Below, piece by piece: positions 1 through 54,327 of a DNA stretch of 54,327 nucleotides (positions are counted from its first letter, which is position 1; the number at the start of each line of letters is the position of its first letter). Both the position numbers and the translations under genes were made by a program. The notes beneath the pieces are model-generated. The model did not search any database. It saw nothing but the letters and a program-made list of their open reading frames with translations, and was not told where the DNA came from. The stretch comes from an uncultured Clostridia bacterium (GTDB lineage: Bacteria; Bacillota; Clostridia; Christensenellales; Borkfalkiaceae): contig CAKQKA010000001.1 of NCBI GenBank assembly GCA_934247855.1, forward strand, positions 1 to 54,327. Reading direction: 5' to 3'.

Positions 1-96
1 CTATAAATTGCGGTGTTTTTTAGTTCTTGCGGGCAATAGGTCTATCAATTTTTAACAAATCTATTGTAAATCTTCAGTAAACAACGTGCGAGATAA

Positions 97-125
97 TTGC
101 AAAACGCGCGCGATTGTGTTAAAAT
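97..125 (+). promoter_or_regulatory. sigma-A-type promoter upstream of cysS
   Basis: TTGCAA (97-102), 17-nt spacer, TAAAAT (120-125), preceded by TGTG (-16 region). Near-identical 29-nt architecture at 13582 and 33196. Confidence 0.5.
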
Positions 126-188
126 AACTTACTGTTATTAAAGTAATTTATGGGGTAGTCTGCGCTTTTTTCGAAAGTTGCGGTCAGC

Positions 189-234
189 CTTGTAAAAAAA
201 GATTCTGAATGATCCTGTAAAAAAAGATTCTGAA
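189..234 (+). repeat. tandem direct repeat in the cysS 5' leader
   Basis: CTTGTAAAAAAAGATTCTGAA (189-209) and CCTGTAAAAAAAGATTCTGAA (214-234), 25-nt period, ending ~35 nt before the cysS ATG. Confidence 0.8.
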
Positions 235-268
235 GGAGCTTGAAAAGAAAAGAGGTAAAGAGGCCGTT

Positions 269-1663
269 ATGAAATTTTATAATACGCTTACCAGAAAAAA
301 AGAGGAGTTTACAACCGAGGACGGAAGCAACAAGGTTCGCATGTATTCTTGCGGACCTACCGTATACAGCTTTGCGCACATAGGCAACATGCGTACTTAC
401 GTCTTTATGGATTTGCTCCGCCGCGCGCTTAAATACGAGGGGTATAAAGTAAAAGGCGTTATGAACGTTACCGACGTAGGGCATTTGCTTTCCGACGGCG
501 ACGACGGCGAAGACAAAATGCAGAAAGCCGCGCGCGAGCAGAAGAAAAGCCCGTACGAAATTGCGGAGTTTTACGCCGGCGTGTTTTTCGAGGACTTGAA
601 AAAACTCAATATCGGCAAGCCCGAACTTACGCCTAAAGCCACGGATCACATTCAGATTATGATTGATTTCGTTAAGGAATTGGTGGAGAAAGGTTTTGCG
701 TACGAAACAAGCGACGGTATTTATTTCGATATTACCAAGGCGGTGGATTACGGCAAGCTGTCGGGTGCGAAGCTCGACGAGCAGCAGGCGGGCGCGCGCG
801 TCGAAGTCAACGGCGAAAAGCGTCATCCCGCGGATTTTGCCGTGTGGAAAAAAGCACCCAAGGAACACATTATGCAATGGGAAAGTCCGTGGGGAATGGG
901 TTATCCCGGCTGGCACATAGAGTGTTCTGCGATGAGCAAGAAATACCTCGGCGATGTGTTCGATATTCACACCGGAGGCGTGGATCATATCCCCATTCAC
1001 CACGAAAACGAGATTGCGCAAAGCGAGGCTCTTACGGGCAAGATACCCGCAAGGTTCTGGATGCACGGCGAGTTTATGCTTGTCGACGGCGGGAAAATGA
1101 GTAAATCTTTGGGTAATACCTACACGATTTCTCAGCTTGAGGAACGCGGGTACAATCCGATGCATTTCAGATATTTTTGCCTGAACGCGCATTACAGAAA
1201 GAAACTCAACTTTACGTTCGAGGGTATGGACGGCGCAAAGACCGCTTTTGAAAGACTGTGCAAGGCAATCGTTGCGCATAAGAACGGAACGGCTGTTACC
1301 GCTCCCGAGACTATCGCCGATTACGAAAAGCAGTTCGAAGAAGCCGTTGCCGACGATCTCAACGTACCGCAGGCTCTCGGCGTGCTCTGGACTATGCTTA
1401 AACTGCCCGCGAGCAAGGACGTTTACAAGACCGCGCTTAAGTTCGACGAAGTGCTCGGGCTTTCGCTCGATCGTGCGGAGACTTTCCTGCCCGAGGAAAA
1501 GTTCGATATACCCGAAGAAGTTGTTGCGCTTGCCGAAAAAATGCAGGGCGCAAGAGCGGTTAAGGATTACGCTAACGCGGACGCTCTCCGCGGCGAGATA
1601 GATAAACTCGGTTTCTCGGTGCTTAACACCAAGGACGGCTATACGCTTAAACCCAAGAACTAA
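269..1663 (+). CDS. cysS: cysteine--tRNA ligase
   Basis: 464-aa ORF with class I HIGH motif (FAHIGNMRT) and KMSKS motif (KMSKSLGN). CysRS-like over its full length. Confidence 0.95.
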   Translation: MKFYNTLTRKKEEFTTEDGSNKVRMYSCGPTVYSFAHIGNMRTYVFMDLLRRALKYEGYKVKGVMNVTDVGHLLSDGDDGEDKMQKAAREQKKSPYEIAEFYAGVFFEDLKKLNIGKPELTPKATDHIQIMIDFVKELVEKGFAYETSDGIYFDITKAVDYGKLSGAKLDEQQAGARVEVNGEKRHPADFAVWKKAPKEHIMQWESPWGMGYPGWHIECSAMSKKYLGDVFDIHTGGVDHIPIHHENEIAQSEALTGKIPARFWMHGEFMLVDGGKMSKSLGNTYTISQLEERGYNPMHFRYFCLNAHYRKKLNFTFEGMDGAKTAFERLCKAIVAHKNGTAVTAPETIADYEKQFEEAVADDLNVPQALGVLWTMLKLPASKDVYKTALKFDEVLGLSLDRAETFLPEEKFDIPEEVVALAEKMQGARAVKDYANADALRGEIDKLGFSVLNTKDGYTLKPKN

Positions 1664-1758
1664 AACGCGAGTTTTGCGGCGGGTTAAGGCTGATGGCGAC
1701 TGAAAAGGCTTTCAGCGATTAAATAAAGACTAAATTTACAGAAAAATAGAGGAAGATT

Positions 1759-3558
1759 ATGAAAAAACTTACTTCGGAGCAACTCAGAAGTTTATATCTC
1801 AAGTTTTTTGCCGACAGGGGGCATGTCGTTATACCTTCGGCAAGTCTTATACCGGAAAACGATCCGTCGGTATTGTTCACCACTGCGGGTATGCACCCGT
1901 TAGTGCCTTACCTGCTCGGCGAAAAGCACCCTGCGGGCAAGCGTCTTACAGACGTTCAGAAATGCGTTCGTACCGGCGATATCGACGAGGTGGGCGACGC
2001 GTCGCACTGCACGTTTTTTGAAATGCTCGGCAACTGGTCGCTCGGCGATTATTTTAACGAACAGGCAATCAAATGGAGCTATGAATTTTTGACTTCGCCC
2101 GAATGCCTCGGTATACCTGTAGAAAAACTCGCCGTTACCGTTTTTGCCGGCGACGAGGACGCCCCTCGCGACGAAATGAGCGCTAAAATCTGGGAAGAGT
2201 GCGGAATACTCAAACAAAACATTTTCTTCCTGCCTAAAAAGAATAACTGGTGGATTGCGGGTAAGACCGGACCTTGCGGACCGGATACCGAAATGTTTAT
2301 CATCCGCGATCAGGCGCCGTGTTCCGACCATTGCGATCCTTCGTGCGATTGCGGAAGATACCTGGAAATATGGAACAACGTATTTATGCAGTTCTATCGC
2401 CACGAGGACGGAACATATACAAAACTTGCTCAGCGCAACGTAGATACGGGCATGGGCTTGGAGCGTACGCTTTGCACGCTTAACGGCACGTCCAGCGTTT
2501 ACGATACCGACCTGTTCGACGATGCTAAAGCCGAAATCGAACGCCTTACGGGCAAGAAATACGGCGAAAACGCCGAAGATACCAAAGCGTTCAGAATTAT
2601 TCTCGATCATATCCGTACGGCAACTTTTATGCTCGGCGATCCGAGAGGGGTTGTGCCGTCCAACGTGGATCAGGGCTACATTTTGCGCCGTCTTATCCGC
2701 AGAGCGGTAAGATTTTCCAAGTCGCTCGGGCTTGAAGGCGGAAATCTCCGCAATATAGCTGCGGCGTTCGTCAATAAATATCGGGAGGTTTACCCCGAAC
2801 TTAAGACAAACGAGCAGAAAATTTATACCGAACTCGATAAGGAAGAAGAAAAGTTCGGTAAAGCTCTCGAGGACGGACTTAAAGAGTTCAATAAAGTCGT
2901 TACGCATATTCCGGGTAACGTTATTCCCGGCAAGACGGCGTTCAGACTTTACGATACATACGGCTTCCCGCTCGAAATGACTGTTGAGCTTGCGGGCGAG
3001 CATGGCTTTACCGTCGACGTAGACGGATACCATGCCGCGTTTGCCGAACATCAGAAGAAATCGTCGGCGGGCGCGGAACAAAAGTTTAAAGGCGGTCTTG
3101 CCGATACAAGCGAAACCACCGCAAGGCTGCACACGGCAACTCACCTTATGCATGCCGCATTGCGCAAAGTGCTCGATCCGTCGGTAGGTCAGCGCGGGTC
3201 TAACATCACGCCCGAAAGACTGCGTTTCGACTTTAACTTCGATCGCCCTATGACGCAGGAAGAAATTGCCGAGGTCGAAAGGCTTGTAAACGAAGCGATC
3301 AAAGCCGACGTTCCCGTAGTTATGGAAGAAATGAGCCTCGAGGATGCTAAGAAATCGGGCGCGATCGGTTTGTTTGAAAGCAAGTACGGCGATATGGTAA
3401 AAGTTTATACCATGGGCGAGTTCAGCAAGGAAATTTGCGGCGGTCCGCATGCAAAACGCACGGGCGAACTCGGCACGTTCAAGATTATAAAAGAACAGTC
3501 GTCGTCGAGCGGCGTTAGAAGAATCAAAGCCGTGCTTATTCCCGACGCGCAAAAGTAA
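1759..3558 (+). CDS. alaS: alanine--tRNA ligase, short form (catalytic plus editing domains, no C-Ala region)
   Basis: N-terminus FFADRGHVVIPSASLIPENDPSVLFTTAGMHP...FFEMLGNWSLGDYF is AlaRS-like. Editing-site Zn motifs HTATHLMH and CGGPH are present. Only 599 aa versus ~870 in typical bacteria. Confidence 0.85.
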   Translation: MKKLTSEQLRSLYLKFFADRGHVVIPSASLIPENDPSVLFTTAGMHPLVPYLLGEKHPAGKRLTDVQKCVRTGDIDEVGDASHCTFFEMLGNWSLGDYFNEQAIKWSYEFLTSPECLGIPVEKLAVTVFAGDEDAPRDEMSAKIWEECGILKQNIFFLPKKNNWWIAGKTGPCGPDTEMFIIRDQAPCSDHCDPSCDCGRYLEIWNNVFMQFYRHEDGTYTKLAQRNVDTGMGLERTLCTLNGTSSVYDTDLFDDAKAEIERLTGKKYGENAEDTKAFRIILDHIRTATFMLGDPRGVVPSNVDQGYILRRLIRRAVRFSKSLGLEGGNLRNIAAAFVNKYREVYPELKTNEQKIYTELDKEEEKFGKALEDGLKEFNKVVTHIPGNVIPGKTAFRLYDTYGFPLEMTVELAGEHGFTVDVDGYHAAFAEHQKKSSAGAEQKFKGGLADTSETTARLHTATHLMHAALRKVLDPSVGQRGSNITPERLRFDFNFDRPMTQEEIAEVERLVNEAIKADVPVVMEEMSLEDAKKSGAIGLFESKYGDMVKVYTMGEFSKEICGGPHAKRTGELGTFKIIKEQSSSSGVRRIKAVLIPDAQK

Positions 3559-3689
3559 TTTTTGCGCGTTAAAGATCGGCATTGCGGCGGTTTAATAAAA
3601 CGTATCACGAAAAGCAGCCTGCGGGTGAAATAATAAACCGTGGCGAAAAAACAAAAATATAAATCGAAATAAAGACAAGAGGTGTCATA

Positions 3690-4160
3690 ATGGCTGAAAA
3701 AATCTTTCTTACCGAAGAAGGCAAGCAGGAACTTGAGAAAAAGTTAGAATACTTAAAAATGGTCAAACGTCCGGAAATTACCGAACGTATCAAAATCGCC
3801 CGTGAATTCGGCGACCTTTCCGAAAACGCCGAATACGACGCCGCCAGAAACGAGCAAGCGCTCATCGAAGGCGAAATCAGCGAGCTGGAAGCCAAACTCA
3901 AAGTTGCCGAAATCATTACCGTCAGTTCGAGAAAGGACGTTGCCAGCGTCGGCGCGACTATCGAATACACCGACCTTACCGACGGCAAGGATTACAAGTT
4001 CGAGATAGTCGGTACGACCGAAGCGGATTTCCGCGCGGGCAGAATATCCAACGAATGCCCCATCGGTAAAGCCGTTATGGGTAAGCGCGTGGGCGAAGAA
4101 TGCATTGTAGAAGCGCCTGCGGGCAATTACGCCATAAGACTCAATAAGGTTTCTTACTGA
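3690..4160 (+). CDS. greA: transcription elongation factor GreA
   Basis: 156 aa. N-terminal coiled coil with SENAEYDAARNEQ and a C-terminal FKBP-like domain typical of GreA. Confidence 0.95.
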   Translation: MAEKIFLTEEGKQELEKKLEYLKMVKRPEITERIKIAREFGDLSENAEYDAARNEQALIEGEISELEAKLKVAEIITVSSRKDVASVGATIEYTDLTDGKDYKFEIVGTTEADFRAGRISNECPIGKAVMGKRVGEECIVEAPAGNYAIRLNKVSY

Positions 4161-4170
4161 CAATCGATAA

Positions 4171-5193
4171 ATGGATAACAAAATTACAAAAAGCAGGTTA
4201 GCAAACCTCTTATCGTACGATTGGGTTAAAATTTGCGCTATCATCGTTGCGGTGTGTTTCGTTTGGGTGCTTGCGTATACTATCGGCGCACCGCGTGCGT
4301 CGGTGGGGCAGGTTTTCGGCTTGCTTACATATGCGCCCGATTTCGAGGTGGCTAAGTCCGGTAAGGCGTTGCTCGGCGAAGCTGAAACTCACGGTGCTTT
4401 TTCGTACGATATTCTCGATTTCAACATGCGCGATATGCCGAAAAACTATTATTCTACGCTGATGATGGCGGCGGATTCGGTGCAGGAGGGCGACGTTTTT
4501 ATTACCTCCGATTTTGCCGAAACGATAGAAAAGAACGAGTCTCCTTTGCGTACTTTTATCGACGGTTATTACGGAAGAGTATATAACATCGATTTGCTTA
4601 TTTCGGACGCGAAAGAGTATGCGCGCAAGAACGGAATTATCGAGAACGCCGACGGAACTTACGGTTGCGATAGAGCTGTAACCGATAGTTTGTTCTCGTC
4701 CAGAATGGAAAAAGATCCGCGTTTCCGCGATAAAAATTCGAAAAAATATGCCGAAGGGCAGAAAAACGAGTACGAAAGGATTATTGCCGTGTGGAATAAT
4801 GCCTGCAAGGCGGAAAAATTGCTCAAAGAGCATCCCGAGCTTCGCTTAAACTATCGTCCGTTTACGCAAATGGTTAATTCCATTGGCGAGGAAGAACGCG
4901 AAAAGAGCGAGTATTATCAGAAGTGGCTCGAGCAAAAAGAGGGTACTTACGCTATCAATCTCGGTAAACTTACGGGCGGTACAAGTAATATTACCGACCT
5001 GTATGCCCGCACGATTACACCCGATGACGGCGAGCCCTATCTTTCGGCGGACGGAGTTGCGCTTTGCGTGTTCGATTACGCTGCATTTCAACCGCATTTG
5101 CAGTACGAAACATTGGGGTATATCGTTTATATGGCGGAAACTTACAGTAATTTTCTTGCGGTGCAGCCTGAAAATCTCGTTGTTAATAAATAA
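4171..5193 (+). CDS. hypothetical membrane-anchored protein
   Basis: 340-aa ORF with one N-terminal hydrophobic helix (WVKICAIIVAVCFVWVLAYTI), packed 10 nt after greA. No family recognised. Confidence 0.6.
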   Translation: MDNKITKSRLANLLSYDWVKICAIIVAVCFVWVLAYTIGAPRASVGQVFGLLTYAPDFEVAKSGKALLGEAETHGAFSYDILDFNMRDMPKNYYSTLMMAADSVQEGDVFITSDFAETIEKNESPLRTFIDGYYGRVYNIDLLISDAKEYARKNGIIENADGTYGCDRAVTDSLFSSRMEKDPRFRDKNSKKYAEGQKNEYERIIAVWNNACKAEKLLKEHPELRLNYRPFTQMVNSIGEEEREKSEYYQKWLEQKEGTYAINLGKLTGGTSNITDLYARTITPDDGEPYLSADGVALCVFDYAAFQPHLQYETLGYIVYMAETYSNFLAVQPENLVVNK

Positions 5194-5201
5194 TATATAA
5201 T

Positions 5202-6557
5202 ATGGAAAGGCAAAAAAGGCTGAAAAGGCATATTTTTTCTATGCTCGAAGAATACGCCGGAAAAAATGCCGAACGGTATCACATGCCCGGGCATAAGGGC
5301 AAAGGTTGCGGCGTTTTGTCGGGCGTTTATCCTTACGATATAACCGAACTTTCTTTTTCAGATAACCTCGCAAACCCTTGCGGGGTGATTCTTAAAGCGG
5401 AAAACGATATCGCGTCGCTTATCGGCGCAAAAAGATGCCGCATTTTAACGGGCGGTTCTACGCTCGGCGTTTTGGTTTCCGTGTATGCGGCGAAAGCGTA
5501 TTATCGCGGCGAAAGGACAAAGCTTATTATTTGCAAAAGTTCGCACAAAAGCGTGTATAATGCATTGGCTTTGCTTGATATAGAACCCGTGTTTTTGCCC
5601 GAAAAAATCGTTGACGGCTTGCCTTGTTTGAATACGGAAAAACTTGCCGAACTATGCGATAACGGTGTTATAGGCGCACTTTTTACATATCCCGACTATT
5701 TCGGGCGGTGTTTGAATTTAAGCGGAATTCGCAAGATATTAAAAGAAAAGAATTGTTTACTTTTGCTTGATGGCGCGCACGGCGCGCATCTTGCGTTTAC
5801 CGATGCCGAGCGTTACGGCGGTCGTTTTGCCGATATCTGGGTGGACGGCGCGCACAAAACGCTTAAAACTTTAACGCAGGGCGCGTTGCTCGGCGTGAAC
5901 AAAACCGAGCTTATGCCTTACGTCGAGGACGGGTTTTCGATTTTTTCTACGTCAAGCCCCAATTATTTGATAATGGGTTCGGTTGAGGACGGTTATAAAT
6001 CTTTTGCCGAAACGCTTGAAAAAGGCTTTTTTGAATGTAAAAAGGCTATCGAAACTTTTAAAAAAAGGTTAAACGATAGATTTGCCGTTATAAATAACCG
6101 GGATGTTTTAAAGTTATGTGTTGATCTGCGCGGATTTGCGGACGGCGGCGAAATCGGCGAATATCTCGAAAAAAACAACGTTTACGCCGAACTTGCGGCG
6201 GGGCGGTTTTTGATCTTTATGATTGCCCCCGATTTCAATGAAGAAAAGGCGATTCGGCTTGCCGATTTACTGAACGACTACAGGGTGGAAAAGCGCGAAA
6301 CTTTTTCCGATTGTTACGTAGGTGAAAATCCGTTAAAAAGGGTTATGCCGTATACGGCCGCGAAAAAAAGTCGGTATGAGTACGTTGAATTAAGTGATGC
6401 GAATGGGCGTATCAGTGCAGGCGAGGTAGGACTTTTTCCGCCGTGCTATCCGCTTATTGTTGCGGGCGAAATATTCGATAACGAACTTATAGCCCGACTT
6501 TTAAAGGGAAACACGTTCGGAATCGAAGACGGAAAAGTCAAAGTAGTTATTGAATAA
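5202..6557 (+). CDS. Orn/Lys/Arg decarboxylase family PLP enzyme (YaaO-like)
   Basis: 451 aa with the HMPGHKG motif near the N-terminus. Sits upstream of holB as B. subtilis yaaO does. Confidence 0.8.
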   Translation: MERQKRLKRHIFSMLEEYAGKNAERYHMPGHKGKGCGVLSGVYPYDITELSFSDNLANPCGVILKAENDIASLIGAKRCRILTGGSTLGVLVSVYAAKAYYRGERTKLIICKSSHKSVYNALALLDIEPVFLPEKIVDGLPCLNTEKLAELCDNGVIGALFTYPDYFGRCLNLSGIRKILKEKNCLLLLDGAHGAHLAFTDAERYGGRFADIWVDGAHKTLKTLTQGALLGVNKTELMPYVEDGFSIFSTSSPNYLIMGSVEDGYKSFAETLEKGFFECKKAIETFKKRLNDRFAVINNRDVLKLCVDLRGFADGGEIGEYLEKNNVYAELAAGRFLIFMIAPDFNEEKAIRLADLLNDYRVEKRETFSDCYVGENPLKRVMPYTAAKKSRYEYVELSDANGRISAGEVGLFPPCYPLIVAGEIFDNELIARLLKGNTFGIEDGKVKVVIE

Positions 6558-6623
6558 TTCTTGCGACTTGTTCGCAATATAAAGATTTATCGCGAATTGT
6601 AAATAAGGCGTAAAGGAGGAAAA

Positions 6624-7586
6624 ATGGTTCGGCTGTTTAAAGATACCGTTGCGTATCGCATAGTATCGGGCGATAAAAAAAAGAATTCGCTGTCGCACGC
6701 CTATCTTCTTTTATGTCAGGACGGTGCGGCAATTCCCGAATATTTAAAAATCATTGCAAAAACCATAATCTGTGAGGATAAAAGCGGTTTTTGCGACCAA
6801 TGCAGAAGCTGTAATTTAATCGAACGCAATTTATATACGGACGTAAGCTTTTATCCTAAGGGCGACAGCGGAAAGATTCTCGTTGCCGACGTGGACGAAA
6901 TGGTTGCGCAAACGTTCGTAAAACCGTTCGAGGGCGATAAGCGGGTTTTTGTGTTTTGCGGTGCGGAGAACATGACGCCGCAAGCGCAGAATAAGCTGCT
7001 TAAAACGCTTGAAGAACCGCCGAAGGGCGTTTACGTTATTTTAGGCGCAACCAACGAAAACGCAATTTTGCCCACGGTAAAATCGCGCGTTAAAAAGATA
7101 AGTGTTCCCGATTATTCCGAGAGCGAAATTTTCGATTTTTTAATTCGTAATTATCCCGATAAAGACAAAGAGGAACTCAGACGCGCGGCGAGTTTTGCCG
7201 ATGGTAAGCCGGGGCTTGCGCTGTCTTATGCCGAAAACGGCGCGTCCGACACAGAGGGTTTGGCGTGTTCCATGCTCGAGAACATGCTTAACAGTAAGGA
7301 CGTAATCGATTATTCGGTAAAAATAGATAAGACGAATATAAAAGAATTTTTAATAAGTTTGAAAAAAACTCTTGACCGCGTGATACGTTTTCAAAGCGGC
7401 GGAGATGAAAAAAGCGGGGCTATAAGACGGATATCGCGTATTTACAGTACTGCCGCATGCCTTGCGATAATAAATAAAGTCAACGCTTGCGAACGCGCGC
7501 TTTATTTTAACGGCAACGTAACGATGCTTGCCGATGACATATTGCTTTGCGTTCTGGAGGAAAAATACAGATGGAAAAAATTGTAG
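6624..7586 (+). CDS. holB: DNA polymerase III delta' subunit
   Basis: 320 aa with LSHAYLL, Zn module CDQCRSCNLI and NKLLKTLEEPP motifs. Confidence 0.85.
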   Translation: MVRLFKDTVAYRIVSGDKKKNSLSHAYLLLCQDGAAIPEYLKIIAKTIICEDKSGFCDQCRSCNLIERNLYTDVSFYPKGDSGKILVADVDEMVAQTFVKPFEGDKRVFVFCGAENMTPQAQNKLLKTLEEPPKGVYVILGATNENAILPTVKSRVKKISVPDYSESEIFDFLIRNYPDKDKEELRRAASFADGKPGLALSYAENGASDTEGLACSMLENMLNSKDVIDYSVKIDKTNIKEFLISLKKTLDRVIRFQSGGDEKSGAIRRISRIYSTAACLAIINKVNACERALYFNGNVTMLADDILLCVLEEKYRWKKL

Positions 7587-8458
7587 GCATAAAGTTTAAA
7601 AATACCGCAAAAGTATATTATTTTGCGCCCGGTAACGAAAAGTTTGTCCGCAACGACGGCGTTATAGTCGAAACCGCGCGCGGCGTGGAATACGGCACGG
7701 TGGTAATAGAGCCGAAAGAAGTGGACGATTCCGAAATCGTTCAGCCGTTAAAACCTATTATCCGTAAGGCAACCAAAGCCGATACCGAGCGTTTAAAACG
7801 CAACGAAGATAAAGCGGCGGAAGCGATGCGCGTTTGCGCCGAAAAAATCGAGGCTCACAAGCTCAATATGAAACTTGTCAGCGCTGAATACACGTTTGAC
7901 GGCAGTAAACTGATTTTTAATTTCAGCGCGCCCGGGCGTATAGATTTCCGCGATCTGGTCAAAGATCTGGCGCAGGTTTTCAGAATAAGAATAGAGTTAA
8001 GGCAAATCGGTATCCGCGACGAAACCAGAATGCTCGGCGGGCTTGCCCCGTGCGGCAGACCTTGCTGTTGTTCGAGTTGTATGAGCGATTTCAAGAAAGT
8101 GTCGGTCAAAATGGCAAAAAATCAAGGGTTATCGCTTAACCCGTCAAAGATAAGCGGTTTGTGCGGCAGGCTGATGTGTTGTCTGGCGTACGAAAACGAT
8201 TATTACAAGGACGCTTGCAAAAAGATGCCTAAGGTCGGCGGAGAAGTCACCACTCCCGACGGTAAAGGCGTTGTCGTATCGGTCAACATGCTCAAAATGC
8301 TGGTCAAGGTAAAGTCCGAGCTTAAAGACGGCAGCGTTGAATATAAAGATTACGATGTAAAAGACCTTAAGTTCAAGTGCTGCGGCGGCTGTGCGGACGA
8401 CGGCAAACTTACCAAAGAAGAAATGGAAGCGCTTAAAAATCTTACCGACGAAGACTGA
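7571..8458 (+). CDS. ricT: PSP1-domain regulator RicT/YaaT
   Basis: MEKIVGIKFKNTAKVYYF...; PSP1 core with a Cys cluster (CGRPCCCSSC, GRLMCCLAYE). ATG at 7571 has GGAGGA upstream; the track ORF from 7547 starts on TTG. Confidence 0.9.
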   Translation: MEKIVGIKFKNTAKVYYFAPGNEKFVRNDGVIVETARGVEYGTVVIEPKEVDDSEIVQPLKPIIRKATKADTERLKRNEDKAAEAMRVCAEKIEAHKLNMKLVSAEYTFDGSKLIFNFSAPGRIDFRDLVKDLAQVFRIRIELRQIGIRDETRMLGGLAPCGRPCCCSSCMSDFKKVSVKMAKNQGLSLNPSKISGLCGRLMCCLAYENDYYKDACKKMPKVGGEVTTPDGKGVVVSVNMLKMLVKVKSELKDGSVEYKDYDVKDLKFKCCGGCADDGKLTKEEMEALKNLTDED

Positions 8459-8476
8459 TTTCTGAGAAAAAATCCG

Positions 8477-8494
8477 CCTATAAGTCGGTTATCG
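8477..8494 (+). repeat. dispersed intergenic motif, copy 1
   Basis: CCTATAAGTCGGTTATCG, 19 nt after the ricT stop. Flanked by CCGCC...GGCGG. Confidence 0.8.
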
Positions 8495-8560
8495 CACTAT
8501 TGGCGGTTAAATGACGTCGTTTTTTTGACTTGAATATCGAAGTGAATTATGAATTACGAG

Positions 8561-8588
8561 AGGATAACCTTTAAAGGTTATCCTTTTT
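8561..8588 (+). terminator. intrinsic terminator
   Basis: AGGATAACCTTTAAAGGTTATCCT palindromic hairpin followed by TTTT. Confidence 0.7.
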
Positions 8589-8608
8589 ACTCTGTCTTTT
8601 AATATGAA

Positions 8609-8637
8609 TTGACTGCGTCCGCTGCTTATGTTATAAT
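8609..8637 (+). promoter_or_regulatory. sigma-A-type promoter of sbcDC
   Basis: TTGACT, 17-nt spacer, TATAAT. Confidence 0.55.
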
Positions 8638-8728
8638 AAAAAAGATAGAATTCGCGGTTTACTCTCGCTTTGAACGCGTGAAATATTGCGGGCGACCGCT
8701 TGAATCGAAAAGCCGCCGAGGTAGCATT

Positions 8729-9862
8729 ATGAAAATCATTCATTTATCCGATCTGCATTTAGGAATGCGTTTCTATGAGTTTTCGCTGATCGACGATCAA
8801 AAATACATTCTTGATCAGATTTTGGAAATAATCCGTGCGCAAAAACCCGACGCCGTCTGCATTGCGGGCGACGTGTACGACAAGAGCATTCCGCCTGTGG
8901 AAGCGGTCGAACTGTTCGACGATTTTTTATATAGTCTTGCAATGTTAAAGACGGAAACGTTCATAATAAGCGGGAATCACGACAGCGCCGAACGACTTTC
9001 GTTCGGCAATCGTATTTTCGACGTGAGCGGTTTGCATTTTTCGCCCGCTTACGACGGTGCGATAAAACCCATAACCTTGCGCGACGAATACGGCGAAGTC
9101 GATTTTTATATGTTACCGTTTATTAAGCCGTCCAACGTAAGAAGGTTTTTCCCGGATGAAAAAATAGAAAGCTATACAGACGCGGTAAAGGTTGCCGTAA
9201 ATCATATGCAAATCGATAACGCGCGGCGCAACGTGCTTATCGCACATCAGTTCGTTACGGGTTCTAAACGTTCGGAATCGGAGGATATATCGGTCGGCGG
9301 ACTTGATAACGTGGACGCAAGCGCGTTCGGATCGTTCGATTACGTCGCTTTGGGGCACATTCATAGTCCGCAAACGGCAGGCGGCGAAAAGATTTATTAT
9401 TGCGGAACGCCGCTGAAATATTCTTTTTCGGAGGTAAACGACCGAAAATCGGTTGCTGTTATAGAACTGAAAGAAAAAGGTTCTTTTGAACTTACGAAAA
9501 TTCCGCTTGCGCCGTTGCATGAGTTACGCGACTTATGCGGTACGTTCAACGAACTTATGAACAGGAGTTTTTATATCGATACGACTTACCAAAGCGACTA
9601 TGTGCGCATTACTCTTACCGATGAGGACGATATTCTGAACGCCGAGGGTAATTTGCGCGTTGTTTATCACGGACTTGCCACGCTCAGATACGATAACACG
9701 AGAACGAGGAATAATCAGTCGGTCGCTTCGATCGGCAACGTTGAGAACAAATCGCCGTTCGAGTTGTTTTCCGAGCTTTACAGAATTCAGAACGGAAAAG
9801 ACTTGAGCGAAGAGCAAATCGAGTATTTGAACAATAAGATTGCAAAGGTCTGGGAGGAGTAA
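8729..9862 (+). CDS. sbcD: exonuclease SbcD (Mre11-like nuclease)
   Basis: MKIIHLSDLHLG, GDVYD and GNHD phosphoesterase motifs. GAGG RBS before the ATG at 8729; the track ORF from 8609 is an upstream extension. Confidence 0.9.
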   Translation: MKIIHLSDLHLGMRFYEFSLIDDQKYILDQILEIIRAQKPDAVCIAGDVYDKSIPPVEAVELFDDFLYSLAMLKTETFIISGNHDSAERLSFGNRIFDVSGLHFSPAYDGAIKPITLRDEYGEVDFYMLPFIKPSNVRRFFPDEKIESYTDAVKVAVNHMQIDNARRNVLIAHQFVTGSKRSESEDISVGGLDNVDASAFGSFDYVALGHIHSPQTAGGEKIYYCGTPLKYSFSEVNDRKSVAVIELKEKGSFELTKIPLAPLHELRDLCGTFNELMNRSFYIDTTYQSDYVRITLTDEDDILNAEGNLRVVYHGLATLRYDNTRTRNNQSVASIGNVENKSPFELFSELYRIQNGKDLSEEQIEYLNNKIAKVWEE

Positions 9863-9863
9863 T

Positions 9864-12632
9864 ATGAAACCGCTTAAACTTACGATGTCGGCGTTCGGAC
9901 CTTATGCCGCGGAAACCACGATAGATTTTTCAAAATTCGGAGAATCGGGCGTGTATCTTATAACGGGCGATACGGGCGCGGGCAAAACCACGATTTTCGA
10001 CGCGATAACGTACGCGCTATACGGCGAACCCAGCGGCGAAACGCGCGGAACGGCGACTTTGCGTTCTAAATATGCCGCGCTCGGGACTCCTACTTTTGTC
10101 GAACTTGAATTTTCTTACGGCGGTAAAATTTACTGCGTGAAGAGAAATCCCGAGTATGAAAGGCAAAGCAATCGCGGCGGCGGAACGACAGTGCAGAAGC
10201 CCGACGCCGAACTTTTCATGCCCGACGGGCGCGTTATAACAAAAATCAAAGATGTAAACGCCGCATTAGAGGGCGTGCTTTCGGTTGATCGCAATCAGTT
10301 CAAGCAAATTGCGATGATTGCGCAAGGCGACTTTTTGAAATTGCTGCTTGCCGAAACCAAAGAGCGAATTGTTATTTTTCAAAAAATATTCAAGACTGAT
10401 AAGTTTGCAAAACTGCAAAAGGCGATTGCCGACGACGCGCGCTCGCTTAAATATTCCTACGAAGAAACAGGCAACAGCATAAGACAATACATAAACGACG
10501 TTATTTACGACGAAACGTCTGTGTATGCCGCGGATATGGCTAAGGCAAGGCGCGGTGAAATGCCCGTGCCCGAGGCGATGGACTTAATCGCTGCACTTGT
10601 AAAAAACGACGAAGTTTCGGAAAAAAGAACCGATGTCGAATTTAATGAAAACGATAAGCAAATTTTAAAAATAACAAATGAGCTTAGCGAATATCGGGCG
10701 TTGAAGTCTGCAAAAGATACAATCGAAAGGGCGAAAATCGAATTGCCCGTGAAGATTGAATTGCAAAATAAGAGCGAAGCCGAGTTGAAAGCCGCACTCG
10801 AAAGGCAAACAGAGTTTGCAAAACTTGCCGACGAAATAGCCGAAATCAACGCAAGGTTGCCCGAGTACGGCGAACTTACGCAAAAACGAGCCTCGCTTAT
10901 TTCGGTTAATAGAATAGCGGGTGAAAAAACACAGCTAATCGAACAAAAAAAACTCGACTGCGACGCTGCCGCCGAAGCGTTAAAAACGATCAAGGCACGG
11001 CAGGCGGAACTTGAAAACGTTGCCGCCGATAAAGAAAAGGCGGATAACGAGTATAAAAATCTGGTGGCGGACTACAAAAAAGCCGAGGCATTGGGAAATG
11101 ATTATGCCGTGTACGTCGGAGACCTTGCAAAACTTGGCGAGGCTCAGGCGATTTATGTGCGCTTGTCCGAACGGGCGAACCTCGCGCGGGAAAAATACAA
11201 TACTGCAAACAAGTTATTTCTGGACGAGCAGGCGGGTATAATTGCCGAAAGCCTTGAAGAGGGCGAACCTTGCCCCGTTTGCGGCTCGAAAAATCATCCG
11301 CACCCGGCGGTTAAAGCGCAAAACGCGCCGACGGCTAAGGAACTTGAATTGTTGAAAAATAGTGCCGACGAGGCGGAAAAGAAAGCGCGCGAGCAAAGCG
11401 AAACCGCGGGCAGGATTAAAGCCGCGCTTGAAGAACGTAAAAAAGGATTGCAATCCCGCGCGGAAGAATTGTTCGAAGTGTGCGATTTGACGAACCTGAG
11501 CGAATTGTTCGGCGCGCGCAAAGAAAGCGATAAAAACGCGATACTCGATTTGCGCGGAAAAATACAAAAACTAGCCGCGCTTACGGAAGAAAAGAAATCG
11601 CTCGGCGATAAATACGATAAAACCGAGAAAAAGATAAAAGAAATCGAAGAAGAGAAAGCCGGACTGCAAGCCGAAATCGCAGCTAAAACGGCTGAAGCCA
11701 AAAGTTACGACGAACGCATACGCGCGCTCGAGGGCAAGCTGAAATTTTCTACCGAAAAAGAAGCCACAGATAAACGAAACGAGCTGGCGGCGGCAAAGAC
11801 TGCGATAGAAACGGCTATAGAAAACGCACGCAAGGCATACGAAGAATGCAAGAAAGCAGTCGATGAATTAAAAACGCAGCGCGATTTTGCCGCAAAGCAG
11901 CTTGAGAACGCGTGTGATATAGATATCGCTGCCCGTGAAGCCGAACTTAAAGAATGTGAGGCAAAAAAAGAAAAACTGCTCGCCCGGCAAAAAACGGTGC
12001 ATGCACGGCTTGTGAAAAACGATACCGCGCTTACAAATATCGGCGCGGCATACGAAAAAGTCAGGGCGGTGAGCGAAAAAATTACATGGCTCGGTTCGCT
12101 TGCCGATACGGCTAACGGCGGTATTAACGGCAAGGAAAAAATTATGCTCGAAACCTATGTGCAGATGAGCTATTTCGATCGCATAATCGCCCGCGCGAAT
12201 ACGCGTTTTCTTATGATGTCGGGAGGACAGTACGAGCTTAAACGCCGTACCGAATCCGACGTCGGCAACCGTCAATTCGGCTTGGATCTCGACGTTATCG
12301 ATCATTACAATTCAAGCGAAAGATCTGTAAACTCGCTTTCGGGCGGGGAGTCGTTTATTGCCTCGCTCTCGCTTGCGCTCGGGTTGTCGGATGAAATTCA
12401 GTCAACCGCGGGCGGCATAAAACTCGATTCTATGTTTGTTGACGAAGGTTTCGGTACGCTCGACGAGGACGTTTTAAGCAAGGCGATGAACGCTTTGGCG
12501 GGACTGACCGAGGGTAACCGAACGGTGGGTATTATATCGCACGTTAACGAATTGAAAGAGCGTATCGATAAACAAATTATCGTAAGCAAAGATAAAACCG
12601 GCGGCAGTAAAGTTAAATTAGTTACCGAATAA
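9864..12632 (+). CDS. sbcC: exonuclease SbcC (Rad50-like ATPase)
   Basis: Walker A GDTGAGKTTIFDAI, long coiled coil with Zn hook CPVCGS, C-terminal LSGGE signature and DEGFGTLD. Confidence 0.9.
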   Translation: MKPLKLTMSAFGPYAAETTIDFSKFGESGVYLITGDTGAGKTTIFDAITYALYGEPSGETRGTATLRSKYAALGTPTFVELEFSYGGKIYCVKRNPEYERQSNRGGGTTVQKPDAELFMPDGRVITKIKDVNAALEGVLSVDRNQFKQIAMIAQGDFLKLLLAETKERIVIFQKIFKTDKFAKLQKAIADDARSLKYSYEETGNSIRQYINDVIYDETSVYAADMAKARRGEMPVPEAMDLIAALVKNDEVSEKRTDVEFNENDKQILKITNELSEYRALKSAKDTIERAKIELPVKIELQNKSEAELKAALERQTEFAKLADEIAEINARLPEYGELTQKRASLISVNRIAGEKTQLIEQKKLDCDAAAEALKTIKARQAELENVAADKEKADNEYKNLVADYKKAEALGNDYAVYVGDLAKLGEAQAIYVRLSERANLAREKYNTANKLFLDEQAGIIAESLEEGEPCPVCGSKNHPHPAVKAQNAPTAKELELLKNSADEAEKKAREQSETAGRIKAALEERKKGLQSRAEELFEVCDLTNLSELFGARKESDKNAILDLRGKIQKLAALTEEKKSLGDKYDKTEKKIKEIEEEKAGLQAEIAAKTAEAKSYDERIRALEGKLKFSTEKEATDKRNELAAAKTAIETAIENARKAYEECKKAVDELKTQRDFAAKQLENACDIDIAAREAELKECEAKKEKLLARQKTVHARLVKNDTALTNIGAAYEKVRAVSEKITWLGSLADTANGGINGKEKIMLETYVQMSYFDRIIARANTRFLMMSGGQYELKRRTESDVGNRQFGLDLDVIDHYNSSERSVNSLSGGESFIASLSLALGLSDEIQSTAGGIKLDSMFVDEGFGTLDEDVLSKAMNALAGLTEGNRTVGIISHVNELKERIDKQIIVSKDKTGGSKVKLVTE

Positions 12633-12634
12633 CT

Positions 12635-13333
12635 ATGCATTATTTTGTTTCTGATATTCACGGCGAATACGAGTTGTTTTTGCATTTGCTTGACAAAATC
12701 GGGTTTTCGGACGGCGATACGATGTATATTCTCGGTGACCTTATAGATAAGGGCGAACGGTCGGTAGAACTTATCGATTTTGTTCGCTGCGAACCGGGGT
12801 TTGTGCCCGTTTACGGCAATCACGAGTATTCGTTTATCAAATATTATCACGGTCTTATGCGTTCTTGTTCGAGCGAGAACGATGCGGAAAATGTGCTTTT
12901 AAAATTGCGTAAATATTTTCAGAACGGCGAAAAACTCTCATGGCACTCGGTAGATTATCTGGAAAGTTTACCGTTCTATATCGAATTCGGCGATTATATT
13001 TGCGTGCATGCGGGCGTTGCGGTCGACGGTGACGGTTTGATTTTGCCGCTTAACAGTCAGCTGCGCGAAACGCTCGTTTACGACCGCAATTTTAAAGATG
13101 ACGGTTTTGTTTTATCCGAAAATAACAAAACCGTGCTTTTCGGGCATACGCCGTGTTCGTATGCAAACGGAACGGGCGAGTTTATAAAAACGCCGAAAGC
13201 GGGAATTGTAAGTCCCGAAAAACTTTCCGATTACTCCAAAATCCGCCTTGATTGCGGCGTGTTTATTACCGGAAAACTCGGTGCGTTGTGCTTGGAAGAT
13301 ATGCGCGAGTTTTACGTTGAAAAGCACGACTAA
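12635..13333 (+). CDS. metallophosphoesterase (Ser/Thr phosphatase family)
   Basis: DIHGEY, GDLIDKG and GNHE motifs; 232 aa. Confidence 0.8.
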   Translation: MHYFVSDIHGEYELFLHLLDKIGFSDGDTMYILGDLIDKGERSVELIDFVRCEPGFVPVYGNHEYSFIKYYHGLMRSCSSENDAENVLLKLRKYFQNGEKLSWHSVDYLESLPFYIEFGDYICVHAGVAVDGDGLILPLNSQLRETLVYDRNFKDDGFVLSENNKTVLFGHTPCSYANGTGEFIKTPKAGIVSPEKLSDYSKIRLDCGVFITGKLGALCLEDMREFYVEKHD

Positions 13334-13350
13334 AATATATCGAATGTGTT

Positions 13351-13367
13351 GATAATCTACCTATAGG
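13351..13367 (-). repeat. dispersed intergenic motif, copy 2
   Basis: + strand reads GATAATCTACCTATAGG, 18 nt after the stop at 13333, followed by CATACTTTT. Confidence 0.8.
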
Positions 13368-13421
13368 CATACTTTTATGTGTTCTTGGTTGTGTTTTTAG
13401 ATTATTTGTACTTAAATAGTA

Positions 13422-13438
13422 GATAATCGACTTATAGA
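13422..13438 (-). repeat. dispersed intergenic motif, copy 3
   Basis: + strand reads GATAATCGACTTATAGA followed by CGGACTTTTT; 71 nt from copy 2, same orientation. Confidence 0.85.
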
Positions 13439-13581
13439 CGGACTTTTTGATAAAATCGGTGTTTAAAACACAGCCGGTTGAACGCAAAATAATGAAACAT
13501 TGTTTTTTGCGGGCGTGTGTTTGTATCTATATTACACTACAAAATAATTTAACAATAACGCGCGCGGGTGCGTTATAAAAC

Positions 13582-13610
13582 TTGAAAACGGGCGCGGGTT
13601 GTGTTACAAT
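13582..13610 (+). promoter_or_regulatory. sigma-A-type promoter of dnaE
   Basis: TTGAAA, 17-nt GC-rich spacer ACGGGCGCGGGTTGTGT, TACAAT. Resembles the promoters at 97 and 33196. Confidence 0.5.
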
Positions 13611-13646
13611 GACAATACGGCGATACGCGCTTTGGGAGATTGCTTG

Positions 13647-16600
13647 ATGAAAGATTTCGTTCATTTACATTTACATACCGAATACAGCTTGCTGGACGGA
13701 GCAGCCAAGACGGACAAAGTTTTTGAACTTGCCAAAGAACTCGGACAAAATACGGTAGCCATTACCGACCACGGCAACATGTACGGAGTGGTCTATTTTG
13801 CCGAGCACGCGGCAAAGCTCGGAATGAAAGCTATTATCGGTTGCGAAATGTATATGTGCGACGATATGTATAAAAAAGGCGCGGACAACCGCGAGTACGA
13901 GCATCTTATACTGCTTTGTAAAAACGACACGGGTTATAAAAACCTTATTAAAATGGTTTCGATGGCTTTTATCGACGGCTTCTATCGCAAACCGCGCTGC
14001 GACTATAAAACGCTTGCCGAAAAGCACGAAGGGCTTATTTGTTTGTCGGCATGCCTTGCGGGGCGTATTCCGCAATATTTGCTTAACGGCAGGTACGACG
14101 ACGCGAAAGAGCATGCGCTTTGGATGAAGAGTATTTTCGGCGACGATTACTATCTGGAAATTCAGGATCACGGTATTCCCGAGCAGCGGCAAATCAATCC
14201 GTTGTTGTTCAGACTGTCCAAGGAAACGGGCATAAAACTCGTGGCGACCAACGACGTGCATTATCTTCGCAAAGAGGACGCGCTGATGCAGGAAATTATG
14301 ATGTGCATCAATACGCAGACTACACTCGACGATCCCAAGCACATGAAGTTCGAGACCGAAGAGTTTTATCTTAAAAGTCGCGAAGAGATGGAAAAAATGT
14401 TCGGCGATACCCCCGAGGTGCTTGACGTTACCGTGGAAATTGCCGAAAAGTGCTCGGGTGACTGCATAAAGCTCAACAAGAAATGCGAGCCTGTAAGAGA
14501 TGCGTCGCTTGTCCCCGGGTACATACCGCCCAACGGAATGACCGCTTACGAGTATTTGAAAATGCTCGGCGAGAACGGTCTGAAACAAAAATATAAAGAA
14601 ATTACTCCCGAAATACGCGAAAGATTCGATTACGAGCTTGATACCATAAGCAGCATGGGCTACCTCGAATATTATCTTATCGTGTGGGATTATATAAACT
14701 ACGCACGCGAGCACGGTATACCCGTCGGCGCGGGGCGTGGCAGCGGCGTTAGTTCTATCGTCGCTTATTCGATAGGCATTACCAACGTTGAACCATTGCA
14801 GTATAACCTCATTTTCGAGCGTTTTCTTAACAAAGAAAGGGTTAGTATGCCGGACTTTGACGTAGACTTCGATCCCGAACGCCGCGAAGAGGTTATAGAA
14901 TACGTCCGCGATAAATATGGCAGAGATAAAGTTGCGCAGATCGTAACGTTCGGTACGATGGCGTCGCGCGCGGCGATTAAGGACGTTGCCCGCGTTATGA
15001 GGGTTTCTTATGCCGAGGTCGATAAGATAACCAAACTTATGGACGGCAAGCATACCATTCCCGAACTGCTCGGTTTGAAAATGAGTAAAAAGGACGGCGA
15101 CGTTACCGTTCGTGAACTTAAAGAACTTTACGAAACGGACGATACCACGCACAGAGTCGTCGATATGGCGATGAAGCTCGAGGGCATGCCGAGGAATATT
15201 TCGGAACATGCCGCGGGCGTTATCATCTGCAATAAGGTGCTGTCCGATAACGTTCCGCTTGCCCGAAACGGCGACGATATAATAACGCAGTTCAACATGA
15301 AAGTCGATGAGCAGATGGGCATGCTGAAAATGGACTTTTTGGCACTCAAAACGCTTACCGATATCAAAAAATGCTGCGATTATATTCTTGAGGACACGGG
15401 CGTAACGATAGACTTCGGAGAAATAGGTTACGAGGATAAGGCGGCTTACGATCTTTTGTCGAGCGGGGATACCGACGCGGTGTTCCAGCTTGAATCTCCC
15501 GGTATGAAAAAATTCATGCGCGAACTTAAGCCGGAGAATCTCGAAGACGTAATAGCCGGTATATCGCTTTTCCGTCCCGGTCCTATGGACTCCATTCCTA
15601 AATATATTCAGTTTAAAAACAATCCCGAAACCATGACTTTCAAGCACGAACTTTTGCGCCCGATTCTTACGGTAACGCACGGCGTTATCATTTATCAGGA
15701 ACAGGTTATGGAAATAGTTCGTAAACTTGCGGGCTTTACGTTCGGTCAGGCGGATATTATCAGACGTGCCATGGGTAAAAAGAACATGGAAGAAATGGCG
15801 CGTATGAAAAGTATATTCATAAACGGCGAAAAGGATGAAAACGGCAACGTTAAGACCGAAGGCGCGATAGCGCGCGGAGTTCCCGCCGAGGTTGCCGACG
15901 ATATTTTCGAGGAAATGACCAGTTTCGCACAGTACGCGTTCAACAAGTCGCACGCCGCGGCGTACGCCGTTATAGCGTATCAGACCGCATACTTAAAACA
16001 CTATTATCCGCAGGAATTTCTTGCGGCAATCCTTAACGACCGTATTGACAAGATCGATGAAATTACCAAATACGTAATCTACCTTAAGGAGCGCGGAATA
16101 CCCGTTTTGCAACCCGATATCAACCACTCGAAAGCGTATTTTTCGGTTGAGGGCAAGGGTGTCCGGTTCGGCTTAGTAGGCGTAAAGGGCGTGGGTTTAG
16201 GCGCAATAGAAACCATTGTGGAAGAGCGCGTAAATGGCGGCGAGTTCAAATCGTTCGAGGACTTTATGTCTCGCGCGAACGTAAAAGTGCTTAATAAACG
16301 ACTTATAGAGAACCTTATTTATGCGGGTGCGTTCGATTGTTTTAACATCGCAAGAAGCAGACTTATCGCCGTGTACGACGGACTTATGGACAGGGCGGTC
16401 GCAATCGCCAAGGAACGCGACAGCAATCAACTCAGTCTTTTCAGCGGCGCGCTTTCGACATATAACGAGCTGACGGTTAAATATCCCGAACTTGCCGAGT
16501 ATGACGACAAGACAAGGTTATCGAAAGAGCGCGAGGTGCTCGGCGTTTACGTTACGGGACATCCGCTCACCAAATATATGGATAGCTTTGCGGGCTGTTC

Positions 16601-17204
16601 GTTTACCACCGAACTTTTGCAATATTACGAAGAGGACGAAGACGGCGTTCGCACTTATACCGAAATCAAGGACGGGCAGCGCGTCGAAATGGGCGGCATC
16701 ATTACAGCCGCTTCCAAAAAAATCACCAAGAGCGGGCAAAGTATGGGCATGATTACCCTTGAAGACGTGTACGGCGGTGTGGAATGTGTGTTCTTCCCCA
16801 AAGTGTACGACAGGGTAAAGTCGGTAATTCGCGCCGAGGCGATCGTTAAAATAGAGGGCAAACTGCAAATCCGCGAGGGGCAAAAGCCGTCTATTTCGGT
16901 CGATAAAATCAAAGAGGTAGAACTTGACGAAGGAACACCGGTGGCGGATCGTCCGCGGGAAAACATATCTTCGGCACCCGTCGGCAAGCAGGAATGGTTG
17001 GGAATTACCATACCCGAAGATAAAGAGGAATTCGAGCGCGATATTTTAGAAACGCTCGATCTTTATCCCGGTAATATTCAAGTTGTAATCAAGAAAGGAG
17101 GCAAGTATTACAAGTCGCGCTGCAAGGTAAGGAACTGCCGCGGGCTTGTGTCGGAACTTGTTTATTTTGTAGGCGAAGAAAATATATTGTTTTTTGAAAA
17201 GTAA
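13647..17204 (+). CDS. dnaE: DNA polymerase III alpha subunit
   Basis: MKDFVHLHLHTEYSLLDG PHP domain; polymerase core and OB fold over ~1185 aa. ATG at 13647 has a GGGAG RBS. Confidence 0.95.
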   Translation: MKDFVHLHLHTEYSLLDGAAKTDKVFELAKELGQNTVAITDHGNMYGVVYFAEHAAKLGMKAIIGCEMYMCDDMYKKGADNREYEHLILLCKNDTGYKNLIKMVSMAFIDGFYRKPRCDYKTLAEKHEGLICLSACLAGRIPQYLLNGRYDDAKEHALWMKSIFGDDYYLEIQDHGIPEQRQINPLLFRLSKETGIKLVATNDVHYLRKEDALMQEIMMCINTQTTLDDPKHMKFETEEFYLKSREEMEKMFGDTPEVLDVTVEIAEKCSGDCIKLNKKCEPVRDASLVPGYIPPNGMTAYEYLKMLGENGLKQKYKEITPEIRERFDYELDTISSMGYLEYYLIVWDYINYAREHGIPVGAGRGSGVSSIVAYSIGITNVEPLQYNLIFERFLNKERVSMPDFDVDFDPERREEVIEYVRDKYGRDKVAQIVTFGTMASRAAIKDVARVMRVSYAEVDKITKLMDGKHTIPELLGLKMSKKDGDVTVRELKELYETDDTTHRVVDMAMKLEGMPRNISEHAAGVIICNKVLSDNVPLARNGDDIITQFNMKVDEQMGMLKMDFLALKTLTDIKKCCDYILEDTGVTIDFGEIGYEDKAAYDLLSSGDTDAVFQLESPGMKKFMRELKPENLEDVIAGISLFRPGPMDSIPKYIQFKNNPETMTFKHELLRPILTVTHGVIIYQEQVMEIVRKLAGFTFGQADIIRRAMGKKNMEEMARMKSIFINGEKDENGNVKTEGAIARGVPAEVADDIFEEMTSFAQYAFNKSHAAAYAVIAYQTAYLKHYYPQEFLAAILNDRIDKIDEITKYVIYLKERGIPVLQPDINHSKAYFSVEGKGVRFGLVGVKGVGLGAIETIVEERVNGGEFKSFEDFMSRANVKVLNKRLIENLIYAGAFDCFNIARSRLIAVYDGLMDRAVAIAKERDSNQLSLFSGALSTYNELTVKYPELAEYDDKTRLSKEREVLGVYVTGHPLTKYMDSFAGCSFTTELLQYYEEDEDGVRTYTEIKDGQRVEMGGIITAASKKITKSGQSMGMITLEDVYGGVECVFFPKVYDRVKSVIRAEAIVKIEGKLQIREGQKPSISVDKIKEVELDEGTPVADRPRENISSAPVGKQEWLGITIPEDKEEFERDILETLDLYPGNIQVVIKKGGKYYKSRCKVRNCRGLVSELVYFVGEENILFFEK

Positions 17205-17205
17205 G

Positions 17206-17224
17206 CCTATATGTTGATTATCGG
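17206..17224 (+). repeat. dispersed intergenic motif, copy 4
   Basis: CCTATATGTTGATTATCGG starts 2 nt after the dnaE stop; two mismatches to consensus; followed by CAGTTTTG. Confidence 0.7.
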
Positions 17225-17273
17225 CAGTTTTGTTGAAAATTGCGTTAAAAGGTATAAAAACATAAAAAGTAAG

Positions 17274-17291
17274 GCTATAAGTCGATTATCG
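17274..17291 (+). repeat. dispersed intergenic motif, copy 5
   Basis: GCTATAAGTCGATTATCG followed by CGGGTTTTG; 68 nt from copy 4, same orientation. Confidence 0.85.
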
Positions 17292-17372
17292 CGGGTTTTG
17301 TATTAAAACTTTTTGCAGTAAGGCAAGTGACAATCGGCGAAAGGCCGATACCGTATATGGTAAGGTGAAAAA

Positions 17373-18341
17373 ATGAAAAAAAAAGTAAGTGTAGTCGTGC
17401 CTTGTTATAACGAGGAAGCCACGGTGGAAACTTTTTATTCGGCAAGCGTGCCCGTGCTTGAAAAAAGCGGGTACGATTTCGAGATTGTTTACGTCAACGA
17501 CGGAAGCGCGGATGCTACGGCGCAGAAGCTGAAAATTCTTGCCGAAAAGGACGAACGAGTAAAAGTTGCGTCGTTCAGCCGAAACTTCGGTCAGCAAGCG
17601 GCGATAATCTGCGGGTTTACTCTCGCTTCGGGCGACGCGGTTATTGAGGCGGACTGCGATCTTCAGGATCCGCCCGAATTGTTTTTAAAACTCATCGAAA
17701 AGTGGGAAGAGGGTTACGAAGTGGTGCACGGCAGGCGTTCAAAGCGCCGCGGCGAGTCTTTTTTTAAAAAAGCAACCGCTTCGATGTACTATTCTTTCCT
17801 CTCAAAAATCACCGAAGTGCCCGTGCCGCGCAACACGGGCGATTTCAAGCTGTACGATCGCAAAGCTCTCGATGCGCTTTTAAAAATGCCAGAACGCGAT
17901 AAATATATTCGCGGATTGGCGTCATGGGTTGGTTTTAAGCAGACTTTTGTTGACTATGACCGCCCCGAGCGCGTTGCGGGCGAAACCAAATATACGCTCG
18001 GCAAAATGATAAAACTTGCCAAGGCCGGCATTTTGTCGAACAGCGATTTTCCGCTTAAACTGTCGCTGTCGTTCGGCTTATTTACCGCTTTCGGCTCGTT
18101 TGTTTGCTTTTTGGTGTTCATAATTCTAAGCATCTGCGACGTATGGTTGCCGACCGTTGCGTGGTTGTTCCCGACGGTAACGCTGCTGTTTTCGTTCGGC
18201 TATATTTTCAATGCGTTCAGCAATATGTATATCGCAAGGGCGTACAGAGAGATTAAGGGCAGACCGGATTATATTATCGACTACACGATTAACGTAGAAA
18301 AAAAAGACGGAGAGGAAATATCTGTATCGTCGCGTGAATAA
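17373..18341 (+). CDS. family 2 glycosyltransferase (GtrB / polyprenyl-phosphate glycosyltransferase-like)
   Basis: VSVVVPCYNEE and DCDLQDPPE motifs, two C-terminal TM helices; 322 aa. Confidence 0.8.
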   Translation: MKKKVSVVVPCYNEEATVETFYSASVPVLEKSGYDFEIVYVNDGSADATAQKLKILAEKDERVKVASFSRNFGQQAAIICGFTLASGDAVIEADCDLQDPPELFLKLIEKWEEGYEVVHGRRSKRRGESFFKKATASMYYSFLSKITEVPVPRNTGDFKLYDRKALDALLKMPERDKYIRGLASWVGFKQTFVDYDRPERVAGETKYTLGKMIKLAKAGILSNSDFPLKLSLSFGLFTAFGSFVCFLVFIILSICDVWLPTVAWLFPTVTLLFSFGYIFNAFSNMYIARAYREIKGRPDYIIDYTINVEKKDGEEISVSSRE

Positions 18342-18390
18342 CCGCAGGACAAGAATTTATAATCTTCGACATAACGTTTTGTGAAAAAAT

Positions 18391-18449
18391 AAACAACCGT
18401 TGTTTTGCATCGGTAATAAGCCGATTATTTGCAAAAACGGTTGTTTTTT
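18391..18449 (+). terminator. long-loop hairpin terminator after the GT2 gene
   Basis: AAACAACCGTT (18391-18401) pairs with AACGGTTGTTT (18436-18446), then TTT. Preceded by an A-run, so possibly bidirectional. Confidence 0.6.
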
Positions 18450-18495
18450 ATATAACATTATATATTACAGATATTTTGCGCCTTTGTTAAAAAAC

Positions 18496-18524
18496 TTGAA
18501 ATATGATCGACAAAGTGATATAAT
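18496..18524 (+). promoter_or_regulatory. orphan consensus promoter facing the 3' end of the minus-strand ttcA-like gene
   Basis: TTGAAA, 17-nt spacer, TATAAT. No credible + strand ORF downstream. Small hairpin CGGCTGCGCAAAGCCG plus TTTT at ~18544-18563. Confidence 0.45.
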
Positions 18525-18581
18525 ACTACTCATAAAATTGCGGTCGGCTGCGCAAAGCCGTTTTAAACGGATGAAACCCGA

Positions 18582-19346
18582 TTATTCGTCGGTTTTCGGC
18601 TGCTTTTTACGTTTTATGTGTTTCATTTCGGGCGGCAGGTTGTTGCGTTCGGGATGCGTAATCGCGCTGTGAACTCGATCTTTAACAAAGGGAATTTCTT
18701 CCTGAATACTGCGCAAAAGTTCCTTTACGTATTGGCGTTTGGTATGCTTGTCCGCAGGGCAGGGGTTTTTAAGAATTGGTTTGTCCTTCATAAAAGCGAT
18801 GATGTTTTTCTCTTCGATGAAGATCATCGGGCGTATTACCGAAATTTCCGTGCGTGAAAGAAAGGTTATCGGCTGAAAAGTAGATAGCCTGCCTTCGTAA
18901 AACAGCGAAAGCAAAAACGTTTCGGAAAGGTCGTCCGCGTGGTGACCGAGCGCGAGTTTATTGCAGCCGTTTGCAAGCGCAATGGTGTTCAGCGCGCCGC
19001 GGCGGAGCTTTGAGCATAGGCTGCAAGGGTTGGATTCTTTGCGGATATCGAAAAGAATTTCGCCGATCTGAGTTTTTTCCACGATGAACTGCACGTCGTT
19101 TTTTTCGCACTCGCGGCGCAGTCCTTCGATCTTGCTCTGATCGGTTTCTTTAAATCCCATATCTATGGTTATGGCTATAACGTCAAACTTTTTGGGGTAA
19201 AATTTTCTCAATGCGGAAAAGAGATATACTAAAAGCAGACTGTCTTTACCGCCTGAAAGCCCGATTGCTATTTTGTCGCCATCGTCGATCATGCCGTATT
19301 CGTCTATCGCGCGGCGAAAGGGTGAAAGTAATTGTTGTAAAGTCAT
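18582..19346 (-). CDS. ttcA: PP-loop ATPase, tRNA 2-thiocytidine synthase TtcA-like
   Basis: SGGKDS PP-loop, CSLCSKLRRG and C-terminal CP motif. ATG at 19346 (MTLQQLL); the track ORF starts earlier on TTG. Confidence 0.8.
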   Translation of the reverse strand: MTLQQLLSPFRRAIDEYGMIDDGDKIAIGLSGGKDSLLLVYLFSALRKFYPKKFDVIAITIDMGFKETDQSKIEGLRRECEKNDVQFIVEKTQIGEILFDIRKESNPCSLCSKLRRGALNTIALANGCNKLALGHHADDLSETFLLSLFYEGRLSTFQPITFLSRTEISVIRPMIFIEEKNIIAFMKDKPILKNPCPADKHTKRQYVKELLRSIQEEIPFVKDRVHSAITHPERNNLPPEMKHIKRKKQPKTDE

Positions 19347-19576
19347 AAAACCTCGTCTGTAAGGCAAAACATACGCAAAGTAAGTGCAAAGGCAAAGTTT
19401 TCGCGCATGCCGCTAAGGGAATAAAATCGCTTACTATTATATATATTATTGTTGTAAAATTCAATCGAAAACAGCGTGTCGGTCGGTAATTTTTGTGTTT
19501 TTTACGATGTAAAACGGATGTAAATCAGATTGAATTCCGGCTTTGCAATCATTAACCGCCGCTTAAAGGACTTGAT

Positions 19577-20236
19577 ATGGTCGATAATTTAGTAAAATTT
19601 CTTTTCGGAATATTAAAAAACGATTACTTGACGGTGCTGTTCGTTTCAATGTTCCCGCTTGTGGAATTAAAAGGGGCGATACCCGTCGGGCAAGCCGCCG
19701 GTTTGCCGCTTATCCGTACGGCGTGTTTGTCGTATATCGGCTCGTCTCTCATATGTATACCGCTGTTTTTCTTGCTTATACCCGTTTTTAACTTGCTTAA
19801 AAAGATAAAATTCATTAGGAGATTTGTTGAAAAAGTTGAGGGGATGCTGTACGGCAAAGCCAAAAAATTTGCCGAAAAAGCGCAAAAGGGCAAAATAGGA
19901 GCGGAACTTAGCGAAGAAGAAAAAAATGCAAAAGCAAATCGGCTCATCTTCTGGGCGCTGTTTGCGTTTGTTGCAATACCGTTGCCGCTTACGGGCGTGT
20001 GGACGGGCACGGCGATCGCGGTGTTTCTGAACATGAAATTCAAAGATGCGTTTCTTGCGCTCGTCGGCGGTAATTTTATTTCGGGTTCGCTCGTAACGCT
20101 GTTTACTTTCATTTTTAAAGAATACGTCGATATGGTTATTCTTGCGTTGGGCATTATTGCCGTTATAATGCTTGTGATCGCTATCGTAAAAATCGCAAGA
20201 GCGCCGCAAAAAACCGAGGAGGACGACCGTGGATAA
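19577..20236 (+). CDS. small multidrug export-like membrane protein (COG2426 family)
   Basis: 219 aa, multi-TM, with the MFPLVELKGAIPVG motif. Confidence 0.6.
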   Translation: MVDNLVKFLFGILKNDYLTVLFVSMFPLVELKGAIPVGQAAGLPLIRTACLSYIGSSLICIPLFFLLIPVFNLLKKIKFIRRFVEKVEGMLYGKAKKFAEKAQKGKIGAELSEEEKNAKANRLIFWALFAFVAIPLPLTGVWTGTAIAVFLNMKFKDAFLALVGGNFISGSLVTLFTFIFKEYVDMVILALGIIAVIMLVIAIVKIARAPQKTEEDDRG

Positions 20237-20948
20237 TATAGAAAAACTGCGCGAAATGATCGTAAAATCAAGCAATATAGTCTTCTTCGGCGGGGCGGGC
20301 GTATCGACCGAAAGCGGTATTCCCGATTTCCGCTCGGTGGACGGGCTTTACTCGCAAAAGTACAAATACCCGCCGGAGGTGATCTTGTCGCACGATTTTT
20401 TCATGCAGCGCACGGAAGACTTTTATAAATTCTATTTCGACAAAATGATTTTTCCCGACGTGAAACCCAACGCAGCACACTTTAAGCTTGCCGAGATGGA
20501 GCAAAAGGGTTATTTAAAGTGCGTCATAACGCAAAATATAGACGGTTTGCACTACATGGCGGGCAGCAAAAACGTTTGCGAATTTCACGGCACGGTACAT
20601 AAAAATCATTGCTTAAAATGCGGAAAAGAGTATAATCTTAGTGAAATGCTGCAAAAATCGGGCGGTGTGCCGAGGTGTGGTTGCGGCGGAATTATTAAAC
20701 CCGACGTAGTGCTTTACGGCGAATCTATCCCGCAGGAAGCGTTTGAAAAATCTATCGAAGCGGTGGAAAATTGCGACTTGCTTATAATCGGCGGCACGAG
20801 TTTGAAAGTGCAGCCCGCGGCAAGTCTCGTAACGCTGACCAACGCAAGAAAAGTGGTCATAAACAAAGATCGACAGGAAATCGAAACTTTTGCCGAACTA
20901 TCGATTAACGAACCTATAGGCGAGGTTTTCAGCAAAATTATACTATGA
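20229..20948 (+). CDS. cobB: NAD-dependent protein deacylase (Sir2 family)
   Basis: GAGVSTESGIPDFRS, QNIDGLH, Zn module CLKCG...CGCGG. GTG start with a GAGGAGG RBS. Confidence 0.9.
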   Translation: MDNIEKLREMIVKSSNIVFFGGAGVSTESGIPDFRSVDGLYSQKYKYPPEVILSHDFFMQRTEDFYKFYFDKMIFPDVKPNAAHFKLAEMEQKGYLKCVITQNIDGLHYMAGSKNVCEFHGTVHKNHCLKCGKEYNLSEMLQKSGGVPRCGCGGIIKPDVVLYGESIPQEAFEKSIEAVENCDLLIIGGTSLKVQPAASLVTLTNARKVVINKDRQEIETFAELSINEPIGEVFSKIIL

Positions 20949-21556
20949 AAATTGATTATGAAAAGCTAAGGGAAGCGCAAGTTTTGCGGCTCGGCAAAGG
21001 CAAAAAATTATTACTGCATGCGTGCTGCGCGCCGTGCAGTACGGCTTGCCTTGAACGACTTGTTCCCGATTTTACTACAACGGTTTTTTTCTATAATCCG
21101 AATATGGATACAGAAGAAGAGTATATAAAACGCGCCGAAGAAGAACGTCGGTTTTTAAAAGAAGCGTATAGCGGCGCGGTGGGGTTTATCGAAGAAGATT
21201 ACGGCAATGCAGATTTTTGCCGCATAGCGGTCGGCGAAGAAAACGCGCCCGAGGGCGGTTCGCGCTGCTTAAAATGTTTTGACCTGCGCCTTAGCCGTAC
21301 GGCGAAATTCGCTGCGGAAAACGCGTTCGATTGCATTACCACAACGCTTACGGTAAGTCCGTATAAAAACGCGCCGTTGCTTAACGAAATAGGCGAGCGC
21401 GTTGCGAAAGAATACGGCGTTGAATGGATATATTGCGATTTTAAAAAGAAGAACGGTTTTTTGCGTTCGACCGAACTTTCCGAAAAATACGGGTTGTACA
21501 GACAAAATTATTGCGGTTGCATATACTCCAAAAACCGCTTGGAAGATGCCGAATAA
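20945..21556 (+). CDS. queH: epoxyqueuosine reductase QueH (DUF208)
   Basis: LLHACCAPCS and YRQNYCGC motifs; 203 aa. Confidence 0.85.
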   Translation: MKIDYEKLREAQVLRLGKGKKLLLHACCAPCSTACLERLVPDFTTTVFFYNPNMDTEEEYIKRAEEERRFLKEAYSGAVGFIEEDYGNADFCRIAVGEENAPEGGSRCLKCFDLRLSRTAKFAAENAFDCITTTLTVSPYKNAPLLNEIGERVAKEYGVEWIYCDFKKKNGFLRSTELSEKYGLYRQNYCGCIYSKNRLEDAE

Positions 21557-21570
21557 GTTTAAAAAAGTGC

Positions 21571-21588
21571 GCTATAAGTCGATTATTG
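21571..21588 (+). repeat. dispersed intergenic motif, copy 6
   Basis: GCTATAAGTCGATTATTG, 15 nt after the queH stop. Confidence 0.85.
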
Positions 21589-21603
21589 CATACTTGGTGA
21601 AAA

Positions 21604-22875
21604 ATGTTACTGATAGATAAAGTAGATAAAAAATCGTACGGGGCAAAAGAGCTCGGGCTTGAAAAGGGCGATTCGATCATAAGTTTTAACGGTTATCCTA
21701 CCGAAGATATACTAGATTATGTGTATTACGACGGGCAGGAAAATTTTACCATGGGCGTTCTTACCAAGGACGGCGAAACCGTAACCGTAGACGTTGATAA
21801 ATACGAGGACGAATCGTTAGGTCTTACTTTTGCCGACGACGGATTGAAGATTAAAACGTGCTATAACGACTGCATTTTTTGTTTCGTAAAACAGATGCCG
21901 TGCGGTATGCGCCCCACGCTGTACGTTAAGGACGACGATTACCGCCAAAGTTTGCTTTACGGTAATTTCGTAACGATGACGAACGTAACGGATGCCGATC
22001 TCGACCGAATTATTCGTTTGCAGTTCTCTCCGCTTTACGTTTCCGTTCAGGCAATGAACGGCGAGGTAAGAAAGAAGATGCTCAACAACCGTTTTGCAGA
22101 TAAGATATGGTATCAATTAAAACGGTTAGAGGAGGGCGGCATTACGGTCAACGCACAGGTCGTTCTGGTAAAAGGCGTGAACGACGGAAAGGAACTCGAT
22201 TATACGATAGATAAGTTATACGAACTTAAAAACGTTGTTTCGGCGGCAGTCGTGCCTTGCGGAATTACCAAATTCCGCGAAGGTTTGTACCCCATAGAGG
22301 ATATCGACCGCGACTATGCACGCTCGGTTATAGAGCAGGTTGAAAGTGCCAATAGCAGGCACGGAGGCTCACTTATTCAACTTGCGGACGAGTTTTTCTT
22401 CAAGGCGGAATTATCTTTGCCGCCCGAAGAATATTACGGCGATTTTCCGCAAATCGAAAACGGCATAGGCATGAGCCTTAAGTTTAAACAAAATGTCGGG
22501 TACCTTGTAGAAACGGCAAAGAAGCCTTTGCTTGCCCCCGGTAAATATCTGACGATCAGCGGCACGAGCATATATAAATTTATGTGCGGAATCGTAAAAA
22601 CGGTGGAAGACTCTTGCCCGAACGTTACGATTAAACTGCTGCCCATAGAAAACGACTTTTTCGGGCATACGGTAAATTGTACCGGGTTGCTTACGGGCGG
22701 AGATATTTTGCGTGCCGTGCAAAAACTCGACGAAAAATTCGACGTTTTGCTTATACCGGATAGTTGCCTTATGCGCGGCGAAGATATCTTTCTTGACGAC
22801 GTTGCTTTAACCGAATTAAGCGAAAAACTCGGTATGAAAGTCGTCCGCGCGGTTATGCCCGACGCCGAAGAATAG
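21604..22875 (+). CDS. PDZ plus radical-SAM-like DUF512 protein
   Basis: N-terminal PDZ-like segment, CYNDCIFC (Cx3Cx2C) cluster; 423 aa. Sits upstream of der, which I recall as a common arrangement in clostridia. Confidence 0.7.
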   Translation: MLLIDKVDKKSYGAKELGLEKGDSIISFNGYPTEDILDYVYYDGQENFTMGVLTKDGETVTVDVDKYEDESLGLTFADDGLKIKTCYNDCIFCFVKQMPCGMRPTLYVKDDDYRQSLLYGNFVTMTNVTDADLDRIIRLQFSPLYVSVQAMNGEVRKKMLNNRFADKIWYQLKRLEEGGITVNAQVVLVKGVNDGKELDYTIDKLYELKNVVSAAVVPCGITKFREGLYPIEDIDRDYARSVIEQVESANSRHGGSLIQLADEFFFKAELSLPPEEYYGDFPQIENGIGMSLKFKQNVGYLVETAKKPLLAPGKYLTISGTSIYKFMCGIVKTVEDSCPNVTIKLLPIENDFFGHTVNCTGLLTGGDILRAVQKLDEKFDVLLIPDSCLMRGEDIFLDDVALTELSEKLGMKVVRAVMPDAEE

Positions 22876-23073
22876 GCTTATTGCAGGAGAGGGGTTTTGT
22901 TGCGAAGAGTTTTCGGCGACGAATTGTCGGGCAAAAAACGAATATTGCCCGATAAAAAGCATAAACAACGGCAGTTAAAGGCATAAAAAACGCCAAGAGG
23001 CGAATTATGCTTGCCAAAATACGATAAAAAGAATAAAATACCAAAAGAAATACGATAATTAAGGAAAGAAATA

Positions 23074-24387
23074 ATGAAACCGATAGTAGCCATAGTCGGC
23101 AGACCTAACGTAGGCAAGTCCACGTTGTTCAATAAAATCACGGGCAAAAAAATTGCCATAGTAGAAGACAAACCCGGTGTAACGCGCGATAGAATTTATG
23201 CCGACGCGGAGTGGTGCGGGCATAATTTTACGCTTATAGATACCGGCGGAATAGAGCTTAAAAGCGAGGACGAAATGTGGCGGCACATTAAAAAGCAGGC
23301 GGAAATCGCCATAGAAACCGCTGACGTAATCCTGCTGCTTTGCGACGTGAAAAGCGAGATTACCGCTTCCGATTACGACGTTGCCGATATGCTCCGCCGC
23401 AGCCGTAAGCCCGTTGTACTTGCGGTAAACAAACTTGATAACTACAAGCCCGAACGCCTTTTCGAATACTACAATTTAGGACTTGGCGAGCCGTTCGGTA
23501 TTTCATGCGAGCAGGCTTTAGGGCTTGGCGATATGCTTGACGAGGTTTGTTCGTATCTCGATAAAGTCGAAGAGGAGGAAACCGAGGGCGAGTCGATCAA
23601 GATTGCCGTCGTCGGTAAGCCTAACGCGGGCAAGAGCAGTCTTGTAAACAAGTTGCTCGGTTACGACAGGACGATTGTTTCCGACATTTCTGGTACTACG
23701 CGTGATGCGATCGATACTCCGTTTACGGTAAACGGGCAGAACTACATTCTTATCGATACCGCGGGTATAAGAAAGAAAAAAGCGGTTGACGAGGACGTTG
23801 AATATTACAGCGTAATACGTGCGCTTGGTGCGGTTCGCCGTGCGGACGTTTGCCTTGTCGTGGTGGACAGCAAAGAGGGACTTTCCGAGCAGGATGTAAA
23901 GATTTGCGGTTATGTACACGAGCAAGGCAAGCCGTCGGTCATCGTTATGAACAAGTGGGATCTTATCGAAAAGGACACGAACACGATCAACGAGTTTAAT
24001 AGAAAACTTGACTGCGACCTTGCATTTATGGATTATTACAAGTCGGTCTACGTTTCGGCGCTCTCCGGTCAGCGAGTTAAAAACATACTGGCAGTCGCAA
24101 TGGAATCGTACGAAAACGCGCACCGCCGTATCACTACGGGTACGCTTAACGATCTTATCGGCGACGCGGTTCGCACCATCGATCCGCCGTCAAAAAAAGG
24201 TAAACGTCTTAAAATTTATTATTCCACGCAGGACGACGTTTGTCCGCCGCGCTTTGTGGTGTTCGTAAACGACAGCGAACTCGTTCATTTCTCTTATAAA
24301 CGCTATCTCGAAAACGTTTTAAGAAAGGCGTTCGATTTCAGCGGAACGCCTATCAGAATTTTGTTCCGCAACCGCGACGAGGATTGA
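23074..24387 (+). CDS. der: ribosome-associated GTPase Der/EngA
   Basis: Two G domains (GRPNVGKST, GKPNAGKSS) plus a KH-like C-terminus; 437 aa. Confidence 0.95.
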   Translation: MKPIVAIVGRPNVGKSTLFNKITGKKIAIVEDKPGVTRDRIYADAEWCGHNFTLIDTGGIELKSEDEMWRHIKKQAEIAIETADVILLLCDVKSEITASDYDVADMLRRSRKPVVLAVNKLDNYKPERLFEYYNLGLGEPFGISCEQALGLGDMLDEVCSYLDKVEEEETEGESIKIAVVGKPNAGKSSLVNKLLGYDRTIVSDISGTTRDAIDTPFTVNGQNYILIDTAGIRKKKAVDEDVEYYSVIRALGAVRRADVCLVVVDSKEGLSEQDVKICGYVHEQGKPSVIVMNKWDLIEKDTNTINEFNRKLDCDLAFMDYYKSVYVSALSGQRVKNILAVAMESYENAHRRITTGTLNDLIGDAVRTIDPPSKKGKRLKIYYSTQDDVCPPRFVVFVNDSELVHFSYKRYLENVLRKAFDFSGTPIRILFRNRDED

Positions 24388-24403
24388 TATAAAACAAAAT
24401 AGG

Positions 24404-24420
24404 GCTATAGGTCGATTATG
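24404..24420 (+). repeat. dispersed intergenic motif, copy 7
   Basis: GCTATAGGTCGATTATG, 17 nt after the der stop, followed by CAAGTTTTC. Confidence 0.85.
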
Positions 24421-24448
24421 CAAGTTTTCGGCATAAACAGAGGTGTAT

Positions 24449-25342
24449 ATGCAGCTATATTTGGCAGATCTTTGGTGGAGCTTTTTATTGCTTGCCGTCG
24501 GAAGCTATCTTATCGGTAGTATCAGTTTTGCAAGAATAATATCCTTCGCAAAAAACAAAGACATAACAAAAATAGGGAGCGGTAACCCGGGGACTATGAA
24601 CATGAGTCGTGAGTTCGGGTTGGGTATAGGTTTGCTTACCTTGTTTTTGGATATGGCAAAAGGGGCTATTCCCGCGCTGGTCGGCGCGCTCGCGTTTAAA
24701 AACATGTATTTCGGCGATTCTCCGCTCGAGGTAGCGGTTACAGCTCAGTACATCGCGGGCTTTTTTGCGGTTGTCGGGCATATATTTCCTGTATATTACA
24801 AATTCAAGGGCGGCAAGGGTATAGCCACTACTATCGGCGTGTTTCTTGTCGGCGAATGGTATATAACGCTCATCTTTGTCGCTATCGCGCTTGCGTATAT
24901 TCTGATAACCGGCATGGGTTCTATGGGCTCGTTCATCGCGACCACCCCTTCCGCTATTGCAGCCGCGCTTCGCTTGTATTCGTTGGGCTTTGCGGGCGAC
25001 GTCAAATTCGATTACGGAATTGCTTTTTTCTCGGTGTCGATGGTGCTGATTTTAGGTATAATCGGTCTGACATGGTACGCGCATAAGAAGAATATTAAAA
25101 AACTACTGGCCGGCGAAGAGCATGAAACAAGCTGGACGGAGATGATCCGCAAGGCGAAAATAAAGCGCAAAATGAAAAAACTCGGTATAGACGGCGGGAC
25201 GCATGGTGAGCCGGACGCTTCGGAAAATGCATCGACGCTTTATAATAACGAAAGCGTTTTTGAAAACACAAACCCGGAAAAAACGGAAAACGAGCACGAT
25301 GAAGACGGCGAAGAAACGGACAATTTTGATGAGCTCGATTAG
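24449..25342 (+). CDS. plsY: glycerol-3-phosphate acyltransferase PlsY with a ~95-aa charged C-terminal tail
   Basis: GSGNPGTMN and GGKG motifs with multi-TM core of ~200 aa, then a K/E/D-rich extension. Confidence 0.9.
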   Translation: MQLYLADLWWSFLLLAVGSYLIGSISFARIISFAKNKDITKIGSGNPGTMNMSREFGLGIGLLTLFLDMAKGAIPALVGALAFKNMYFGDSPLEVAVTAQYIAGFFAVVGHIFPVYYKFKGGKGIATTIGVFLVGEWYITLIFVAIALAYILITGMGSMGSFIATTPSAIAAALRLYSLGFAGDVKFDYGIAFFSVSMVLILGIIGLTWYAHKKNIKKLLAGEEHETSWTEMIRKAKIKRKMKKLGIDGGTHGEPDASENASTLYNNESVFENTNPEKTENEHDEDGEETDNFDELD

Positions 25343-25379
25343 CCACAGGCGACCGAGTCAGAACGCAATCACCTGTGGC
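25342..25379 (+). repeat. stop-codon hairpin element, copy A
   Basis: GCCACAGG (25342-25349) pairs with CCTGTGGC (25372-25379). The 28-nt block GACCGAGTCAGAACGCAATCACCTGTGG (25351-25378) recurs at 52930. Confidence 0.75.
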
Positions 25380-25406
25380 TAAGCGGTTAGAACGTTTGAA
25401 CAGCGT

Positions 25407-25428
25407 GATAAACGACCTATAGGTCGAC
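25407..25428 (-). repeat. dispersed intergenic motif, copy 8 (palindromic variant)
   Basis: + strand reads GATAAACGACCTATAGGTCGAC. It contains the perfect 18-nt palindrome GTCGACCTATAGGTCGAC? No: the palindrome as read is CGACCTATAGGTCG extended to GTCGAC on one side only; followed by TTTTT. Confidence 0.8.
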
Positions 25429-25464
25429 TTTTTAATAAAAATAATCGGCAGGTTTTAACAAGAA

Positions 25465-26319
25465 ATGAATCAAAACGTAAAAATCGGTAACGATATTCTT
25501 CAGGTAGAAATAGCCCCGATGGGCGCGGAATTACAAAGCGTAAAACTTAACGGAAAAGAAAGATTGTGGCAAGGCGATCCGAAATTCTGGACGGGGCGTG
25601 CGCCTATTCTTTTCCCCGTTTGCGGCTCGCTTAAAAATAAGGAATACACTTTTAACGGTAAGAAATACGGCATAAATCAGCACGGTTTTGCCCGCCGTAA
25701 AATGTTTGAGGTCGTAAGCGTAACGGAAACTTCCGCCGCGTTCGCATTAAAAAGCGACGAGGAAACAAAAGCCGTTTACCCGTTTGATTTTACTCTGACT
25801 GCTTGCTATGAAGTGGTCGGTGAAAAACTACGCGTTACATATAAAATTCATAACGACGGCAAGGATGAAATGTGGGCGTTCATCGGCAGCCACGAGGCTT
25901 ACGCCATCGAAAAACCGCTCGATTCTTACGATATCGTTTTTGATAAAGACGAAAAATTCTTGTCGCGCATTGTGGTCGAAGGCGGTCTTGTATCCGCTGA
26001 TTGCGACGATTTCGGCAGCGGAAAAGTTTTGGCGGTTAACGACGAATTGTTCAAACGTTCAACGGCGGTGTTCGTCAGCATAAACTCGCGTAAAATTACT
26101 TTGCGTGAGTGCGGCAGACCGTTTGTGGCTGTAAAATTCGACGCGCAAAACCTGCTCGTCTGGCAGATGCCCGGGGCGAATTACATTTGTTTAGAGCCGT
26201 GGACTAATTATCCCGACGAAACGACTGCCGACGGAAATATTTTGCATAAACCGTGCGTTACGCTTATCGGCGGCGGCAAAACTTACGAAAATGCTCACGA
26301 GATTGAGTTTTTCGACTGA
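25465..26319 (+). CDS. aldose 1-epimerase family protein
   Basis: 284 aa. PILFPVCG...QHGFAR pattern typical of LacX/aldose-epimerase-like proteins. Confidence 0.75.
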   Translation: MNQNVKIGNDILQVEIAPMGAELQSVKLNGKERLWQGDPKFWTGRAPILFPVCGSLKNKEYTFNGKKYGINQHGFARRKMFEVVSVTETSAAFALKSDEETKAVYPFDFTLTACYEVVGEKLRVTYKIHNDGKDEMWAFIGSHEAYAIEKPLDSYDIVFDKDEKFLSRIVVEGGLVSADCDDFGSGKVLAVNDELFKRSTAVFVSINSRKITLRECGRPFVAVKFDAQNLLVWQMPGANYICLEPWTNYPDETTADGNILHKPCVTLIGGGKTYENAHEIEFFD

Positions 26320-26366
26320 TTGTTTTGATTTTTTGTGAAAGTCGGTAAGCCGTTTTTTCGGTCGCG

Positions 26367-26409
26367 CAAGATATAATATTGTGCGCGGAACAAGATATAA
26401 TATTGTGCG
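26367..26409 (+). repeat. 24-nt tandem duplication carrying a TATAAT and an imperfect palindrome
   Basis: CAAGATATAATATTGTGCG at 26367-26385 and again at 26391-26409. Lies directly upstream of the next CDS. Confidence 0.8.
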
Positions 26410-26428
26410 TGGAATAAGGGGGTATAAT

Positions 26429-27226
26429 ATGAATAAATTAAAAGTCGTTGCGGAGTACATATGGACGGTCGTGATGATCGTCGCACTGCTGGTGTTTATC
26501 ATCGGCGTAGCTTTTGCTATTCCCATCTGGTTCCGTCCGTTTTACTATATGCAAATCGGACCGCTCAACATTGTGGAAGAATCGGGTTTTTCTTACGAGC
26601 AGATTCTTGCCGCTTATAACGACGTAATGAATTACCTTAATTTCGGTACGCCGTTCGGTGTGGGCGGGCTTAAATGCTCGGAATCCGCGGCAAGTCATTT
26701 TGCCGACTGTAAAATTCTGTTCGACCTCGATACCTGGGGCGTGATTATTTCCGCGGTATTGCTGCTCGGCGGATTTTTACTTGCTAAGTTTGCGGGTGTA
26801 AAACCCAAAAAACTCGGCGGGTTCGAGTTTTCTTTTTACAGCGGGCTTGTCGGCGCGATAATTCCTCCCGTTGTGGGTATTGCTATTGCCGTCGATTTCG
26901 AAAAGGCGTTCACGCTTTTCCACTCATTGTTTTTCCCGGGAAAAGATAACTGGCGCTTCAACTGGTACACCGATGAAATAATTCGTATTTTGCCCGAAAA
27001 ATTCTTTATGAATTGCGGCATACTTATAATCGCTTTGTGGTTTGCGGCTTGCATTGCGCTTATTGTCCGCGGGGTAATCTGCCGAAGAAAAACAAAAATG
27101 GCGGTTGACGCTTGCGCCGCTTGCGGCAAAAAGAACGATACCGAATGTTTGACATGCGAGGCGGTTAAAGGCGCGGAAAAGTGCGAAATGACCGAAGGTA
27201 ATAATTGCGATAAAACCGAGCCGTGA
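26429..27226 (+). CDS. TIGR01906-like integral membrane protein with a Cys-rich C-terminal tail
   Basis: MNKLKVVAEYIW...; SAASHFADCKILFDL motif, 4-5 TM segments, tail with CAACGKKNDTECLTCE. GGGGG RBS before the ATG at 26429. Confidence 0.7.
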   Translation: MNKLKVVAEYIWTVVMIVALLVFIIGVAFAIPIWFRPFYYMQIGPLNIVEESGFSYEQILAAYNDVMNYLNFGTPFGVGGLKCSESAASHFADCKILFDLDTWGVIISAVLLLGGFLLAKFAGVKPKKLGGFEFSFYSGLVGAIIPPVVGIAIAVDFEKAFTLFHSLFFPGKDNWRFNWYTDEIIRILPEKFFMNCGILIIALWFAACIALIVRGVICRRKTKMAVDACAACGKKNDTECLTCEAVKGAEKCEMTEGNNCDKTEP

Positions 27227-27291
27227 GTAAGCGGTGAATCGGCGCAAAAGTAAAATTATAAATCTTTTATAGCAAACCGAATATTAAAAGG

Positions 27292-27329
27292 CAAGAGCGG
27301 TGGCAGGATTGTTTACCGCCTTGTTTTTT
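27292..27329 (+). terminator. intrinsic terminator
   Basis: CAAGAGCGGT pairs with ACCGCCTTG (one bulge), then TTTTTT. Confidence 0.65.
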
Positions 27330-27359
27330 GTGGGCGGAAATGCCCGGAGTTTTTGCGCA

Positions 27360-27597
27360 AAAAAAAGAGGCGCGAAACGCGCCCCCCGAAATTGCACTAA
27401 AATACCCGCCTGTGCCGTATAGAGTAAATAATAACCCGCTGTTAAAAGCAGGTGGGTGCTTAGCCCAACGAATCTGACTTCCTGTATAACGGATCTGCTC
27501 AAGACAAAAATCCCAGGCGTTGCATATCGTTGCGGACGTCGGCTCCCTTTTTATATTTGTGGATTACATTAGACTCTACCTCGTACACCGCAGGCAC
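27360..27597 (-). ncRNA. stand-alone ~240-nt RNA gene, family not identified
   Basis: Consensus promoter at 27604-27632 (-). Terminator GGCGCGTTTCGCGCC plus an 8-nt U-run (+ coordinates 27359-27383). The 5' end GCCTGCGGTGTA..AGAGT pairs with the 3' ACTCTATACGGCACAGGC. No plausible ORF. Confidence 0.55.
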
Positions 27598-27603
27598 AAC
27601 TAT

Positions 27604-27632
27604 ATTATAGCAAACAACGGCATAATAGGCAA
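27604..27632 (-). promoter_or_regulatory. promoter of the candidate RNA gene
   Basis: Minus strand reads TTGCCT, 17-nt spacer, TATAAT. Confidence 0.6.
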
Positions 27633-27801
27633 CTGTTTTTCAGAAGTTTTTGCGCCCGCAAAACAAGTCGTTTTTTTGGACTTGCGAGTTACCGATTTGC
27701 GGGCTTTAGTATTGTTGATCGGCGGATTTATAAACGGCAATCGCACGAATTAACTTTTTATTATTCAACACGAAATAACTTTTTACTATTCAAGAATAAT
27801 T

Positions 27802-29306
27802 ATGGAAAACGTCAAACAAAAGATAATTAATTTCAGACCGATTGTTCTTGCCGCGGTATTTTTTGCCGCGGGGATTGCTTGCGCGTTCTTTGCTTGCTTT
27901 TCAAGGGGTAATGTTGCAATCGGCATAGCGGTTGTTTTTGGCGTGTTGTCTGCTCTTGTAATTTTTCTTTTCGATGATCGCAAGAAAACGTCGATTTGCG
28001 TTTTGTGTTTCATCGCGATTTTTTTGCTCGGTTTCGGGTATTCGTATTTGAAAATTTATCTGGCGAAGAATGCACCCGTAAAGGAGGGCGAAGTTTCGGC
28101 AACCGCCACGGTAGACAGTGTTTCGGTACTGTATGACGGTGCGTTTCTGCTGTCTTTCCGTAACGTTGAAATCGACGGCGAGCATGCTGCCGACGCTACC
28201 GCTTACGCCTATGGCGAAGATGAACCTGTTGCGGGCGAGCGTTGGCGTTTCGACTGTAACGTAAGGAACTCTTTCACGCCCGAAAAAGTTTATTCAGACG
28301 TGCTTTGCGGCAAGTATTATTTCTTTTCCGACCTTGAAAATATAGAAATCGTCGGCGACGAGGCAACGCTTTCCGAAAAGGCTTTTCGGCTTGCGAAGGC
28401 GGTAATAAAAAGCGGAATGAGCGACAAAAGTTACGGCTTGGCTATCGCTTTAACGCTTGCGATACGTCGCATATTCAGGATCGCGTTTCGGTTTATCGCG
28501 CGGCGGGCATTGCTCACGTTTTCGCCGTTTCGGGGTTACACGTCGGTTTGTTTGTCGCAATGTTTGCGTTTGTCGCAAGCAAACTAAAACTTAAACGGCT
28601 TTCGCGCATGCTGTTTATACTAGTTCCAGCCGCGTTTTATTGTTTCGTGTGCGGGTTTCGCCCGTCGTCCGTCCGTGCGCTCATTATGGCAACGGTTGTA
28701 CTGCTGTCATCCGAAATCGGGTTTAAAAGAGATTTTCTGTCATCCATAGCCATTGCGTTTTTCGTGATACTTTGCATAGAGCCGTTCAATTTATTCAACG
28801 TCGGAACGCAACTTTCTTTCCTTGCCGTTACGGGAATTTGTTCTTTGGCAGCTGTGTTCAAGCGCGGGGCAAAGCCGATAGGAAGGCTTGCCGATCCGCT
28901 TTCGGTAACGCTCTCCGCAACGCTCGGAACATTGCCCGTTTTGGTGGATATGTCGGGCTATATGTCGATTATCTCGGTTTTCGCCAATCTCATATTCGTT
29001 CCGATCCTCGGCATCGCATATCAGTTTACGATGGTTTGCTTGCTCCTCGGTTGCGTGGAATATTTGTTTTTCGGTTCGGCTGCGTTTGCCATGTTCTTGC
29101 CGTCGGTTACTCTCAATTTTATAAGCGATGCCGTCGCGTTTTTCGACTTTGAACTCTTCACAGTTCCGCTATATTTCGGCTTTGCCGCGTTCTTCTATTA
29201 TTTCGGGTTGTTTTTTGTGACTGATTATCTTAATATACCTGTCAGAAAAAGAATAATAGTTGTCGCACTTGCTTTTGCGCTTATGATATTTGTTATGGTT
29301 GTATAG
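27802..29306 (+). pseudogene. comEC: ComEC/Rec2 DNA-uptake channel, frameshifted, no metallo-beta-lactamase domain
   Basis: ORF 27802-28587 is the N-terminal TM region. The hallmark AAGIAHVFAVSGLHVGLFVAM is readable only in the -1 frame that continues as ORF 28548-29306. The frames meet near 28458-28462 (CTTGCGATACG where CTTGGCGATACG, LGDT, would be expected). Confidence 0.75.
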
Positions 29307-29332
29307 TTTATGGTTTTTCTCAAATAAGCCCG

Positions 29333-29351
29333 TCTATAAGTCGATTATCGG
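29333..29351 (+). repeat. dispersed intergenic motif, copy 9
   Basis: TCTATAAGTCGATTATCGG, 27 nt after the comEC stop, followed by TGTTTTGG. Confidence 0.85.
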
Positions 29352-29391
29352 TGTTTTGGGCGAAAAACGACAAAGATTATACAATAAAAAT

Positions 29392-29427
29392 GCCTTGTTC
29401 CGTAAAACTTCGGAGCAAGGCTTTTTT
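29392..29427 (+). terminator. strong intrinsic terminator
   Basis: GCCTTGTTCCG pairs with CGGAGCAAGGC (11 bp), then TTTTTT. An A-run upstream makes it possibly bidirectional. Confidence 0.85.
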
Positions 29428-29560
29428 ATGCTGAAAAACGGTTTGCGTGCGGGCGTAGCGGGGCGTTGAAAAAAATCTGCGGTCCTGAATGGGTAATAAA
29501 ACGATAAACATATATAGATTTTAAAATTGAGTAAATATTCGGTATTAGCGAGGTATTGGC

Positions 29561-29651
29561 ATACGCGAACGCAACGCTGTGTCAGCAAAAACACGGGCGC
29601 AAGAGCGAGGTTGTTTTATTCTTGTTTGGCATAAATGAAAGGGGTGGTAAT
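29561..29651 (+). repeat. partial copy of the 3' part of the 40586-40864 element
   Basis: ATACGCGAACGCAACGCTGTGTCAGCAAAAACACGGGCGCAAGAGCGAGGTTGTTTTATTCTTGTTTGGCAT matches 40792-40864 at roughly 85-90% by eye. Weaker similarity continues ~15 nt further. Confidence 0.8.
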
Positions 29652-29702
29652 TTTTAGCAACTAAAATAAATAATAAAAGATTTAATTACGGTCGGTATCC
29701 GC

Positions 29703-29731
29703 TTGACAAGATATAGTGCGATAGATATAAT
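29703..29731 (+). promoter_or_regulatory. consensus promoter with no ORF behind it
   Basis: TTGACA, 17-nt spacer, TATAAT. Followed by hairpin CGGCTTGCG/CGCAAGGCGG (29761-29784) and TTTTTT (29794-29799). Confidence 0.5.
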
Positions 29732-29885
29732 AAATGCGAACATACGTTCTAAAACTAAGACGGCTTGCGTAGGTCGCAAGGCGGCAGGCGGCGTTTTTTA
29801 CCGAACATAAAGCGTGCGTTTTCAGCCGAAAGGAGAGTGTAAAAAATAATTTTGTAAAAATATAATAAAAAATGTCGGTTATGTA

Positions 29886-29914
29886 TTGAAAAACTGAAGT
29901 AAAGCATTTATAAT
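29886..29914 (+). promoter_or_regulatory. consensus promoter of the 29965 gene
   Basis: TTGAAA, 17-nt spacer, TATAAT. Confidence 0.55.
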
Positions 29915-29964
29915 TTGTGACGTAACGCAGATTGTCTGTTTATGAACGTATTTGGGGGAAAATT

Positions 29965-30441
29965 ATGAATGATGTAATCAAAACTTTACTTTACAGTTAT
30001 CCGTCTTTCGACGCGGTTGTAGAAGCTACCGATAAACTTGTCTATTATAAGGCGATAACTTCTTATAAGAATAATTCCAAGACGTGCGACCAGATGAACG
30101 AAATTCTTGCGCTTAACGAGCGTTCTTCGCGTATTTGTTGGATTAAAGGTGTTATAGACCGACTTTTAAGTGAGTTGACGCCGTTTGAAAGACAACTTGT
30201 CGAGTATAAATATTTTCATATCGATAAGGCGTACGATTTTGATCCAAGCTCGAGGGGGTATTTCAGAAAGCAACTTAAACTTGAAAAGACGATTGAAAAA
30301 TTGCTTGATTATTTAAAGCCCGACGAAGAGTGGTTTATGGAAAATCTCGGGGATATTTATTTTTTGCGTTCAAAATATAAAAAGATAAAAAAGATGTCCG
30401 AGTGCGGGAAGAAAAACTCCGCGAAAGAAAGAAATCTATAA
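29965..30441 (+). CDS. putative phage transcription regulator (sigma-70 region-4 / ArpU-RinA-like), family uncertain
   Basis: 158 aa from the ATG with a GGGGGA RBS. LTPFERQLVEYKYF resembles region-4 HTH proteins that activate late genes in Firmicutes phages. Confidence 0.4.
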   Translation: MNDVIKTLLYSYPSFDAVVEATDKLVYYKAITSYKNNSKTCDQMNEILALNERSSRICWIKGVIDRLLSELTPFERQLVEYKYFHIDKAYDFDPSSRGYFRKQLKLEKTIEKLLDYLKPDEEWFMENLGDIYFLRSKYKKIKKMSECGKKNSAKERNL

Positions 30442-30609
30442 TATTGTAAAATATTAACGGGGAAATTAAAAATGAGGCGGCTCAGGTTAGGGGTAGTGTT
30501 GCGCTTGTCCGGTATTACGCAATGATGAGCAAAAAATGTGTTTACTAAAAGTGCAAGAAAAAAGTCGTCCGTAAAACAAAGCGAAAGCAAGTTTAAAGGC
30601 GACGCAAAA

Positions 30610-31527
30610 TCATAACAGGTCGTCGGAGTCTTTATCGGTGAAAGCGCACCGATGTTTGCGGCTCGGTTTAAAAAGAAGATAGACGACGCTCAGCGCAACA
30701 AGCGATACGGCTAAAACTATTACGGTTTTCAGCGCGGAATCGGTTCCGGTTGCGTAGGGCGTCGTTTGTTTTGGCGGAAATTCGCTGCCCGAGAGGGAAG
30801 ATGCGTCGATTGGGCTGCTGTCGTTTTTTGATTTTATCGGCAGCGAATGAGGCGGAACGGCGGCATCGGTAAAAGCCTTCGCGCGGACGTAACCTATGTA
30901 TCCGTTTGAATATACGCAGTAAAATTGTTCGCCGTTTATTTCTGAATAACCGTAAAAATGGCAGGTTTTACCGGCGGCGATGACCGCTTTGGGTGTGGTA
31001 GCCTTAGCGTCGGCGAACAAAACCTCGTCGGAGGAAAGTTCAAAATCGCAATCGGGGTACGGGCTGTCGTCGCAAACGTAATCGCAGGGATAGTAATACT
31101 TTATAAGAATAAACCCGTCGCGCGCGGGCAGGTTTGCCGATTCGTCCATATAGCGCACGGAAACGCTGTCCTCGCCCACGGATAAAACCTTTACAAAATA
31201 CCCGTATGGCAACACGAATTTGGCTATAGTGCACCCCGGATCGGCGTAAAACACGGTGTTTTCGTCAAGAATACGGGAATATTTTTGCGTTGTCGTACCG
31301 CTTTGCAAAGCTGCGGTCGCATATTGCGCGTCGGCATTTTGCAAAGCTACGTTCGCGTGATTTTGTCCGACGGTTATCATATTTTGCTCGTTAGCCGCCG
31401 TATAATTTTGCGCGTTGCAAGGCAAAACGCTTTGAGGACGGACTTGCATTATAAGAATGCAAAACGCAAGCGTTATACAAAATATTAAATTCAGGGCCAA
31501 AATGGGCAGAGAGTTTCTTTTTTTCAT
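30610..31527 (-). CDS. hypothetical secreted/membrane-anchored protein
   Basis: 305 aa with an N-terminal signal-like helix, two beta-rich SH3-like segments and a C-terminal TM anchor (VIVLAVSLVALSVVYLLF). TGATATAAT lies 9 nt before the ATG, so the mRNA may be leaderless. Confidence 0.55.
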   Translation of the reverse strand: MKKRNSLPILALNLIFCITLAFCILIMQVRPQSVLPCNAQNYTAANEQNMITVGQNHANVALQNADAQYATAALQSGTTTQKYSRILDENTVFYADPGCTIAKFVLPYGYFVKVLSVGEDSVSVRYMDESANLPARDGFILIKYYYPCDYVCDDSPYPDCDFELSSDEVLFADAKATTPKAVIAAGKTCHFYGYSEINGEQFYCVYSNGYIGYVRAKAFTDAAVPPHSLPIKSKNDSSPIDASSLSGSEFPPKQTTPYATGTDSALKTVIVLAVSLVALSVVYLLFKPSRKHRCAFTDKDSDDLL

Positions 31528-31600
31528 ATCGTTTGTATTATATCATAAAGAAAATAACGAAAAAGGTCGTTTTTTGACGTAAGGGGGTAATATTGGTCGA

Positions 31601-33004
31601 ATGCGCGAAATAATAGAAAAAATTCACGAGATCGAGAAGGAAGAAAAACGCCGTACGAGCAGGCTTGACGGTTATAATAAAGATAAAATTCATCTTAAGC
31701 AAATGGCTTTTCACAAATGCAAAAAGGGCAACAGGTGGGTGTTCGGCGGAAACCGAAGCGGCAAAACCGAGTGCGGCGCGGTGGAAACGGTGTGGATTTC
31801 AAGAGGTATTCACCCGTACCGCGAAAACCGAAAAAATACTTTCGGGTGGGTGGTTTCATTGACTTCGCAAGTTCAGCGCGACGTGGCGCAAAAAAAGATA
31901 TTGTCCTATCTTTCCCCGCGTGATATTGTGGACGCGGTTATGCTCAGCGGGCGCAAGGATAGCCTCGATAACGGTGTTATAGACCAACTTTTTATAAAAA
32001 ACGCGTTCGGCGGGATATCTGTTATCGGGTTTAAAAGTTGCGACCAGGGGCGTGAAAAATTTCAGGGTGCGTCGCTGGATTTTGTGTGGTTCGACGAAGA
32101 ACCGCCCAAGGATATTTACGACGAGTGCAAAATGCGTTTGCTTGATAAACGCGGTTGCATGTTCGGAACTATGACTCCGCTCAAAGGTCTGACTTTTATT
32201 TACGATGAGATTTACCTTAATGTGAACGACTCGCCCGACGTGTGGTATGAGTTTATGGAATGGGGAGATAATCCCTATCTTGACGAAGAAGAAGTGCGCA
32301 AGATGACGGAAAGTTTATCTAAAGACGTGCTGGATTCCAGACGGTACGGGCATTTCAAAGCCGACAGCGGCATGGTGTATTCCGAGTTTGACGAGCAAAA
32401 ACACGTTTTACCCGAGCCGTTTGAACTGCCGTACGACTGGCAGGCGTGTATTTCTATCGACCCGGGGCTGCATAATCCGCTTTCCTGCCACTTTTACGGT
32501 GTGGATTACGACGGCAATATTTACGTTGTCGCCGAGCATTACGAAGCGGAAAAAACTATTTCTTACCACGCGCGGGCAATCGAACGCATTGCCGATTCGC
32601 TCGGTTGGCATCGCCGCTTGGACGGCAGGCTCGAAGCGTTGATCGACAGCGCGGCAAATCAAAAAACGCTTGCTTCCTCTAAAAGCGTTACAGAATTGTT
32701 CTTTGAAGAGGGTATCGCTTGTAATCCTAACGTTAATAAAGAAAAGTTTGCGGGCATTGCGCGGGTGAAAGAGTATTTTAACGCGAACAAAATAAGAATT
32801 TTCCCTAACTGCAAAAATCTTATCCGCGAGATAAAAAATTACAGGTGGGGTGACGACGATTCGCCCATAAAAAAGGACGATCACGCTTTGGATGAGTTAC
32901 GTTATTTTATAATGTCGCGCCCCGAGAATAAACCGCCCAAACGCGAACTTACCGAAATACAAAAGGACAAAGCAAGGCTTTATCGTCGTTTGTCGCGCAG
33001 GTGA
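31601..33004 (+). CDS. terL: phage terminase large subunit
   Basis: 467 aa. Walker A GGNRSGKTECG, Walker B LDFVWFDEEP, C-terminal RNaseH-like nuclease segment (ISIDPG...DSAA...DDHALDELRY). Confidence 0.85.
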   Translation: MREIIEKIHEIEKEEKRRTSRLDGYNKDKIHLKQMAFHKCKKGNRWVFGGNRSGKTECGAVETVWISRGIHPYRENRKNTFGWVVSLTSQVQRDVAQKKILSYLSPRDIVDAVMLSGRKDSLDNGVIDQLFIKNAFGGISVIGFKSCDQGREKFQGASLDFVWFDEEPPKDIYDECKMRLLDKRGCMFGTMTPLKGLTFIYDEIYLNVNDSPDVWYEFMEWGDNPYLDEEEVRKMTESLSKDVLDSRRYGHFKADSGMVYSEFDEQKHVLPEPFELPYDWQACISIDPGLHNPLSCHFYGVDYDGNIYVVAEHYEAEKTISYHARAIERIADSLGWHRRLDGRLEALIDSAANQKTLASSKSVTELFFEEGIACNPNVNKEKFAGIARVKEYFNANKIRIFPNCKNLIREIKNYRWGDDDSPIKKDDHALDELRYFIMSRPENKPPKRELTEIQKDKARLYRRLSRR

Positions 33005-33018
33005 AAGAACCGAAAGTG

Positions 33019-33037
33019 CCGATAATCGACCTATAGG
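33019..33037 (-). repeat. dispersed intergenic motif, copy 10
   Basis: + strand reads CCGATAATCGACCTATAGG followed by CGGGGTTTT; 15 nt after the terL stop. Confidence 0.9.
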
Positions 33038-33087
33038 CGGGGTTTTATGTGTATTTGTGTGCATTGCATGCGGCATGTGAAAGTCGG

Positions 33088-33104
33088 GCTATAGGTCGAT
33101 TATT
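33088..33104 (+). repeat. dispersed intergenic motif, copy 11
   Basis: GCTATAGGTCGATTATT, inverted relative to copy 10 and 69 nt away. Confidence 0.85.
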
Positions 33105-33195
33105 TTATATTAAAAAAATATCGGATTAAAAAGCATTGAAGACTGCAAGCTGTATAAAAAGTGTGCGTTTATGCTAAAAAAACATGCTTAATCGA

Positions 33196-33224
33196 TTGTA
33201 AAACGCGCCTGATTGTGCTAAAAT
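33196..33224 (+). promoter_or_regulatory. promoter of the GNAT gene, near-duplicate of the cysS promoter
   Basis: TTGTAA AACGCGCCTGATTGTGC TAAAAT versus the cysS TTGCAA AACGCGCGCGATTGTGT TAAAAT. Confidence 0.5.
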
Positions 33225-33254
33225 AAAAAAAATATCTATATGAGGTGTGAGCGA

Positions 33255-33800
33255 ATGAAATCAGAAAGATTAAAACATTTTGAAGGCGATATTTTCGAGC
33301 GGGCGTACGAGTTATATAAATCGTCCTTCCCCGTTGAAGAACGGCGCGACGATGCCGAACAGCGCAGGGTTCTTGAAAACGATGCCTATCATTTTGACAT
33401 AATCACGGAAAACGGCGAGTTTATCGGCATTATGCTCTATTGGGAAGTGAATAGTCTTATCTATCTTGAACACTTTGCGATTCGCAGTGATTTGCGTAAC
33501 AAAGGTTTCGGCACTGTCGCTCTTGATTTATTAAAGGAAAAAGGCAAGACTATACTGCTTGAAATCGAACCGCCCGTTGGCGATATAACCGTTCGCAGGT
33601 ATGAATTTTATAAACGCAACGGCTTTGTAATGAATTCTTTTTATCATATTCAGGCAAAATATCATTTTGGCGATGCCGATCTCGAACTGAAAATTTTGTC
33701 TTATCCGAGGCTGCTTGAAAAGGATGAATATCTCGCTTTTTACGGGTATATGACTCGTGAAATCGGTATTCAGCCGAGCGTGTCGGGCGAGATTGTTTAA
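33255..33800 (+). CDS. GNAT family N-acetyltransferase
   Basis: Acetyl-CoA motif FAIRSDLRNKGFGTVALDLL; ATG at 33255 with a GAGGTG RBS. Confidence 0.8.
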   Translation: MKSERLKHFEGDIFERAYELYKSSFPVEERRDDAEQRRVLENDAYHFDIITENGEFIGIMLYWEVNSLIYLEHFAIRSDLRNKGFGTVALDLLKEKGKTILLEIEPPVGDITVRRYEFYKRNGFVMNSFYHIQAKYHFGDADLELKILSYPRLLEKDEYLAFYGYMTREIGIQPSVSGEIV

Positions 33801-33986
33801 AACCGAGGACGATTTGCTTGCTCAATACGAAAAAACTATTGTTGAAAACTTTTACAAGGTAAACGACGCCGTGCGTCCGTACGTGAACGTTTTAGGCACG
33901 AAGATATCGTAAAGCGCGGCAACGTCGGAAAAATCGACGGCGAGGATGGCGACGAAATCGACTTTTATAAAATACATGAATATGTA

Positions 33987-34003
33987 GATAATCGACCTAT
34001 AGA
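33987..34003 (-). repeat. dispersed intergenic motif, copy 12
   Basis: + strand reads GATAATCGACCTATAGA followed by CGGGCTTTT. Confidence 0.9.
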
Positions 34004-34017
34004 CGGGCTTTTGCTTG

Positions 34018-34034
34018 TGTATAGGTCGATTTTT
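34018..34034 (+). repeat. dispersed intergenic motif, copy 13 (partial)
   Basis: TGTATAGGTCGATTTTT. With copy 12 it forms a perfect 9-bp hairpin, CGACCTATA/TATAGGTCG, followed by a T-run. Confidence 0.6.
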
Positions 34035-34103
34035 TATGATATAATAATTTTGTTACGACGAATGGGTGCTTTATAAATGGCGAGTGTGGGGTACTTACTT
34101 TTT

Positions 34104-34307
34104 TCAATCTTCAAGTCCTAATAAGTAATCGGTCGAAACATTAAAAAACTTCGCAATCGAAATTACATAAGAAATCTTCGGCTCGTTTATTCCGTTCTCC
34201 CAGTTAGAGATTGCGGCGTCCGTCGTATTAATATTTTTGGCAAGTTGCTTCATGGAAAGACCTTTTTCAAGCCTCAACTCCCTTAATCTTTGTGAAAACG
34301 TACTCAT
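34104..34307 (-). CDS. XRE-family HTH repressor (Cro/CI-like)
   Basis: 67 aa. LRELRLEKGLSMKQLAKNINTTDAAISNWENG is a canonical XRE HTH. Confidence 0.9.
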   Translation of the reverse strand: MSTFSQRLRELRLEKGLSMKQLAKNINTTDAAISNWENGINEPKISYVISIAKFFNVSTDYLLGLED

Positions 34308-34313
34308 GTATAC

Positions 34314-34370
34314 ATTATACTAAGAAAACTTAATATTTTACTTGACACTAAGAAAACTTAGTGATATTAT
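34314..34370. promoter_or_regulatory. divergent promoter/operator switch
   Basis: Palindromic operators CTAAGAAAACTTAA (34320-34333) and CTAAGAAAACTTAG (34348-34361). Rightward TTGACA (34342)-17 nt-TATTAT (34365), with the second operator filling the spacer. Leftward TATAAT (34314-34319, minus strand) lies 6 nt before the XRE ATG. Confidence 0.7.
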
Positions 34371-34405
34371 TATCATAAATTTATCCGATTACGTTTTTTT
34401 ACTTG

Positions 34406-34708
34406 CTTAGCCAGTAGTGATAGCGTTTGAACCCATTTTTGCGGCAATAAATCGGTTTTTGCTGTGTTAAACTCCCATCAACGTACGGTGGTTAAGTACG
34501 ATTTCGGTCGTTTGCCTTGCAAAAACCGTACCGCACAGCGGCGATTTCTTATCCGCAAAAATGCGTAGCACCGTAAAGAGCGTATTTTTAGATGTTTTTT
34601 TGCGAGCACGAATAATGCTGTACTGCCGTACTGCGTTATGAATGGTCGCATAAAGGGGCTAAAAAGCCGCCTTTACGGTGGAGTCAAACGCCATTACCAC
34701 TGGCTAAG
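34406..34708 (+). ncRNA. ~300-nt highly structured leader RNA (or MITE-like element), unassigned
   Basis: 25-position closing helix 34406-34430/34684-34708 (22 WC, 1 GU, 2 mismatches). Nested helices: 34436-44/34553-61 (9 bp), 34449-54/34542-47 (6), 34461-66/34534-39 (6), 34483-89/34525-31 (7), 34569-78/34671-80 (10), plus hairpin 34617-34634. Confidence 0.6.
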
Positions 34709-34742
34709 AGGAGGAATAAGGTTAATTTTAAAGGAGAAAGTT

Positions 34743-35792
34743 ATGAAGCATTCAACAAAAACAAAATTGATGGTTTTTATTACCGGTATTCTTTCGTGCA
34801 TGTTGCTGGTCTCGTTTGCCGCTTGCAAAATATCTGAAGAAAGCGATGAAACGAACGATTATTTTAAAGAATACAATATGTATCTGGTGTATGCCGCATC
34901 CGAGGATATTACGCCGCTTGATTATGAAACCTGGCTGGCAACGGTTAAAGGCGATAAGGGTGATAAAGGCGAGGACGGAAAAGACGGCGCCGACGGAAAG
35001 TCTGCTTACGAAATATGGTTGGAAAACGGACACACGGGAAGTCAAACCGATTTTCTTGAATGGCTTAAGGGCGAAAAAGGCGATAAGGGCGAAACAGGAA
35101 AAGACGGAACGAACGGAACAAACGGAACCGACGGTAAAGACGGAAGAGGTATAGAAAAAATAACATATAAAGACGGAACGTTAACTATAATTTATACCGA
35201 CGGAACAGGCGAAACAATTATTCTGCAAAATGAATCGAAAGGAACCGAAGGGCTGGAATACAGCCTATTATCGGATGATACGTATGGAGTAAAAGGCGGT
35301 ACAGCCTTGTACCTTAATAAGGTGACAATCCCCGCTACATATAAAGGAAAAGCGGTAACCCAAATTTTGGAGCATGCATTTGAAAATTCGACAAATTTGA
35401 AAGAAATACAATTACCCGATTCGATCGAGAAAATACAAAGCTATGCTTTTAACGGATGCAAGGCTTTAGAAAATATTACAATTCCGTCATCCGTGAAATT
35501 TATTGGCGAATATGCATTTTACGGTATAAAAAATGCTACGTTTGAAGATGAAGAAACATGGAAAAATGTGGTGAAACCGCGCTCGGTATATAAATTTAAC
35601 GTTTTTATCAATAATTCAGGATATCCCGACAGTAGTCATAAATTATATGCTGTCGATAGTTTTAGTTTAGTTAAATTATTATCGGACAGAGTCAATGTGC
35701 AAGTTAGTAGTTATGATCAAATGTTTTTAGAAAGTGGATGTAAAAACGAATACAAGAATTTAACTTTATATGAATATAGTTACAGCAAATAA
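34743..35792 (+). CDS. lipoprotein with collagen-like Gly-X-Y repeats and BspA-type leucine-rich repeats
   Basis: Lipobox LVSFAAC. GDKGDKGEDGKDGADGKSAYEIWLENGHTG...GEKGDKGETGKDGTNGTNGTDGKDG resembles phage-fibre collagen segments. C-terminal LRRs (ILEHAFENSTNLKEIQLP, IQSYAFNGCKALENITIP). AAAGGAG RBS before the ATG at 34743. Confidence 0.8.
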   Translation: MKHSTKTKLMVFITGILSCMLLVSFAACKISEESDETNDYFKEYNMYLVYAASEDITPLDYETWLATVKGDKGDKGEDGKDGADGKSAYEIWLENGHTGSQTDFLEWLKGEKGDKGETGKDGTNGTNGTDGKDGRGIEKITYKDGTLTIIYTDGTGETIILQNESKGTEGLEYSLLSDDTYGVKGGTALYLNKVTIPATYKGKAVTQILEHAFENSTNLKEIQLPDSIEKIQSYAFNGCKALENITIPSSVKFIGEYAFYGIKNATFEDEETWKNVVKPRSVYKFNVFINNSGYPDSSHKLYAVDSFSLVKLLSDRVNVQVSSYDQMFLESGCKNEYKNLTLYEYSYSK

Positions 35793-35835
35793 ATCAATTT
35801 TTAAATAAATAAAATACAAAATAGTACTTAAAAAT

Positions 35836-35861
35836 CGCACTCTTAACGGGGTGCGTTTTTT
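35836..35861 (+). terminator. intrinsic terminator
   Basis: CGCACTC pairs with GGGGTGCG (7 bp including one GU), then TTTTTT. Confidence 0.75.
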
Positions 35862-35959
35862 ATGCCCAAAATTGTTGCTGTGGCGAGTAATTGTAGGAAA
35901 AGTGCGATTTTTAACGCAAAGATTTTTAAAAAAACGTGAAAAACGTTGTCATAAAACTC

Positions 35960-35987
35960 TTGAAAACTGAAAAATCGGCGATATGAT
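35960..35987 (+). promoter_or_regulatory. promoter of the packaging/head operon
   Basis: TTGAAA, 16-nt spacer, TATGAT; ~170-nt leader before the 36162 ATG. Confidence 0.45.
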
Positions 35988-36161
35988 ACCTTGCGTGGAT
36001 GAACGGCGAACGGGTGGCGGAGCAAAACGCAGATATTCGGTTGCTGCGAGTGCTGTGCATTAACGGCTGCAACGGCGCGCGTAACTAAATAACCGTGCGT
36101 AAAGTTAAGCGATGTGTCATAAGCAAAACAAGCGGGAGGCGAAGTTATACGGGGGAAATAA

Positions 36162-36635
36162 ATGAATAGTGAAACGGTGGAAAAAATACGCGAAGCCCTT
36201 ATAAGGCGCGCGGTCGGTTACGACACCGAAGAAACCGTCGAAGAGTATTCGGGTACGGGCGAGGACGTGACTATGGTCAGGCGTAAAGTTACCAAAAAGA
36301 ACGTTCCGCCCGATATATCGGCGGCAAAACTGTTACTTGAAGAAGCGGGCGTCGATTATTCGGCGATGACCGACGAACAGCTCGAAGAAGAAAAGCAACG
36401 CTTGCTCGAACTACTTAAAAAAGCCGATTGCCCGAAACATGTTAAAACAGCAAAAGCCGAAAACAAGCAAAACGACGGCGTGTCCGAAGATAATGCCGCC
36501 GAAAAGCGCGCAGCAAAAAAGCAAGCGGCAGACGGCGGGCAAACGCCAGACGGCGATAAAAAATCAGACGGCGGACAAAGCGTTTCGGCAAAGCGAAAAG
36601 CCGAAAAAAGGAAGGCAAAAAGTGAAGATAGTTAA
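36162..36635 (+). CDS. terminase small subunit-like protein with a K/A/D-rich tail
   Basis: RRAVGYDTEETVEEY...VRRKVTKKNVPPDISAAKLLLE resembles the XtmA-type TerS core (...K.vpPDvtA..fwLkNR). The tail contains three 18-nt CAGACGGCG-based coding repeats. Confidence 0.45.
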   Translation: MNSETVEKIREALIRRAVGYDTEETVEEYSGTGEDVTMVRRKVTKKNVPPDISAAKLLLEEAGVDYSAMTDEQLEEEKQRLLELLKKADCPKHVKTAKAENKQNDGVSEDNAAEKRAAKKQAADGGQTPDGDKKSDGGQSVSAKRKAEKRKAKSEDS

Positions 36636-36819
36636 AAACGAGTATGAAACGATTTGCGACGTCAAGGGTTGCACGCGAATGGCAGAATACAGGTTGATTA
36701 TGGACGTTGCGAGCGACGGACAGGTTTGTATGTGTATGGAGTGCTTAAAGGAGTTCAATCGCGAGGCGTCGAAGAAAATCAGAGCGGAGGAAAGGAAAAA
36801 TGCAAAAAAAGACGGCTGA
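36622..36819 (+). CDS. small Zn-ribbon-like protein
   Basis: GTG start with an AAAGGAAGG RBS; 65 aa with Cys pairs CDVKGC and CMCMEC. Overlaps both neighbours, suggesting translational coupling. Confidence 0.45.
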   Translation: MKIVKNEYETICDVKGCTRMAEYRLIMDVASDGQVCMCMECLKEFNREASKKIRAEERKNAKKDG

Positions 36820-38680
36820 AGAACAGCTTAATCAAAGGCTGGCTAAAGAGATTACCGAAGATTTTGAAAGGCGGCGCGAGGAGCGCAGAACGCTCGAGCA
36901 GCAATGGAAGCTGAACATCAATTATCTTATGGGCAATCAATACGCCGAAATTGCGCCGAGCGGCGAGATTGACGAAGAAGTTAAGGATTATTTCTGGCAA
37001 GGCAGGAACGTCTATAACCATATCGCGCCGATCGTTGAAACGAGGATTGCTAAACTTGCAAGGGTTCGCCCTGTTATGTCCGTACGGGCGTCGGGCGAAG
37101 AAGAACGCGATCTGAAAGCTGCAAAAATGGCAAGCGCGCTGCTTTCTACCACTTTTTCGCGGTTGGAGATGAGCGACGTGATTTACAAGGCGACTTTATG
37201 GAGCGAAACGCTGGGCACTTCTTTTTACAAGGTGACCTGGGACTACAACGGCGGTAAGAAGGTGGGCGAAAACGATAAAGGCGCGGTGTACGAGGGCGAC
37301 GTAAGAGTTGAGGCTCTTTCGCCGTTCGATATCTACCCCGACAGCCTTTTCCGAGAGGATATCGACGATCAGAAGAGTATAATTCACGCCCGTGCCATGA
37401 ACGTTGACGACGTTGCGGCGATTTACGGCAAAAGGCTTATCGGCAGCGACGTGGACGTATTTTCGCTTGAAAAAAACACTTGCGGAGGGCAGACGTTCTT
37501 TTCCAAACGCATAACGGGCGGCACTCTGCGCGACAGCGTTGTGGTAATCGAACGGTACGAAAAGCCGAGCGAAGAGCACCCCAACGGCAGAGTTGTAACA
37601 GTTGCTTCGGGCGAGGTGCTTGCGGTTGGCGAACTGCCGTATATCAACGGCGAAGAGGGCAGGCGCGTTTATCCGTTCGTGCGGCAAATTTCAATCAATC
37701 AGGCGGGTTGCTTTTTCGGCGTAAGCGTAATAGACAGGCTTATTCCGTTGCAGCGAGCATATAATGCGGTAAAAAACAGAAAACACGAGTACTTAAACCG
37801 CGTAAGTATGGGCGTTGTTACCGTAGAGGACGGATCTATCGATACCGATGCGCTCGTGGAGGACGGCTTGTCGCCGGGTAAAGTGCTTGTTTACAGGCAG
37901 GGTTCAACGCCGCCGCGGTTTATGGCTTCGGCAACCGTGCCGCCGGACTTTACCTATGAAGAAACAAGGCTTGAGCAAGAGTTCATCAACGTCAGCGGAG
38001 TAAGCGAGTTTTCAAGAAATTCCGACGTGATGTCGCAGAATATAAGCGGCGTTGCGCTGGAGCTTATGGTCGAGCAGGACGAAACAAGGCTTACCACGTC
38101 CGCCGAAAACGTGCGCCGCGCCGTGCGGATAATCGGCAAACAAATAATAAGATTGTTCCGCCAGTACGCCAAACCGTCAAGAATGATGCGGGTGGCCGGG
38201 CGCGGCAATTCGGTCGAACTGTATTATTTTAATTCGGACGACTTAACCAGCGACGACGTTGTGTTCGATACCGAAAACGAACTGTCGTCAAGCCCCGCGC
38301 AAAAGAAAAGCGCGGTGTACGATATGTTAAAGGCGGGACTTTTGTCCGACGACGACGGCAAGATGAACCAGCGCACTAAGGCGAAAATACTTGAACTATT
38401 GGGGTTCGGCACGTTGTCGGGCGCGCAGGATATAACCAATCTGCACATAGACAAGGCTCAGCGCGAAAACATAGGCTTTTCAAACATGGATTTCGAGCCG
38501 GAGGAATTCGACGACCACGCGATTCACGTTACGGAACACACGCGGTTTTTGCTGTCCGAGGATTTTGACGGCAAGGAAGAGATAAAAAACAAAATAATAT
38601 TGCATCTTCGCAAGCACAAACAGCTGATCGGCGTCGAGCTTGCGGAGAATATTTTGGAGGATAACAATGAAGAAAAATAA
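36800..38680 (+). CDS. phage portal protein
   Basis: 626 aa, positioned between terminase-like and scaffold/coat genes. N-terminus EQQWKLNINYLMGNQY is portal-like. Confidence 0.75.
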   Translation: MQKKTAEEQLNQRLAKEITEDFERRREERRTLEQQWKLNINYLMGNQYAEIAPSGEIDEEVKDYFWQGRNVYNHIAPIVETRIAKLARVRPVMSVRASGEEERDLKAAKMASALLSTTFSRLEMSDVIYKATLWSETLGTSFYKVTWDYNGGKKVGENDKGAVYEGDVRVEALSPFDIYPDSLFREDIDDQKSIIHARAMNVDDVAAIYGKRLIGSDVDVFSLEKNTCGGQTFFSKRITGGTLRDSVVVIERYEKPSEEHPNGRVVTVASGEVLAVGELPYINGEEGRRVYPFVRQISINQAGCFFGVSVIDRLIPLQRAYNAVKNRKHEYLNRVSMGVVTVEDGSIDTDALVEDGLSPGKVLVYRQGSTPPRFMASATVPPDFTYEETRLEQEFINVSGVSEFSRNSDVMSQNISGVALELMVEQDETRLTTSAENVRRAVRIIGKQIIRLFRQYAKPSRMMRVAGRGNSVELYYFNSDDLTSDDVVFDTENELSSSPAQKKSAVYDMLKAGLLSDDDGKMNQRTKAKILELLGFGTLSGAQDITNLHIDKAQRENIGFSNMDFEPEEFDDHAIHVTEHTRFLLSEDFDGKEEIKNKIILHLRKHKQLIGVELAENILEDNNEEK

Positions 38681-39365
38681 CGACGCTCTCGAAAACGCGG
38701 GCGGAAAAGAGATATTATGCGAAACGGAACAAGGTGCGGACAAGCCGGCAAGCGACGCGCCCTCCGTCGGCAAGTTCGCCGACGCGGAATCTCTTTTGAA
38801 AGCGTATAATCAACTGGAGTCGGAATTTACCAAACGCAGTCAAAGACTTCGGGAGTTAGAAAGGGAATATGCCGATTTAAAACAGGAACAATCCGATAAT
38901 CGCGCCGAATCGGAAGCCGTACAGGATGAAACGGGGAGTGCGGCGGAGGAAAGGGCGAGTAAGGACTCCGTTATCGGCGAGGACGGCGGTATCGCAATCG
39001 AGGTGGAACGCTTTTTGAAAGACAATCCGGAGGCAGGATTATATGCCGACGAAATTGTTAAAAGAGCCGACCTCGAGGGCGAGCCTGAGAGCGGTTTTCT
39101 TGATCGCGCATACGTCGGCGTGCTTAAAGACATGCTGCGCCGCGAGAAAGAAAAAATAACCGACGAATTCATTCTGGAGCGCGCGCTGAACACCAAGTCC
39201 GTGCGCGACGAGATTATTCGCGGTTATCTTGCGGAGATTTATTCCGCAAAAAAAGAGTGTCTTTTGACGGGGAGCAGCGGCGAATCCGCGATAGCCCCGC
39301 CGATAAAGCCCTCTACTATATCCGAAGCGGGCAAAATGGCAGTTTCGGTTTTAAGAAAAAAATGA
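38667..39365 (+). CDS. phage scaffolding protein
   Basis: 232 aa, acidic coiled coil (LESEFTKRSQRLRELEREYADLKQEQ) with a basic C-terminus. GGAGG RBS. Sits directly upstream of the coat gene. Confidence 0.65.
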   Translation: MKKNNDALENAGGKEILCETEQGADKPASDAPSVGKFADAESLLKAYNQLESEFTKRSQRLRELEREYADLKQEQSDNRAESEAVQDETGSAAEERASKDSVIGEDGGIAIEVERFLKDNPEAGLYADEIVKRADLEGEPESGFLDRAYVGVLKDMLRREKEKITDEFILERALNTKSVRDEIIRGYLAEIYSAKKECLLTGSSGESAIAPPIKPSTISEAGKMAVSVLRKK

Positions 39366-39383
39366 TAAGGAGAAAACAAAACT

Positions 39384-40559
39384 ATGGTAACAATGAACAG
39401 TGCGGACAATGCGCTTAAGTCACTCTATCTCGGCGTTGTATCCGAGCAACTCAATACGAGCGTAAACCCCTTGCTTGCAAAAATCAAGCAGACCACGCAG
39501 GACGTGTGGGGTAAGGAAATTCGTCGCCTTGCGCAGTACGGTATCAACGGCGGTATCGGCGCGGGTACGGAGGACGGAACTCTTCCTGCCGCGGCGGGTA
39601 ATAATTACGACCAGTTCGTGCTTACGCTTAAAAACCTTTACGGCACTATCGAAATTTCCGATAAAGCGGTGCGTGCGTCCGAAAACAACGTCGGCGCGTT
39701 CGTGAACCTGCTCAACGCCGAAATGGAAGGTTTGCTTAAAGCCTCTTCCTTCAACTTCGGCAGAATGCTTTTCGGCGACGGAAACGGTACGCTCGGCAAA
39801 GTATCCGAGGTTAAAGACGACGGTTCGGTCGTGCTCGACGGCGTTAAAAACGTAGTCGAAGGTATGGTAATAGATTTCCTTTCGTCCGCGGGCGCTGCAA
39901 TCGACGGAGCAAGCGGCAGAAGAATTACTTCGGTAGACAGGGCGAGTAAGACTATAACCGTCAGCGGAACCAAACTTACTTCCACTACCGTTCCCGCAAA
40001 CAGCATTATCACCGTTCAGAATTCTTACGGCAAGGAAATCACAGGTCTTAAAGCGATTTTCTCGTCCACGGGCAAGCTTTACGGACTTGACCGAGCCACA
40101 CATAAATGGCTTATTCCGCACATGAAAACCAACGTGGGTACTATTTCCGAAACGGTTATTCAGGAGGCTATCGACACGCTCGAAGAAAACACGGGCAGTC
40201 AGGTAAACTTCATCGTCTGTTCGTCGGGCGTTAAGCGTGCGTATCAGAAAGCGCTTGCGGCTTACAAACGCAATATAGACGTTATGGAACTGCAGGGCGG
40301 TTACAAGGCTTTATCATACAACGGTATTCCCGTCGTGTCCGACAGATTCTGCCCGGACGGCACTATGTACCTGCTCAATACCGACGACTTCGCGCTGCAT
40401 CAGCTTTGCGACTGGAAATGGCTCGAAGGCGAGGACGGCAGGGTAATCAAGCAGGTTGCCAACAAGCCCGTATATTCCGCTACGCTCGTTAAATACGCCG
40501 ATCTGGTATGTACAAGACCGTGCGGTCAGGCTATGCTCAGCGGTATAACCGAAGCATAA
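39384..40559 (+). CDS. phage major capsid (coat) protein
   Basis: 391 aa, position after scaffold, with long conserved-looking beta-rich sequence. Family (HK97-fold, possibly P22-coat-like) not verified. Confidence 0.7.
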   Translation: MVTMNSADNALKSLYLGVVSEQLNTSVNPLLAKIKQTTQDVWGKEIRRLAQYGINGGIGAGTEDGTLPAAAGNNYDQFVLTLKNLYGTIEISDKAVRASENNVGAFVNLLNAEMEGLLKASSFNFGRMLFGDGNGTLGKVSEVKDDGSVVLDGVKNVVEGMVIDFLSSAGAAIDGASGRRITSVDRASKTITVSGTKLTSTTVPANSIITVQNSYGKEITGLKAIFSSTGKLYGLDRATHKWLIPHMKTNVGTISETVIQEAIDTLEENTGSQVNFIVCSSGVKRAYQKALAAYKRNIDVMELQGGYKALSYNGIPVVSDRFCPDGTMYLLNTDDFALHQLCDWKWLEGEDGRVIKQVANKPVYSATLVKYADLVCTRPCGQAMLSGITEA

Positions 40560-40585
40560 TTCATTCTATTATTGTCCGGCATGCA

Positions 40586-40864
40586 ATGCCAGCCAAGAGT
40601 AATACGAACCCCGCCAAAACGCTGATATTTACACCCTTTTTGTCAAACTCTCGCTTGAAGTACGTCTAGTACGTCGGCGTTCGACTTTGCCAAAAATCAT
40701 CGAAAATAGCAGCGTTTTGGTTGCAGACAAGTCTTGCGCCCATGTTTTTAGGTAAGACAAGGCGCGTGAGCGCGTTAATACTACACGTATAACACGCGAA
40801 TGCAACGCTGTATTAGCAAAAACACGGTCGCAAGACCGAGGTTCGCTTTATTCTTGTCTGGCAT
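40586..40864 (+). ncRNA. ~280-nt helix-bounded intercistronic element after the coat gene
   Basis: ATGCCAGCCAAGAGTAA (40586-40602) pairs with TTATTCTTGTCTGGCAT (40848-40864): 15 WC, 1 GU, 1 mismatch. Inner 12-bp helix 40613-24/40710-21. GNRA hairpin CGGTCGCAAGACCG (40826-40839). No promoter seen. Confidence 0.5.
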
Positions 40865-40908
40865 CTGGGCGGGTAATCCGCCCCGAAATAATTATTCGGA
40901 GGAAAATC

Positions 40909-41472
40909 ATGACAGTAAAAAATGTGCTTTGCGAGGCGGCGAAATTGCTCGGTGAAAGCGACGTCGTAAATTATCTGTCCGATAAAATACCCGACGATGT
41001 CGCCTATTGCGAAGAAACCGAAACGGCGTTGAAACATTGTTACGACGTGGTTATCGACGAAATCGCTTGCGAATATATGCCGCTTATTTATAGCGAAAAG
41101 TTGAGCGCAAAAAGCGGAACAATCGATTATTCCGACTTTTCAAAAACGCCCGTGCGCATTAAAAAAGTGTGTGACGAAAATGATAATAAGTTGCCCTATA
41201 GGTCGTTTATCGACCATTTGGAAGTAAATAGCGACTATGCGTCGGTGACCTATGAATACAAACCCGAAACGCAAAACGGCAACGACGAGGCGTATTATTC
41301 AAACGGCATAATCGGCGTGTACGTTTTGTCTTACGGTATTGCCGCGGAGTTTTGCACCGAGCGCGGAAGAATTGCCGACGCCGAGGTGTGGATCGGTAAG
41401 TTTGCAAGTGCGATGCGTGCGCGCGTCGCCGAAAAAGGTCGGCTGAAAATAAAAAACAGGAATTGGTGCTGA
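40909..41472 (+). CDS. hypothetical phage protein (possible head-completion/adaptor by position)
   Basis: 187 aa, GGAGG RBS, first gene after the coat gene. Confidence 0.6.
   Translation: MTVKNVLCEAAKLLGESDVVNYLSDKIPDDVAYCEETETALKHCYDVVIDEIACEYMPLIYSEKLSAKSGTIDYSDFSKTPVRIKKVCDENDNKLPYRSFIDHLEVNSDYASVTYEYKPETQNGNDEAYYSNGIIGVYVLSYGIAAEFCTERGRIADAEVWIGKFASAMRARVAEKGRLKIKNRNWC
41195..41212 (+). repeat. dispersed motif, copy 14, inside a CDS
   Basis: CCTATAGGTCGTTTATCG read in frame as PYRSFID within ORF 40909-41472. Confidence 0.8.
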
Positions 41473-41473
41473 A

Positions 41474-42892
41474 ATGTATTACAATAAACAGGCGATAAAA
41501 GCTACCGTCGGGCGAGGTTCGGTTACCGTCAAAGATTTTTCCGCGGGTATAAACGGGAATAAAGACGAAGAAAATTTATCGCTCGGCGAGTGCGCTTTTT
41601 CGTATAATTTCAATATGCAGGGCGGCACGCTTAAGGACGGAAACGGCGTTAAAAAATCCGATTTCGGCAACAGTCCCGTATTTTCTGAAGCGGGCGTTAA
41701 GCCTGAACGGCTGTATTTTTATAAGCGATACAACAAGGATGCAAAGGCGTACGACGAGTATTTACTGATTTATGCGAGCGATAAAGAGATTTATGCGGCA
41801 AAAAGCACGGAGGAAAAGTTTAAAAAAGTGGACGGGCTGTATTTTTACACGCCGCCATACGCTTGTTCGTATAACTACATGGGCGATGACGTAATGATTT
41901 TTTCCTCCGACGAAAAGATGAAAGTTTACGACGGAACGACCGTCACCACGGTGGAAAACGTGCCGTCGGTAACGTCTATGTGCATTCATTCCGAGCGGCT
42001 TTTTGCAACCGAAGGCGGTACTAAAACTTCGCTGTGGTTTTCCGACGATTTCAATCCGCTTAACTGGAAAGTTTCGCTTGACGAGGCGGGTTTTATCGAT
42101 ATACGCGAGGGTGTGGGCAGTCTTTTAAAGGTTGTGTCTTTCAAAGATTACGTCTATGTTTTTGCCAATTACGGTATAGTGCGCGTTTCGGCATACGGCG
42201 ATCAGACGGAGTTTTCTGTTGACGGAATTGCCGCGTCTTCGGGAAAAATCCGCGGCGATAGCATTGCCGTGTGCGGCGACAGGGTGATTTATCTTGCGGA
42301 GGACGGGTTTTATTTGTTTTCGGGCAGTTCTCCGCAGCGAATAATGCGCAAAATCGACGGTAAAATCGCGGGCGCGGATAACTCCGACGCCAAAGGTTGC
42401 TATTTTAACGGAAATTATTATTGCAAGCTGAAAATGCAGTCCGATTGCGGCGTGCGCGACGTGCTTATAAAATACGATATTCACCGCGGTACTTTTGCGG
42501 TATCGAGCGAACTCGATATTAACGATTTTGTCGTTGCGGACGGCGAAAAGGCGTGCGAATTGCTGTTTTTGATAAACGGTAAAGCGCAACCGGCAATGCT
42601 GTCGGACAGGGCGGAAAACTTTTCCGTTCCGCTCGATAAGCATTGGCTGAGCGGTAAAACCGACCTCGGTACCACCGAAACAAAAAGGGTAACGAGGCTG
42701 TCGCTGAGAACGCTTACGGAGATTTACGTTACCGTAAAAAGCGAGCGCGGAAGTCGAATATTGCACTTTTTCGGAAGTAGCGAGCGGCAGTCGCGCGCGG
42801 TCGGGTTAAAGGGCGATTTGTTTACCGTAAGCATAGATTGCCGAACGCCGGGCGCAACGATATCTGCGCTCAGAATAGAATACGAATACTGA
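41474..42892 (+). CDS. hypothetical phage protein, possibly P22 gp10-like tail-hub/neck protein
   Basis: 472 aa, coupled to the upstream stop, beta-rich and repeat-like. The size, position and C-terminal ...ISALRIEYEY ending recall P22 gp10. Weak, from recall only. Confidence 0.55.
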   Translation: MYYNKQAIKATVGRGSVTVKDFSAGINGNKDEENLSLGECAFSYNFNMQGGTLKDGNGVKKSDFGNSPVFSEAGVKPERLYFYKRYNKDAKAYDEYLLIYASDKEIYAAKSTEEKFKKVDGLYFYTPPYACSYNYMGDDVMIFSSDEKMKVYDGTTVTTVENVPSVTSMCIHSERLFATEGGTKTSLWFSDDFNPLNWKVSLDEAGFIDIREGVGSLLKVVSFKDYVYVFANYGIVRVSAYGDQTEFSVDGIAASSGKIRGDSIAVCGDRVIYLAEDGFYLFSGSSPQRIMRKIDGKIAGADNSDAKGCYFNGNYYCKLKMQSDCGVRDVLIKYDIHRGTFAVSSELDINDFVVADGEKACELLFLINGKAQPAMLSDRAENFSVPLDKHWLSGKTDLGTTETKRVTRLSLRTLTEIYVTVKSERGSRILHFFGSSERQSRAVGLKGDLFTVSIDCRTPGATISALRIEYEY

Positions 42893-42914
42893 AAAATACC
42901 GAAAGAGGTTAGTT

Positions 42915-43781
42915 ATGCAAGATACTGTAAGACGAATCGAAAATCTTGAAAAACGATTATCGCGGCTTGAAAAAAGCGAAAAAACCGCCTGTTATAACTT
43001 TTATCTGGCGACGAAAGAACGAACGGTTGCTTCCCGCAAGCACGAGATGAGTTTTACGTTTGTTTCAAAATGCGAGCAATGTTTGTTTTTTACGCTTGAA
43101 ATCGAAACTCAAAGTCCGAAATACAATGCCGTAATAGAGGTTGACGGTGCGAAAGCCGTTGCCGCGCAGTGCGAAAAAAACGGTAAAATCGAATTTATCG
43201 CGCCGCTTAATGCGGGTGAAAAAACGATTTCCGTAAAACTAAGTTCGACCTCGTCGTTCTTTGTAAGGCGGGCAACGCTTAAAACGTACGGCGCGATCGG
43301 ATATCCCGATGGCGAATGTTTTGTAACCGTTATAAACGAGGGACTTAAAAGTCATGTTTGCTATTGTTACGATAACGAACTGCTTGTAAAAGAGTACGTC
43401 GAAACGTTGCTTACGATGATACAGATTCAGGGCGCAAAGTGCGGTACGATCTGCAAGGTCGGCGATTTGCTTGCCGTTTTTTACATCGACCTTTCGGGTA
43501 TGCTTTGGGGCAGGTATTACACGAGCGACGAGTATGATTTAGTGCGTTCATGCCTTATTGATCAGGGCGTATCGGCGGTTTGCGCGCTTTCCGGCGGAAA
43601 CGAGGCGACATTGTTTTCGGTAAAGGGCGGCAGGGTGTATCGTTACACGGTGGATAAAAATTTCAATCTTACAACGCAGATTACCGAGTACGGCGCACGG
43701 CGCGTTTCCTGTGATCCGTCGCTTCCGGGCTACATCATAATAACCGACTTTTCCGGTAACGGAAAAATTATAAAAATATAA
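42915..43781 (+). CDS. hypothetical phage protein with an N-terminal coiled coil
   Basis: 288 aa, AGAGG RBS. RRIENLEKRLSRLEKSEK, then a beta-rich domain. Could be a needle/plug by position. Confidence 0.55.
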   Translation: MQDTVRRIENLEKRLSRLEKSEKTACYNFYLATKERTVASRKHEMSFTFVSKCEQCLFFTLEIETQSPKYNAVIEVDGAKAVAAQCEKNGKIEFIAPLNAGEKTISVKLSSTSSFFVRRATLKTYGAIGYPDGECFVTVINEGLKSHVCYCYDNELLVKEYVETLLTMIQIQGAKCGTICKVGDLLAVFYIDLSGMLWGRYYTSDEYDLVRSCLIDQGVSAVCALSGGNEATLFSVKGGRVYRYTVDKNFNLTTQITEYGARRVSCDPSLPGYIIITDFSGNGKIIKI

Positions 43782-43808
43782 AATAAGCCATTCTCAAGGG
43801 GGGTAATT

Positions 43809-44018
43809 ATGATTAAACGAAGAGGCGCGGTAAGGCTGGTTAATGCGGGTAATAAATTGGCGTTGGTTTCAAAGCGTAAGGACGGTAATCTCGTCAAAAG
43901 CGACGTGGGTGAACAACTTTCGGCTGCTATGCCGCTTTGCGCTGCCGACGACGCGATTACTTTATACGACGGTAAAATTTTGCTTGTTACAAAGGGCAAT
44001 CTGTCTGTTTGCGAATAA
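43809..44018 (+). CDS. hypothetical small protein
   Basis: 69 aa, GGGGGG RBS. Confidence 0.5.
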   Translation: MIKRRGAVRLVNAGNKLALVSKRKDGNLVKSDVGEQLSAAMPLCAADDAITLYDGKILLVTKGNLSVCE

Positions 44019-44061
44019 CGATAAAAGGTTTTGTGTGGCGATAATAAAGATAAGAAGTAAG

Positions 44062-44079
44062 TCTATAGGTCGATTATCG
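44062..44079 (+). repeat. dispersed intergenic motif, copy 15
   Basis: TCTATAGGTCGATTATCG, 44 nt after the stop at 44018. Confidence 0.9.
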
Positions 44080-44120
44080 TATATTTTGCAGGTTTAATAT
44101 CATTATTATACGGAGGTAAT

Positions 44121-45023
44121 ATGAGATATAAAATGCCGGTTACTGCCGAGCAGTATACCGAAATAAACAAAAAGAATACAAAAAGTCAGGATAAGGAAAA
44201 ACTTGAAAAAGAGTTGGGCGAGTTAAGCAAACTTGCTTCGTCGGCGGTATCTGAAGCCGTCCGCAAAGAGTACGGCGCGGAATATTTAAAACCCGACGAA
44301 ACAACCGACGAGGAACTTTTGAAAAGAGCCGAAGAGAGCACCAAACAAAAAATCGCGTCGGAAAAAGACGAACTCGTGCGCGATAACGAAAAGGCTGTCG
44401 GCGCGCTGAACGAAAAAGCCGAAAACGAGAACAAAAATCTTGCCGAAGCAAAAAAGAATATCGAAGAGCGTTACGACAGCGCGAAAAAAACTGCTTCCGA
44501 CGACGCTTTAAAGCGCGGTTTGGGCAGGAGTTCGATTATAGTCAATCTTCTTAAAGAATATGACGCCGACAAACTGAAAACTATAGATGAAAAAGACAAA
44601 AAATACGGTGACGAACTGAAGAAGATAAACGATGAAATTACCGAGCTTAACGCCGAACTTAAATCCTCGCTCGATAAAGCCGACATGCGCGAAGCGTTCG
44701 AGATAAACGAGAGGTTGACCGAACTCAAATCCGAACGCGACAATGCAAACGAAAAGGTTATCAAGTATAACAACTCGCTTGCCGAAAAACTCGGCGAGCT
44801 TAAAAAGCAGCTTGAAAATAGTTCGACGCGCGGGCACGTCATCGTAGAAGCCGAAAGACTTGCCGACGAGTATAACAATCAGATGCTTAAAAAAATTATC
44901 GGTTATTATTCAAATCTTTCCGACGACGAAATCAAAAAGGATTTTGAAGACGGCAAGTACGATGGTATTCTCTCGCCCGATGCATATAGAAAATTGCAGA
45001 CGTACGTCAATAATAAGCGTTAA
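44121..45023 (+). CDS. hypothetical K/E-rich coiled-coil protein
   Basis: 300 aa, GGAGG RBS, almost entirely predicted helical and charged. Host or phage origin unclear. Confidence 0.6.
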   Translation: MRYKMPVTAEQYTEINKKNTKSQDKEKLEKELGELSKLASSAVSEAVRKEYGAEYLKPDETTDEELLKRAEESTKQKIASEKDELVRDNEKAVGALNEKAENENKNLAEAKKNIEERYDSAKKTASDDALKRGLGRSSIIVNLLKEYDADKLKTIDEKDKKYGDELKKINDEITELNAELKSSLDKADMREAFEINERLTELKSERDNANEKVIKYNNSLAEKLGELKKQLENSSTRGHVIVEAERLADEYNNQMLKKIIGYYSNLSDDEIKKDFEDGKYDGILSPDAYRKLQTYVNNKR

Positions 45024-45035
45024 AAAAAGATTTAA

Positions 45036-45061
45036 AAGCCTTCCTTAACGGGGAGGCTTTT
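45036..45061 (+). terminator. intrinsic terminator
   Basis: GCCTTCC pairs with GGGGAGGC, then TTTT. Confidence 0.7.
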
Positions 45062-45075
45062 ACTATTTAAACCTG

Positions 45076-45093
45076 CCTATAGGTCGATTATCG
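45076..45093 (+). repeat. dispersed intergenic motif, copy 16
   Basis: CCTATAGGTCGATTATCG (exact consensus), followed by CGCTGTTTTG. Confidence 0.9.
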
Positions 45094-45188
45094 CGCTGTT
45101 TTGTTGTTTATATTTTTACCGTTTAATAACTTTTATGAGTTTTGTTTTTAAAGCTATTTGCATATAATTATTATCGGAACTATAATTA

Positions 45189-45440
45189 ATGGATTTTAAA
45201 AGAGAAATACAAAATATTGCGGCGGCGCTCGATCCGTATTCGGTGGAAATATGCAGCGGTTCGGGTTATGCGAGCGGCGTAAAAAAGATATTGTCGTTCG
45301 ATAAATCCCGATTGGTTTTTCTTGTGGGAAAGAACAAGACAATAGAGGTTAAAGGCGAAAATTTGTGCATTACGGCGTACGTCTTCGGCGACGTGGCATT
45401 TTGCGGTAAAATTTCGGGCGCGGAGATTGTGGAAATATGA
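45189..45440 (+). CDS. yqfC: YabP/YqfC family sporulation protein
   Basis: 83 aa with the LVFLVGKNKTIEVKGENLCI...GKISGAEI pattern. Precedes yqfD-phoH as in B. subtilis. Confidence 0.7.
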   Translation: MDFKREIQNIAAALDPYSVEICSGSGYASGVKKILSFDKSRLVFLVGKNKTIEVKGENLCITAYVFGDVAFCGKISGAEIVEI

Positions 45441-46348
45441 AAATGCTCACTTTTACATACCGTGTGAGCGGAAGAAACCGCCCGCTGCTCATAAATCGAA
45501 TGAATAAAGCAGGAATTGCCTTGCTTAAAATTCTAATTATCGGCGAAAAAGAGGCTGAAATAACCATATACGCCAAAGACCGCGTAAAATATTTTGCAAT
45601 TTGTGAAAACTTATGTTATAATAAATTAATAGGAGTAAGCGGATTGCTTGCGCCTGTTTACCGCATTCTGAAAGCTCCGCAGGTTATTGTCGGGGCGGTC
45701 GTGTTCGTTATCGCGCTTATATTCGGCAGTAATTTGTATTTTGGTAACGAACTTGTCGGCGATTCGGAAATTTACCGCGCGCAGATAGACGAGGCTTTCA
45801 AAAAAGCCGATATCGGCTTGTGCGGCTTGTTTACCGAAAGCGACCTTAAAGCGGTTGAAAATTATATCGGAGACAAGACGAATGCTAACTTTATAAAAGT
45901 AGAAAAGTCGGGCAATAGGGCGATTATCACCACTTACGCCGCTATATCTCCGCCTCAAAAGATACAATCGTCCACAAAAGATATTATCGCCGACGGCGAC
46001 TGCGTGATTATAAAAATCACCGTCTATTCGGGCACTCCGCTTGTAAAAGAGGGCGATAAACTTACTAGAGGTCAACCGATAATCGGTGCGTACGATATTT
46101 TAAAAGATGAAAGCAAAGTGCCGTGCACAATAACGGGCTATGTGCTTGTGGAAAAAGCGTTTACGTTTGACTATCGTAGCGAGTTTACGGCAGATGACGC
46201 GGTTAAAAACAATGCGATTGCCGCCGCGCGGTTTATGCTCGGCGATAAAACCGTAACGCATTACGACGTTAAAGTTCGGAATAACGACGTGCGCGTTACA
46301 ATGTATTATGAATGTTTACTGTTCGGAAACGAACTGTTCGGAGGATGA
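45437..46348 (+). CDS. yqfD: sporulation protein YqfD-like
   Basis: 303 aa, one central TM. N-terminal YRVSGRNRPLLINRMNKAGIAL is typical of YqfD. Synteny supports the call. Confidence 0.7.
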   Translation: MKMLTFTYRVSGRNRPLLINRMNKAGIALLKILIIGEKEAEITIYAKDRVKYFAICENLCYNKLIGVSGLLAPVYRILKAPQVIVGAVVFVIALIFGSNLYFGNELVGDSEIYRAQIDEAFKKADIGLCGLFTESDLKAVENYIGDKTNANFIKVEKSGNRAIITTYAAISPPQKIQSSTKDIIADGDCVIIKITVYSGTPLVKEGDKLTRGQPIIGAYDILKDESKVPCTITGYVLVEKAFTFDYRSEFTADDAVKNNAIAAARFMLGDKTVTHYDVKVRNNDVRVTMYYECLLFGNELFGG

Positions 46349-46352
46349 TTAT

Positions 46353-47378
46353 TTGCAAAAATACGTTCGTGAAGTCGAAATAAACAATCTTGGCGAATTG
46401 ACGGCTATGGTCGGCGTGTTAAACGAAAACATAAACGTTCTTGCAGCCGAAACCGATACGGAAATTACGGTTTTCGGCGGAACGCTATCGGTCGGCGGTC
46501 AACCCGAAAACGTGGATTTGTGCGTTACGGTAATAAACAAACTCATCGACATTTTGCGCAGCGGCGAATCGATCGATAAAAGCCGTATAACTTATTGCGT
46601 GGAACTTGCCAAAGACGGCGAGGTCGACGGCGTGGAAAAAATGATGAACGGCGTGATTGCCGTTACCGCGCGCGGCAAACAAATCAAATATAAAACATTC
46701 GGGCAAAAGAAATATATCGAAGCGATAAAAAATTCGCAAATAACATTTGCGGTTGGACCTGCGGGGACGGGTAAAACCTATCTCGCCGTGGCAATGGCGG
46801 TTACCGCATATAAGAATAAAGAGGTAGACAAAATTATTCTTACGAGACCTGCGGTCGAGGCGGGCGAGCGGCTCGGTTTTCTGCCCGGCGATCTTCAGTC
46901 GAAGGTCGATCCGTATCTGCGCCCGTTGTACGACGCATTGCAGGAAATGTTCGGTCCCGAAACTTATCAAAAACTTATGGAGCGCGGTTCGATTGAGATC
47001 GCTCCGCTTGCGTATATGCGCGGGCGCACTTTGTCAAACGCGTTCATAATTTTAGACGAGGCGCAAAACACTACCAAAGAGCAAATGAAAATGTTCTTAA
47101 CCCGAATGGGCGAAGGCAGTCGGATGGTTATAACCGGCGACGTTACGCAAATCGATCTGCCCGACGGAAAGGCAAGCGGACTTAAGCACGCCGTAAGAAT
47201 ACTTAAAGGCGTTGAGGGTATTGCTACGATAGAACTTTCGCATAAAGACGTTGTTCGTCATCCGCTTGTAATGCGTATCATTAAAGCGTACACAGAAGAG
47301 GAGCGCAAAAACGAAGAGCGTAAGAGTAAGGACTTAAAAGACGGGCACGGCTTGACGGATAGTCGGGATAAACATTAA
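46353..47378 (+). CDS. phoH: PhoH-like ATPase
   Basis: Walker A GPAGTGKTYLA and IILDEAQN. TTG start at 46353 after a GGAGGA RBS; the track ORF from 46308 overlaps yqfD. Confidence 0.9.
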   Translation: MQKYVREVEINNLGELTAMVGVLNENINVLAAETDTEITVFGGTLSVGGQPENVDLCVTVINKLIDILRSGESIDKSRITYCVELAKDGEVDGVEKMMNGVIAVTARGKQIKYKTFGQKKYIEAIKNSQITFAVGPAGTGKTYLAVAMAVTAYKNKEVDKIILTRPAVEAGERLGFLPGDLQSKVDPYLRPLYDALQEMFGPETYQKLMERGSIEIAPLAYMRGRTLSNAFIILDEAQNTTKEQMKMFLTRMGEGSRMVITGDVTQIDLPDGKASGLKHAVRILKGVEGIATIELSHKDVVRHPLVMRIIKAYTEEERKNEERKSKDLKDGHGLTDSRDKH

Positions 47379-47526
47379 GAGGATAAATAATAATTGTTCG
47401 GTCGCGGCATAACCCGAATACTGCGTTTAGGTTGCGGGCATAATGCCGAACGCGGGTTAATTGCCAACCGCGACAACGATGTCGCAGTTTTAACCCTCGG
47501 CGAAAAACAATACAAGAGGTTAATAA

Positions 47527-49107
47527 ATGGATTATAAGAAAACAGATGAGGACATCGGTGAGATTACGGCTGTAGACGACGTTACCACCGACGTGCGAAA
47601 AGAAAGAAAAAAGATGCGCGCACAGGCGGAGTGGCTGAAAAAGAAAAAATCTCCGCTGGTAAAGGGCTGGGAACGGAGTGATTACTTTCGCACCATCTTT
47701 CAGTTTGTGCTGCACGCGCTCATACTTGTAGTTTTATTCGGGTTAGCGGTTTTTGTATGCGAAAACGGACCTGCGGGTTTTCTGGATTACTTTAAAAACT
47801 CCGGAAAACTCAGAAAATTCATATTTGTCGCATTGTCGATTTTCTTGATTTACGGAACGATCTATCTTTTCTTCTTTTTCGAGATGAACGAGTTCATCAA
47901 GGCGTCGAAGAATAATATTATGTTGTTTTCCGTTTTGGGAATGTCGCTTATAGTATGTTTTATCATCGGCAAGTATTTTAACGTGTACGCAAGACCGATG
48001 GCGTTTTGCGGGCTTATGATTCTTTTGCTCGTCAATCGTCGTTCGGCAATAATAATGAACTTTGTGTTCTGCATACTTATGTTCATGCTTGACGGCGTAA
48101 CGATTGGTTACGGCGAGGGCTATTCGTCGGTAATCATAGGTCTTATGACGGTCATGCTTGCCATATATCTGGTTTCTTATGTTTCGTCGCGTATCAAAGT
48201 ATTTTTCATGGGGTTCGTTATTTCCGTTCCCATAATCGTATGCATCTGGTTTCTCGAACTCAAAAGCGCGTCGAGTATGCTCATGCTTGCGGGTATAGGG
48301 TTCACGTCGGGTATGTCGTCGGTTATTCTGATGATGGCAATCCTGCCGTTCTATGAAAAATTCTTCAACGTAGTTACAAACTACCGTTTGTCGGAAATTA
48401 CCGACCATAAATTTCCGCCGATAAAAAGACTTATCGACGAGGCGAACGGTACCTTCAATCACTCGCTTACGGTTTCTACGCTTGCCGAGTCCTGCGCTAC
48501 GGCAATAGGCGAGAACGCATTGCTTGCCCGTGCCGCCGCTTATTATCACGACATAGGCAAACTCAAACAGCCCGAGTATTTTTCCGAAAACCAAAAAGGT
48601 TTCAACCCGCACAGCGAGTTGTCGCCCGAACTCTCTACCGATATCATTCGTTCGCACGCGCATGACGGCGCGGTGTATATCAATAAATATCACCTGCCAA
48701 AAATTCTTGCCGACGTAGCCGAACAACATCACGGTACTTTGCTCATTCGTTATTTCTACTGCGAAGCGTCGAAATACACCGAGGAAAAACTTGCCGAAGA
48801 AAAGTTTTCCTACCCGGGACCGATACCGCAGACTAAGATAGCTGCAATAATTATGATTTGCGACGGTTGCGAAGCTGCTGTAAGATCGCTCAGCGATCGT
48901 TCGCACGAAAACGTTGCTAAAATGGTGCAGTCGATTATAGACGAGCGTCTCATAAAATATCGTCAGTTCGACGACTGCGATATCACCATTAAAGAACTCG
49001 ATATAATCGGCAATACGATTACTCAGTGTCTTGGCGGCGTGTACCACGATCGCGTTAAATACCCCGACCTTAAAAAGGACGGCGGATCGACCAAAAACAG
49101 CAGATAA
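47527..49107 (+). CDS. pgpH: 7TM-HD membrane phosphohydrolase (PgpH/YqfF-like), short N-terminus
   Basis: Seven TM segments followed by an HD domain (YYHDIGK, HH). 526 aa, shorter than the ~700-aa B. subtilis protein. Confidence 0.8.
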   Translation: MDYKKTDEDIGEITAVDDVTTDVRKERKKMRAQAEWLKKKKSPLVKGWERSDYFRTIFQFVLHALILVVLFGLAVFVCENGPAGFLDYFKNSGKLRKFIFVALSIFLIYGTIYLFFFFEMNEFIKASKNNIMLFSVLGMSLIVCFIIGKYFNVYARPMAFCGLMILLLVNRRSAIIMNFVFCILMFMLDGVTIGYGEGYSSVIIGLMTVMLAIYLVSYVSSRIKVFFMGFVISVPIIVCIWFLELKSASSMLMLAGIGFTSGMSSVILMMAILPFYEKFFNVVTNYRLSEITDHKFPPIKRLIDEANGTFNHSLTVSTLAESCATAIGENALLARAAAYYHDIGKLKQPEYFSENQKGFNPHSELSPELSTDIIRSHAHDGAVYINKYHLPKILADVAEQHHGTLLIRYFYCEASKYTEEKLAEEKFSYPGPIPQTKIAAIIMICDGCEAAVRSLSDRSHENVAKMVQSIIDERLIKYRQFDDCDITIKELDIIGNTITQCLGGVYHDRVKYPDLKKDGGSTKNSR

Positions 49108-49178
49108 TTATCTTAATATATACTTTATCGGGCGTGATTTTTTGCGCCCGAAATCATTTTTAAAGCGGAAGAATTTAT

Positions 49179-49658
49179 ATGTCGAAATTACTTGTAAACT
49201 GCGATAATCAACTTATAGACGGGGATTTGCTCGGTAAAGCCGTGTATGAAACGCTTAAACAGCGCGTAAATTTATCGGCTGAAATTTGTTTTTGCGATAA
49301 AGATGAAATTCAAAAGCTGAACAAAGAAAACCGTGGAATTGACAGCGTTACGGACGTTTTATCTTTTCCTGCGGCGGGCGTAACCGCGGGTGAGATTGTT
49401 AAAAAGAAAAACTATCCGTTCGACGTCGATCCCGAAAACGGCTCTGTTTTTCTCGGTTCAATAATGATTTGTACCGACCGCGCAAAAGAACAGGCGGAAG
49501 AATTCGGGCATTCTTTCGGACGCGAGCTTTATTATCTTGCCGTTCACGGCATGTTGCATTTATTCGGGTATGATCATATGAATGATGAAGACAAAACCGA
49601 AATGCGTGCGTTAGAGGAAGAAATTCTTAAGAAACTCGACAAGACGAGAGAAGATTAA
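49179..49658 (+). CDS. ybeY: rRNA maturation endoribonuclease YbeY
   Basis: HGMLHLFGYDH Zn motif; 159 aa. Confidence 0.9.
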   Translation: MSKLLVNCDNQLIDGDLLGKAVYETLKQRVNLSAEICFCDKDEIQKLNKENRGIDSVTDVLSFPAAGVTAGEIVKKKNYPFDVDPENGSVFLGSIMICTDRAKEQAEEFGHSFGRELYYLAVHGMLHLFGYDHMNDEDKTEMRALEEEILKKLDKTRED

Positions 49659-49739
49659 ACTAAGACGAAATGTCCGATAACGGGCATATAGACAGACTTT
49701 TAACGATAAAATCTAAATTAACCAACGGGAGAACGACAA

Positions 49740-50645
49740 ATGAAAAGCGGAACGGTGGCGGTGGTCGGGCGCGCGAACGCGGGCAAATCTACTTTGATAA
49801 ACGTAATAGTAGGTGAAAAGGTGAGTATTGTATCGCCCAAGCCGCAGACCACGCGCGATCGTATTCTTGCGGTATATAACGCCGAGGATTGTCAGATTGT
49901 TTTTCAGGATACTCCGGGCATGTATAAAGCGTCGTCGCTTTTAAACGAGCGTATGCAAAAAACCGCCGTCCGTACCGCGGACGACGTTGATCTTGTGCTT
50001 ATGCTTGTGGACGCGCACAGCGGTCTTAAAACCGAAGATAAAGAACTTATAGACCGATTTGTAAAGCGCGGCGAGTACAAAATGATCATCGCGTTGACGA
50101 AAACGGATATTACTGCCGACGGTGTTATTCCGCAGGTTGTAACCGAGATAGGCGAACTGCCGAAGGATAAAGTAATTTGCATTACGGCAATTTCCTCGCG
50201 TACGGGTAAAAACGTTAAAAAACTCATCGGACTTTTAAAAGATAACCTGCCCGAGGGTGAGCCGATAATTTCCGAAGACATTATTTCCGATAAAAGCGAA
50301 AAATTCATGATTGCCGAAATCATGCGCGAAAAAGTACTGTTAAAATATGACAAAGAAATTCCGCATGGCGTTGCCGTTGTGGTGAACACTTTCGAGCGCA
50401 GAGAAAGCGGCAGTTATTATATCAGTCTGGATATCGTTTGCGAAAAACCTAATCATAAAGCGATAATAATAGGCAAACAGGGAAAAGCTCTTAAAGAAAC
50501 CGCGGCTTTTGCAAGGGCGGGGATGGAAAAGTTCCTGGGTGCAAAAGTATTTTTAGAGGTATACGTTAAAGTAAAAACCGATTGGCGCAACCGCCCCGAT
50601 CGGTTGCACGAATACGGATACGACGGTGACGACGGTATTAAGTAA
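49740..50645 (+). CDS. era: GTPase Era
   Basis: GRANAGKSTL, DTPG and a C-terminal KH domain; 301 aa. Confidence 0.95.
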   Translation: MKSGTVAVVGRANAGKSTLINVIVGEKVSIVSPKPQTTRDRILAVYNAEDCQIVFQDTPGMYKASSLLNERMQKTAVRTADDVDLVLMLVDAHSGLKTEDKELIDRFVKRGEYKMIIALTKTDITADGVIPQVVTEIGELPKDKVICITAISSRTGKNVKKLIGLLKDNLPEGEPIISEDIISDKSEKFMIAEIMREKVLLKYDKEIPHGVAVVVNTFERRESGSYYISLDIVCEKPNHKAIIIGKQGKALKETAAFARAGMEKFLGAKVFLEVYVKVKTDWRNRPDRLHEYGYDGDDGIK

Positions 50646-50704
50646 ACGACAATAAAATTAAAAAAGTCGTCGGCATTTTTAAGTATGAATAATACTCAAA
50701 AATG

Positions 50705-50723
50705 CCGATAATCGACCTATAGG
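50705..50723 (-). repeat. dispersed intergenic motif, copy 17
   Basis: + strand reads CCGATAATCGACCTATAGG followed by GCGTTTTTTTT and preceded by AAAAATG; 60 nt after the era stop. Confidence 0.9.
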
Positions 50724-50803
50724 GCGTTTTTTTTGCTGTTTTGCGTTTTAAAAACGACTTTTGTCGTCTGAATAAAATATGCATAGATGCGCAATATAGA
50801 AGT

Positions 50804-50923
50804 ATGGATAAAACTTCTAAAACTCCCGAAAGGATCGCTTGGGATTTGTTTGAAAAAACAGGCAATCCCTCTTACTATATGCTATACAAGAAATTAAAAG
50901 GATTGCAGGAGCCGAAACTTTAA
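50804..50923 (+). CDS. yqzL: YqzL family small protein
   Basis: 39 aa. RIAWDLFEKTGNPSYYMLYKKLKG matches the W..F..TGN...YLL.K pattern. Lies between era and recO as in B. subtilis. Weak RBS. Confidence 0.55.
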   Translation: MDKTSKTPERIAWDLFEKTGNPSYYMLYKKLKGLQEPKL

Positions 50924-50963
50924 TTAAAAATTCGGCGCGACTTTTTACCTGCTCGGCACTAAG

Positions 50964-51680
50964 ATGATAAAGGTCAACGCGTTGGCATTAAAAAGCGTGG
51001 ATTACCGCGATAACGACAAGATGATATCTCTTTATTCGCTTGAAAAAGGACTTATCGGCGCGTGCGTTCGCGGTGCGAAAAAGGCGGGATCGAGACTCGG
51101 TTTTTGCACTCAGCCGTTTTGTTTTGCAGAGTATGTTTTAAACGAAAAAGGCGACCGCCTGACGGTAACGGGTGCGACAGAGATTGAAAGTTTTTATAAC
51201 ATTCGGCTGGATTTACACTCGTATTATGCGGGGTGCTGTATTCTTGAATTTTTACTTAAATTCACCGATGCCGACGCTCCCGACGAAAAGACCTTTTTGC
51301 TTGCGGCGGACAGTCTGAAAAAACTCAATTTTGCGGACGGATTGCCCGAACGAGTGCTTGTGGATTTCTTGTATAAACAAACGGAAATTTCGGGTTATGC
51401 TTTGGGTAAAGCCGAATGTTTTAGTTGCGGCAAAGAAGCCAAAGATTTTAAAAAGGCGTATTTCGATCCCGAAAGCGCGACCATCGTTTGCGAAGATTGT
51501 TTTACGGTTGGCATGCGTGAGATACTTGTAGATACCGCAAAAGGTCTTGCAAAAATCGCCGAGGGCGAAGAGGTCGAACCTGCCGCTCTTAAATATCTTT
51601 TAAAGTTTTTGAATTATTATTTCAGAATAAAAGCGGGAGAATATATCTATTCGATAGATCAGTTGATCGAACTGCCTTAA
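50964..51680 (+). CDS. recO: DNA repair protein RecO
   Basis: 238 aa; OB-fold N-terminus and Zn module CFSCG...CEDC. Confidence 0.85.
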   Translation: MIKVNALALKSVDYRDNDKMISLYSLEKGLIGACVRGAKKAGSRLGFCTQPFCFAEYVLNEKGDRLTVTGATEIESFYNIRLDLHSYYAGCCILEFLLKFTDADAPDEKTFLLAADSLKKLNFADGLPERVLVDFLYKQTEISGYALGKAECFSCGKEAKDFKKAYFDPESATIVCEDCFTVGMREILVDTAKGLAKIAEGEEVEPAALKYLLKFLNYYFRIKAGEYIYSIDQLIELP

Positions 51681-51705
51681 CGGATTTGAGTTTACCGCAA
51701 AAGCG

Positions 51706-51723
51706 CGATAATCGACTTATAGG
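51706..51723 (-). repeat. dispersed intergenic motif, copy 18
   Basis: + strand reads CGATAATCGACTTATAGG followed by CGGGTTTTT; 26 nt after the recO stop. Confidence 0.9.
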
Positions 51724-51756
51724 CGGGTTTTTCTAGTAAATGTGCAACAAAACAAT

Positions 51757-51786
51757 AATAAAACGCCGCGGCGAAATGCCGCGGCG
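51757..51786 (-). terminator. intrinsic terminator of the Cys-rich peptide gene
   Basis: GCCGCGGC GAAAT GCCGCGGC (8-bp stem, 51765-51785). On the minus strand it is followed by GTTTTATTAT. Confidence 0.7.
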
Positions 51787-51811
51787 AATTGTGTATATGT
51801 AGGAAATCGGT

Positions 51812-52036
51812 TTATTTGCAGCCGCAACCTAATCCCGGGAATTTGGGTTCTCTGGGGGCTTTATCGCAGCCGCCGCAGCAGCAGAGGAGTACGAGCAGAA
51901 TGGGTAACAGCGCGCCGCAACCGCAAATTTTCTCGATGATATTTCCGATGCAGCCGCAACCGCCGCAGCAAAGGAATATTACGATGAGCAACCAAAGGTA
52001 ACAGTTGTTATCGGGAAGACCAAAACAGTTAATCAT
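51812..52036 (-). CDS. Cys/Gly-rich small membrane peptide
   Basis: 74 aa from the ATG with an AAGGAGA RBS: MINCFGLPDNNCYLWLLIVIFLCCGGCGCIGNIIEKICGCGALLPILLVLLCCCGGCDKAPREPKFPGLGCGCK. 17 Cys residues, two hydrophobic segments each followed by a CCGGC cluster. Confidence 0.6.
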   Translation of the reverse strand: MINCFGLPDNNCYLWLLIVIFLCCGGCGCIGNIIEKICGCGALLPILLVLLCCCGGCDKAPREPKFPGLGCGCK

Positions 52037-52148
52037 ATTTTTTCTCCTTGTAAGATCGGCGTTTACCGCCGTCAATACATGTTACGTTTTACCTTGAATA
52101 TGTGTTACCGTGCGAACCGTTTTGTGTTCATATTTTGCGTTTTTTTGT

Positions 52149-52177
52149 TTGCTTTTAAAACGGCTATAGTATATAAT
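52149..52177 (+). promoter_or_regulatory. promoter of the ECF-S/coaX unit
   Basis: TTGCTT, 17-nt spacer, TATAAT; ~105-nt leader with small hairpins. Confidence 0.45.
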
Positions 52178-52283
52178 GATTCATGGCGTTTACGTCGGTG
52201 ACGGAACGACCGTAACAGCGGGTATTGCCCGCAAAAAAATTTATGCAACGGATATCCCGACGGGAATCCGATTGGAGGTTTTC

Positions 52284-52931
52284 ATGGTAAAAAAACAAGG
52301 CGTTTTGTCGGCGAAAAACATCGCCGCTATCGGCGTGCTCACGGCGTTTGTCGTATTGCTGCAGGCGGGGTTAGGCTCGATCAAGGTGGGCGCAACCAGT
52401 TTTTCGCTGGTGCTTATCCCCATAGTCCTGGGTTCGTGTATATTAGGTTCGCTCGTCGGCGCGTTTTTAGGGTTTGTATTCTCTTTAATCGTTTTTTTAT
52501 ACGGCGTTACGGGTGCAGACGGTTTTACGTTTATAATGTTCGGCGCAAACCCGTTTGCGACCATTCTGATTATTTTTACGAAGGGTATTCTGGCAGGGCT
52601 TGTGCCCGGTCTGCTTTTTAAAGCAATAGCAAAAAGAAACGAAAAAGTCGGCGTAGTGGTTGCGGCGTTGTCCGCGCCGATAGTAAATACGGCGATTTTC
52701 GTTTTGTTCACTCTTATATTCGGTCGGTCGTATGCGGCGGCGTTCGTGGCAAACGGCTTTATAGAGGACGCCACTTCGCTTGTCTATTTCTTATTTATCG
52801 GCTGCGCGGGTATAAACTTTATAGTAGAATTTTGTGTAAATCTCGTCGCTATACCGCTGTTCTATGCGGTAATCGGCGTGGTAAGAAAAAAAGTAAACAC
52901 TAAACAAACTCAGGACGTTAGCCGCAAGTGA
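52284..52931 (+). CDS. ECF-transporter S component-like membrane protein (pantothenate-specific by context only)
   Basis: 215 aa from the ATG with a GGAGG RBS; 5-6 TM segments. Sits directly upstream of coaX. Confidence 0.5.
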   Translation: MVKKQGVLSAKNIAAIGVLTAFVVLLQAGLGSIKVGATSFSLVLIPIVLGSCILGSLVGAFLGFVFSLIVFLYGVTGADGFTFIMFGANPFATILIIFTKGILAGLVPGLLFKAIAKRNEKVGVVVAALSAPIVNTAIFVLFTLIFGRSYAAAFVANGFIEDATSLVYFLFIGCAGINFIVEFCVNLVAIPLFYAVIGVVRKKVNTKQTQDVSRK

Positions 52932-52957
52932 CCGAGTCAGAGCGCAATCACCTGTGG
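52922..52957 (+). repeat. stop-codon hairpin element, copy B
   Basis: GACCGAGTCAGAGCGCAATCACCTGTGG (52930-52957) matches 25351-25378 at 27/28. The 5' arm CCGCAAGTG lies in the last codons and the TGA stop of the ECF-S gene. Confidence 0.75.
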
Positions 52958-52985
52958 TTAATGACAATACAAGAGGAAAAAGATT

Positions 52986-54035
52986 ATGATTTTATGTATA
53001 GATATCGGTAACACAAACATAAAATACGGTGTGTTCGACGGCGAACGACTGATCGCCTCGTTCCGCGTCGCATCGAAACGCTCGTCCACGGCGGACGAAT
53101 ACGGCGTAATAGTGCGCGATCTGCTTTTGTCGGCTTCTATCGACCGTGAAATGATAGACGGAGTCATTATGTCATCGGTAATACCGCAGCTCAATTACAC
53201 AATGGAGCATATGTGCGAATATTACCTCGGTCGCAAACCGCTCGTGGTCGGACCGGGTATCAGGACGGGCATAAATCTTATTGTGGACAACCCGCGCGAA
53301 GTAGGCGCGGATCGCATAGTCAATTCGGTTGCGGCATACAAACTTTACGGCGGAAAAAAGCCCGTAATCTGTATAGATTTCGGCACGGCTACGACTTTTA
53401 ACGTAATAGGCAGGCACGGCGAACTGCTCGGCGGCGTTATCGCGCCCGGCATAAAAGGTTCGCTCGATTCGCTGGTTAACGGCACGGCGAAACTGCCGAA
53501 TATCGAGTTGGAACTTCCCGGCAGGGTTATTTGTCGCGATACGGTAACTAATATGCAGGCAGGTCTTTTGTACGGTTTTGCGGGGCTTGTGGACGGCATC
53601 GTCGCAAGAATAAGGCGCGAATTGGGCGTTAAAAAGAACGAGTGCGTAGTAGTTGCGACGGGCGGGCTCGGCACGATTATTGCCGAAGAATCGGATATAG
53701 ATATCACCGACCGCACGCTTACGCTTGTAGGGCTTCGCATGTTGTACGAGATGAACTGTGAGGTTAAGGAAAAGTCGTACGATGACGACTATCTGAAAGT
53801 GCGTAACCATGTGGAAGAAAAATATCTGCGCGACGCAATGCGCGTTGCGATAACTCTGGGTACGGTCAGTATCTCTATACTGCAAAGAAGGCTTGGCGTT
53901 GGCTATCCGAGAGCGGGTAAAATCATCGACGAGCTTGAATCGCGCGGGTATATTTCGGGAGTAAACGACGAACACAAACGAGAAATTTTAATGACTAAAG
54001 ACGAGTTCGAAAAAGTTTTCGGCGAGAAATTTTGA
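52986..54035 (+). CDS. coaX: type III pantothenate kinase fused to a C-terminal FtsK-gamma-like winged helix
   Basis: Residues 1-~258 are CoaX (ILCIDIGNTNIKYGVF, DFGTATTF, ATGG). The C-terminal ~65 aa, LRDAMRVAITLGTVSISILQRRLGVGYPRAGKIIDELESRGYISG, match the FtsK gamma pattern (S.S.lQR...iGY.RAaRiid.mE..GivS). Confidence 0.85.
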   Translation: MILCIDIGNTNIKYGVFDGERLIASFRVASKRSSTADEYGVIVRDLLLSASIDREMIDGVIMSSVIPQLNYTMEHMCEYYLGRKPLVVGPGIRTGINLIVDNPREVGADRIVNSVAAYKLYGGKKPVICIDFGTATTFNVIGRHGELLGGVIAPGIKGSLDSLVNGTAKLPNIELELPGRVICRDTVTNMQAGLLYGFAGLVDGIVARIRRELGVKKNECVVVATGGLGTIIAEESDIDITDRTLTLVGLRMLYEMNCEVKEKSYDDDYLKVRNHVEEKYLRDAMRVAITLGTVSISILQRRLGVGYPRAGKIIDELESRGYISGVNDEHKREILMTKDEFEKVFGEKF

Positions 54036-54126
54036 TTTTTCGGCGTAATAGATAAGCCGTAGCAGGCTGACTTCAGTACGTCGCAATCGGCAAGTTTTGT
54101 ATTTTTTATTAATCGGGGAGCGAAAA

Positions 54127-54327
54127 ATGTCCTTTAAAGTAAAAGTGGGCAATTTAACGATCGGCGGCGGCTCGGCGGTAACGATTCAATCCATGTGCAA
54201 TACGAGCACAAAGGACGTTGCCGCAACGGTCGGTCAGATTCAGGCGGCAACGCGTGCGGGCGTGGACATAATGCGCGTAACCGTGCGCGACGAAACCGAG
54301 GCGAAAGCCATTAAAGAGATAAAAAAG
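54127..54327 (+). CDS. ispG: 4-hydroxy-3-methylbut-2-enyl diphosphate synthase, 5' partial
   Basis: MSFKVKVGNLTIGGGSAVTIQSMCNTSTKDVAATVGQIQAATRAGVDIMRVTV is the IspG N-terminus. The ORF runs off the window end. Confidence 0.85.
   Translation, partial: MSFKVKVGNLTIGGGSAVTIQSMCNTSTKDVAATVGQIQAATRAGVDIMRVTVRDETEAKAIKEIKK

Follow-up and report, generated by a model that had tools for sequence, protein, structure and literature searches.

An abundant 18-bp motif set in phased A/T tracts near Christensenellales gene ends: a candidate binding site for a DNA-wrapping protein or candidate DNA-uptake signal

Introduction

REP elements are hairpin-forming palindromes that are mobilised by RAYT transposases and are strictly extragenic. 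Cyanobacterial HIP1 (GCGATCGC), an 8-bp perfect palindrome with neither gene-end bias nor phased flanks, sets a precedent for a motif that is abundant, conserved and tolerated in genes, and that has no known role. The qualitative hallmarks of DNA uptake sequences (USS in Haemophilus, DUS in Neisseria) have been listed (PMC3458573). The DNA gyrase motif of Escherichia coli consists of a 36-bp centre with 47-bp periodic arms, and is enriched 3′ of transcription units and in BIME-2 elements (PMC6379681, PMC13284261).

Here we analyse a repeated motif in 54,327 nt of DNA from an uncultured Clostridia bacterium of the Christensenellales (GenBank assembly GCA_934247855.1, contig CAKQKA010000001.1), referred to below as the window. 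The motif resembles REP/BIME-2 elements and strong gyrase sites (the Mu SGS and the Topo-Seq motif) in its location at gene or operon 3′ ends, its hundreds of copies, its occurrence in both orientations and its periodic, apparently bendable arms; the handling of transcription-driven supercoiling is the role proposed in each case. Like the E. coli gyrase motif, it has a centre of about 36 bp with periodic arms, which here are strong to ±60 bp. The gyrase motif is degenerate with a period of 10.75 bp, whereas the core of the present motif is invariant and its period is about 11.3 bp. Overall, the motif has the look of a landing site for a protein that wraps DNA, or of a tag for DNA uptake; a hairpin in RNA or a mobile element fits it less well.

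Results

A search for CCTATAGGTCGATTATCG with up to three mismatches returns 19 matches in the window, compared with 0.03 expected from 100 dinucleotide shuffles. The first-pass annotation had described a genuine, conserved and unnamed repeat, and this description is upheld; 17 of its 18 start positions are reproduced to within ±1 nt. Two copies, at 28957 on the plus strand (within comEC) and at 49202 on the minus strand, had been overlooked. An inverted pair reported around 34 kb does form an inverted repeat, of 11 bp and followed by a T-run, but one member, placed at 34018, is an incomplete copy (TATAGGTCGATT, 34020-34031). The traces suspected at 1-20 and 34-47 proved too weak to pass the scan threshold. 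A position weight matrix scan adds about nine degenerate copies, mostly genic, where shuffles give 0-1, and brings the total in the window to 28. The copies are as follows.

8477..8494, plus: core copy with 2 mismatches, 19 nt past the stop of the PSP1 gene; 42.5 bits
13350..13367, minus: core copy, 17 nt past a stop and upstream of dnaE; first member of a pair that shares one orientation at a spacing of 71 nt
13421..13438, minus: core copy, second member of the 71-nt pair; 46.6 bits
17206..17223, plus: core copy, 2 nt past the dnaE stop; first member of a 68-nt pair
17274..17291, plus: core copy, second member of the 68-nt pair
21571..21588, plus: core copy in the middle of the 47-nt queH-DUF512 gap, with 15 nt to the stop on one side and 15 nt to the ATG on the other
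24404..24421, plus: core copy in the der/plsY gap, kept in the relatives L007 and L112
25406..25423, minus: core copy 3′ of plsY, same position and orientation in L007 and L112
28957..28974, plus: copy within the comEC (Competence domain) ORF
29333..29350, plus: core copy, 27 nt past the comEC stop
33020..33037, minus: perfect copy, 16 nt past the terminase stop, in an inverted pair with 33088; 47.7 bits
33088..33105, plus: core copy, inverted partner of the minus-strand copy at 33020
33986..34003, minus: core copy, paired with the partial copy at 34020
34020..34031, plus: partial copy, in the 11-bp inverted repeat with 33986 that precedes the T-run
41195..41212, plus: core copy within an unsupported 187-aa ORF (no Pfam match)
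44062..44079, plus: core copy, 42 nt 5′ of the ATG at 44121
45076..45093, plus: perfect copy directly 3′ of a canonical hairpin terminator
49202..49219, minus: core copy at the start of ORF 49179-49658
50706..50723, minus: perfect copy 3′ of the era-like GTPase gene
51706..51723, minus: core copy, 26 nt past a stop
5657..5674, minus: degenerate copy within the decarboxylase gene; 19.6 bits
6476..6493, minus: degenerate copy within the decarboxylase gene; 29.6 bits
7419..7436, plus: degenerate copy within the holB-like gene; 25.3 bits
16292..16309, minus: degenerate copy within dnaE, created by the codons chosen for the conserved peptide NKRLIE
20903..20920, minus: weak degenerate copy at the end of the SIR2 gene; 11 bits
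31966..31983, minus: degenerate copy within the terminase gene; 15.6 bits
45912..45929, plus: degenerate copy within a gene; 31 bits
49675..49692, minus: degenerate intergenic copy; 24.4 bits
50036..50053, minus: degenerate copy within the era-like gene; 19.5 bits

The core is 18 bp long and asymmetric, with CCTATAGG followed by CGATTATCG and the two centres one helical turn apart. It is embedded in a conserved unit of about 36 bp, AAAAgtccg-cCTATArGTCGATTATCG-nnnnTTTt, which spans positions -8 to +27 and has a pseudo-dyad near position 9-9.5. The A-run/T-run frame reported earlier is real: A at -8 to -5 and T at +23 to +26 are almost invariant. The three pairs reported at 68-71 nt are likewise present, and some pairs are spaced 60-77 or 110-133 nt apart.

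Enrichment of the motif extends well outside the window, to many independent assemblies. Sequence chosen without regard to the motif holds 47 copies in 139 kb, and the element recurs about once every 2-3 kb. An assembly or vector artefact, raised at the outset as a way in which the observation might fail, is rejected because dozens of independent Christensenellales MAGs contain the motif. A literature search with the motif sequence gave no match, no described repeat family fits, and a search on repeats of the Christensenellaceae found nothing relevant. Rfam 15 at the gathering threshold yields no match to the motif in the window, the sole match being 6S RNA at 27399-27599; no tRNA genes were found there.

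In a larger sample, copies lie shortly past stop codons, as they had appeared to do in the window, at a median distance of 33 nt and most often at 5-27 nt. With respect to transcription, 43 copies have the same orientation and 49 the opposite one; the motif is therefore not a strand-specific RNA signal. Convergent gaps contain 31 copies and divergent gaps only 2, against a background of 68 convergent and 66 divergent gaps. At the unbiased loci, the motif is present in 24 of 57 tandem, 3 of 8 convergent and none of 9 divergent gaps. It is thus enriched 3′ of transcription units, being frequent in tandem and convergent gaps and nearly missing from divergent ones. The gene-end bias could reflect mere promoter avoidance. 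A promoter role for the motif itself was rejected, given the lack of orientation preference, the near absence from divergent gaps, the variable distance to the next start and the missing -35 element.

The suggestion that the motif marks operon ends holds in part. Most copies do follow genes, but those at 21571 and 24404 sit in 47-60-nt gaps of probably co-transcribed genes, and 23-30% of copies are genic. Host genes confirmed by Pfam are those for RqcH, Mfd, UvrB, SpoIIE and ComEC. Genic copies occupy stop-free frames only and match the consensus less closely than intergenic copies. A single genic copy, that in the RqcH gene, was aligned to an outgroup, and it shows no length change or indel relative to Bacillus subtilis RqcH.

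The possible stem had been judged weak, and rightly so: copies from the window fold at -0.6 to -8.6 kcal/mol, no better than shuffles, and no covariation was found in the motif flanks. A minority of about 15-26% of copies fold well, most of them dimers. At positions -5 to +45, 26% of intergenic copies reach -12 kcal/mol or lower, versus 4% of shuffles, and a minority of copies are long imperfect palindromes with A/T runs at their flanks. About 4% of copies are overlapping inverted dimers predicted to form terminator hairpins; 11 such dimers have 13-18-bp stems followed by a T-run. In most copies the U-tract of an intrinsic terminator is there and the stable GC-rich hairpin is missing. Most copies do not fold and are therefore not terminators or REP hairpins. 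For the common form, both identities are rejected on the shuffle-like energies and the lack of flank covariation, and they hold only for the dimers. Canonical terminators occur in 53% of gaps with the motif and 42% of gaps without it, in no fixed order relative to it. This co-occurrence rules out that the motif replaces them.

The motif is flanked on either side by A/T tracts with a phasing of ~11.3 bp, strong to ±60 bp and detectable to ±120 bp. The phasing survives redundancy removal to 170 clusters. It is also found where the flanks are protein-coding, reaching a power of 97, whereas control anchoring on generic A-tracts gives at most 37; the control anchors and the redundancy filtering exclude genome-wide A-tract periodicity as its source. 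That the phasing extends into coding sequence shows that DNA shape can be selected at the expense of codon choice, across hundreds of bases. Judged by its sequence, the motif is centred in about 200 bases of regularly, and presumably bendably, phased DNA.

In close relatives the motif occurs at 0.25-0.34 copies per kb, in part as dialects of the sequence, such as GATTAACG in lineage L118 and GCCGATTATCG in L121; L119 and L125 bear the motif as well. Four sister lineages (L120 and L122-L124) have no copies, and 10-mer counts reveal no other abundant motif in them. The dialects and the absence from these sister lineages fit a co-evolution of the motif with a binding protein. Orthologous copies hold their position and orientation across species while their flanks diverge; an indel adjoins copy 25406 between the window and a 95%-identical relative. 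The motif is absent from the viral contigs examined. Phages related to the portal protein of the island in the window also have no copies, which says little since their hosts were not identified. The stretch of phage-like genes at 34.0-41.2 kb of the window contains no copy, although a gap of that length is only marginally unusual.

Discussion

Four kinds of role were offered in the first-pass annotation, and the evidence favours that of a nucleoid- or uptake-signal-like DNA site. Our preferred reading, with a probability of roughly 40%, is that the motif is a protein site on duplex DNA, set in wrapped or bent DNA and serving as a topological site of the gyrase or nucleoid-protein type at gene ends. 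The motif would act as double-stranded DNA. A sequence-specific protein or protein complex would read the asymmetric 18-bp core, and the 60-120 bp of A/T tracts phased at ~11.3 bp on each side would pre-shape the DNA to bend or wrap round that protein. Selection would keep copies in the free DNA past genes, in tandem and convergent gaps, and would keep weaker forms within genes. The likeliest role would be topological or architectural, with the motif as a place where DNA gyrase or a clade-specific nucleoid protein loads preferentially. Once bound at the 3′ end of a transcription unit, that protein would take up the supercoiling driven by transcription or insulate against it. Our data establish the abundance, clade distribution, dialects, orientation neutrality and gene-end bias of the motif, the genic copies without length change, the lack of RNA structure and the phased bending pattern; protein binding, the identity of the protein and the topological role are inferences.

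Several points count against this reading. The arms of E. coli gyrase sites have a period of 10.75 bp rather than 11.3 bp, and the phasing here reaches past the 130-bp gyrase footprint. To our knowledge, gyrase does not read an 18-bp invariant core, and we know of no nucleoid protein with a hyper-abundant site of this kind. A role at the ends of transcription units does not predict that 23-30% of copies are genic, nor the copies in 47-60-nt gaps within probable operons. Moreover, uptake sequences share most of the features of the motif, which counts against a nucleoid-protein site. Among possible resemblances to Fur, DnaA, Spo0A and IHF boxes, only an IHF-like spacing seems notable. The stretch TATCGR-N4-TT at positions 14-25 is similar in letters and spacing to the consensus of the IHF-binding RIP/RIB elements (WATCAANNNNTTR plus an A-tract), with an A-tract on the other side; these too are bent-DNA sites in extragenic repeats. 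Two positions of that consensus differ from the motif, and the A-tract is one helical turn farther away. A more specific proposal is that a dedicated DNA-wrapping protein, or gyrase with a specificity factor, occupies about 40% of gene ends in the Christensenellales clade through an 18-bp code set in at least 150-200 bp of phased, bendable DNA. We regard this version as doubtful. If true, topological insulators would be laid out along the DNA in a regular array programmed by sequence, for which no bacterial counterpart has been described.

The alternative that survives best is a DNA uptake signal of the DUS/USS kind, which we nevertheless think unlikely. A competence-pilus or receptor protein would prefer motif-bearing DNA, uptake bias and recombination would pile up copies wherever they are tolerated, and the phased A/T tracts would help kinking. 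The motif would then be the first uptake signal sequence outside the Proteobacteria, a claim that we can make only tentatively. Like USS and DUS, it is abundant, orientation-neutral, clade-specific with dialects and motif-free sister lineages, and tolerated in genes, yet strongest in intergenic DNA. The density of about one copy per 2-3 kb, the restriction of genic copies to stop-free frames, the unchanged length of RqcH and the weak dnaE copy, which owes its existence to the codons used for a conserved peptide, all fit. So do the subset of oppositely oriented pairs predicted to act as terminator hairpins, the helically phased A/T tracts adjoining the core, and the motif-free foreign DNA, both viral and phage-like, the gap in the window being only marginally unusual. 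Almost all of the qualitative hallmarks of uptake sequences (PMC3458573) are thus found here. The window also contains a comEC gene, but this reads as two overlapping ORFs. The DUS is 12 bp and the USS core 9 bp, and a pilin-type receptor reads far less information than is contained in an 18-bp near-invariant core in a symmetric 36-bp frame. Two-sided phasing to ±120 bp, coding DNA included, extends much farther than the two T-tracts of the USS. The intergenic bias is also much stronger, the genic share being 23-30% versus 65% in H. influenzae, and the host belongs to a Firmicute lineage. We know of no Firmicute with uptake specificity.

It is improbable that the motif is another kind of genomic signature, comparable to HIP1 and kept in place by a process such as repair, recombination or one linked to methylation. 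As with HIP1, the motif is hyper-abundant and clade-restricted, occurs within genes and is kept at orthologous sites. However, it is much longer and asymmetric, and its strong gene-end bias and phased flanks suggest a protein complex that depends on DNA shape.

The RNA-level roles proposed in the first-pass annotation fare poorly. The motif would be a weak bidirectional terminator assisted by a factor of the NusA/NusG type, or an mRNA 3′-end protector, with a small hairpin beside a U-run on each strand (CGACC-UAUA-GGUCG and GUCGA-UUA-UCGRC); we consider this very improbable. The A-run 5′, the T-run 3′ and the post-stop location are shared with bidirectional intrinsic terminators, the frame puts a U-tract downstream in either direction, many copies lie 5-27 nt past stops, one was flagged as terminator-like (25413-25426), the dimeric long form has the structure of a textbook case, and stable intergenic copies are in excess. 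In contrast, the short form has no stable stem, window copies fold like shuffles, and sequence rather than structure is conserved. A hairpin needs no invariant 16-nt sequence, and the two orientations, which are about equally frequent, yield complementary and hence different RNAs. Canonical terminators are present alongside the motif without fixed order, copies also lie within essential genes and probable operons, and the long-range phasing is left unexplained.

Least credible is the idea of a tiny MITE or a REP/RAYT-type selfish repeat that transposes into terminator regions and is conserved by descent: high copy number, location at gene 3′ ends in both orientations (as in REP/BIME elements), pairs 60-77 and 110-133 nt apart, the minority of long imperfect palindromes with flanking A/T runs and the indel beside copy 25406 would fit, but most copies form no hairpin, a quarter are genic, the 36-bp unit is asymmetric without terminal inverted repeats or flank covariation, the RqcH copy adds no length, one consensus spans many species with orthologous copies kept, the ten ORFs flanked by copies are all housekeeping genes with no RAYT/Y1 transposase among them, and transposition does not explain phased coding flanks.

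The motif is a possible taxonomic marker, its dialects tracking sub-clades, and its absence, as in the viral contigs and the phage-like stretch of the window, could flag foreign DNA in MAGs. If a protein does read it, programmed sites of bent DNA would occur every 2-3 kb along the chromosome of a gut lineage that is abundant, health-associated and hard to culture. These would offer a direct handle on the management of transcription-driven supercoiling, or on the recognition of self-DNA during transformation in a Firmicute.

Motif copies and the extended unit

A search of the 54,327-base window with CCTATAGGTCGATTATCG, allowing up to 3 mismatches, returns 19 sites, where shuffled sequences lead to an expectation of 0.03. 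Seventeen of the 18 positions listed in the first-pass annotation are recovered within ±1 nt. The remaining one, 34018, is motif-like but constitutes only a partial copy (TATAGGTCGATT); with copy 33986− it makes up an 11-bp inverted repeat followed by a T-run. Two further copies, 28957+ and 49202−, had been overlooked. With a PWM built from copies in other species, ~9 additional degenerate copies, mostly genic, are identified in the window, versus 0-1 in shuffled sequence. The pattern search and the PWM together bring the total to ~28 copies, a density of one per ~2 kb. Alignment of the copies extends the conserved unit beyond the 18 nt originally proposed, to AAAAgtCnG-cCTATArGTCGATTATCG-nnntTTTnG, with a near-invariant frame of A at −8 to −5 and T at +23 to +26.

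Gene setting and placement

The window represents ordinary chromosomal DNA, with cysS, an alaS-like gene, greA, holB, sbcCD, dnaE, queH, der, plsY and comEC. Nearly all genes lie on the + strand. Further landmarks are:

27399-27599 (−), 6S RNA gene (Rfam RF00013, 49.1 bits)
27387-27365 (−), strong canonical GC-rich terminator after the 6S RNA
31601-41200, phage-like gene stretch
31601-33004, terminase large subunit (phage-like stretch)
34638-35792, BspA-LRR/collagen-repeat protein (phage-like stretch)
36800-38680, P22-type portal (phage-like stretch)

The terminator following the 6S RNA gene indicates that the organism uses ordinary intrinsic terminators. GC content rises abruptly from 0.37 to 0.51 in the phage-like stretch, and the interval from 34.0 to 41.2 kb contains no motif copy, although the terminase gene is flanked by copies. 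The comEC gene (27802-29306) is split into two overlapping ORFs (27802-28587 and 28548-29306), which points to a sequencing error or a frameshift; a β-lactamase domain was not detected in it, and copy 28957 lies within the second ORF. The alanyl-tRNA synthetase-like ORF (1759-3558) encodes only 599 aa, covering the catalytic and SAD domains; the C-terminal part normally present is missing, and the 132-nt gap after the ORF contains no motif. Antisense "shadow" ORFs of 386-760 aa opposite cysS, alaS and dnaE (119-1279, 1900-3582 and 13671-15953, all −) are probably a codon-bias effect rather than genes.

Gene context was counted over the window plus the loci fetched from other genomes, with genes called by a simple ORF method. 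Copies occupy 31 convergent versus 2 divergent gaps (binomial p ~7e-8 by hand calculation), against a background of 68 convergent and 66 divergent gaps of equal total length. Unbiased sequence totalling 139 kb contains 47 copies, 30% of them genic; copies are present in 24/57 tandem, 3/8 convergent and 0/9 divergent gaps. Orientation relative to gene direction is neutral (43 same, 49 opposite). The motif follows the upstream stop codon at a median of 33 nt (mode 5-27 nt) and precedes the next start by a median of 122 nt. Copies 21571 and 24404 fill gaps of 47-60 nt between genes that are probably co-transcribed.

Genic and orthologous copies

Genic copies in rqcH, mfd, uvrB, spoIIE and comEC are real, and genic copies use only stop-free reading frames. 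The RqcH copy encodes AISRLS within a variable linker, in frame and at the identical position, 528 nt into the gene, in two species (L064:766-783 and L068:4469-4486), and comparison with B. subtilis RqcH shows no gain or loss of length. The weak (20-bit) dnaE copy arises from the codons used for the conserved peptide NKRLIE and could be due to chance. Other genic copies in this small sample fall in uvrB, mfd, dnaE and comEC, all genome-maintenance genes, a possible parallel to Neisseria DUS, which have been reported in such genes.

Between species, orthologous copies stay in the same place and point the same way even where the flanks have diverged, as seen on both sides of plsY and downstream of a peptidase M1 gene. 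Locus L007, which shares 95% identity with window positions 22117-27906, retains both copies of that segment, yet lacks 41 nt that separate the plsY stop from 25406− in the window (within 25342-25398). The motif thus stays while adjoining sequence turns over.

Distribution and dialects

Scanning 185,579 species-representative genomes for the exact pattern yields at least 117 loci. Among the matches listed, the overwhelming majority come from independent gut MAGs, dozens in number, labelled Christensenellaceae or "Clostridia" (human, goat, roe deer and buffalo). Unrelated taxa contribute single matches, which lie mostly within genes and do not show the A/T-run frame. The early concern that the motif might be an artefact, or not enriched beyond the window, is answered by these MAGs.

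Loci anchored on dnaE homologues provide sampling that is not biased by the motif itself. Those with DnaE 77-80% identical to that of the window (L118, L119 and L125) contain 0.25-0.30 copies per kb; L119 and L125 use the consensus, and L118 (7 copies) a dialect with GATTAACG in place of GATTATCG. L121 (DnaE 63% identical) has 8 copies, 0.34 per kb, of the dialect CTATAAGCCGATTAyCG. In L120, L122, L123 and L124 (57-64%), neither the motif nor a substitute was found. The viral collection yields only 12 single matches, at or under a rough chance estimate, and 0/12 have the flanking signature. Taken with the taxonomic spread and the dialects, this result identifies the motif as a clade-specific chromosomal signature, not an artefact.

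Phased A/T tracts

When ~200 copies from the window and loci L001-L125 are anchored on the core, A/T-rich peaks recur every ~11.3 bp on both sides: near −50, −38, −27, −16 and −6.5 to the left, at TATA (4.5) and ATTAT (14) within, and near 24.5, 35, 47 and 58.5 to the right. The pattern is symmetric about position ~9.5; it is strong within ±60 bp of the core and can be detected as far as ±120 bp. Examples in the window are:

8350-8620, phased stretch
50580-50850, phased stretch

Phasing is retained around genic copies and once related sequences are collapsed, and it runs through the 3' ends of protein-coding genes. In protein-coding flanks its power is 97, versus a maximum of 37 for controls anchored on generic A-tracts. 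A/T-rich and G/C-rich segments alternate in the flanks, but no specific bases are conserved there, which argues for selection on DNA shape rather than common descent. Such selection appears to act across hundreds of bases, coding 3' ends included.

Interpretation

The sequence evidence points to a protein complex that recognises the motif in duplex form and bends or wraps the DNA. Orientation is neutral, most copies are unstructured, and sequence rather than base-pairing is conserved; genic copies (one without length change), sub-clade dialects and long-range A/T phasing argue for the same reading. We tentatively favor an architectural or topological site (probability roughly 40%). The 36-bp centre with its periodic arms, located after transcription units, resembles the E. 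coli gyrase motif, which has a 36-bp centre, 47-bp arms and a 10.75-bp period and shows enrichment both in BIME-2 and downstream of transcription units (PMC6379681; PMC13284261). A period above 10.5 bp would fit a right-handed wrap or underwound DNA.

An uptake signal is a possible but less likely explanation. The motif shows almost every qualitative USS/DUS hallmark given in PMC3458573, but its information content is very high, its two-sided phasing reaches far, and uptake signals have no known precedent in Firmicutes. The bias toward gene ends cannot by itself separate these two explanations, since promoter avoidance could also yield it. The phasing, with site size and symmetry, places the architectural site slightly ahead, though the choice is not settled.

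RNA-level function is improbable. Folding energies of the window's copies (−0.6 to −8.6 kcal/mol) are not better than those of shuffles, and the two flanks of the motif show no covariation. Canonical terminator hairpins occur in 53% of gaps with the motif versus 42% of those without, in no fixed order relative to it. About 4% of copies are inverted pairs that overlap, at an offset of 9-10 nt, on the CGATTATCG palindrome, with perfect 13-18-bp stems flanked by A and T runs; these long forms resemble bidirectional terminator hairpins. None occurs in the window; examples elsewhere are:

L071:5186-5230, long form
L075:5666-5710, long form
L038:227-270, long form
L111:1669-1715, long form

A selfish REP/MITE element is the least probable account; the ten ORFs scanned that have copies on either side include no transposase.

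Neither the literature search nor Rfam yields a match to the motif sequence, and it fits no described family, in keeping with the first-pass view. It shares some traits with uptake sequences and others with REP/BIME-type gyrase sites; its long-range phasing, which continues into coding DNA, is an additional feature. We place the motif among interspersed genomic signature repeats, a known class, but there is a real chance that it is something more unusual.

Follow-up and report, generated by a model that had tools for sequence, protein, structure and literature searches.

RcGTA-type elements of the Alphaproteobacteria are phage-derived head and packaging clusters that have a fixed chromosomal place, pass vertically through a whole order and evolve under purifying selection, with a short TerS and neither integrase nor replication genes; the auxiliary genes of RcGTA lie elsewhere. 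It is in these established traits that the module described here resembles them. RcGTA differs in its descent from an unrelated phage lineage, in its siphovirus-like make-up with genes for a tail tube and a tape measure, and in its regulation via CtrA and GafA, which have no counterpart in the module. PBSX of Bacillus subtilis, which packages host DNA at random, is likewise phage-like and resides in a Gram-positive host, but it is a defective prophage of myovirus type, equipped with a contractile tail and lysis genes of its own, and forms a killing particle. Its sole sequence link to the module is a match of TerL to the PBSX terminase family that, at 29.6 bits, stays below the cut-off of 105. 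Capsid-forming phage-inducible chromosomal islands (cf-PICIs) carry capsid, portal, terminase and connector genes of their own, as the module does, and no tail; they differ in being mobile, with integrase, regulatory and replication genes and a patchy distribution, none of which was seen for the module at the loci examined. The genes of phage P22 run in the order gp1-gp8-gp5-gp4-gp10, which the portal-scaffold-coat-adaptor-hub order of the module follows.

On our best reading, the module resembles FpGTA, the podovirus-like operon validated in Faecalibacterium prausnitzii (PMC12946183; Nat Commun 2026;17:2046), with a different capsid family. FpGTA is described from a gut Clostridia host as an operon of ~10.5 kb without integrase or replication genes. 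It encodes a TerS-like protein without an obvious DNA-binding domain, TerL, portal and the major capsid protein (MCP) with a further protein between these two, then a number of small or uncharacterised proteins, one of them a tail nozzle, and ends with a charged “TolA-like” protein found in abundance in particles. As described there, its order from portal to last gene parallels that of the module. The terL gene of FpGTA adjoins the portal gene, whereas genes for a TerS-like and a zinc-ribbon protein lie in between in the module, and the paper gives FpGTA a second operon for fibres, a receptor-binding protein, a holin and an endolysin, for which no counterpart is known in the module. The FpGTA MCP is named as N4-gp56 family by NCBI, whereas the module MCP, compared by family assignment, matched NF033394 and gave no match to TIGR04387 at E<0.01. 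These assignments point to capsids that are not close homologues, and to either independent domestication or very deep divergence.

The window (the whole stretch of DNA analysed, 54,327 nt) has at 29.9–45.0 kb a podovirus-type module for head, neck and nozzle, flanked by comEC upstream and yqfC-yqfD-phoH downstream. The module comprises 13 genes, all intact, and spans ~11 kb where uninterrupted; in order, they encode a RinA-like activator, an antisense membrane protein with SH3b-like repeats, TerL, a TerS-like protein, a zinc-ribbon protein, portal, scaffold, an HK97-type capsid protein, adaptor, nozzle, a 288-aa distal protein, a 69-aa protein and a DUF7934 coiled-coil protein. The left boundary is marked by a terminator-like hairpin 3′ of comEC (29392..29421, + strand; 11-bp stem, 7 GC pairs, T-run) and the right boundary by another (45040..45056, + strand). 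The module probably represents a domesticated, GTA-like DNA-packaging particle, chromosomal and vertically inherited, that derives from a P22/SU10-type podovirus. Gene identification confirmed the flanks named in the original prediction, and domain, PHROG and family-profile matches its gene positions from TerL through the 300-aa ORF; among its three candidates (GTA-like particle, capsid-forming satellite, encapsulin-like reuse), the first fits best. The main ORFs, scanned for domains and PHROG families, also agreed with its statement that integrase, replication, holin/endolysin, tape-measure and tail-tube genes are absent: none was found in the 54 kb window, where the other scanned genes were housekeeping (cysS, alaS, holB, sbcCD, dnaE, der, plsY and others). 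Neither the module nor the rest of the 54 kb window was found to hold a lysis gene or an evident receptor-binding protein, which counts against the GTA-like reading.

The first conserved module gene encodes a putative late-gene activator of 158 aa (29965..30441, + strand), RinA/ArpU-like by a weak match to TIGR01636 phage_rinA (E 1.2e-3); it occupies the equivalent position in 47 related loci and has a dN/dS of 0.02 between strains. Two sigma-70-type promoter-like sites lie 5′ of it on the + strand, at 29703-29731 (12/12 consensus match, TTGACA-17-TATAAT) and 29886-29914 (11/12), and judging from their sequence both would act as promoters. The antisense membrane protein (30610..31527, − strand; 305 aa) has an N-terminal signal/TM segment, SH3b-like repeats, a C-terminal TM anchor and a weak SlpA domain match, and is kept between the regulator gene and terL in 47 loci (dN/dS 0.25). 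These two genes had been overlooked in the original gene list, whose head genes stand.

TerL (31601..33004, + strand; 467 aa) matched Terminase_6N (6.6e-10), Terminase_6C (1.2e-7) and phrog_2 (8e-30), and is 63–82% identical across species. The 157-aa protein (36162..36635, + strand) matched only phrog_309 (terminase small subunit, 1.6e-5) and none of the solved TerS structures, and may tentatively be regarded as a TerS, an assignment whose single PHROG match counts against the GTA-like reading; its conserved core in the alignment is the first ~95 aa, and the Lys/Ala/Glu-rich C-terminal tail is an addition of this species. It is followed by the zinc-ribbon protein (36622..36819, + strand; 65 aa), in which four Cys (CDxxGC ... 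CxxC) are invariant among seven orthologues, and by the portal (36800..38680, + strand; 626 aa), which matched P22_portal (1.8e-25), SU10_portal (1.5e-11) and phrog_156 (1e-40). In every locus a scaffold-like protein (38667..39365, + strand, 232 aa in the window) separates portal and MCP; family searches returned only a sub-threshold coiled-coil-type Pfam match (APG6_N). The MCP (39384..40559, + strand; 391 aa) matched NF033394 capsid_maj_Podo (1.2e-89), phrog_14242 (8e-66) and SU10_MCP, and is 69–88% identical across species. Microbacterium phage Shocker and Arthrobacter phage Jasmine, both genuine phages, belong to its family too (27–29% identity), a point against the GTA-like reading.

A putative head-to-tail adaptor of 187 aa (40909..41472, + strand) is encoded between the MCP and nozzle genes, and 4 of the 19 members of its family matched SU10_adaptor PF24175 (best E 0.0027), which lends slight weight to an earlier comparison with P22 gp4. 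The 472-aa protein after it (41474..42892, + strand; phrog_3287 virion structural protein, 3.5e-10) had been likened to P22 gp10, and its AF2 model (pLDDT 88, pTM 0.88) bears this out as a tail nozzle or hub protein of the P22 gp10 / T7 gp12 class: the best Foldseek match was the Pa223 tail (9nwi_Y, E 5.6e-20, TM 0.72), with further matches to the VP1, GP4 and Pan3 tails, the P22 tail 9jg6_a (TM 0.63) and the SU10 and T7 tails. The module is thus like P22/SU10-type phages in its portal, MCP, weak adaptor match and modelled nozzle. It differs from them in that it has no tailspike/fibre, that no needle or ejection protein can be recognised, and that modules for lysis, replication and lysogeny are absent; the closest sequenced phages reach just 22–29% identity.

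The 288-aa distal protein (42915..43781, + strand) has an N-terminal helix, a beta-sandwich and a propeller-like domain in its AF2 model (pLDDT 77, built on a 6-sequence alignment), which gave generic lectin and sugar-binding-domain matches only, and it evolves fast (25–35% identity between species). It is a candidate tail-tip or receptor-binding protein: the modelled coiled-coil/beta-sandwich/propeller-like architecture could bind a receptor, and an earlier claim that the island lacks every adsorption function is therefore not established. In some relatives its position is occupied by ~800-aa PHROG “tail protein” genes, which also counts against the GTA-like reading. The conserved 69-aa protein (43809..44018, + strand) has positional orthologues in most loci (64–92 aa, mostly 70–76 aa); a holin identity was rejected because it is not hydrophobic. 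The last module gene encodes a charged coiled-coil protein of 300 aa (44121..45023, + strand; DUF7934, PF25588 1.4e-32) and has an equivalent position in related loci.

The original prediction treated the whole ~15.6 kb as a phage island, of which ~3 kb is unrelated cargo. This strain-variable segment of ~3.1 kb (33005..36106), between terL and the TerS-like gene, is not phage-derived; it carries a GNAT gene (33240-33800) and a gene (34638-35792) for a lipoprotein with a lipobox and collagen and LRR_5 repeats, with a terminator 3′ of the latter (35836-35855), and its GC3 of 0.36–0.44 is lower than in the majority of window genes. In other species terL and the TerS-like gene are immediate neighbours, and in other strains of this species the site holds type III RM and TIR, type II RM and an integrase, or AbiE: the ancestral terL/TerS-like junction has been split in this species by a strain-variable cargo/defence islet. 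TerL is thereby separated from the remaining module genes by 3.1 kb here and by >7 kb in some strains, which counts against the GTA-like reading in that it might disturb co-expression, though terL dN/dS stays 0.04.

In strain comparisons at a dS of 0.1–0.3, the MCP showed 44–48 synonymous and 0 non-synonymous changes, and dN/dS was 0.039 for TerL, 0.04 for the portal, 0.06–0.11 for the nozzle, 0.09–0.12 for the adaptor, 0.13 for the 288-aa protein and 0.05–0.13 for the DUF7934 protein (structural genes overall, 0–0.14). The flanking genes fell in a similar range (phoH 0.05–0.09, yqfD 0.15–0.30), and the dS of the island (0.09–0.31) overlaps that of the flanks (0.10–0.44). Selection on the module is strongly purifying, and since TerL and portal are constrained like the capsid protein, DNA packaging itself is under selection. 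An ordinary defective prophage in slow decay would account for the lost integration, replication, lysis and fibre genes, the cargo inserted inside and the 300-nt element between the MCP and adaptor genes, but is highly improbable given 13 of 13 genes intact in the window, recurrence of the same module across dozens of species, the dN/dS and MCP values above, and an MCP more conserved than neighbouring housekeeping proteins (89% identical to that of sister species L009, against 74% for Era and 73% for PhoH). We also find it implausible that the phage capsid has been reused, encapsulin-like, as a DNA-free protein compartment. The MCP is indeed an HK97-class capsid protein, and in Anaerofustis stercorihominis a related scaffold and MCP pair stands alone, neither portal nor terminase lying within 10 kb, so capsid-only derivatives of the family may exist; however, terminase, portal, adaptor and nozzle, purposeless in a sealed compartment, are kept and strongly constrained here, and the TerL and portal dN/dS of ~0.04 disfavours this candidate.

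More than 6,500 related capsid proteins were found, the best 120 all at least 75% identical, and relatives occur in at least 539 GTDB species representatives of Christensenellales, under the labels Christensenellaceae, Christensenella and Candidatus Borkfalkia; they come from the guts of humans, ruminants and chickens. Gene order was alike in nearly all of the 80 loci compared. Within the lineage the position beside yqfC-yqfD-phoH is fixed, and in loci with examined flanks, in three chromosomal contexts, no integrase, replication or lysis gene lay within 10 kb; the sole exception was an integrase in the cargo of one strain, L003. The original prediction's view of long residence and co-evolution with the chromosome, as opposed to a recent or decaying prophage, is upheld, chiefly by findings that were not available to it: this breadth, the dN/dS of 0–0.14 and the host-like GC3 of the structural genes (0.49–0.61).

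This distribution also bears on a helper-dependent element akin to capsid-forming satellites, which would make its own heads and nozzle, take induction, fibres and lysis from a phage, either co-resident or infecting, and spread itself. Its own terminase, portal, capsid and connector genes without fibre or lysis genes suit such an element, and IMG/VR labels relatives viral, but most of the IMG/VR matches are short contigs with the same chromosomal module. We consider a satellite quite unlikely because integrase, excisionase, replication and primase genes were not found in loci with examined flanks and the position is lineage-fixed; divergence is similar to that of the flanks, and the distribution is order-wide and looks vertical, not patchy.

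For the favoured GTA-like particle, we infer expression, particle assembly, host-DNA packaging, release and delivery. In a subset of cells the activator would turn on the + strand genes. Procapsids would assemble on the portal with the scaffold, and TerL and the TerS-like protein would package headfuls of DNA, most probably from the host and of less than module length. Adaptor and nozzle would close the portal channel, and release would depend on lysis functions from the host or from genes at another site; headful packaging of host DNA with release is what would make the particle GTA-like. If so, gut Christensenellales, in hundreds of species, keep not a dead virus but a virus-derived small capsid, filled with DNA and bearing a stubby tail.

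It is possible, if rather doubtful, that the domesticated particle serves not gene transfer but another end, such as PBSX-like killing with DNA packaged but not delivered, DNA release, or a decoy or defence against related podophages. The same conservation and selection data apply to this reading, the module adjoins a defence hotspot in this species, the antisense membrane protein conserved with the module could act in exclusion, and a PBSX-like alternative is put forward for FpGTA in PMC12946183. However, the module has neither the contractile nor the long tail used by known killing particles, the constraint on TerL and portal shows packaging itself to be selected, and no toxin is indicated by sequence.

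From nanopore sequencing of gut virus-like particles, PMC12946183 reports GTA-like packaging in two Christensenellaceae genera, HGM11616 and QANA01, with packaged fragments of 4.1/7.1 kb and 6.3 kb, and in its sections and supplements covered here this packaging is tied to no gene cluster. The fragments of these genera are shorter than the ~11 kb module of the window organism.

A strain-specific insertion of ~300 nt separates the MCP and adaptor genes (40560..40866) and is not present in six other strains; a copy lies 3′ of phoH in L006 and L007. It contains a repeat of ~50–80 nt that is present again at 29563-29640, and no Rfam family was matched.

The host-wide motif on which the original prediction drew is real and non-random, with 13 window matches at ≤2 mismatches against 0.01 expected and 19 at ≤3. 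Five copies, not seven, lie inside 29433-45070 (33020, 33088, 33986, 41195 and 44062); seven is reached only by counting the border copies at 29333 and 45076. These two form a direct repeat flanking the island, which was rejected as an att site because the motif is spread across the whole window. As an argument for co-evolution the motif is weak, being largely confined to this species and mostly intergenic window-wide. Two loci from other species carry two copies each, and the copy at 41195-41212 lies within the adaptor CDS.

Annotation of the window at 29.9–45.0 kb revealed a 13-gene podovirus-derived operon (the module) of head, neck and tail nozzle genes, which carries no mobility or lysis functions, is found across the order and is maintained by selection. 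Pfam, PHROG and NCBIfam scans identified TerL at 31601–33004, a portal matching both P22_portal and SU10_portal at 36800–38680, and a major capsid protein (MCP) at 39384–40559 (NF033394 'capsid_maj_Podo', E = 1.2e-89; SU10_MCP). A 157-aa TerS-like protein at 36162–36635, for which phrog_309 was the sole support (E = 1.6e-5), precedes a 65-aa zinc-ribbon protein with four invariant Cys (36622–36819), and a scaffold-like protein is encoded at 38667–39365, between portal and MCP. These are followed by ORFs of 187, 472, 288, 69 and 300 aa, the last being a charged coiled-coil protein of the DUF7934 family. In this species the TerS-like protein ends in a Lys/Ala/Glu-rich low-complexity stretch of ~60 aa (36450–36635), a C-terminal extension that is absent from all other species; the extension overlaps the start of the zinc-ribbon gene in a different frame.

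The original prediction had listed these structural and packaging genes correctly from the sequence, as the ORF map and the scans bore out, and had omitted two further members: a 158-aa regulator with a weak RinA match (29965–30441) and an antisense gene (30610–31527) whose 305-aa product combines a signal/TM segment, a set of SH3b-like repeats and an anchor at the C terminus. Two strong sigma-70-type promoter matches lie 5' of the RinA-like gene, one of which, at 29703, is a perfect consensus, and terminator-like hairpins are located at either end of the region (29392–29421 and 45040–45056). A small RNA 3' of the perfect promoter was considered and rejected, its fold being no better than that of shuffled sequences (z = −0.85). 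The remaining window encodes core housekeeping functions (cysS, alaS, holB, sbcCD, dnaE, der, plsY, comEC, yqfCD, phoH, ybeY, era and recO). In the domain and PHROG scans of the 54-kb window, genes for an integrase, replication, a tail tube, a tape measure, a holin or an endolysin were not detected, and none of the small proteins was hydrophobic enough to be a holin candidate.

The exact capsid protein of the window was found on dozens of gut-metagenome contigs, and a member of its protein cluster is named 'Candidatus Borkfalkiaceae bacterium / Christensenellaceae bacterium'. A homologue search returned more than 6,500 MCP relatives, the best 120 at 75% identity or more, and at least 539 GTDB species representatives (one genome per species) carry a relative. 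Named carriers include Christensenellaceae, Christensenella, Catabacter and Candidatus Borkfalkia (Christensenellales according to NCBI) from human, ruminant and chicken guts. Nearly all of 80 loci share one gene order, consisting of the regulator (+), membrane protein (−), TerL, TerS-like protein, small protein, portal, scaffold, MCP, and proteins of 187, ~475, ~290–300 and ~73 aa followed by DUF7934; uninterrupted, the module spans ~11 kb (4245–15342 in the related locus L141 and 4313–15274 in L088). The yqfC-yqfD-phoH flank is common to the closest relatives only, and the housekeeping flanks of other lineages differ (nrdD/dut ... thrS; ScmC/PqqD ...).

Within 10 kb in the annotated flanks examined, no integrase, replication or lysis gene was found, the one exception being an integrase inside the variable cargo of one strain. 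The element is therefore not an ordinary prophage cut by the window edge, a possibility that the original prediction had named as fatal to its own reading. As for a functional or recently inactivated prophage, neither contiguous integrase/lysogeny, replication, tail-fibre and lysis modules nor att repeats were found in the window and the examined flanks; the only direct repeat flanking the island (29433–45070) is the 18-nt motif CCTATAGGTCGATTATCG, which occurs window-wide. A capsid-forming PICI or phage satellite is likewise disfavoured, since integrase, replication/primase and helper-responsive regulation were not found in the loci with examined flanks, and the locus is fixed within a lineage rather than patchy or mobile.

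Several relatives differed in gene content. In many Christensenellaceae an 816–879-aa protein, absent from the window, is encoded on the opposite strand just 5' of the regulator gene (1365–3974 (−) in L088; also in 20 further loci, among them L090, L143, L078, L020 and L029). Its features are a signal peptide, a large ectodomain that is rich in repeats and possibly propeller-like, a segment resembling SH3b and an anchor at the C terminus; neither Pfam nor PHROG gave a match. The cultured Eubacteriaceae species Anaerofustis stercorihominis (CP176644.1; loci L144/L145, 9191–11230) encodes a 262-aa protein in the scaffold position and a 409-aa capsid protein of the same family; no portal, terminase or tail gene was found within 10 kb of this pair, which has housekeeping neighbours and may be a capsid-only derivative.

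Selection was estimated by the Nei–Gojobori method from comparisons of the window with three further strains (dS 0.1–0.3). The MCP showed a dN/dS of 0, with 44–48 synonymous and no non-synonymous differences, and values were 0.02 for the regulator, 0.04 each for portal and TerL, 0.06–0.11 for the nozzle (472 aa), 0.09–0.12 for the 187-aa protein, 0.12–0.14 for the 288-aa protein and 0.05–0.13 for DUF7934. The flanking phoH, era and yqfD gave 0.05–0.09, 0.016 and 0.15–0.30, respectively, and the dS values of island and flank overlap. Identity to the sister species (L009) was 89% for MCP and 78% for TerL and portal, against 74% for Era, 73% for PhoH and 70% for YbeY. The capsid protein is thus slower-evolving than the adjacent housekeeping proteins, unlike that of a decaying prophage, so that plain prophage decay is disfavoured and the view already taken from the sequence, that this is not simply a decaying prophage, is upheld. 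Reuse of the head as an encapsulin-like nanocompartment is also disfavoured, as portal and TerL are both present with dN/dS of ~0.04. The distal genes (187, 472, 288 aa and DUF7934) diverge much faster between species (25–55% identity), which is typical of tail-end components.

The identity of the tail-side proteins was investigated with structure models. The AlphaFold2 model of the 472-aa protein (pLDDT 88, pTM 0.88; 44-sequence alignment) had its best PDB matches among podovirus tail nozzle/hub proteins, led by Pa223 (E = 5.6e-20, TM 0.72), with further matches to VP1, GP4, Pan3, SU10, T7 and the P22 tail complex (470-residue chain, TM 0.63). By its predicted structure this protein belongs to the podovirus tail nozzle/hub class, and the earlier guess of a P22 gp10 counterpart, made from size and gene order, was right at the fold level. 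The nozzle was identified by the structure-based search only, and PDB-sequence profile searches with the 187-, 472- and 288-aa, DUF7934 and TerS-like families, the portal and the MCP gave nothing useful. Weak matches to SU10_adaptor in four of the 19 members of the 187-aa family (best E = 0.0027), together with its position, suggest that this protein may be a head-to-tail adaptor. For the 288-aa protein, a model with pLDDT 77 from a shallow alignment predicted a beta-sandwich and a propeller-like domain in addition to an N-terminal helix; searches of this model against PDB and BFVD and a PHROG scan of 18 orthologues gave only generic lectin, sugar-binding and propeller-fold matches, which makes it a plausible but unproven candidate tail-tip or receptor-binding protein. 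Of the features of a P22/SU10-type virion, a P22/SU10-type portal, an HK97-class MCP and a tail nozzle are present, and no family or fold of a tailspike, fibre or needle was found in the module.

Some more distant IMG/VR relatives carry an ~800-aa PHROG 'tail protein' gene and a further 680–704-aa gene 3' of the nozzle (L094, 11968–16419; L133, 14407–19884), where the window has the 288-aa gene. The 'tail protein' gene follows the nozzle gene immediately in L094 and after a 149-aa ORF in L133, and these large tail proteins suggest a lineage-specific exchange of distal tail proteins.

Within the ~15.6-kb island, 33005–36106, between terL and the TerS-like gene, is cargo rather than phage-derived sequence. 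This stretch encodes a GNAT protein and a lipoprotein containing both collagen-like repeats and LRRs of the BspA type, and the GC3 of its genes is 0.36–0.44 versus 0.49–0.61 for the structural genes. In every other species examined, terL directly adjoins the TerS-like gene (in L141, terL ends with its stop at 6977 and the following gene begins at 6978). Conspecific strains with an identical capsid protein carry differing genes at this site (L002 and L003, 1–6200; L004, 1–6400), including a type III RM system with a TIR protein, a type II RM system close to an integrase gene, and AbiEi/AbiEii, which makes the junction in this species a hotspot of variable cargo that often consists of defence genes. 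Despite the cargo, TerL remains intact and constrained (dN/dS 0.039). The collagen/LRR gene was ruled out as a tail fibre by its lipoprotein signal peptide and its location in the variable cargo. A second insertion, of ~300 nt (40560–40866), separates the MCP and 187-aa genes in this strain only; it shares a ~50–80-nt repeat with 29563–29640, 5' of the regulator gene, a copy lies 3' of phoH in other strains (L006/L007, 17691–17891), and the insertion may represent a small mobile element or a repeated one.

To our knowledge, only a handful of lineages are known to have gene transfer agents (GTAs). The closest functional precedent for the module is FpGTA of Faecalibacterium prausnitzii, reported in January 2026 as the first podovirus-like GTA of a gut bacterium; that report describes a 10.5 kb operon whose products are a TerS that lacks a DNA-binding domain, TerL, portal, MCP, a tail nozzle and, encoded last, an abundant 'TolA-like' protein, with fibre and lysis genes in a separate operon, and particles with ~40 nm capsids containing 8.4–8.9 kb of host DNA (PMC12946183). 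Its order from portal to last gene, as given there, parallels that of the module. The two differ in their capsids, compared by family names: that of FpGTA (RCH50849.1) is named as N4-gp56 family, whereas the window MCP matches NF033394 and had no TIGR04387 match at E < 0.01. On this basis of NCBI family names and gene order, we treat them as probable functional analogues rather than one family. A profile search of 1.84 billion representatives with name look-ups returned Clostridiales, Anaerofustis and Patescibacteria and no Faecalibacterium entry. The nearest sequenced phages were the actinobacterial podophage-like genomes of Microbacterium phage Shocker, Cellulosimicrobium phage DS1 and Arthrobacter phage Jasmine (22–29% identity).

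Packaging of the GTA type has been described for Christensenellaceae genera, with peaks at 4.1 and 7.1 kb in HGM11616 and at 6.3 kb in QANA01, and the accessible text identifies a gene cluster for Faecalibacterium only (PMC12946183); our literature search found no further publication on such an element. Fragments of these sizes are too short for the ~11 kb module, which would be a GTA hallmark if the module makes those particles. As in a GTA, the module is a chromosomal phage-derived structural and packaging cluster without integration or autonomous replication functions in the window and in the 10-kb flanks of relatives. It is also maintained with its host lineage, as indicated by broad vertical distribution over the 539 or more species representatives, conserved order, dN/dS of 0–0.14 and flank-like dS. 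A GTA-like DNA-packaging particle is the best explanation and a reasonably probable one, its main rival being a domesticated particle with a role other than gene transfer. More tentatively, the module could be the cluster behind the Christensenellaceae packaging seen in human gut viromes, in which case a P22/SU10-type podovirus would have been domesticated independently and throughout the order, and the terL/TerS junction of the module would serve in this species as a landing pad for strain-variable defence systems.

The finding is more substantial than could be seen from the sequence at first reading. GTA-like packaging in Christensenellaceae is now directly testable, with a 13-gene, selectively maintained candidate in hundreds of Christensenellales species. 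The Christensenellaceae/Christensenellales are among the most heritable, health-associated gut lineages, and with a GTA-like module, gene flow mediated by capsids would reach a lineage important for host health. The module also offers for study a second, apparently independent case of podovirus domestication, and it exemplifies the settlement of defence islands within an operon of this kind.

The motif CCTATAGGTCGATTATCG (extended consensus AAAAGTNNG-motif-NNNNTTTT) was strongly over-represented in the window, with 13 matches at ≤2 mismatches versus 0.01 expected and 19 at ≤3 mismatches. The 19 sites (e.g., 8477, 17206, 17274, 29333, 33020, 44062, 45076, 50706 and 51706) lie 2–186 nt, mostly 15–90 nt, 3' of stop codons. 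Their occurrence in both orientations in intergenic regions across the whole window ruled out an att site and, equally, a promoter; the motif had no Rfam match. Strains share the positions of the motif, also that of the copy within the 187-aa CDS, and other species almost entirely lack it. The original prediction had read it as a sign of long residence; the island does share the intergenic 'grammar' of the host, a weaker argument than distribution and selection.

In the neighbouring comEC (27802–29306), the reading gave two ORFs that overlap, with a −1 frameshift near 28462 immediately ahead of the conserved GIAHVFAVSGLHVG stretch, and a metallo-beta-lactamase domain was not detected; the split reflects either a pseudogene or an assembly error. 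The state of comEC matters because uptake of DNA delivered by RcGTA requires ComEC. Rfam scans of the whole window, and a permissive scan of 29.3–41.0 kb covering the motif and the 300-nt insertion, identified a single RNA outside the island, a 6S RNA gene (RF00013, 49.1 bits, E = 7.5e-7) at 27399–27599 (−), just 5' of comEC.

Follow-up and report, generated by a model that had tools for sequence, protein, structure and literature searches.

The window, as we call the whole stretch of 54,327 nucleotides analysed here, comes from an uncultured Clostridia bacterium. Pfam and PHROG scans identified within it a large terminase gene (31601-33004), a P22/SU10-type portal gene (36800-38680), and a major head protein gene (39384-40559), and for this reason we placed the locus in a phage-derived island. 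In approximately 40 related viral contigs, the gene directly after the terminase gene encodes a homologue of a 157-amino-acid protein (36162-36635 in the window), and the portal gene comes next. Because the relatives run from the terminase gene to the 157-amino-acid gene to the portal gene, we regard 33005-36161 as an inserted accessory (moron-type) cassette. This cassette holds a GNAT gene, an XRE gene, the element that is the subject of this work, and a lipoprotein gene. The features on either side of the element are as follows.

34104-34307, minus strand: XRE-family helix-turn-helix repressor gene, 67 amino acids (Pfam HTH_3, E = 4e-18)
34342-34370, plus strand: predicted sigma-70-type promoter (promoter scan, 11/12 matches)
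34707-34742, plus strand: native 3' leader of the lipoprotein gene, joined to the left flank of the element in the empty site L266 (see below)
34743-35792, plus strand: lipoprotein gene, 349 amino acids (Pfam LRR_5, E = 3.4e-18; PHROG matches to tail-fibre collagen-like segments)
35836-35855, plus strand: intrinsic-terminator-like hairpin and T run after the lipoprotein gene, kept in the deletion variant L132 (see below)

The XRE gene is divergent from the lipoprotein promoter and is not part of the element. An operator within the spacer of this promoter had been described in the original prediction, and we found the sequence in place: TTGACA at 34342-34347, a 17-nt spacer, TATTAT at 34365-34370, and a TG upstream of the -10 hexamer. 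The palindromic operator, CTAAGAAAACTTAG, occupies 34348-34361 inside the spacer, and a second operator-like copy lies at 34320-34333 as a direct repeat. The promoter region is conserved in relatives that are filled, empty, or deleted at this site. The lipoprotein combines a collagen-like repeat with a BspA-type leucine-rich repeat.

Between this promoter and the lipoprotein start codon, the original prediction placed a dedicated multi-helix regulatory or noncoding RNA belonging to the leader. The interval 34377-34742 does fold strongly, and its nested complementarity is beyond chance, with a minimum free energy on the plus strand of -135.3 kcal/mol (z = -7.38 relative to dinucleotide shuffles). 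The predicted 25-position closing helix (34406-34430 with 34684-34708) is present, and an inverted repeat search extended its arms to 34406-34435 and 34679-34708 (30 nt, 83% complementary). The same search recovered the perfect 10-bp helix proposed to close a second domain (34569-34578 with 34671-34680). For the first domain, described as a stem of four tiers, the outer helix was found (34431-34444 with 34553-34566), but the two innermost tiers are not kept in related copies. These tiers (34461-34466 with 34534-34539 and 34483-34489 with 34525-34531) are complementary in the window, whereas the family consensus instead pairs 34454-34462 with 34519-34527 and forms a small GTAC hairpin in this module. 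The minus strand folds as well as the plus strand or better (-130.7 kcal/mol, z = -10.15). This gave an early indication that the structure belongs to a DNA palindrome and not to one transcript.

The interval had been said to match no known riboswitch or large noncoding RNA class, and the Rfam searches agree. With Rfam 15 at the gathering score, the whole window gave only a 6S RNA, which lies elsewhere, and no match for the element; at an E value of 10 or less, positions 34000 to 35000 gave only noise.

A dedicated cis-regulatory leader RNA, that is, a riboswitch-like sensor or attenuator controlling the lipoprotein gene, would account for the very stable plus-strand fold (z = -7.4), for its position between promoter and start codon, and for the compensatory changes among relatives that are described below. 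It does not account for the state of this leader in a close sibling. Searching with the lipoprotein itself, we found a contig, L266, whose lipoprotein (P0011) is 97% identical to that of the window. This contig spans the locus from the end of the XRE gene through both operators, the promoter, and the leader to the start of the lipoprotein gene, but it lacks the element. It reads ...ACGTATTTTTACTTGCT-TA-AGAGGAGGAAT...ATG (in a longer reading, ...CCGATTACGTATTTTTACTTGCT-TA-AGAGGAGGAATAAAGTTAACTTTAAAGGAGAAAGTTATG), and the window reads ...ACTTGCT-TA-(G34410...C34704, 295 bp)-TA-AGAGGAGG. When 34410-34706 (297 bp) is removed, the window aligns to L266 without a gap, with 9 mismatches in 298 nt. 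The junction was set by this explicit virtual excision; MAFFT had put the gap of the filled/empty alignment in the wrong place. The window and L266 are thus a classical filled/empty pair with a 2-bp TA target-site duplication, and the element is an insertion into a preexisting leader of about 65 nt, which it lengthened to about 365 nt. The features of the insertion, none of which was assigned a strand, are as follows.

34408-34409: TA target-site duplication, left copy (a single TA stands in the empty site L266)
34410-34704: body of the element, G...C (excision of 34410-34706 aligns to L266)
34410-34434: left terminal inverted repeat, type A, GCCAGTAGTGATAGCGTTTGAACCC (repeat search)
34436-34561: internal hairpin module 1, where the family is most conserved; the sole internal module in L242
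34569-34680: internal hairpin module 2, closed by the perfect 10-bp helix
34680-34704: right terminal inverted repeat, type A, GGAGTCAAACGCCATTACCACTGGC (repeat search)
34705-34706: TA target-site duplication, right copy (comparison with L266)

The 25-nt terminal arms are complementary at 22 of 25 positions, and base 34680 is common to module 2 and the right terminal repeat. A profile built from 10 copies of the family (nhmmer) matched 34408-34706 of the window with an E value of 8.5e-91. Open reading frames within the element (34 to 96 amino acids) had no Pfam match, and coding capacity for a transposase is absent. The insertion is therefore short and noncoding, is bounded by terminal inverted repeats, has a target-site duplication seen by comparison of filled and empty sites, and exists in dispersed, near-identical copies (see below). 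Bacterial MITEs are defined by terminal inverted repeats, 5'-TA-3' termini, a target-site duplication, and transcripts that form stable stem-loops (PMC2229807), and we assign the element to them because its properties fit that published definition. We consider it very probable that 34410-34704 is one copy of a 295-bp noncoding, nonautonomous DNA transposon (MITE), inserted at a TA. It sits in the leader of a surface lipoprotein gene on a phage-derived island. The original prediction had offered an approximately 303-bp MITE with imperfect terminal inverted repeats of about 26 bp as its alternative, and this was correct almost to the base. As a kind of element, a MITE is ordinary; we found no earlier description of this family.

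The empty site also settles what belongs to the leader. An AGGAGG at 34709-34714 had been noted immediately after the 3' arm of the closing helix, and it is there. However, it lies outside the element, and since the empty site has it too, we count it as part of the native leader; it does not appear to serve as the ribosome-binding site. It stands 29 nt upstream of the ATG and is changed to AGAAAAGG in the 97%-identical relatives L136 and L139. The likely ribosome-binding site is GGAG at 34733-34736, 6 nt before the ATG at 34743, and the AGGAGG is likely nonfunctional.

Three further siblings, L132, L137, and L138, were considered as empty sites and rejected, since their deletion also takes most of the lipoprotein gene. 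They lack 1,343 bp (34410-35752), from the first base of the element to a TA, and run from ...ACTTGCTTA straight into CAAGAATTTAAC..., the last approximately 35 nt of the lipoprotein open reading frame, followed by its terminator. Such a deletion may have arisen when a transposase cut the left element end at TA|G and repair proceeded with loss of neighbouring DNA; the alternative is that the shared end point is a coincidence.

Next, we looked for copies elsewhere. DNA-pattern scans failed and the element is open in several frames, so we used its spurious open reading frames as "protein" queries to reach diverged DNA copies. A 57-amino-acid pseudo-open reading frame (34478-34651, minus strand) searched against metagenome contigs gave four copies with about 85% nucleotide identity in unrelated contexts. 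Further copies came from protein searches with alignments or concatenations of such frames, followed by contig look-up. Complete copies of 293 to 299 bp, 66 to 99% identical, were found at nine further chromosomal loci with unrelated flanks; loci with a full-length copy include L238, L252, L236, L237, L253, L248, L246, and L240. The copy in L238, for example, lies between a 315-amino-acid and a 208-amino-acid open reading frame, and the counterpart of the latter in L253 has a weak ACPS domain. Size variants were also found: a 187-bp form with hairpin 1 only (L242), a truncated copy (L248, 10032-10154), and a form of about 836 bp with extra hairpin modules (L239 and L243 to L245). Two family members lie 6.3 kb apart or less in L240 and within 20.9 kb in L248. 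Overall, at least 11 distinct loci, each with its own flanking genes, carry the family. The copies in L237 and L253 are 99% identical, as are those in L238 and L252, and the flanks differ within each pair; near identity at different loci implies recent movement. Dispersed copies with target-site duplications had been named beforehand as an outcome speaking against the RNA, and this is what was found.

Several searches of viral and plasmid sequences were negative. BLASTN of the element against a phage collection and a plasmid collection gave no match. Three exact patterns had 0 matches each among viral contigs: the left arm, a conserved 21-mer of the core, and the terminal repeat of type B (see below). 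A type A 20-mer matched 11 times, about as often as chance would give, and these matches fall into two sets of unrelated coding sequences. The repeat GTTCGAACCC, of type A, has a tRNA-like look; its matches in viral contigs are coding sequence. The element was absent from the terminase relatives (n = 50, viral contigs) and from the best 80 XRE relatives in viral contigs. The identical XRE protein occurs on 18 contigs, and the element is present at 97 to 98% identity in at least 7 among the places listed. Nothing similar was found upstream of lipoprotein homologues at 94 loci in viral and genome collections; the same was true of 74 more distant lipoprotein homologues.

Orientation relative to neighbouring genes is mixed. 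The element is in sense between codirectional genes in L253 and antisense in L252 and L248. In 4 of the 9 chromosomal cases (L238, L246, L240, and L242) the genes on either side converge on it, and those beside the window copy diverge. Copies thus adjoin unrelated genes, often at their 3' ends and antisense, and the conserved gene association in a fixed upstream orientation that marks riboswitches was not seen. Within the window, the ribosome-binding site lies outside the structure, which leaves no obvious expression platform. Together with the distant homologues whose leaders hold nothing similar, the lack of an Rfam match, and the strand symmetry described below, these results make a dedicated leader RNA very unlikely, and the empty site by itself largely refutes it.

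All complete copies are bounded by TA|G...C|TA, but their terminal repeats are of two types. Type A, GCCAGTGGTGATGGTGTTCGAACCC, is found in the window, L238, L252, and L239; type B is GGGATTCCATTCGTCATCACTAACT, with a GGGAAAAC variant. Both types are 25 nt long, match at 7 of 25 positions (manual count), and enclose the same core. Two unrelated terminal-repeat sequences around one core are atypical for a MITE family moved by a single transposase. The filled/empty evidence for the TA duplication comes from the window copy (type A) only; for type B, the flanks of the copies suggest the same duplication.

Duplication of TA is a hallmark of IS630/Tc1/mariner transposition. A TA-targeting cut-and-paste DDE transposase of this type would bind the terminal repeats and move the element in trans, and from the TA duplication alone we infer the IS630/Tc1/mariner family. 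Neither the window nor the examined copy loci yielded a transposase gene or an insertion sequence whose terminal repeats match, and none of ten window open reading frames of 300 to 360 amino acids is a transposase. In terms of such a MITE, the long closing helix would simply be the two terminal repeats pairing with each other, and the two inner hairpins would be palindromic modules that the element carries.

A closing repeat that varies in sequence yet stays complementary, and that encloses separate hairpin domains, also has a retron-like look. We therefore weighed a guide RNA of a reverse transcriptase or nuclease, either an msr-msd with a1/a2 repeats or an omega or bridge RNA. No gene for a reverse transcriptase, TnpB/IscB, or an IS110-type recombinase adjoins any copy; the neighbours in the window are the XRE, GNAT, and leucine-rich-repeat lipoprotein genes. 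Rfam gave no match even at permissive thresholds, and the empty site, together with the duplicated TA, indicates DNA transposition. We give this explanation almost no weight.

To examine conservation of pairing, we derived a consensus structure with RNAalifold from an alignment of 10 sequences (A4). The consensus has 108 pairs, and 95.2% of cells are paired, versus 42 to 46% when partners are slid by 1 to 3 columns. Both sides have changed in 30 pairs, 19 of them in the terminal-repeat helix and 11 in hairpin 2 (helices 8 to 10). Most of the 19 double changes in the terminal helix are due to the swap between type A and type B, and covariation there needs no RNA, because both repeats must match for one transposase. 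In module 1, pairing in helices 2 to 5 is 96 to 100% across the copies; these helices hardly vary and show no pair changed on both sides. The covariation check put forward with the RNA thus does return compensatory changes, but they are confined to the terminal repeats and one internal hairpin and they are strand symmetric. G·U cells number 34 on the plus strand (12 columns) versus 36 on the minus strand (14 columns), the RNAalifold energy is -111.0 kcal/mol on the plus strand versus -114.5 kcal/mol on the minus strand, and single copies favour either strand. G·U pairs confined to the transcribed strand, the signature of strand-specific RNA pairing, were not observed. Because the compensatory changes are strand symmetric, they do not rescue the RNA reading. 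Taken together, the empty site, the dispersed copies, and the strand symmetry contradict a dedicated RNA of this leader.

The compensatory changes in hairpin 2 indicate that its folding is maintained, by selection or by templated repair. A purely selfish-DNA model alone does not explain this upkeep. One derivative of the hairpin stands on its own in the island.

40613-40738, minus strand: solo, diverged module 2 hairpin without terminal repeats (profile positions 143-266, E = 5.3e-12, nhmmer)

It lies just downstream of the major head protein gene and forms a long hairpin (z = -3.4 for the region), and a solo module 2 copy was found in L141 too. These observations bear on whether the modules are kept for the host, as in a domesticated structured repeat of the REP/BIME or BOX kind, whose hairpins would serve as transcript-end stabilizers, terminators, or protein-binding sites and whose mobility would be secondary or extinct. 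Such a repeat would suit the modular build, in which a pair of terminal repeats encloses one, two, or several hairpins, as well as the maintained fold of hairpin 2, the solo hairpin right after the major head protein gene, the 4 of 9 chromosomal copies between convergent genes, and a terminator-like site on the minus strand inside module 1. However, recent transposition is indicated by the polymorphism between filled and empty sites, by the TA duplication, and by copies that are 99% identical yet lie at different loci; mixed orientation does not fit one strand-specific role, and a terminator or stabilizer makes little sense for the window copy, which is in a 5' leader. Domestication is also compatible with a MITE and differs only by claiming a host benefit. 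We consider it unlikely.

We rate as similarly doubtful a further possibility, that the two-hairpin core, and not the terminal repeats, is the selected unit. The core would then be a mobile functional module captured by at least two unrelated sets of 25-nt repeats, surviving also as solo hairpins, and spread by at least two TA-targeting transposases between chromosomes of gut Clostridia and phage-like elements. If so, such a module, whose fold compensatory changes preserve, might for instance mark transcript ends or direct processing, or its structure might favour its own transposition.

Returning to the MITE, we asked what its insertion would do to the leader. The element would be passively cotranscribed from the XRE-controlled promoter. 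The ribosome-binding site at 34733-34736 is outside the predicted fold, and the terminator scan found no plus-strand terminator-like site inside the element; for these reasons, the gene is probably still expressed under XRE control. By analogy with other repeats, the likeliest side effect would be altered mRNA stability or processing, and the double-stranded RNA helix of about 25 bp may attract RNase III. Cotranscribed Correia/NEMIS repeats are RNase III substrates and change the levels of neighbouring mRNAs (PMC2229807), and a similar effect has been proposed for cotranscribed BOX, RUP, and SPRITE repeats (PMC3049150).

Classic bacterial MITEs are shorter than 200 bp. Size above that range is one of three uncommon traits of this family, the others being a core with two terminal-repeat types and modular hairpins with solo derivatives. 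The Correia/NEMIS elements of Neisseria are alike in being noncoding and dispersed, with terminal inverted repeats of about 24 to 26 bp, 5'-TA-3' termini, and a TA duplication, in having size variants that differ by an internal block, and in giving transcripts that are long stem-loops (PMC2229807). They differ in length (107 to 155 bp versus 295 bp here, about twofold), in having one stem where the window element has two independent long hairpins, and in sequence, which shows no similarity; the hosts here are an uncultured lineage of Clostridia from the gut and a phage-derived island. The RUP element of Streptococcus pneumoniae is likewise a MITE of Firmicutes that inserts at TA, and it is the best-documented bacterial case of trans-mobilization by an IS630-family transposase, IS630-Spn1 (PMC2229807; PMC3049150). 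However, RUP is 107 bp long and shares its terminal repeats with a known insertion sequence, whereas no parent was found here and two unrelated terminal-repeat types share one core.

[quoted passage not shown] Cotranscribed BOX elements are expressed, and their secondary structure is expected to influence nearby genes (PMC3049150), but their module sequences are unrelated to those of the window family. Stowaway MITEs, which derive from Tc1/mariner, share the TA duplication, terminal inverted repeats, a length of a few hundred base pairs, and strong fold-back potential (see also PMC6881990). They are eukaryotic, and the likeness is in mechanism only.

These results remove a false lead, because what looked like a convincing new large structured RNA is a transposon insertion, and the locus is unfit for riboswitch searches. 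They describe a MITE family from uncultured Clostridia of the human gut, for which a clean pair of filled and empty sites shows the TA duplication, and place it on both bacterial chromosomes and a phage-derived island. MITEs common to hosts and their viruses have been documented at large scale and proposed as markers that link virus to host (PMC11602168). The filled leader of the window and the empty leader of L266 form a natural pair for the effect of a 295-nt structured insert on expression of a surface protein. The swap of terminal repeats and the deletion that starts at the element end are small but real puzzles of how such elements evolve and do damage. Finally, many reading frames run open through the element, and gene-calling programs join it to adjacent genes, which produces spurious N- and C-terminal extensions in metagenomic protein catalogues.

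The MITE in the lipoprotein leader belongs to a family in which one core carries different ends. A core of ~245 bp is common to copies at L236, L237, L253, L248, L246 and L240 and to those in the window, L238 and L252, where it is enclosed by one of two terminal inverted repeats (type B in the first six, type A in the window, L238 and L252). These repeats are of equal length, 25 nt, but are unrelated, matching at 7 of 25 positions. All of these copies have TA at both ends. Because the same core lies inside two unrelated repeat types, always bounded by TA, the family implies either that terminal repeats have been exchanged or that the core was captured by two transposase systems.

Other forms were also found. 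A composite of ~836 bp (L239, 727-1562; also L243, L244 and L245) begins and ends with a type A repeat and contains several additional partial copies of hairpin modules 1 and 2, a modular build in which it resembles BOX elements. It adjoins at least two different genes, one Spo0A-like (L239) and one encoding a 1945-aa protein (L243). At L240 (5276-5556), 2.2 kb from a type B copy, a third arm type (GCAATCAGTTATATCGTAG and its complement) surrounds a diverged module similar to hairpin 1, and a second related unit follows it. This third-arm repeat may represent another related family of repeats within that genome.

Module 2 also occurs alone in the window:

40613-40738, minus strand: solo diverged copy of hairpin module 2 (profile match, E = 5.3e-12)

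This copy, which lacks terminal repeats and folds into a long hairpin, is placed between the major head protein gene (end, 40559) and the next gene (start, 40909) and is found in sibling contig L141 too. It might serve as a transcript-end structure.

Three sibling contigs, L132 (5860-5900), L137 and L138, carry a 1343-bp deletion equivalent to window positions 34410-35752, in which the MITE is lost along with most of the lipoprotein gene. Since the deletion starts at MITE base 1, next to the TA, and its far end is also at a TA, it suggests a transposase-induced break followed by repair with loss of DNA.

The MITE is open in many reading frames, and gene callers therefore join it to adjacent genes. 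For example, a 384-aa "extended" lipoprotein open reading frame (ORF; 34638-35792) starts inside the MITE, at 34638. MITE sequence likewise forms the N or C termini of database proteins P0008, P0009 and P0010, namely, a uracil-DNA glycosylase (UDG-domain) protein, a cNMP-binding protein and a 234-aa ORF.

Near the XRE gene, an operator-like motif is present twice:

34320-34333: 14-bp palindromic operator-like motif, CTAAGAAAACTTAA
34348-34361: 14-bp palindromic operator-like motif, CTAAGAAAACTTAG

The copies are spaced 28 bp apart, and one is inside the rightward promoter's spacer. This arrangement fits repression of the lipoprotein promoter by the XRE protein, together with autoregulation.

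Between the terminase and XRE genes, the cassette differs among siblings. Where the window has one 186-aa GNAT, L132 (6415-9103) encodes two proteins, one of 438 aa that combines TIR_2 and methyltransferase domains and one of 368 aa with a double GNAT; L133, L135 and L140 add a 66-aa gene. Accessory or defense-type cargo seems to have a hotspot here.

The surrounding phage-like region (~29900-45100) spans only ~15 kb, with comEC-like ORFs on one side and yqfD/phoH/era on the other. Its head and packaging genes encode a large terminase, a possible small terminase, a portal, a major head protein and one virion structural protein; among the scanned ORFs, none was recognized as an integrase, tail or lysis gene. 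Possible identities for the region are a defective prophage, a satellite and an island resembling a gene transfer agent. Two ORFs that overlap (27802-28587 and 28548-29306) divide the comEC-like sequence between them, and immediately upstream of the comEC region is an RNA gene:

27399-27599, minus strand: 6S (SsrS) RNA gene (Rfam RF00013; 49.1 bits versus a gathering score of 46.4)
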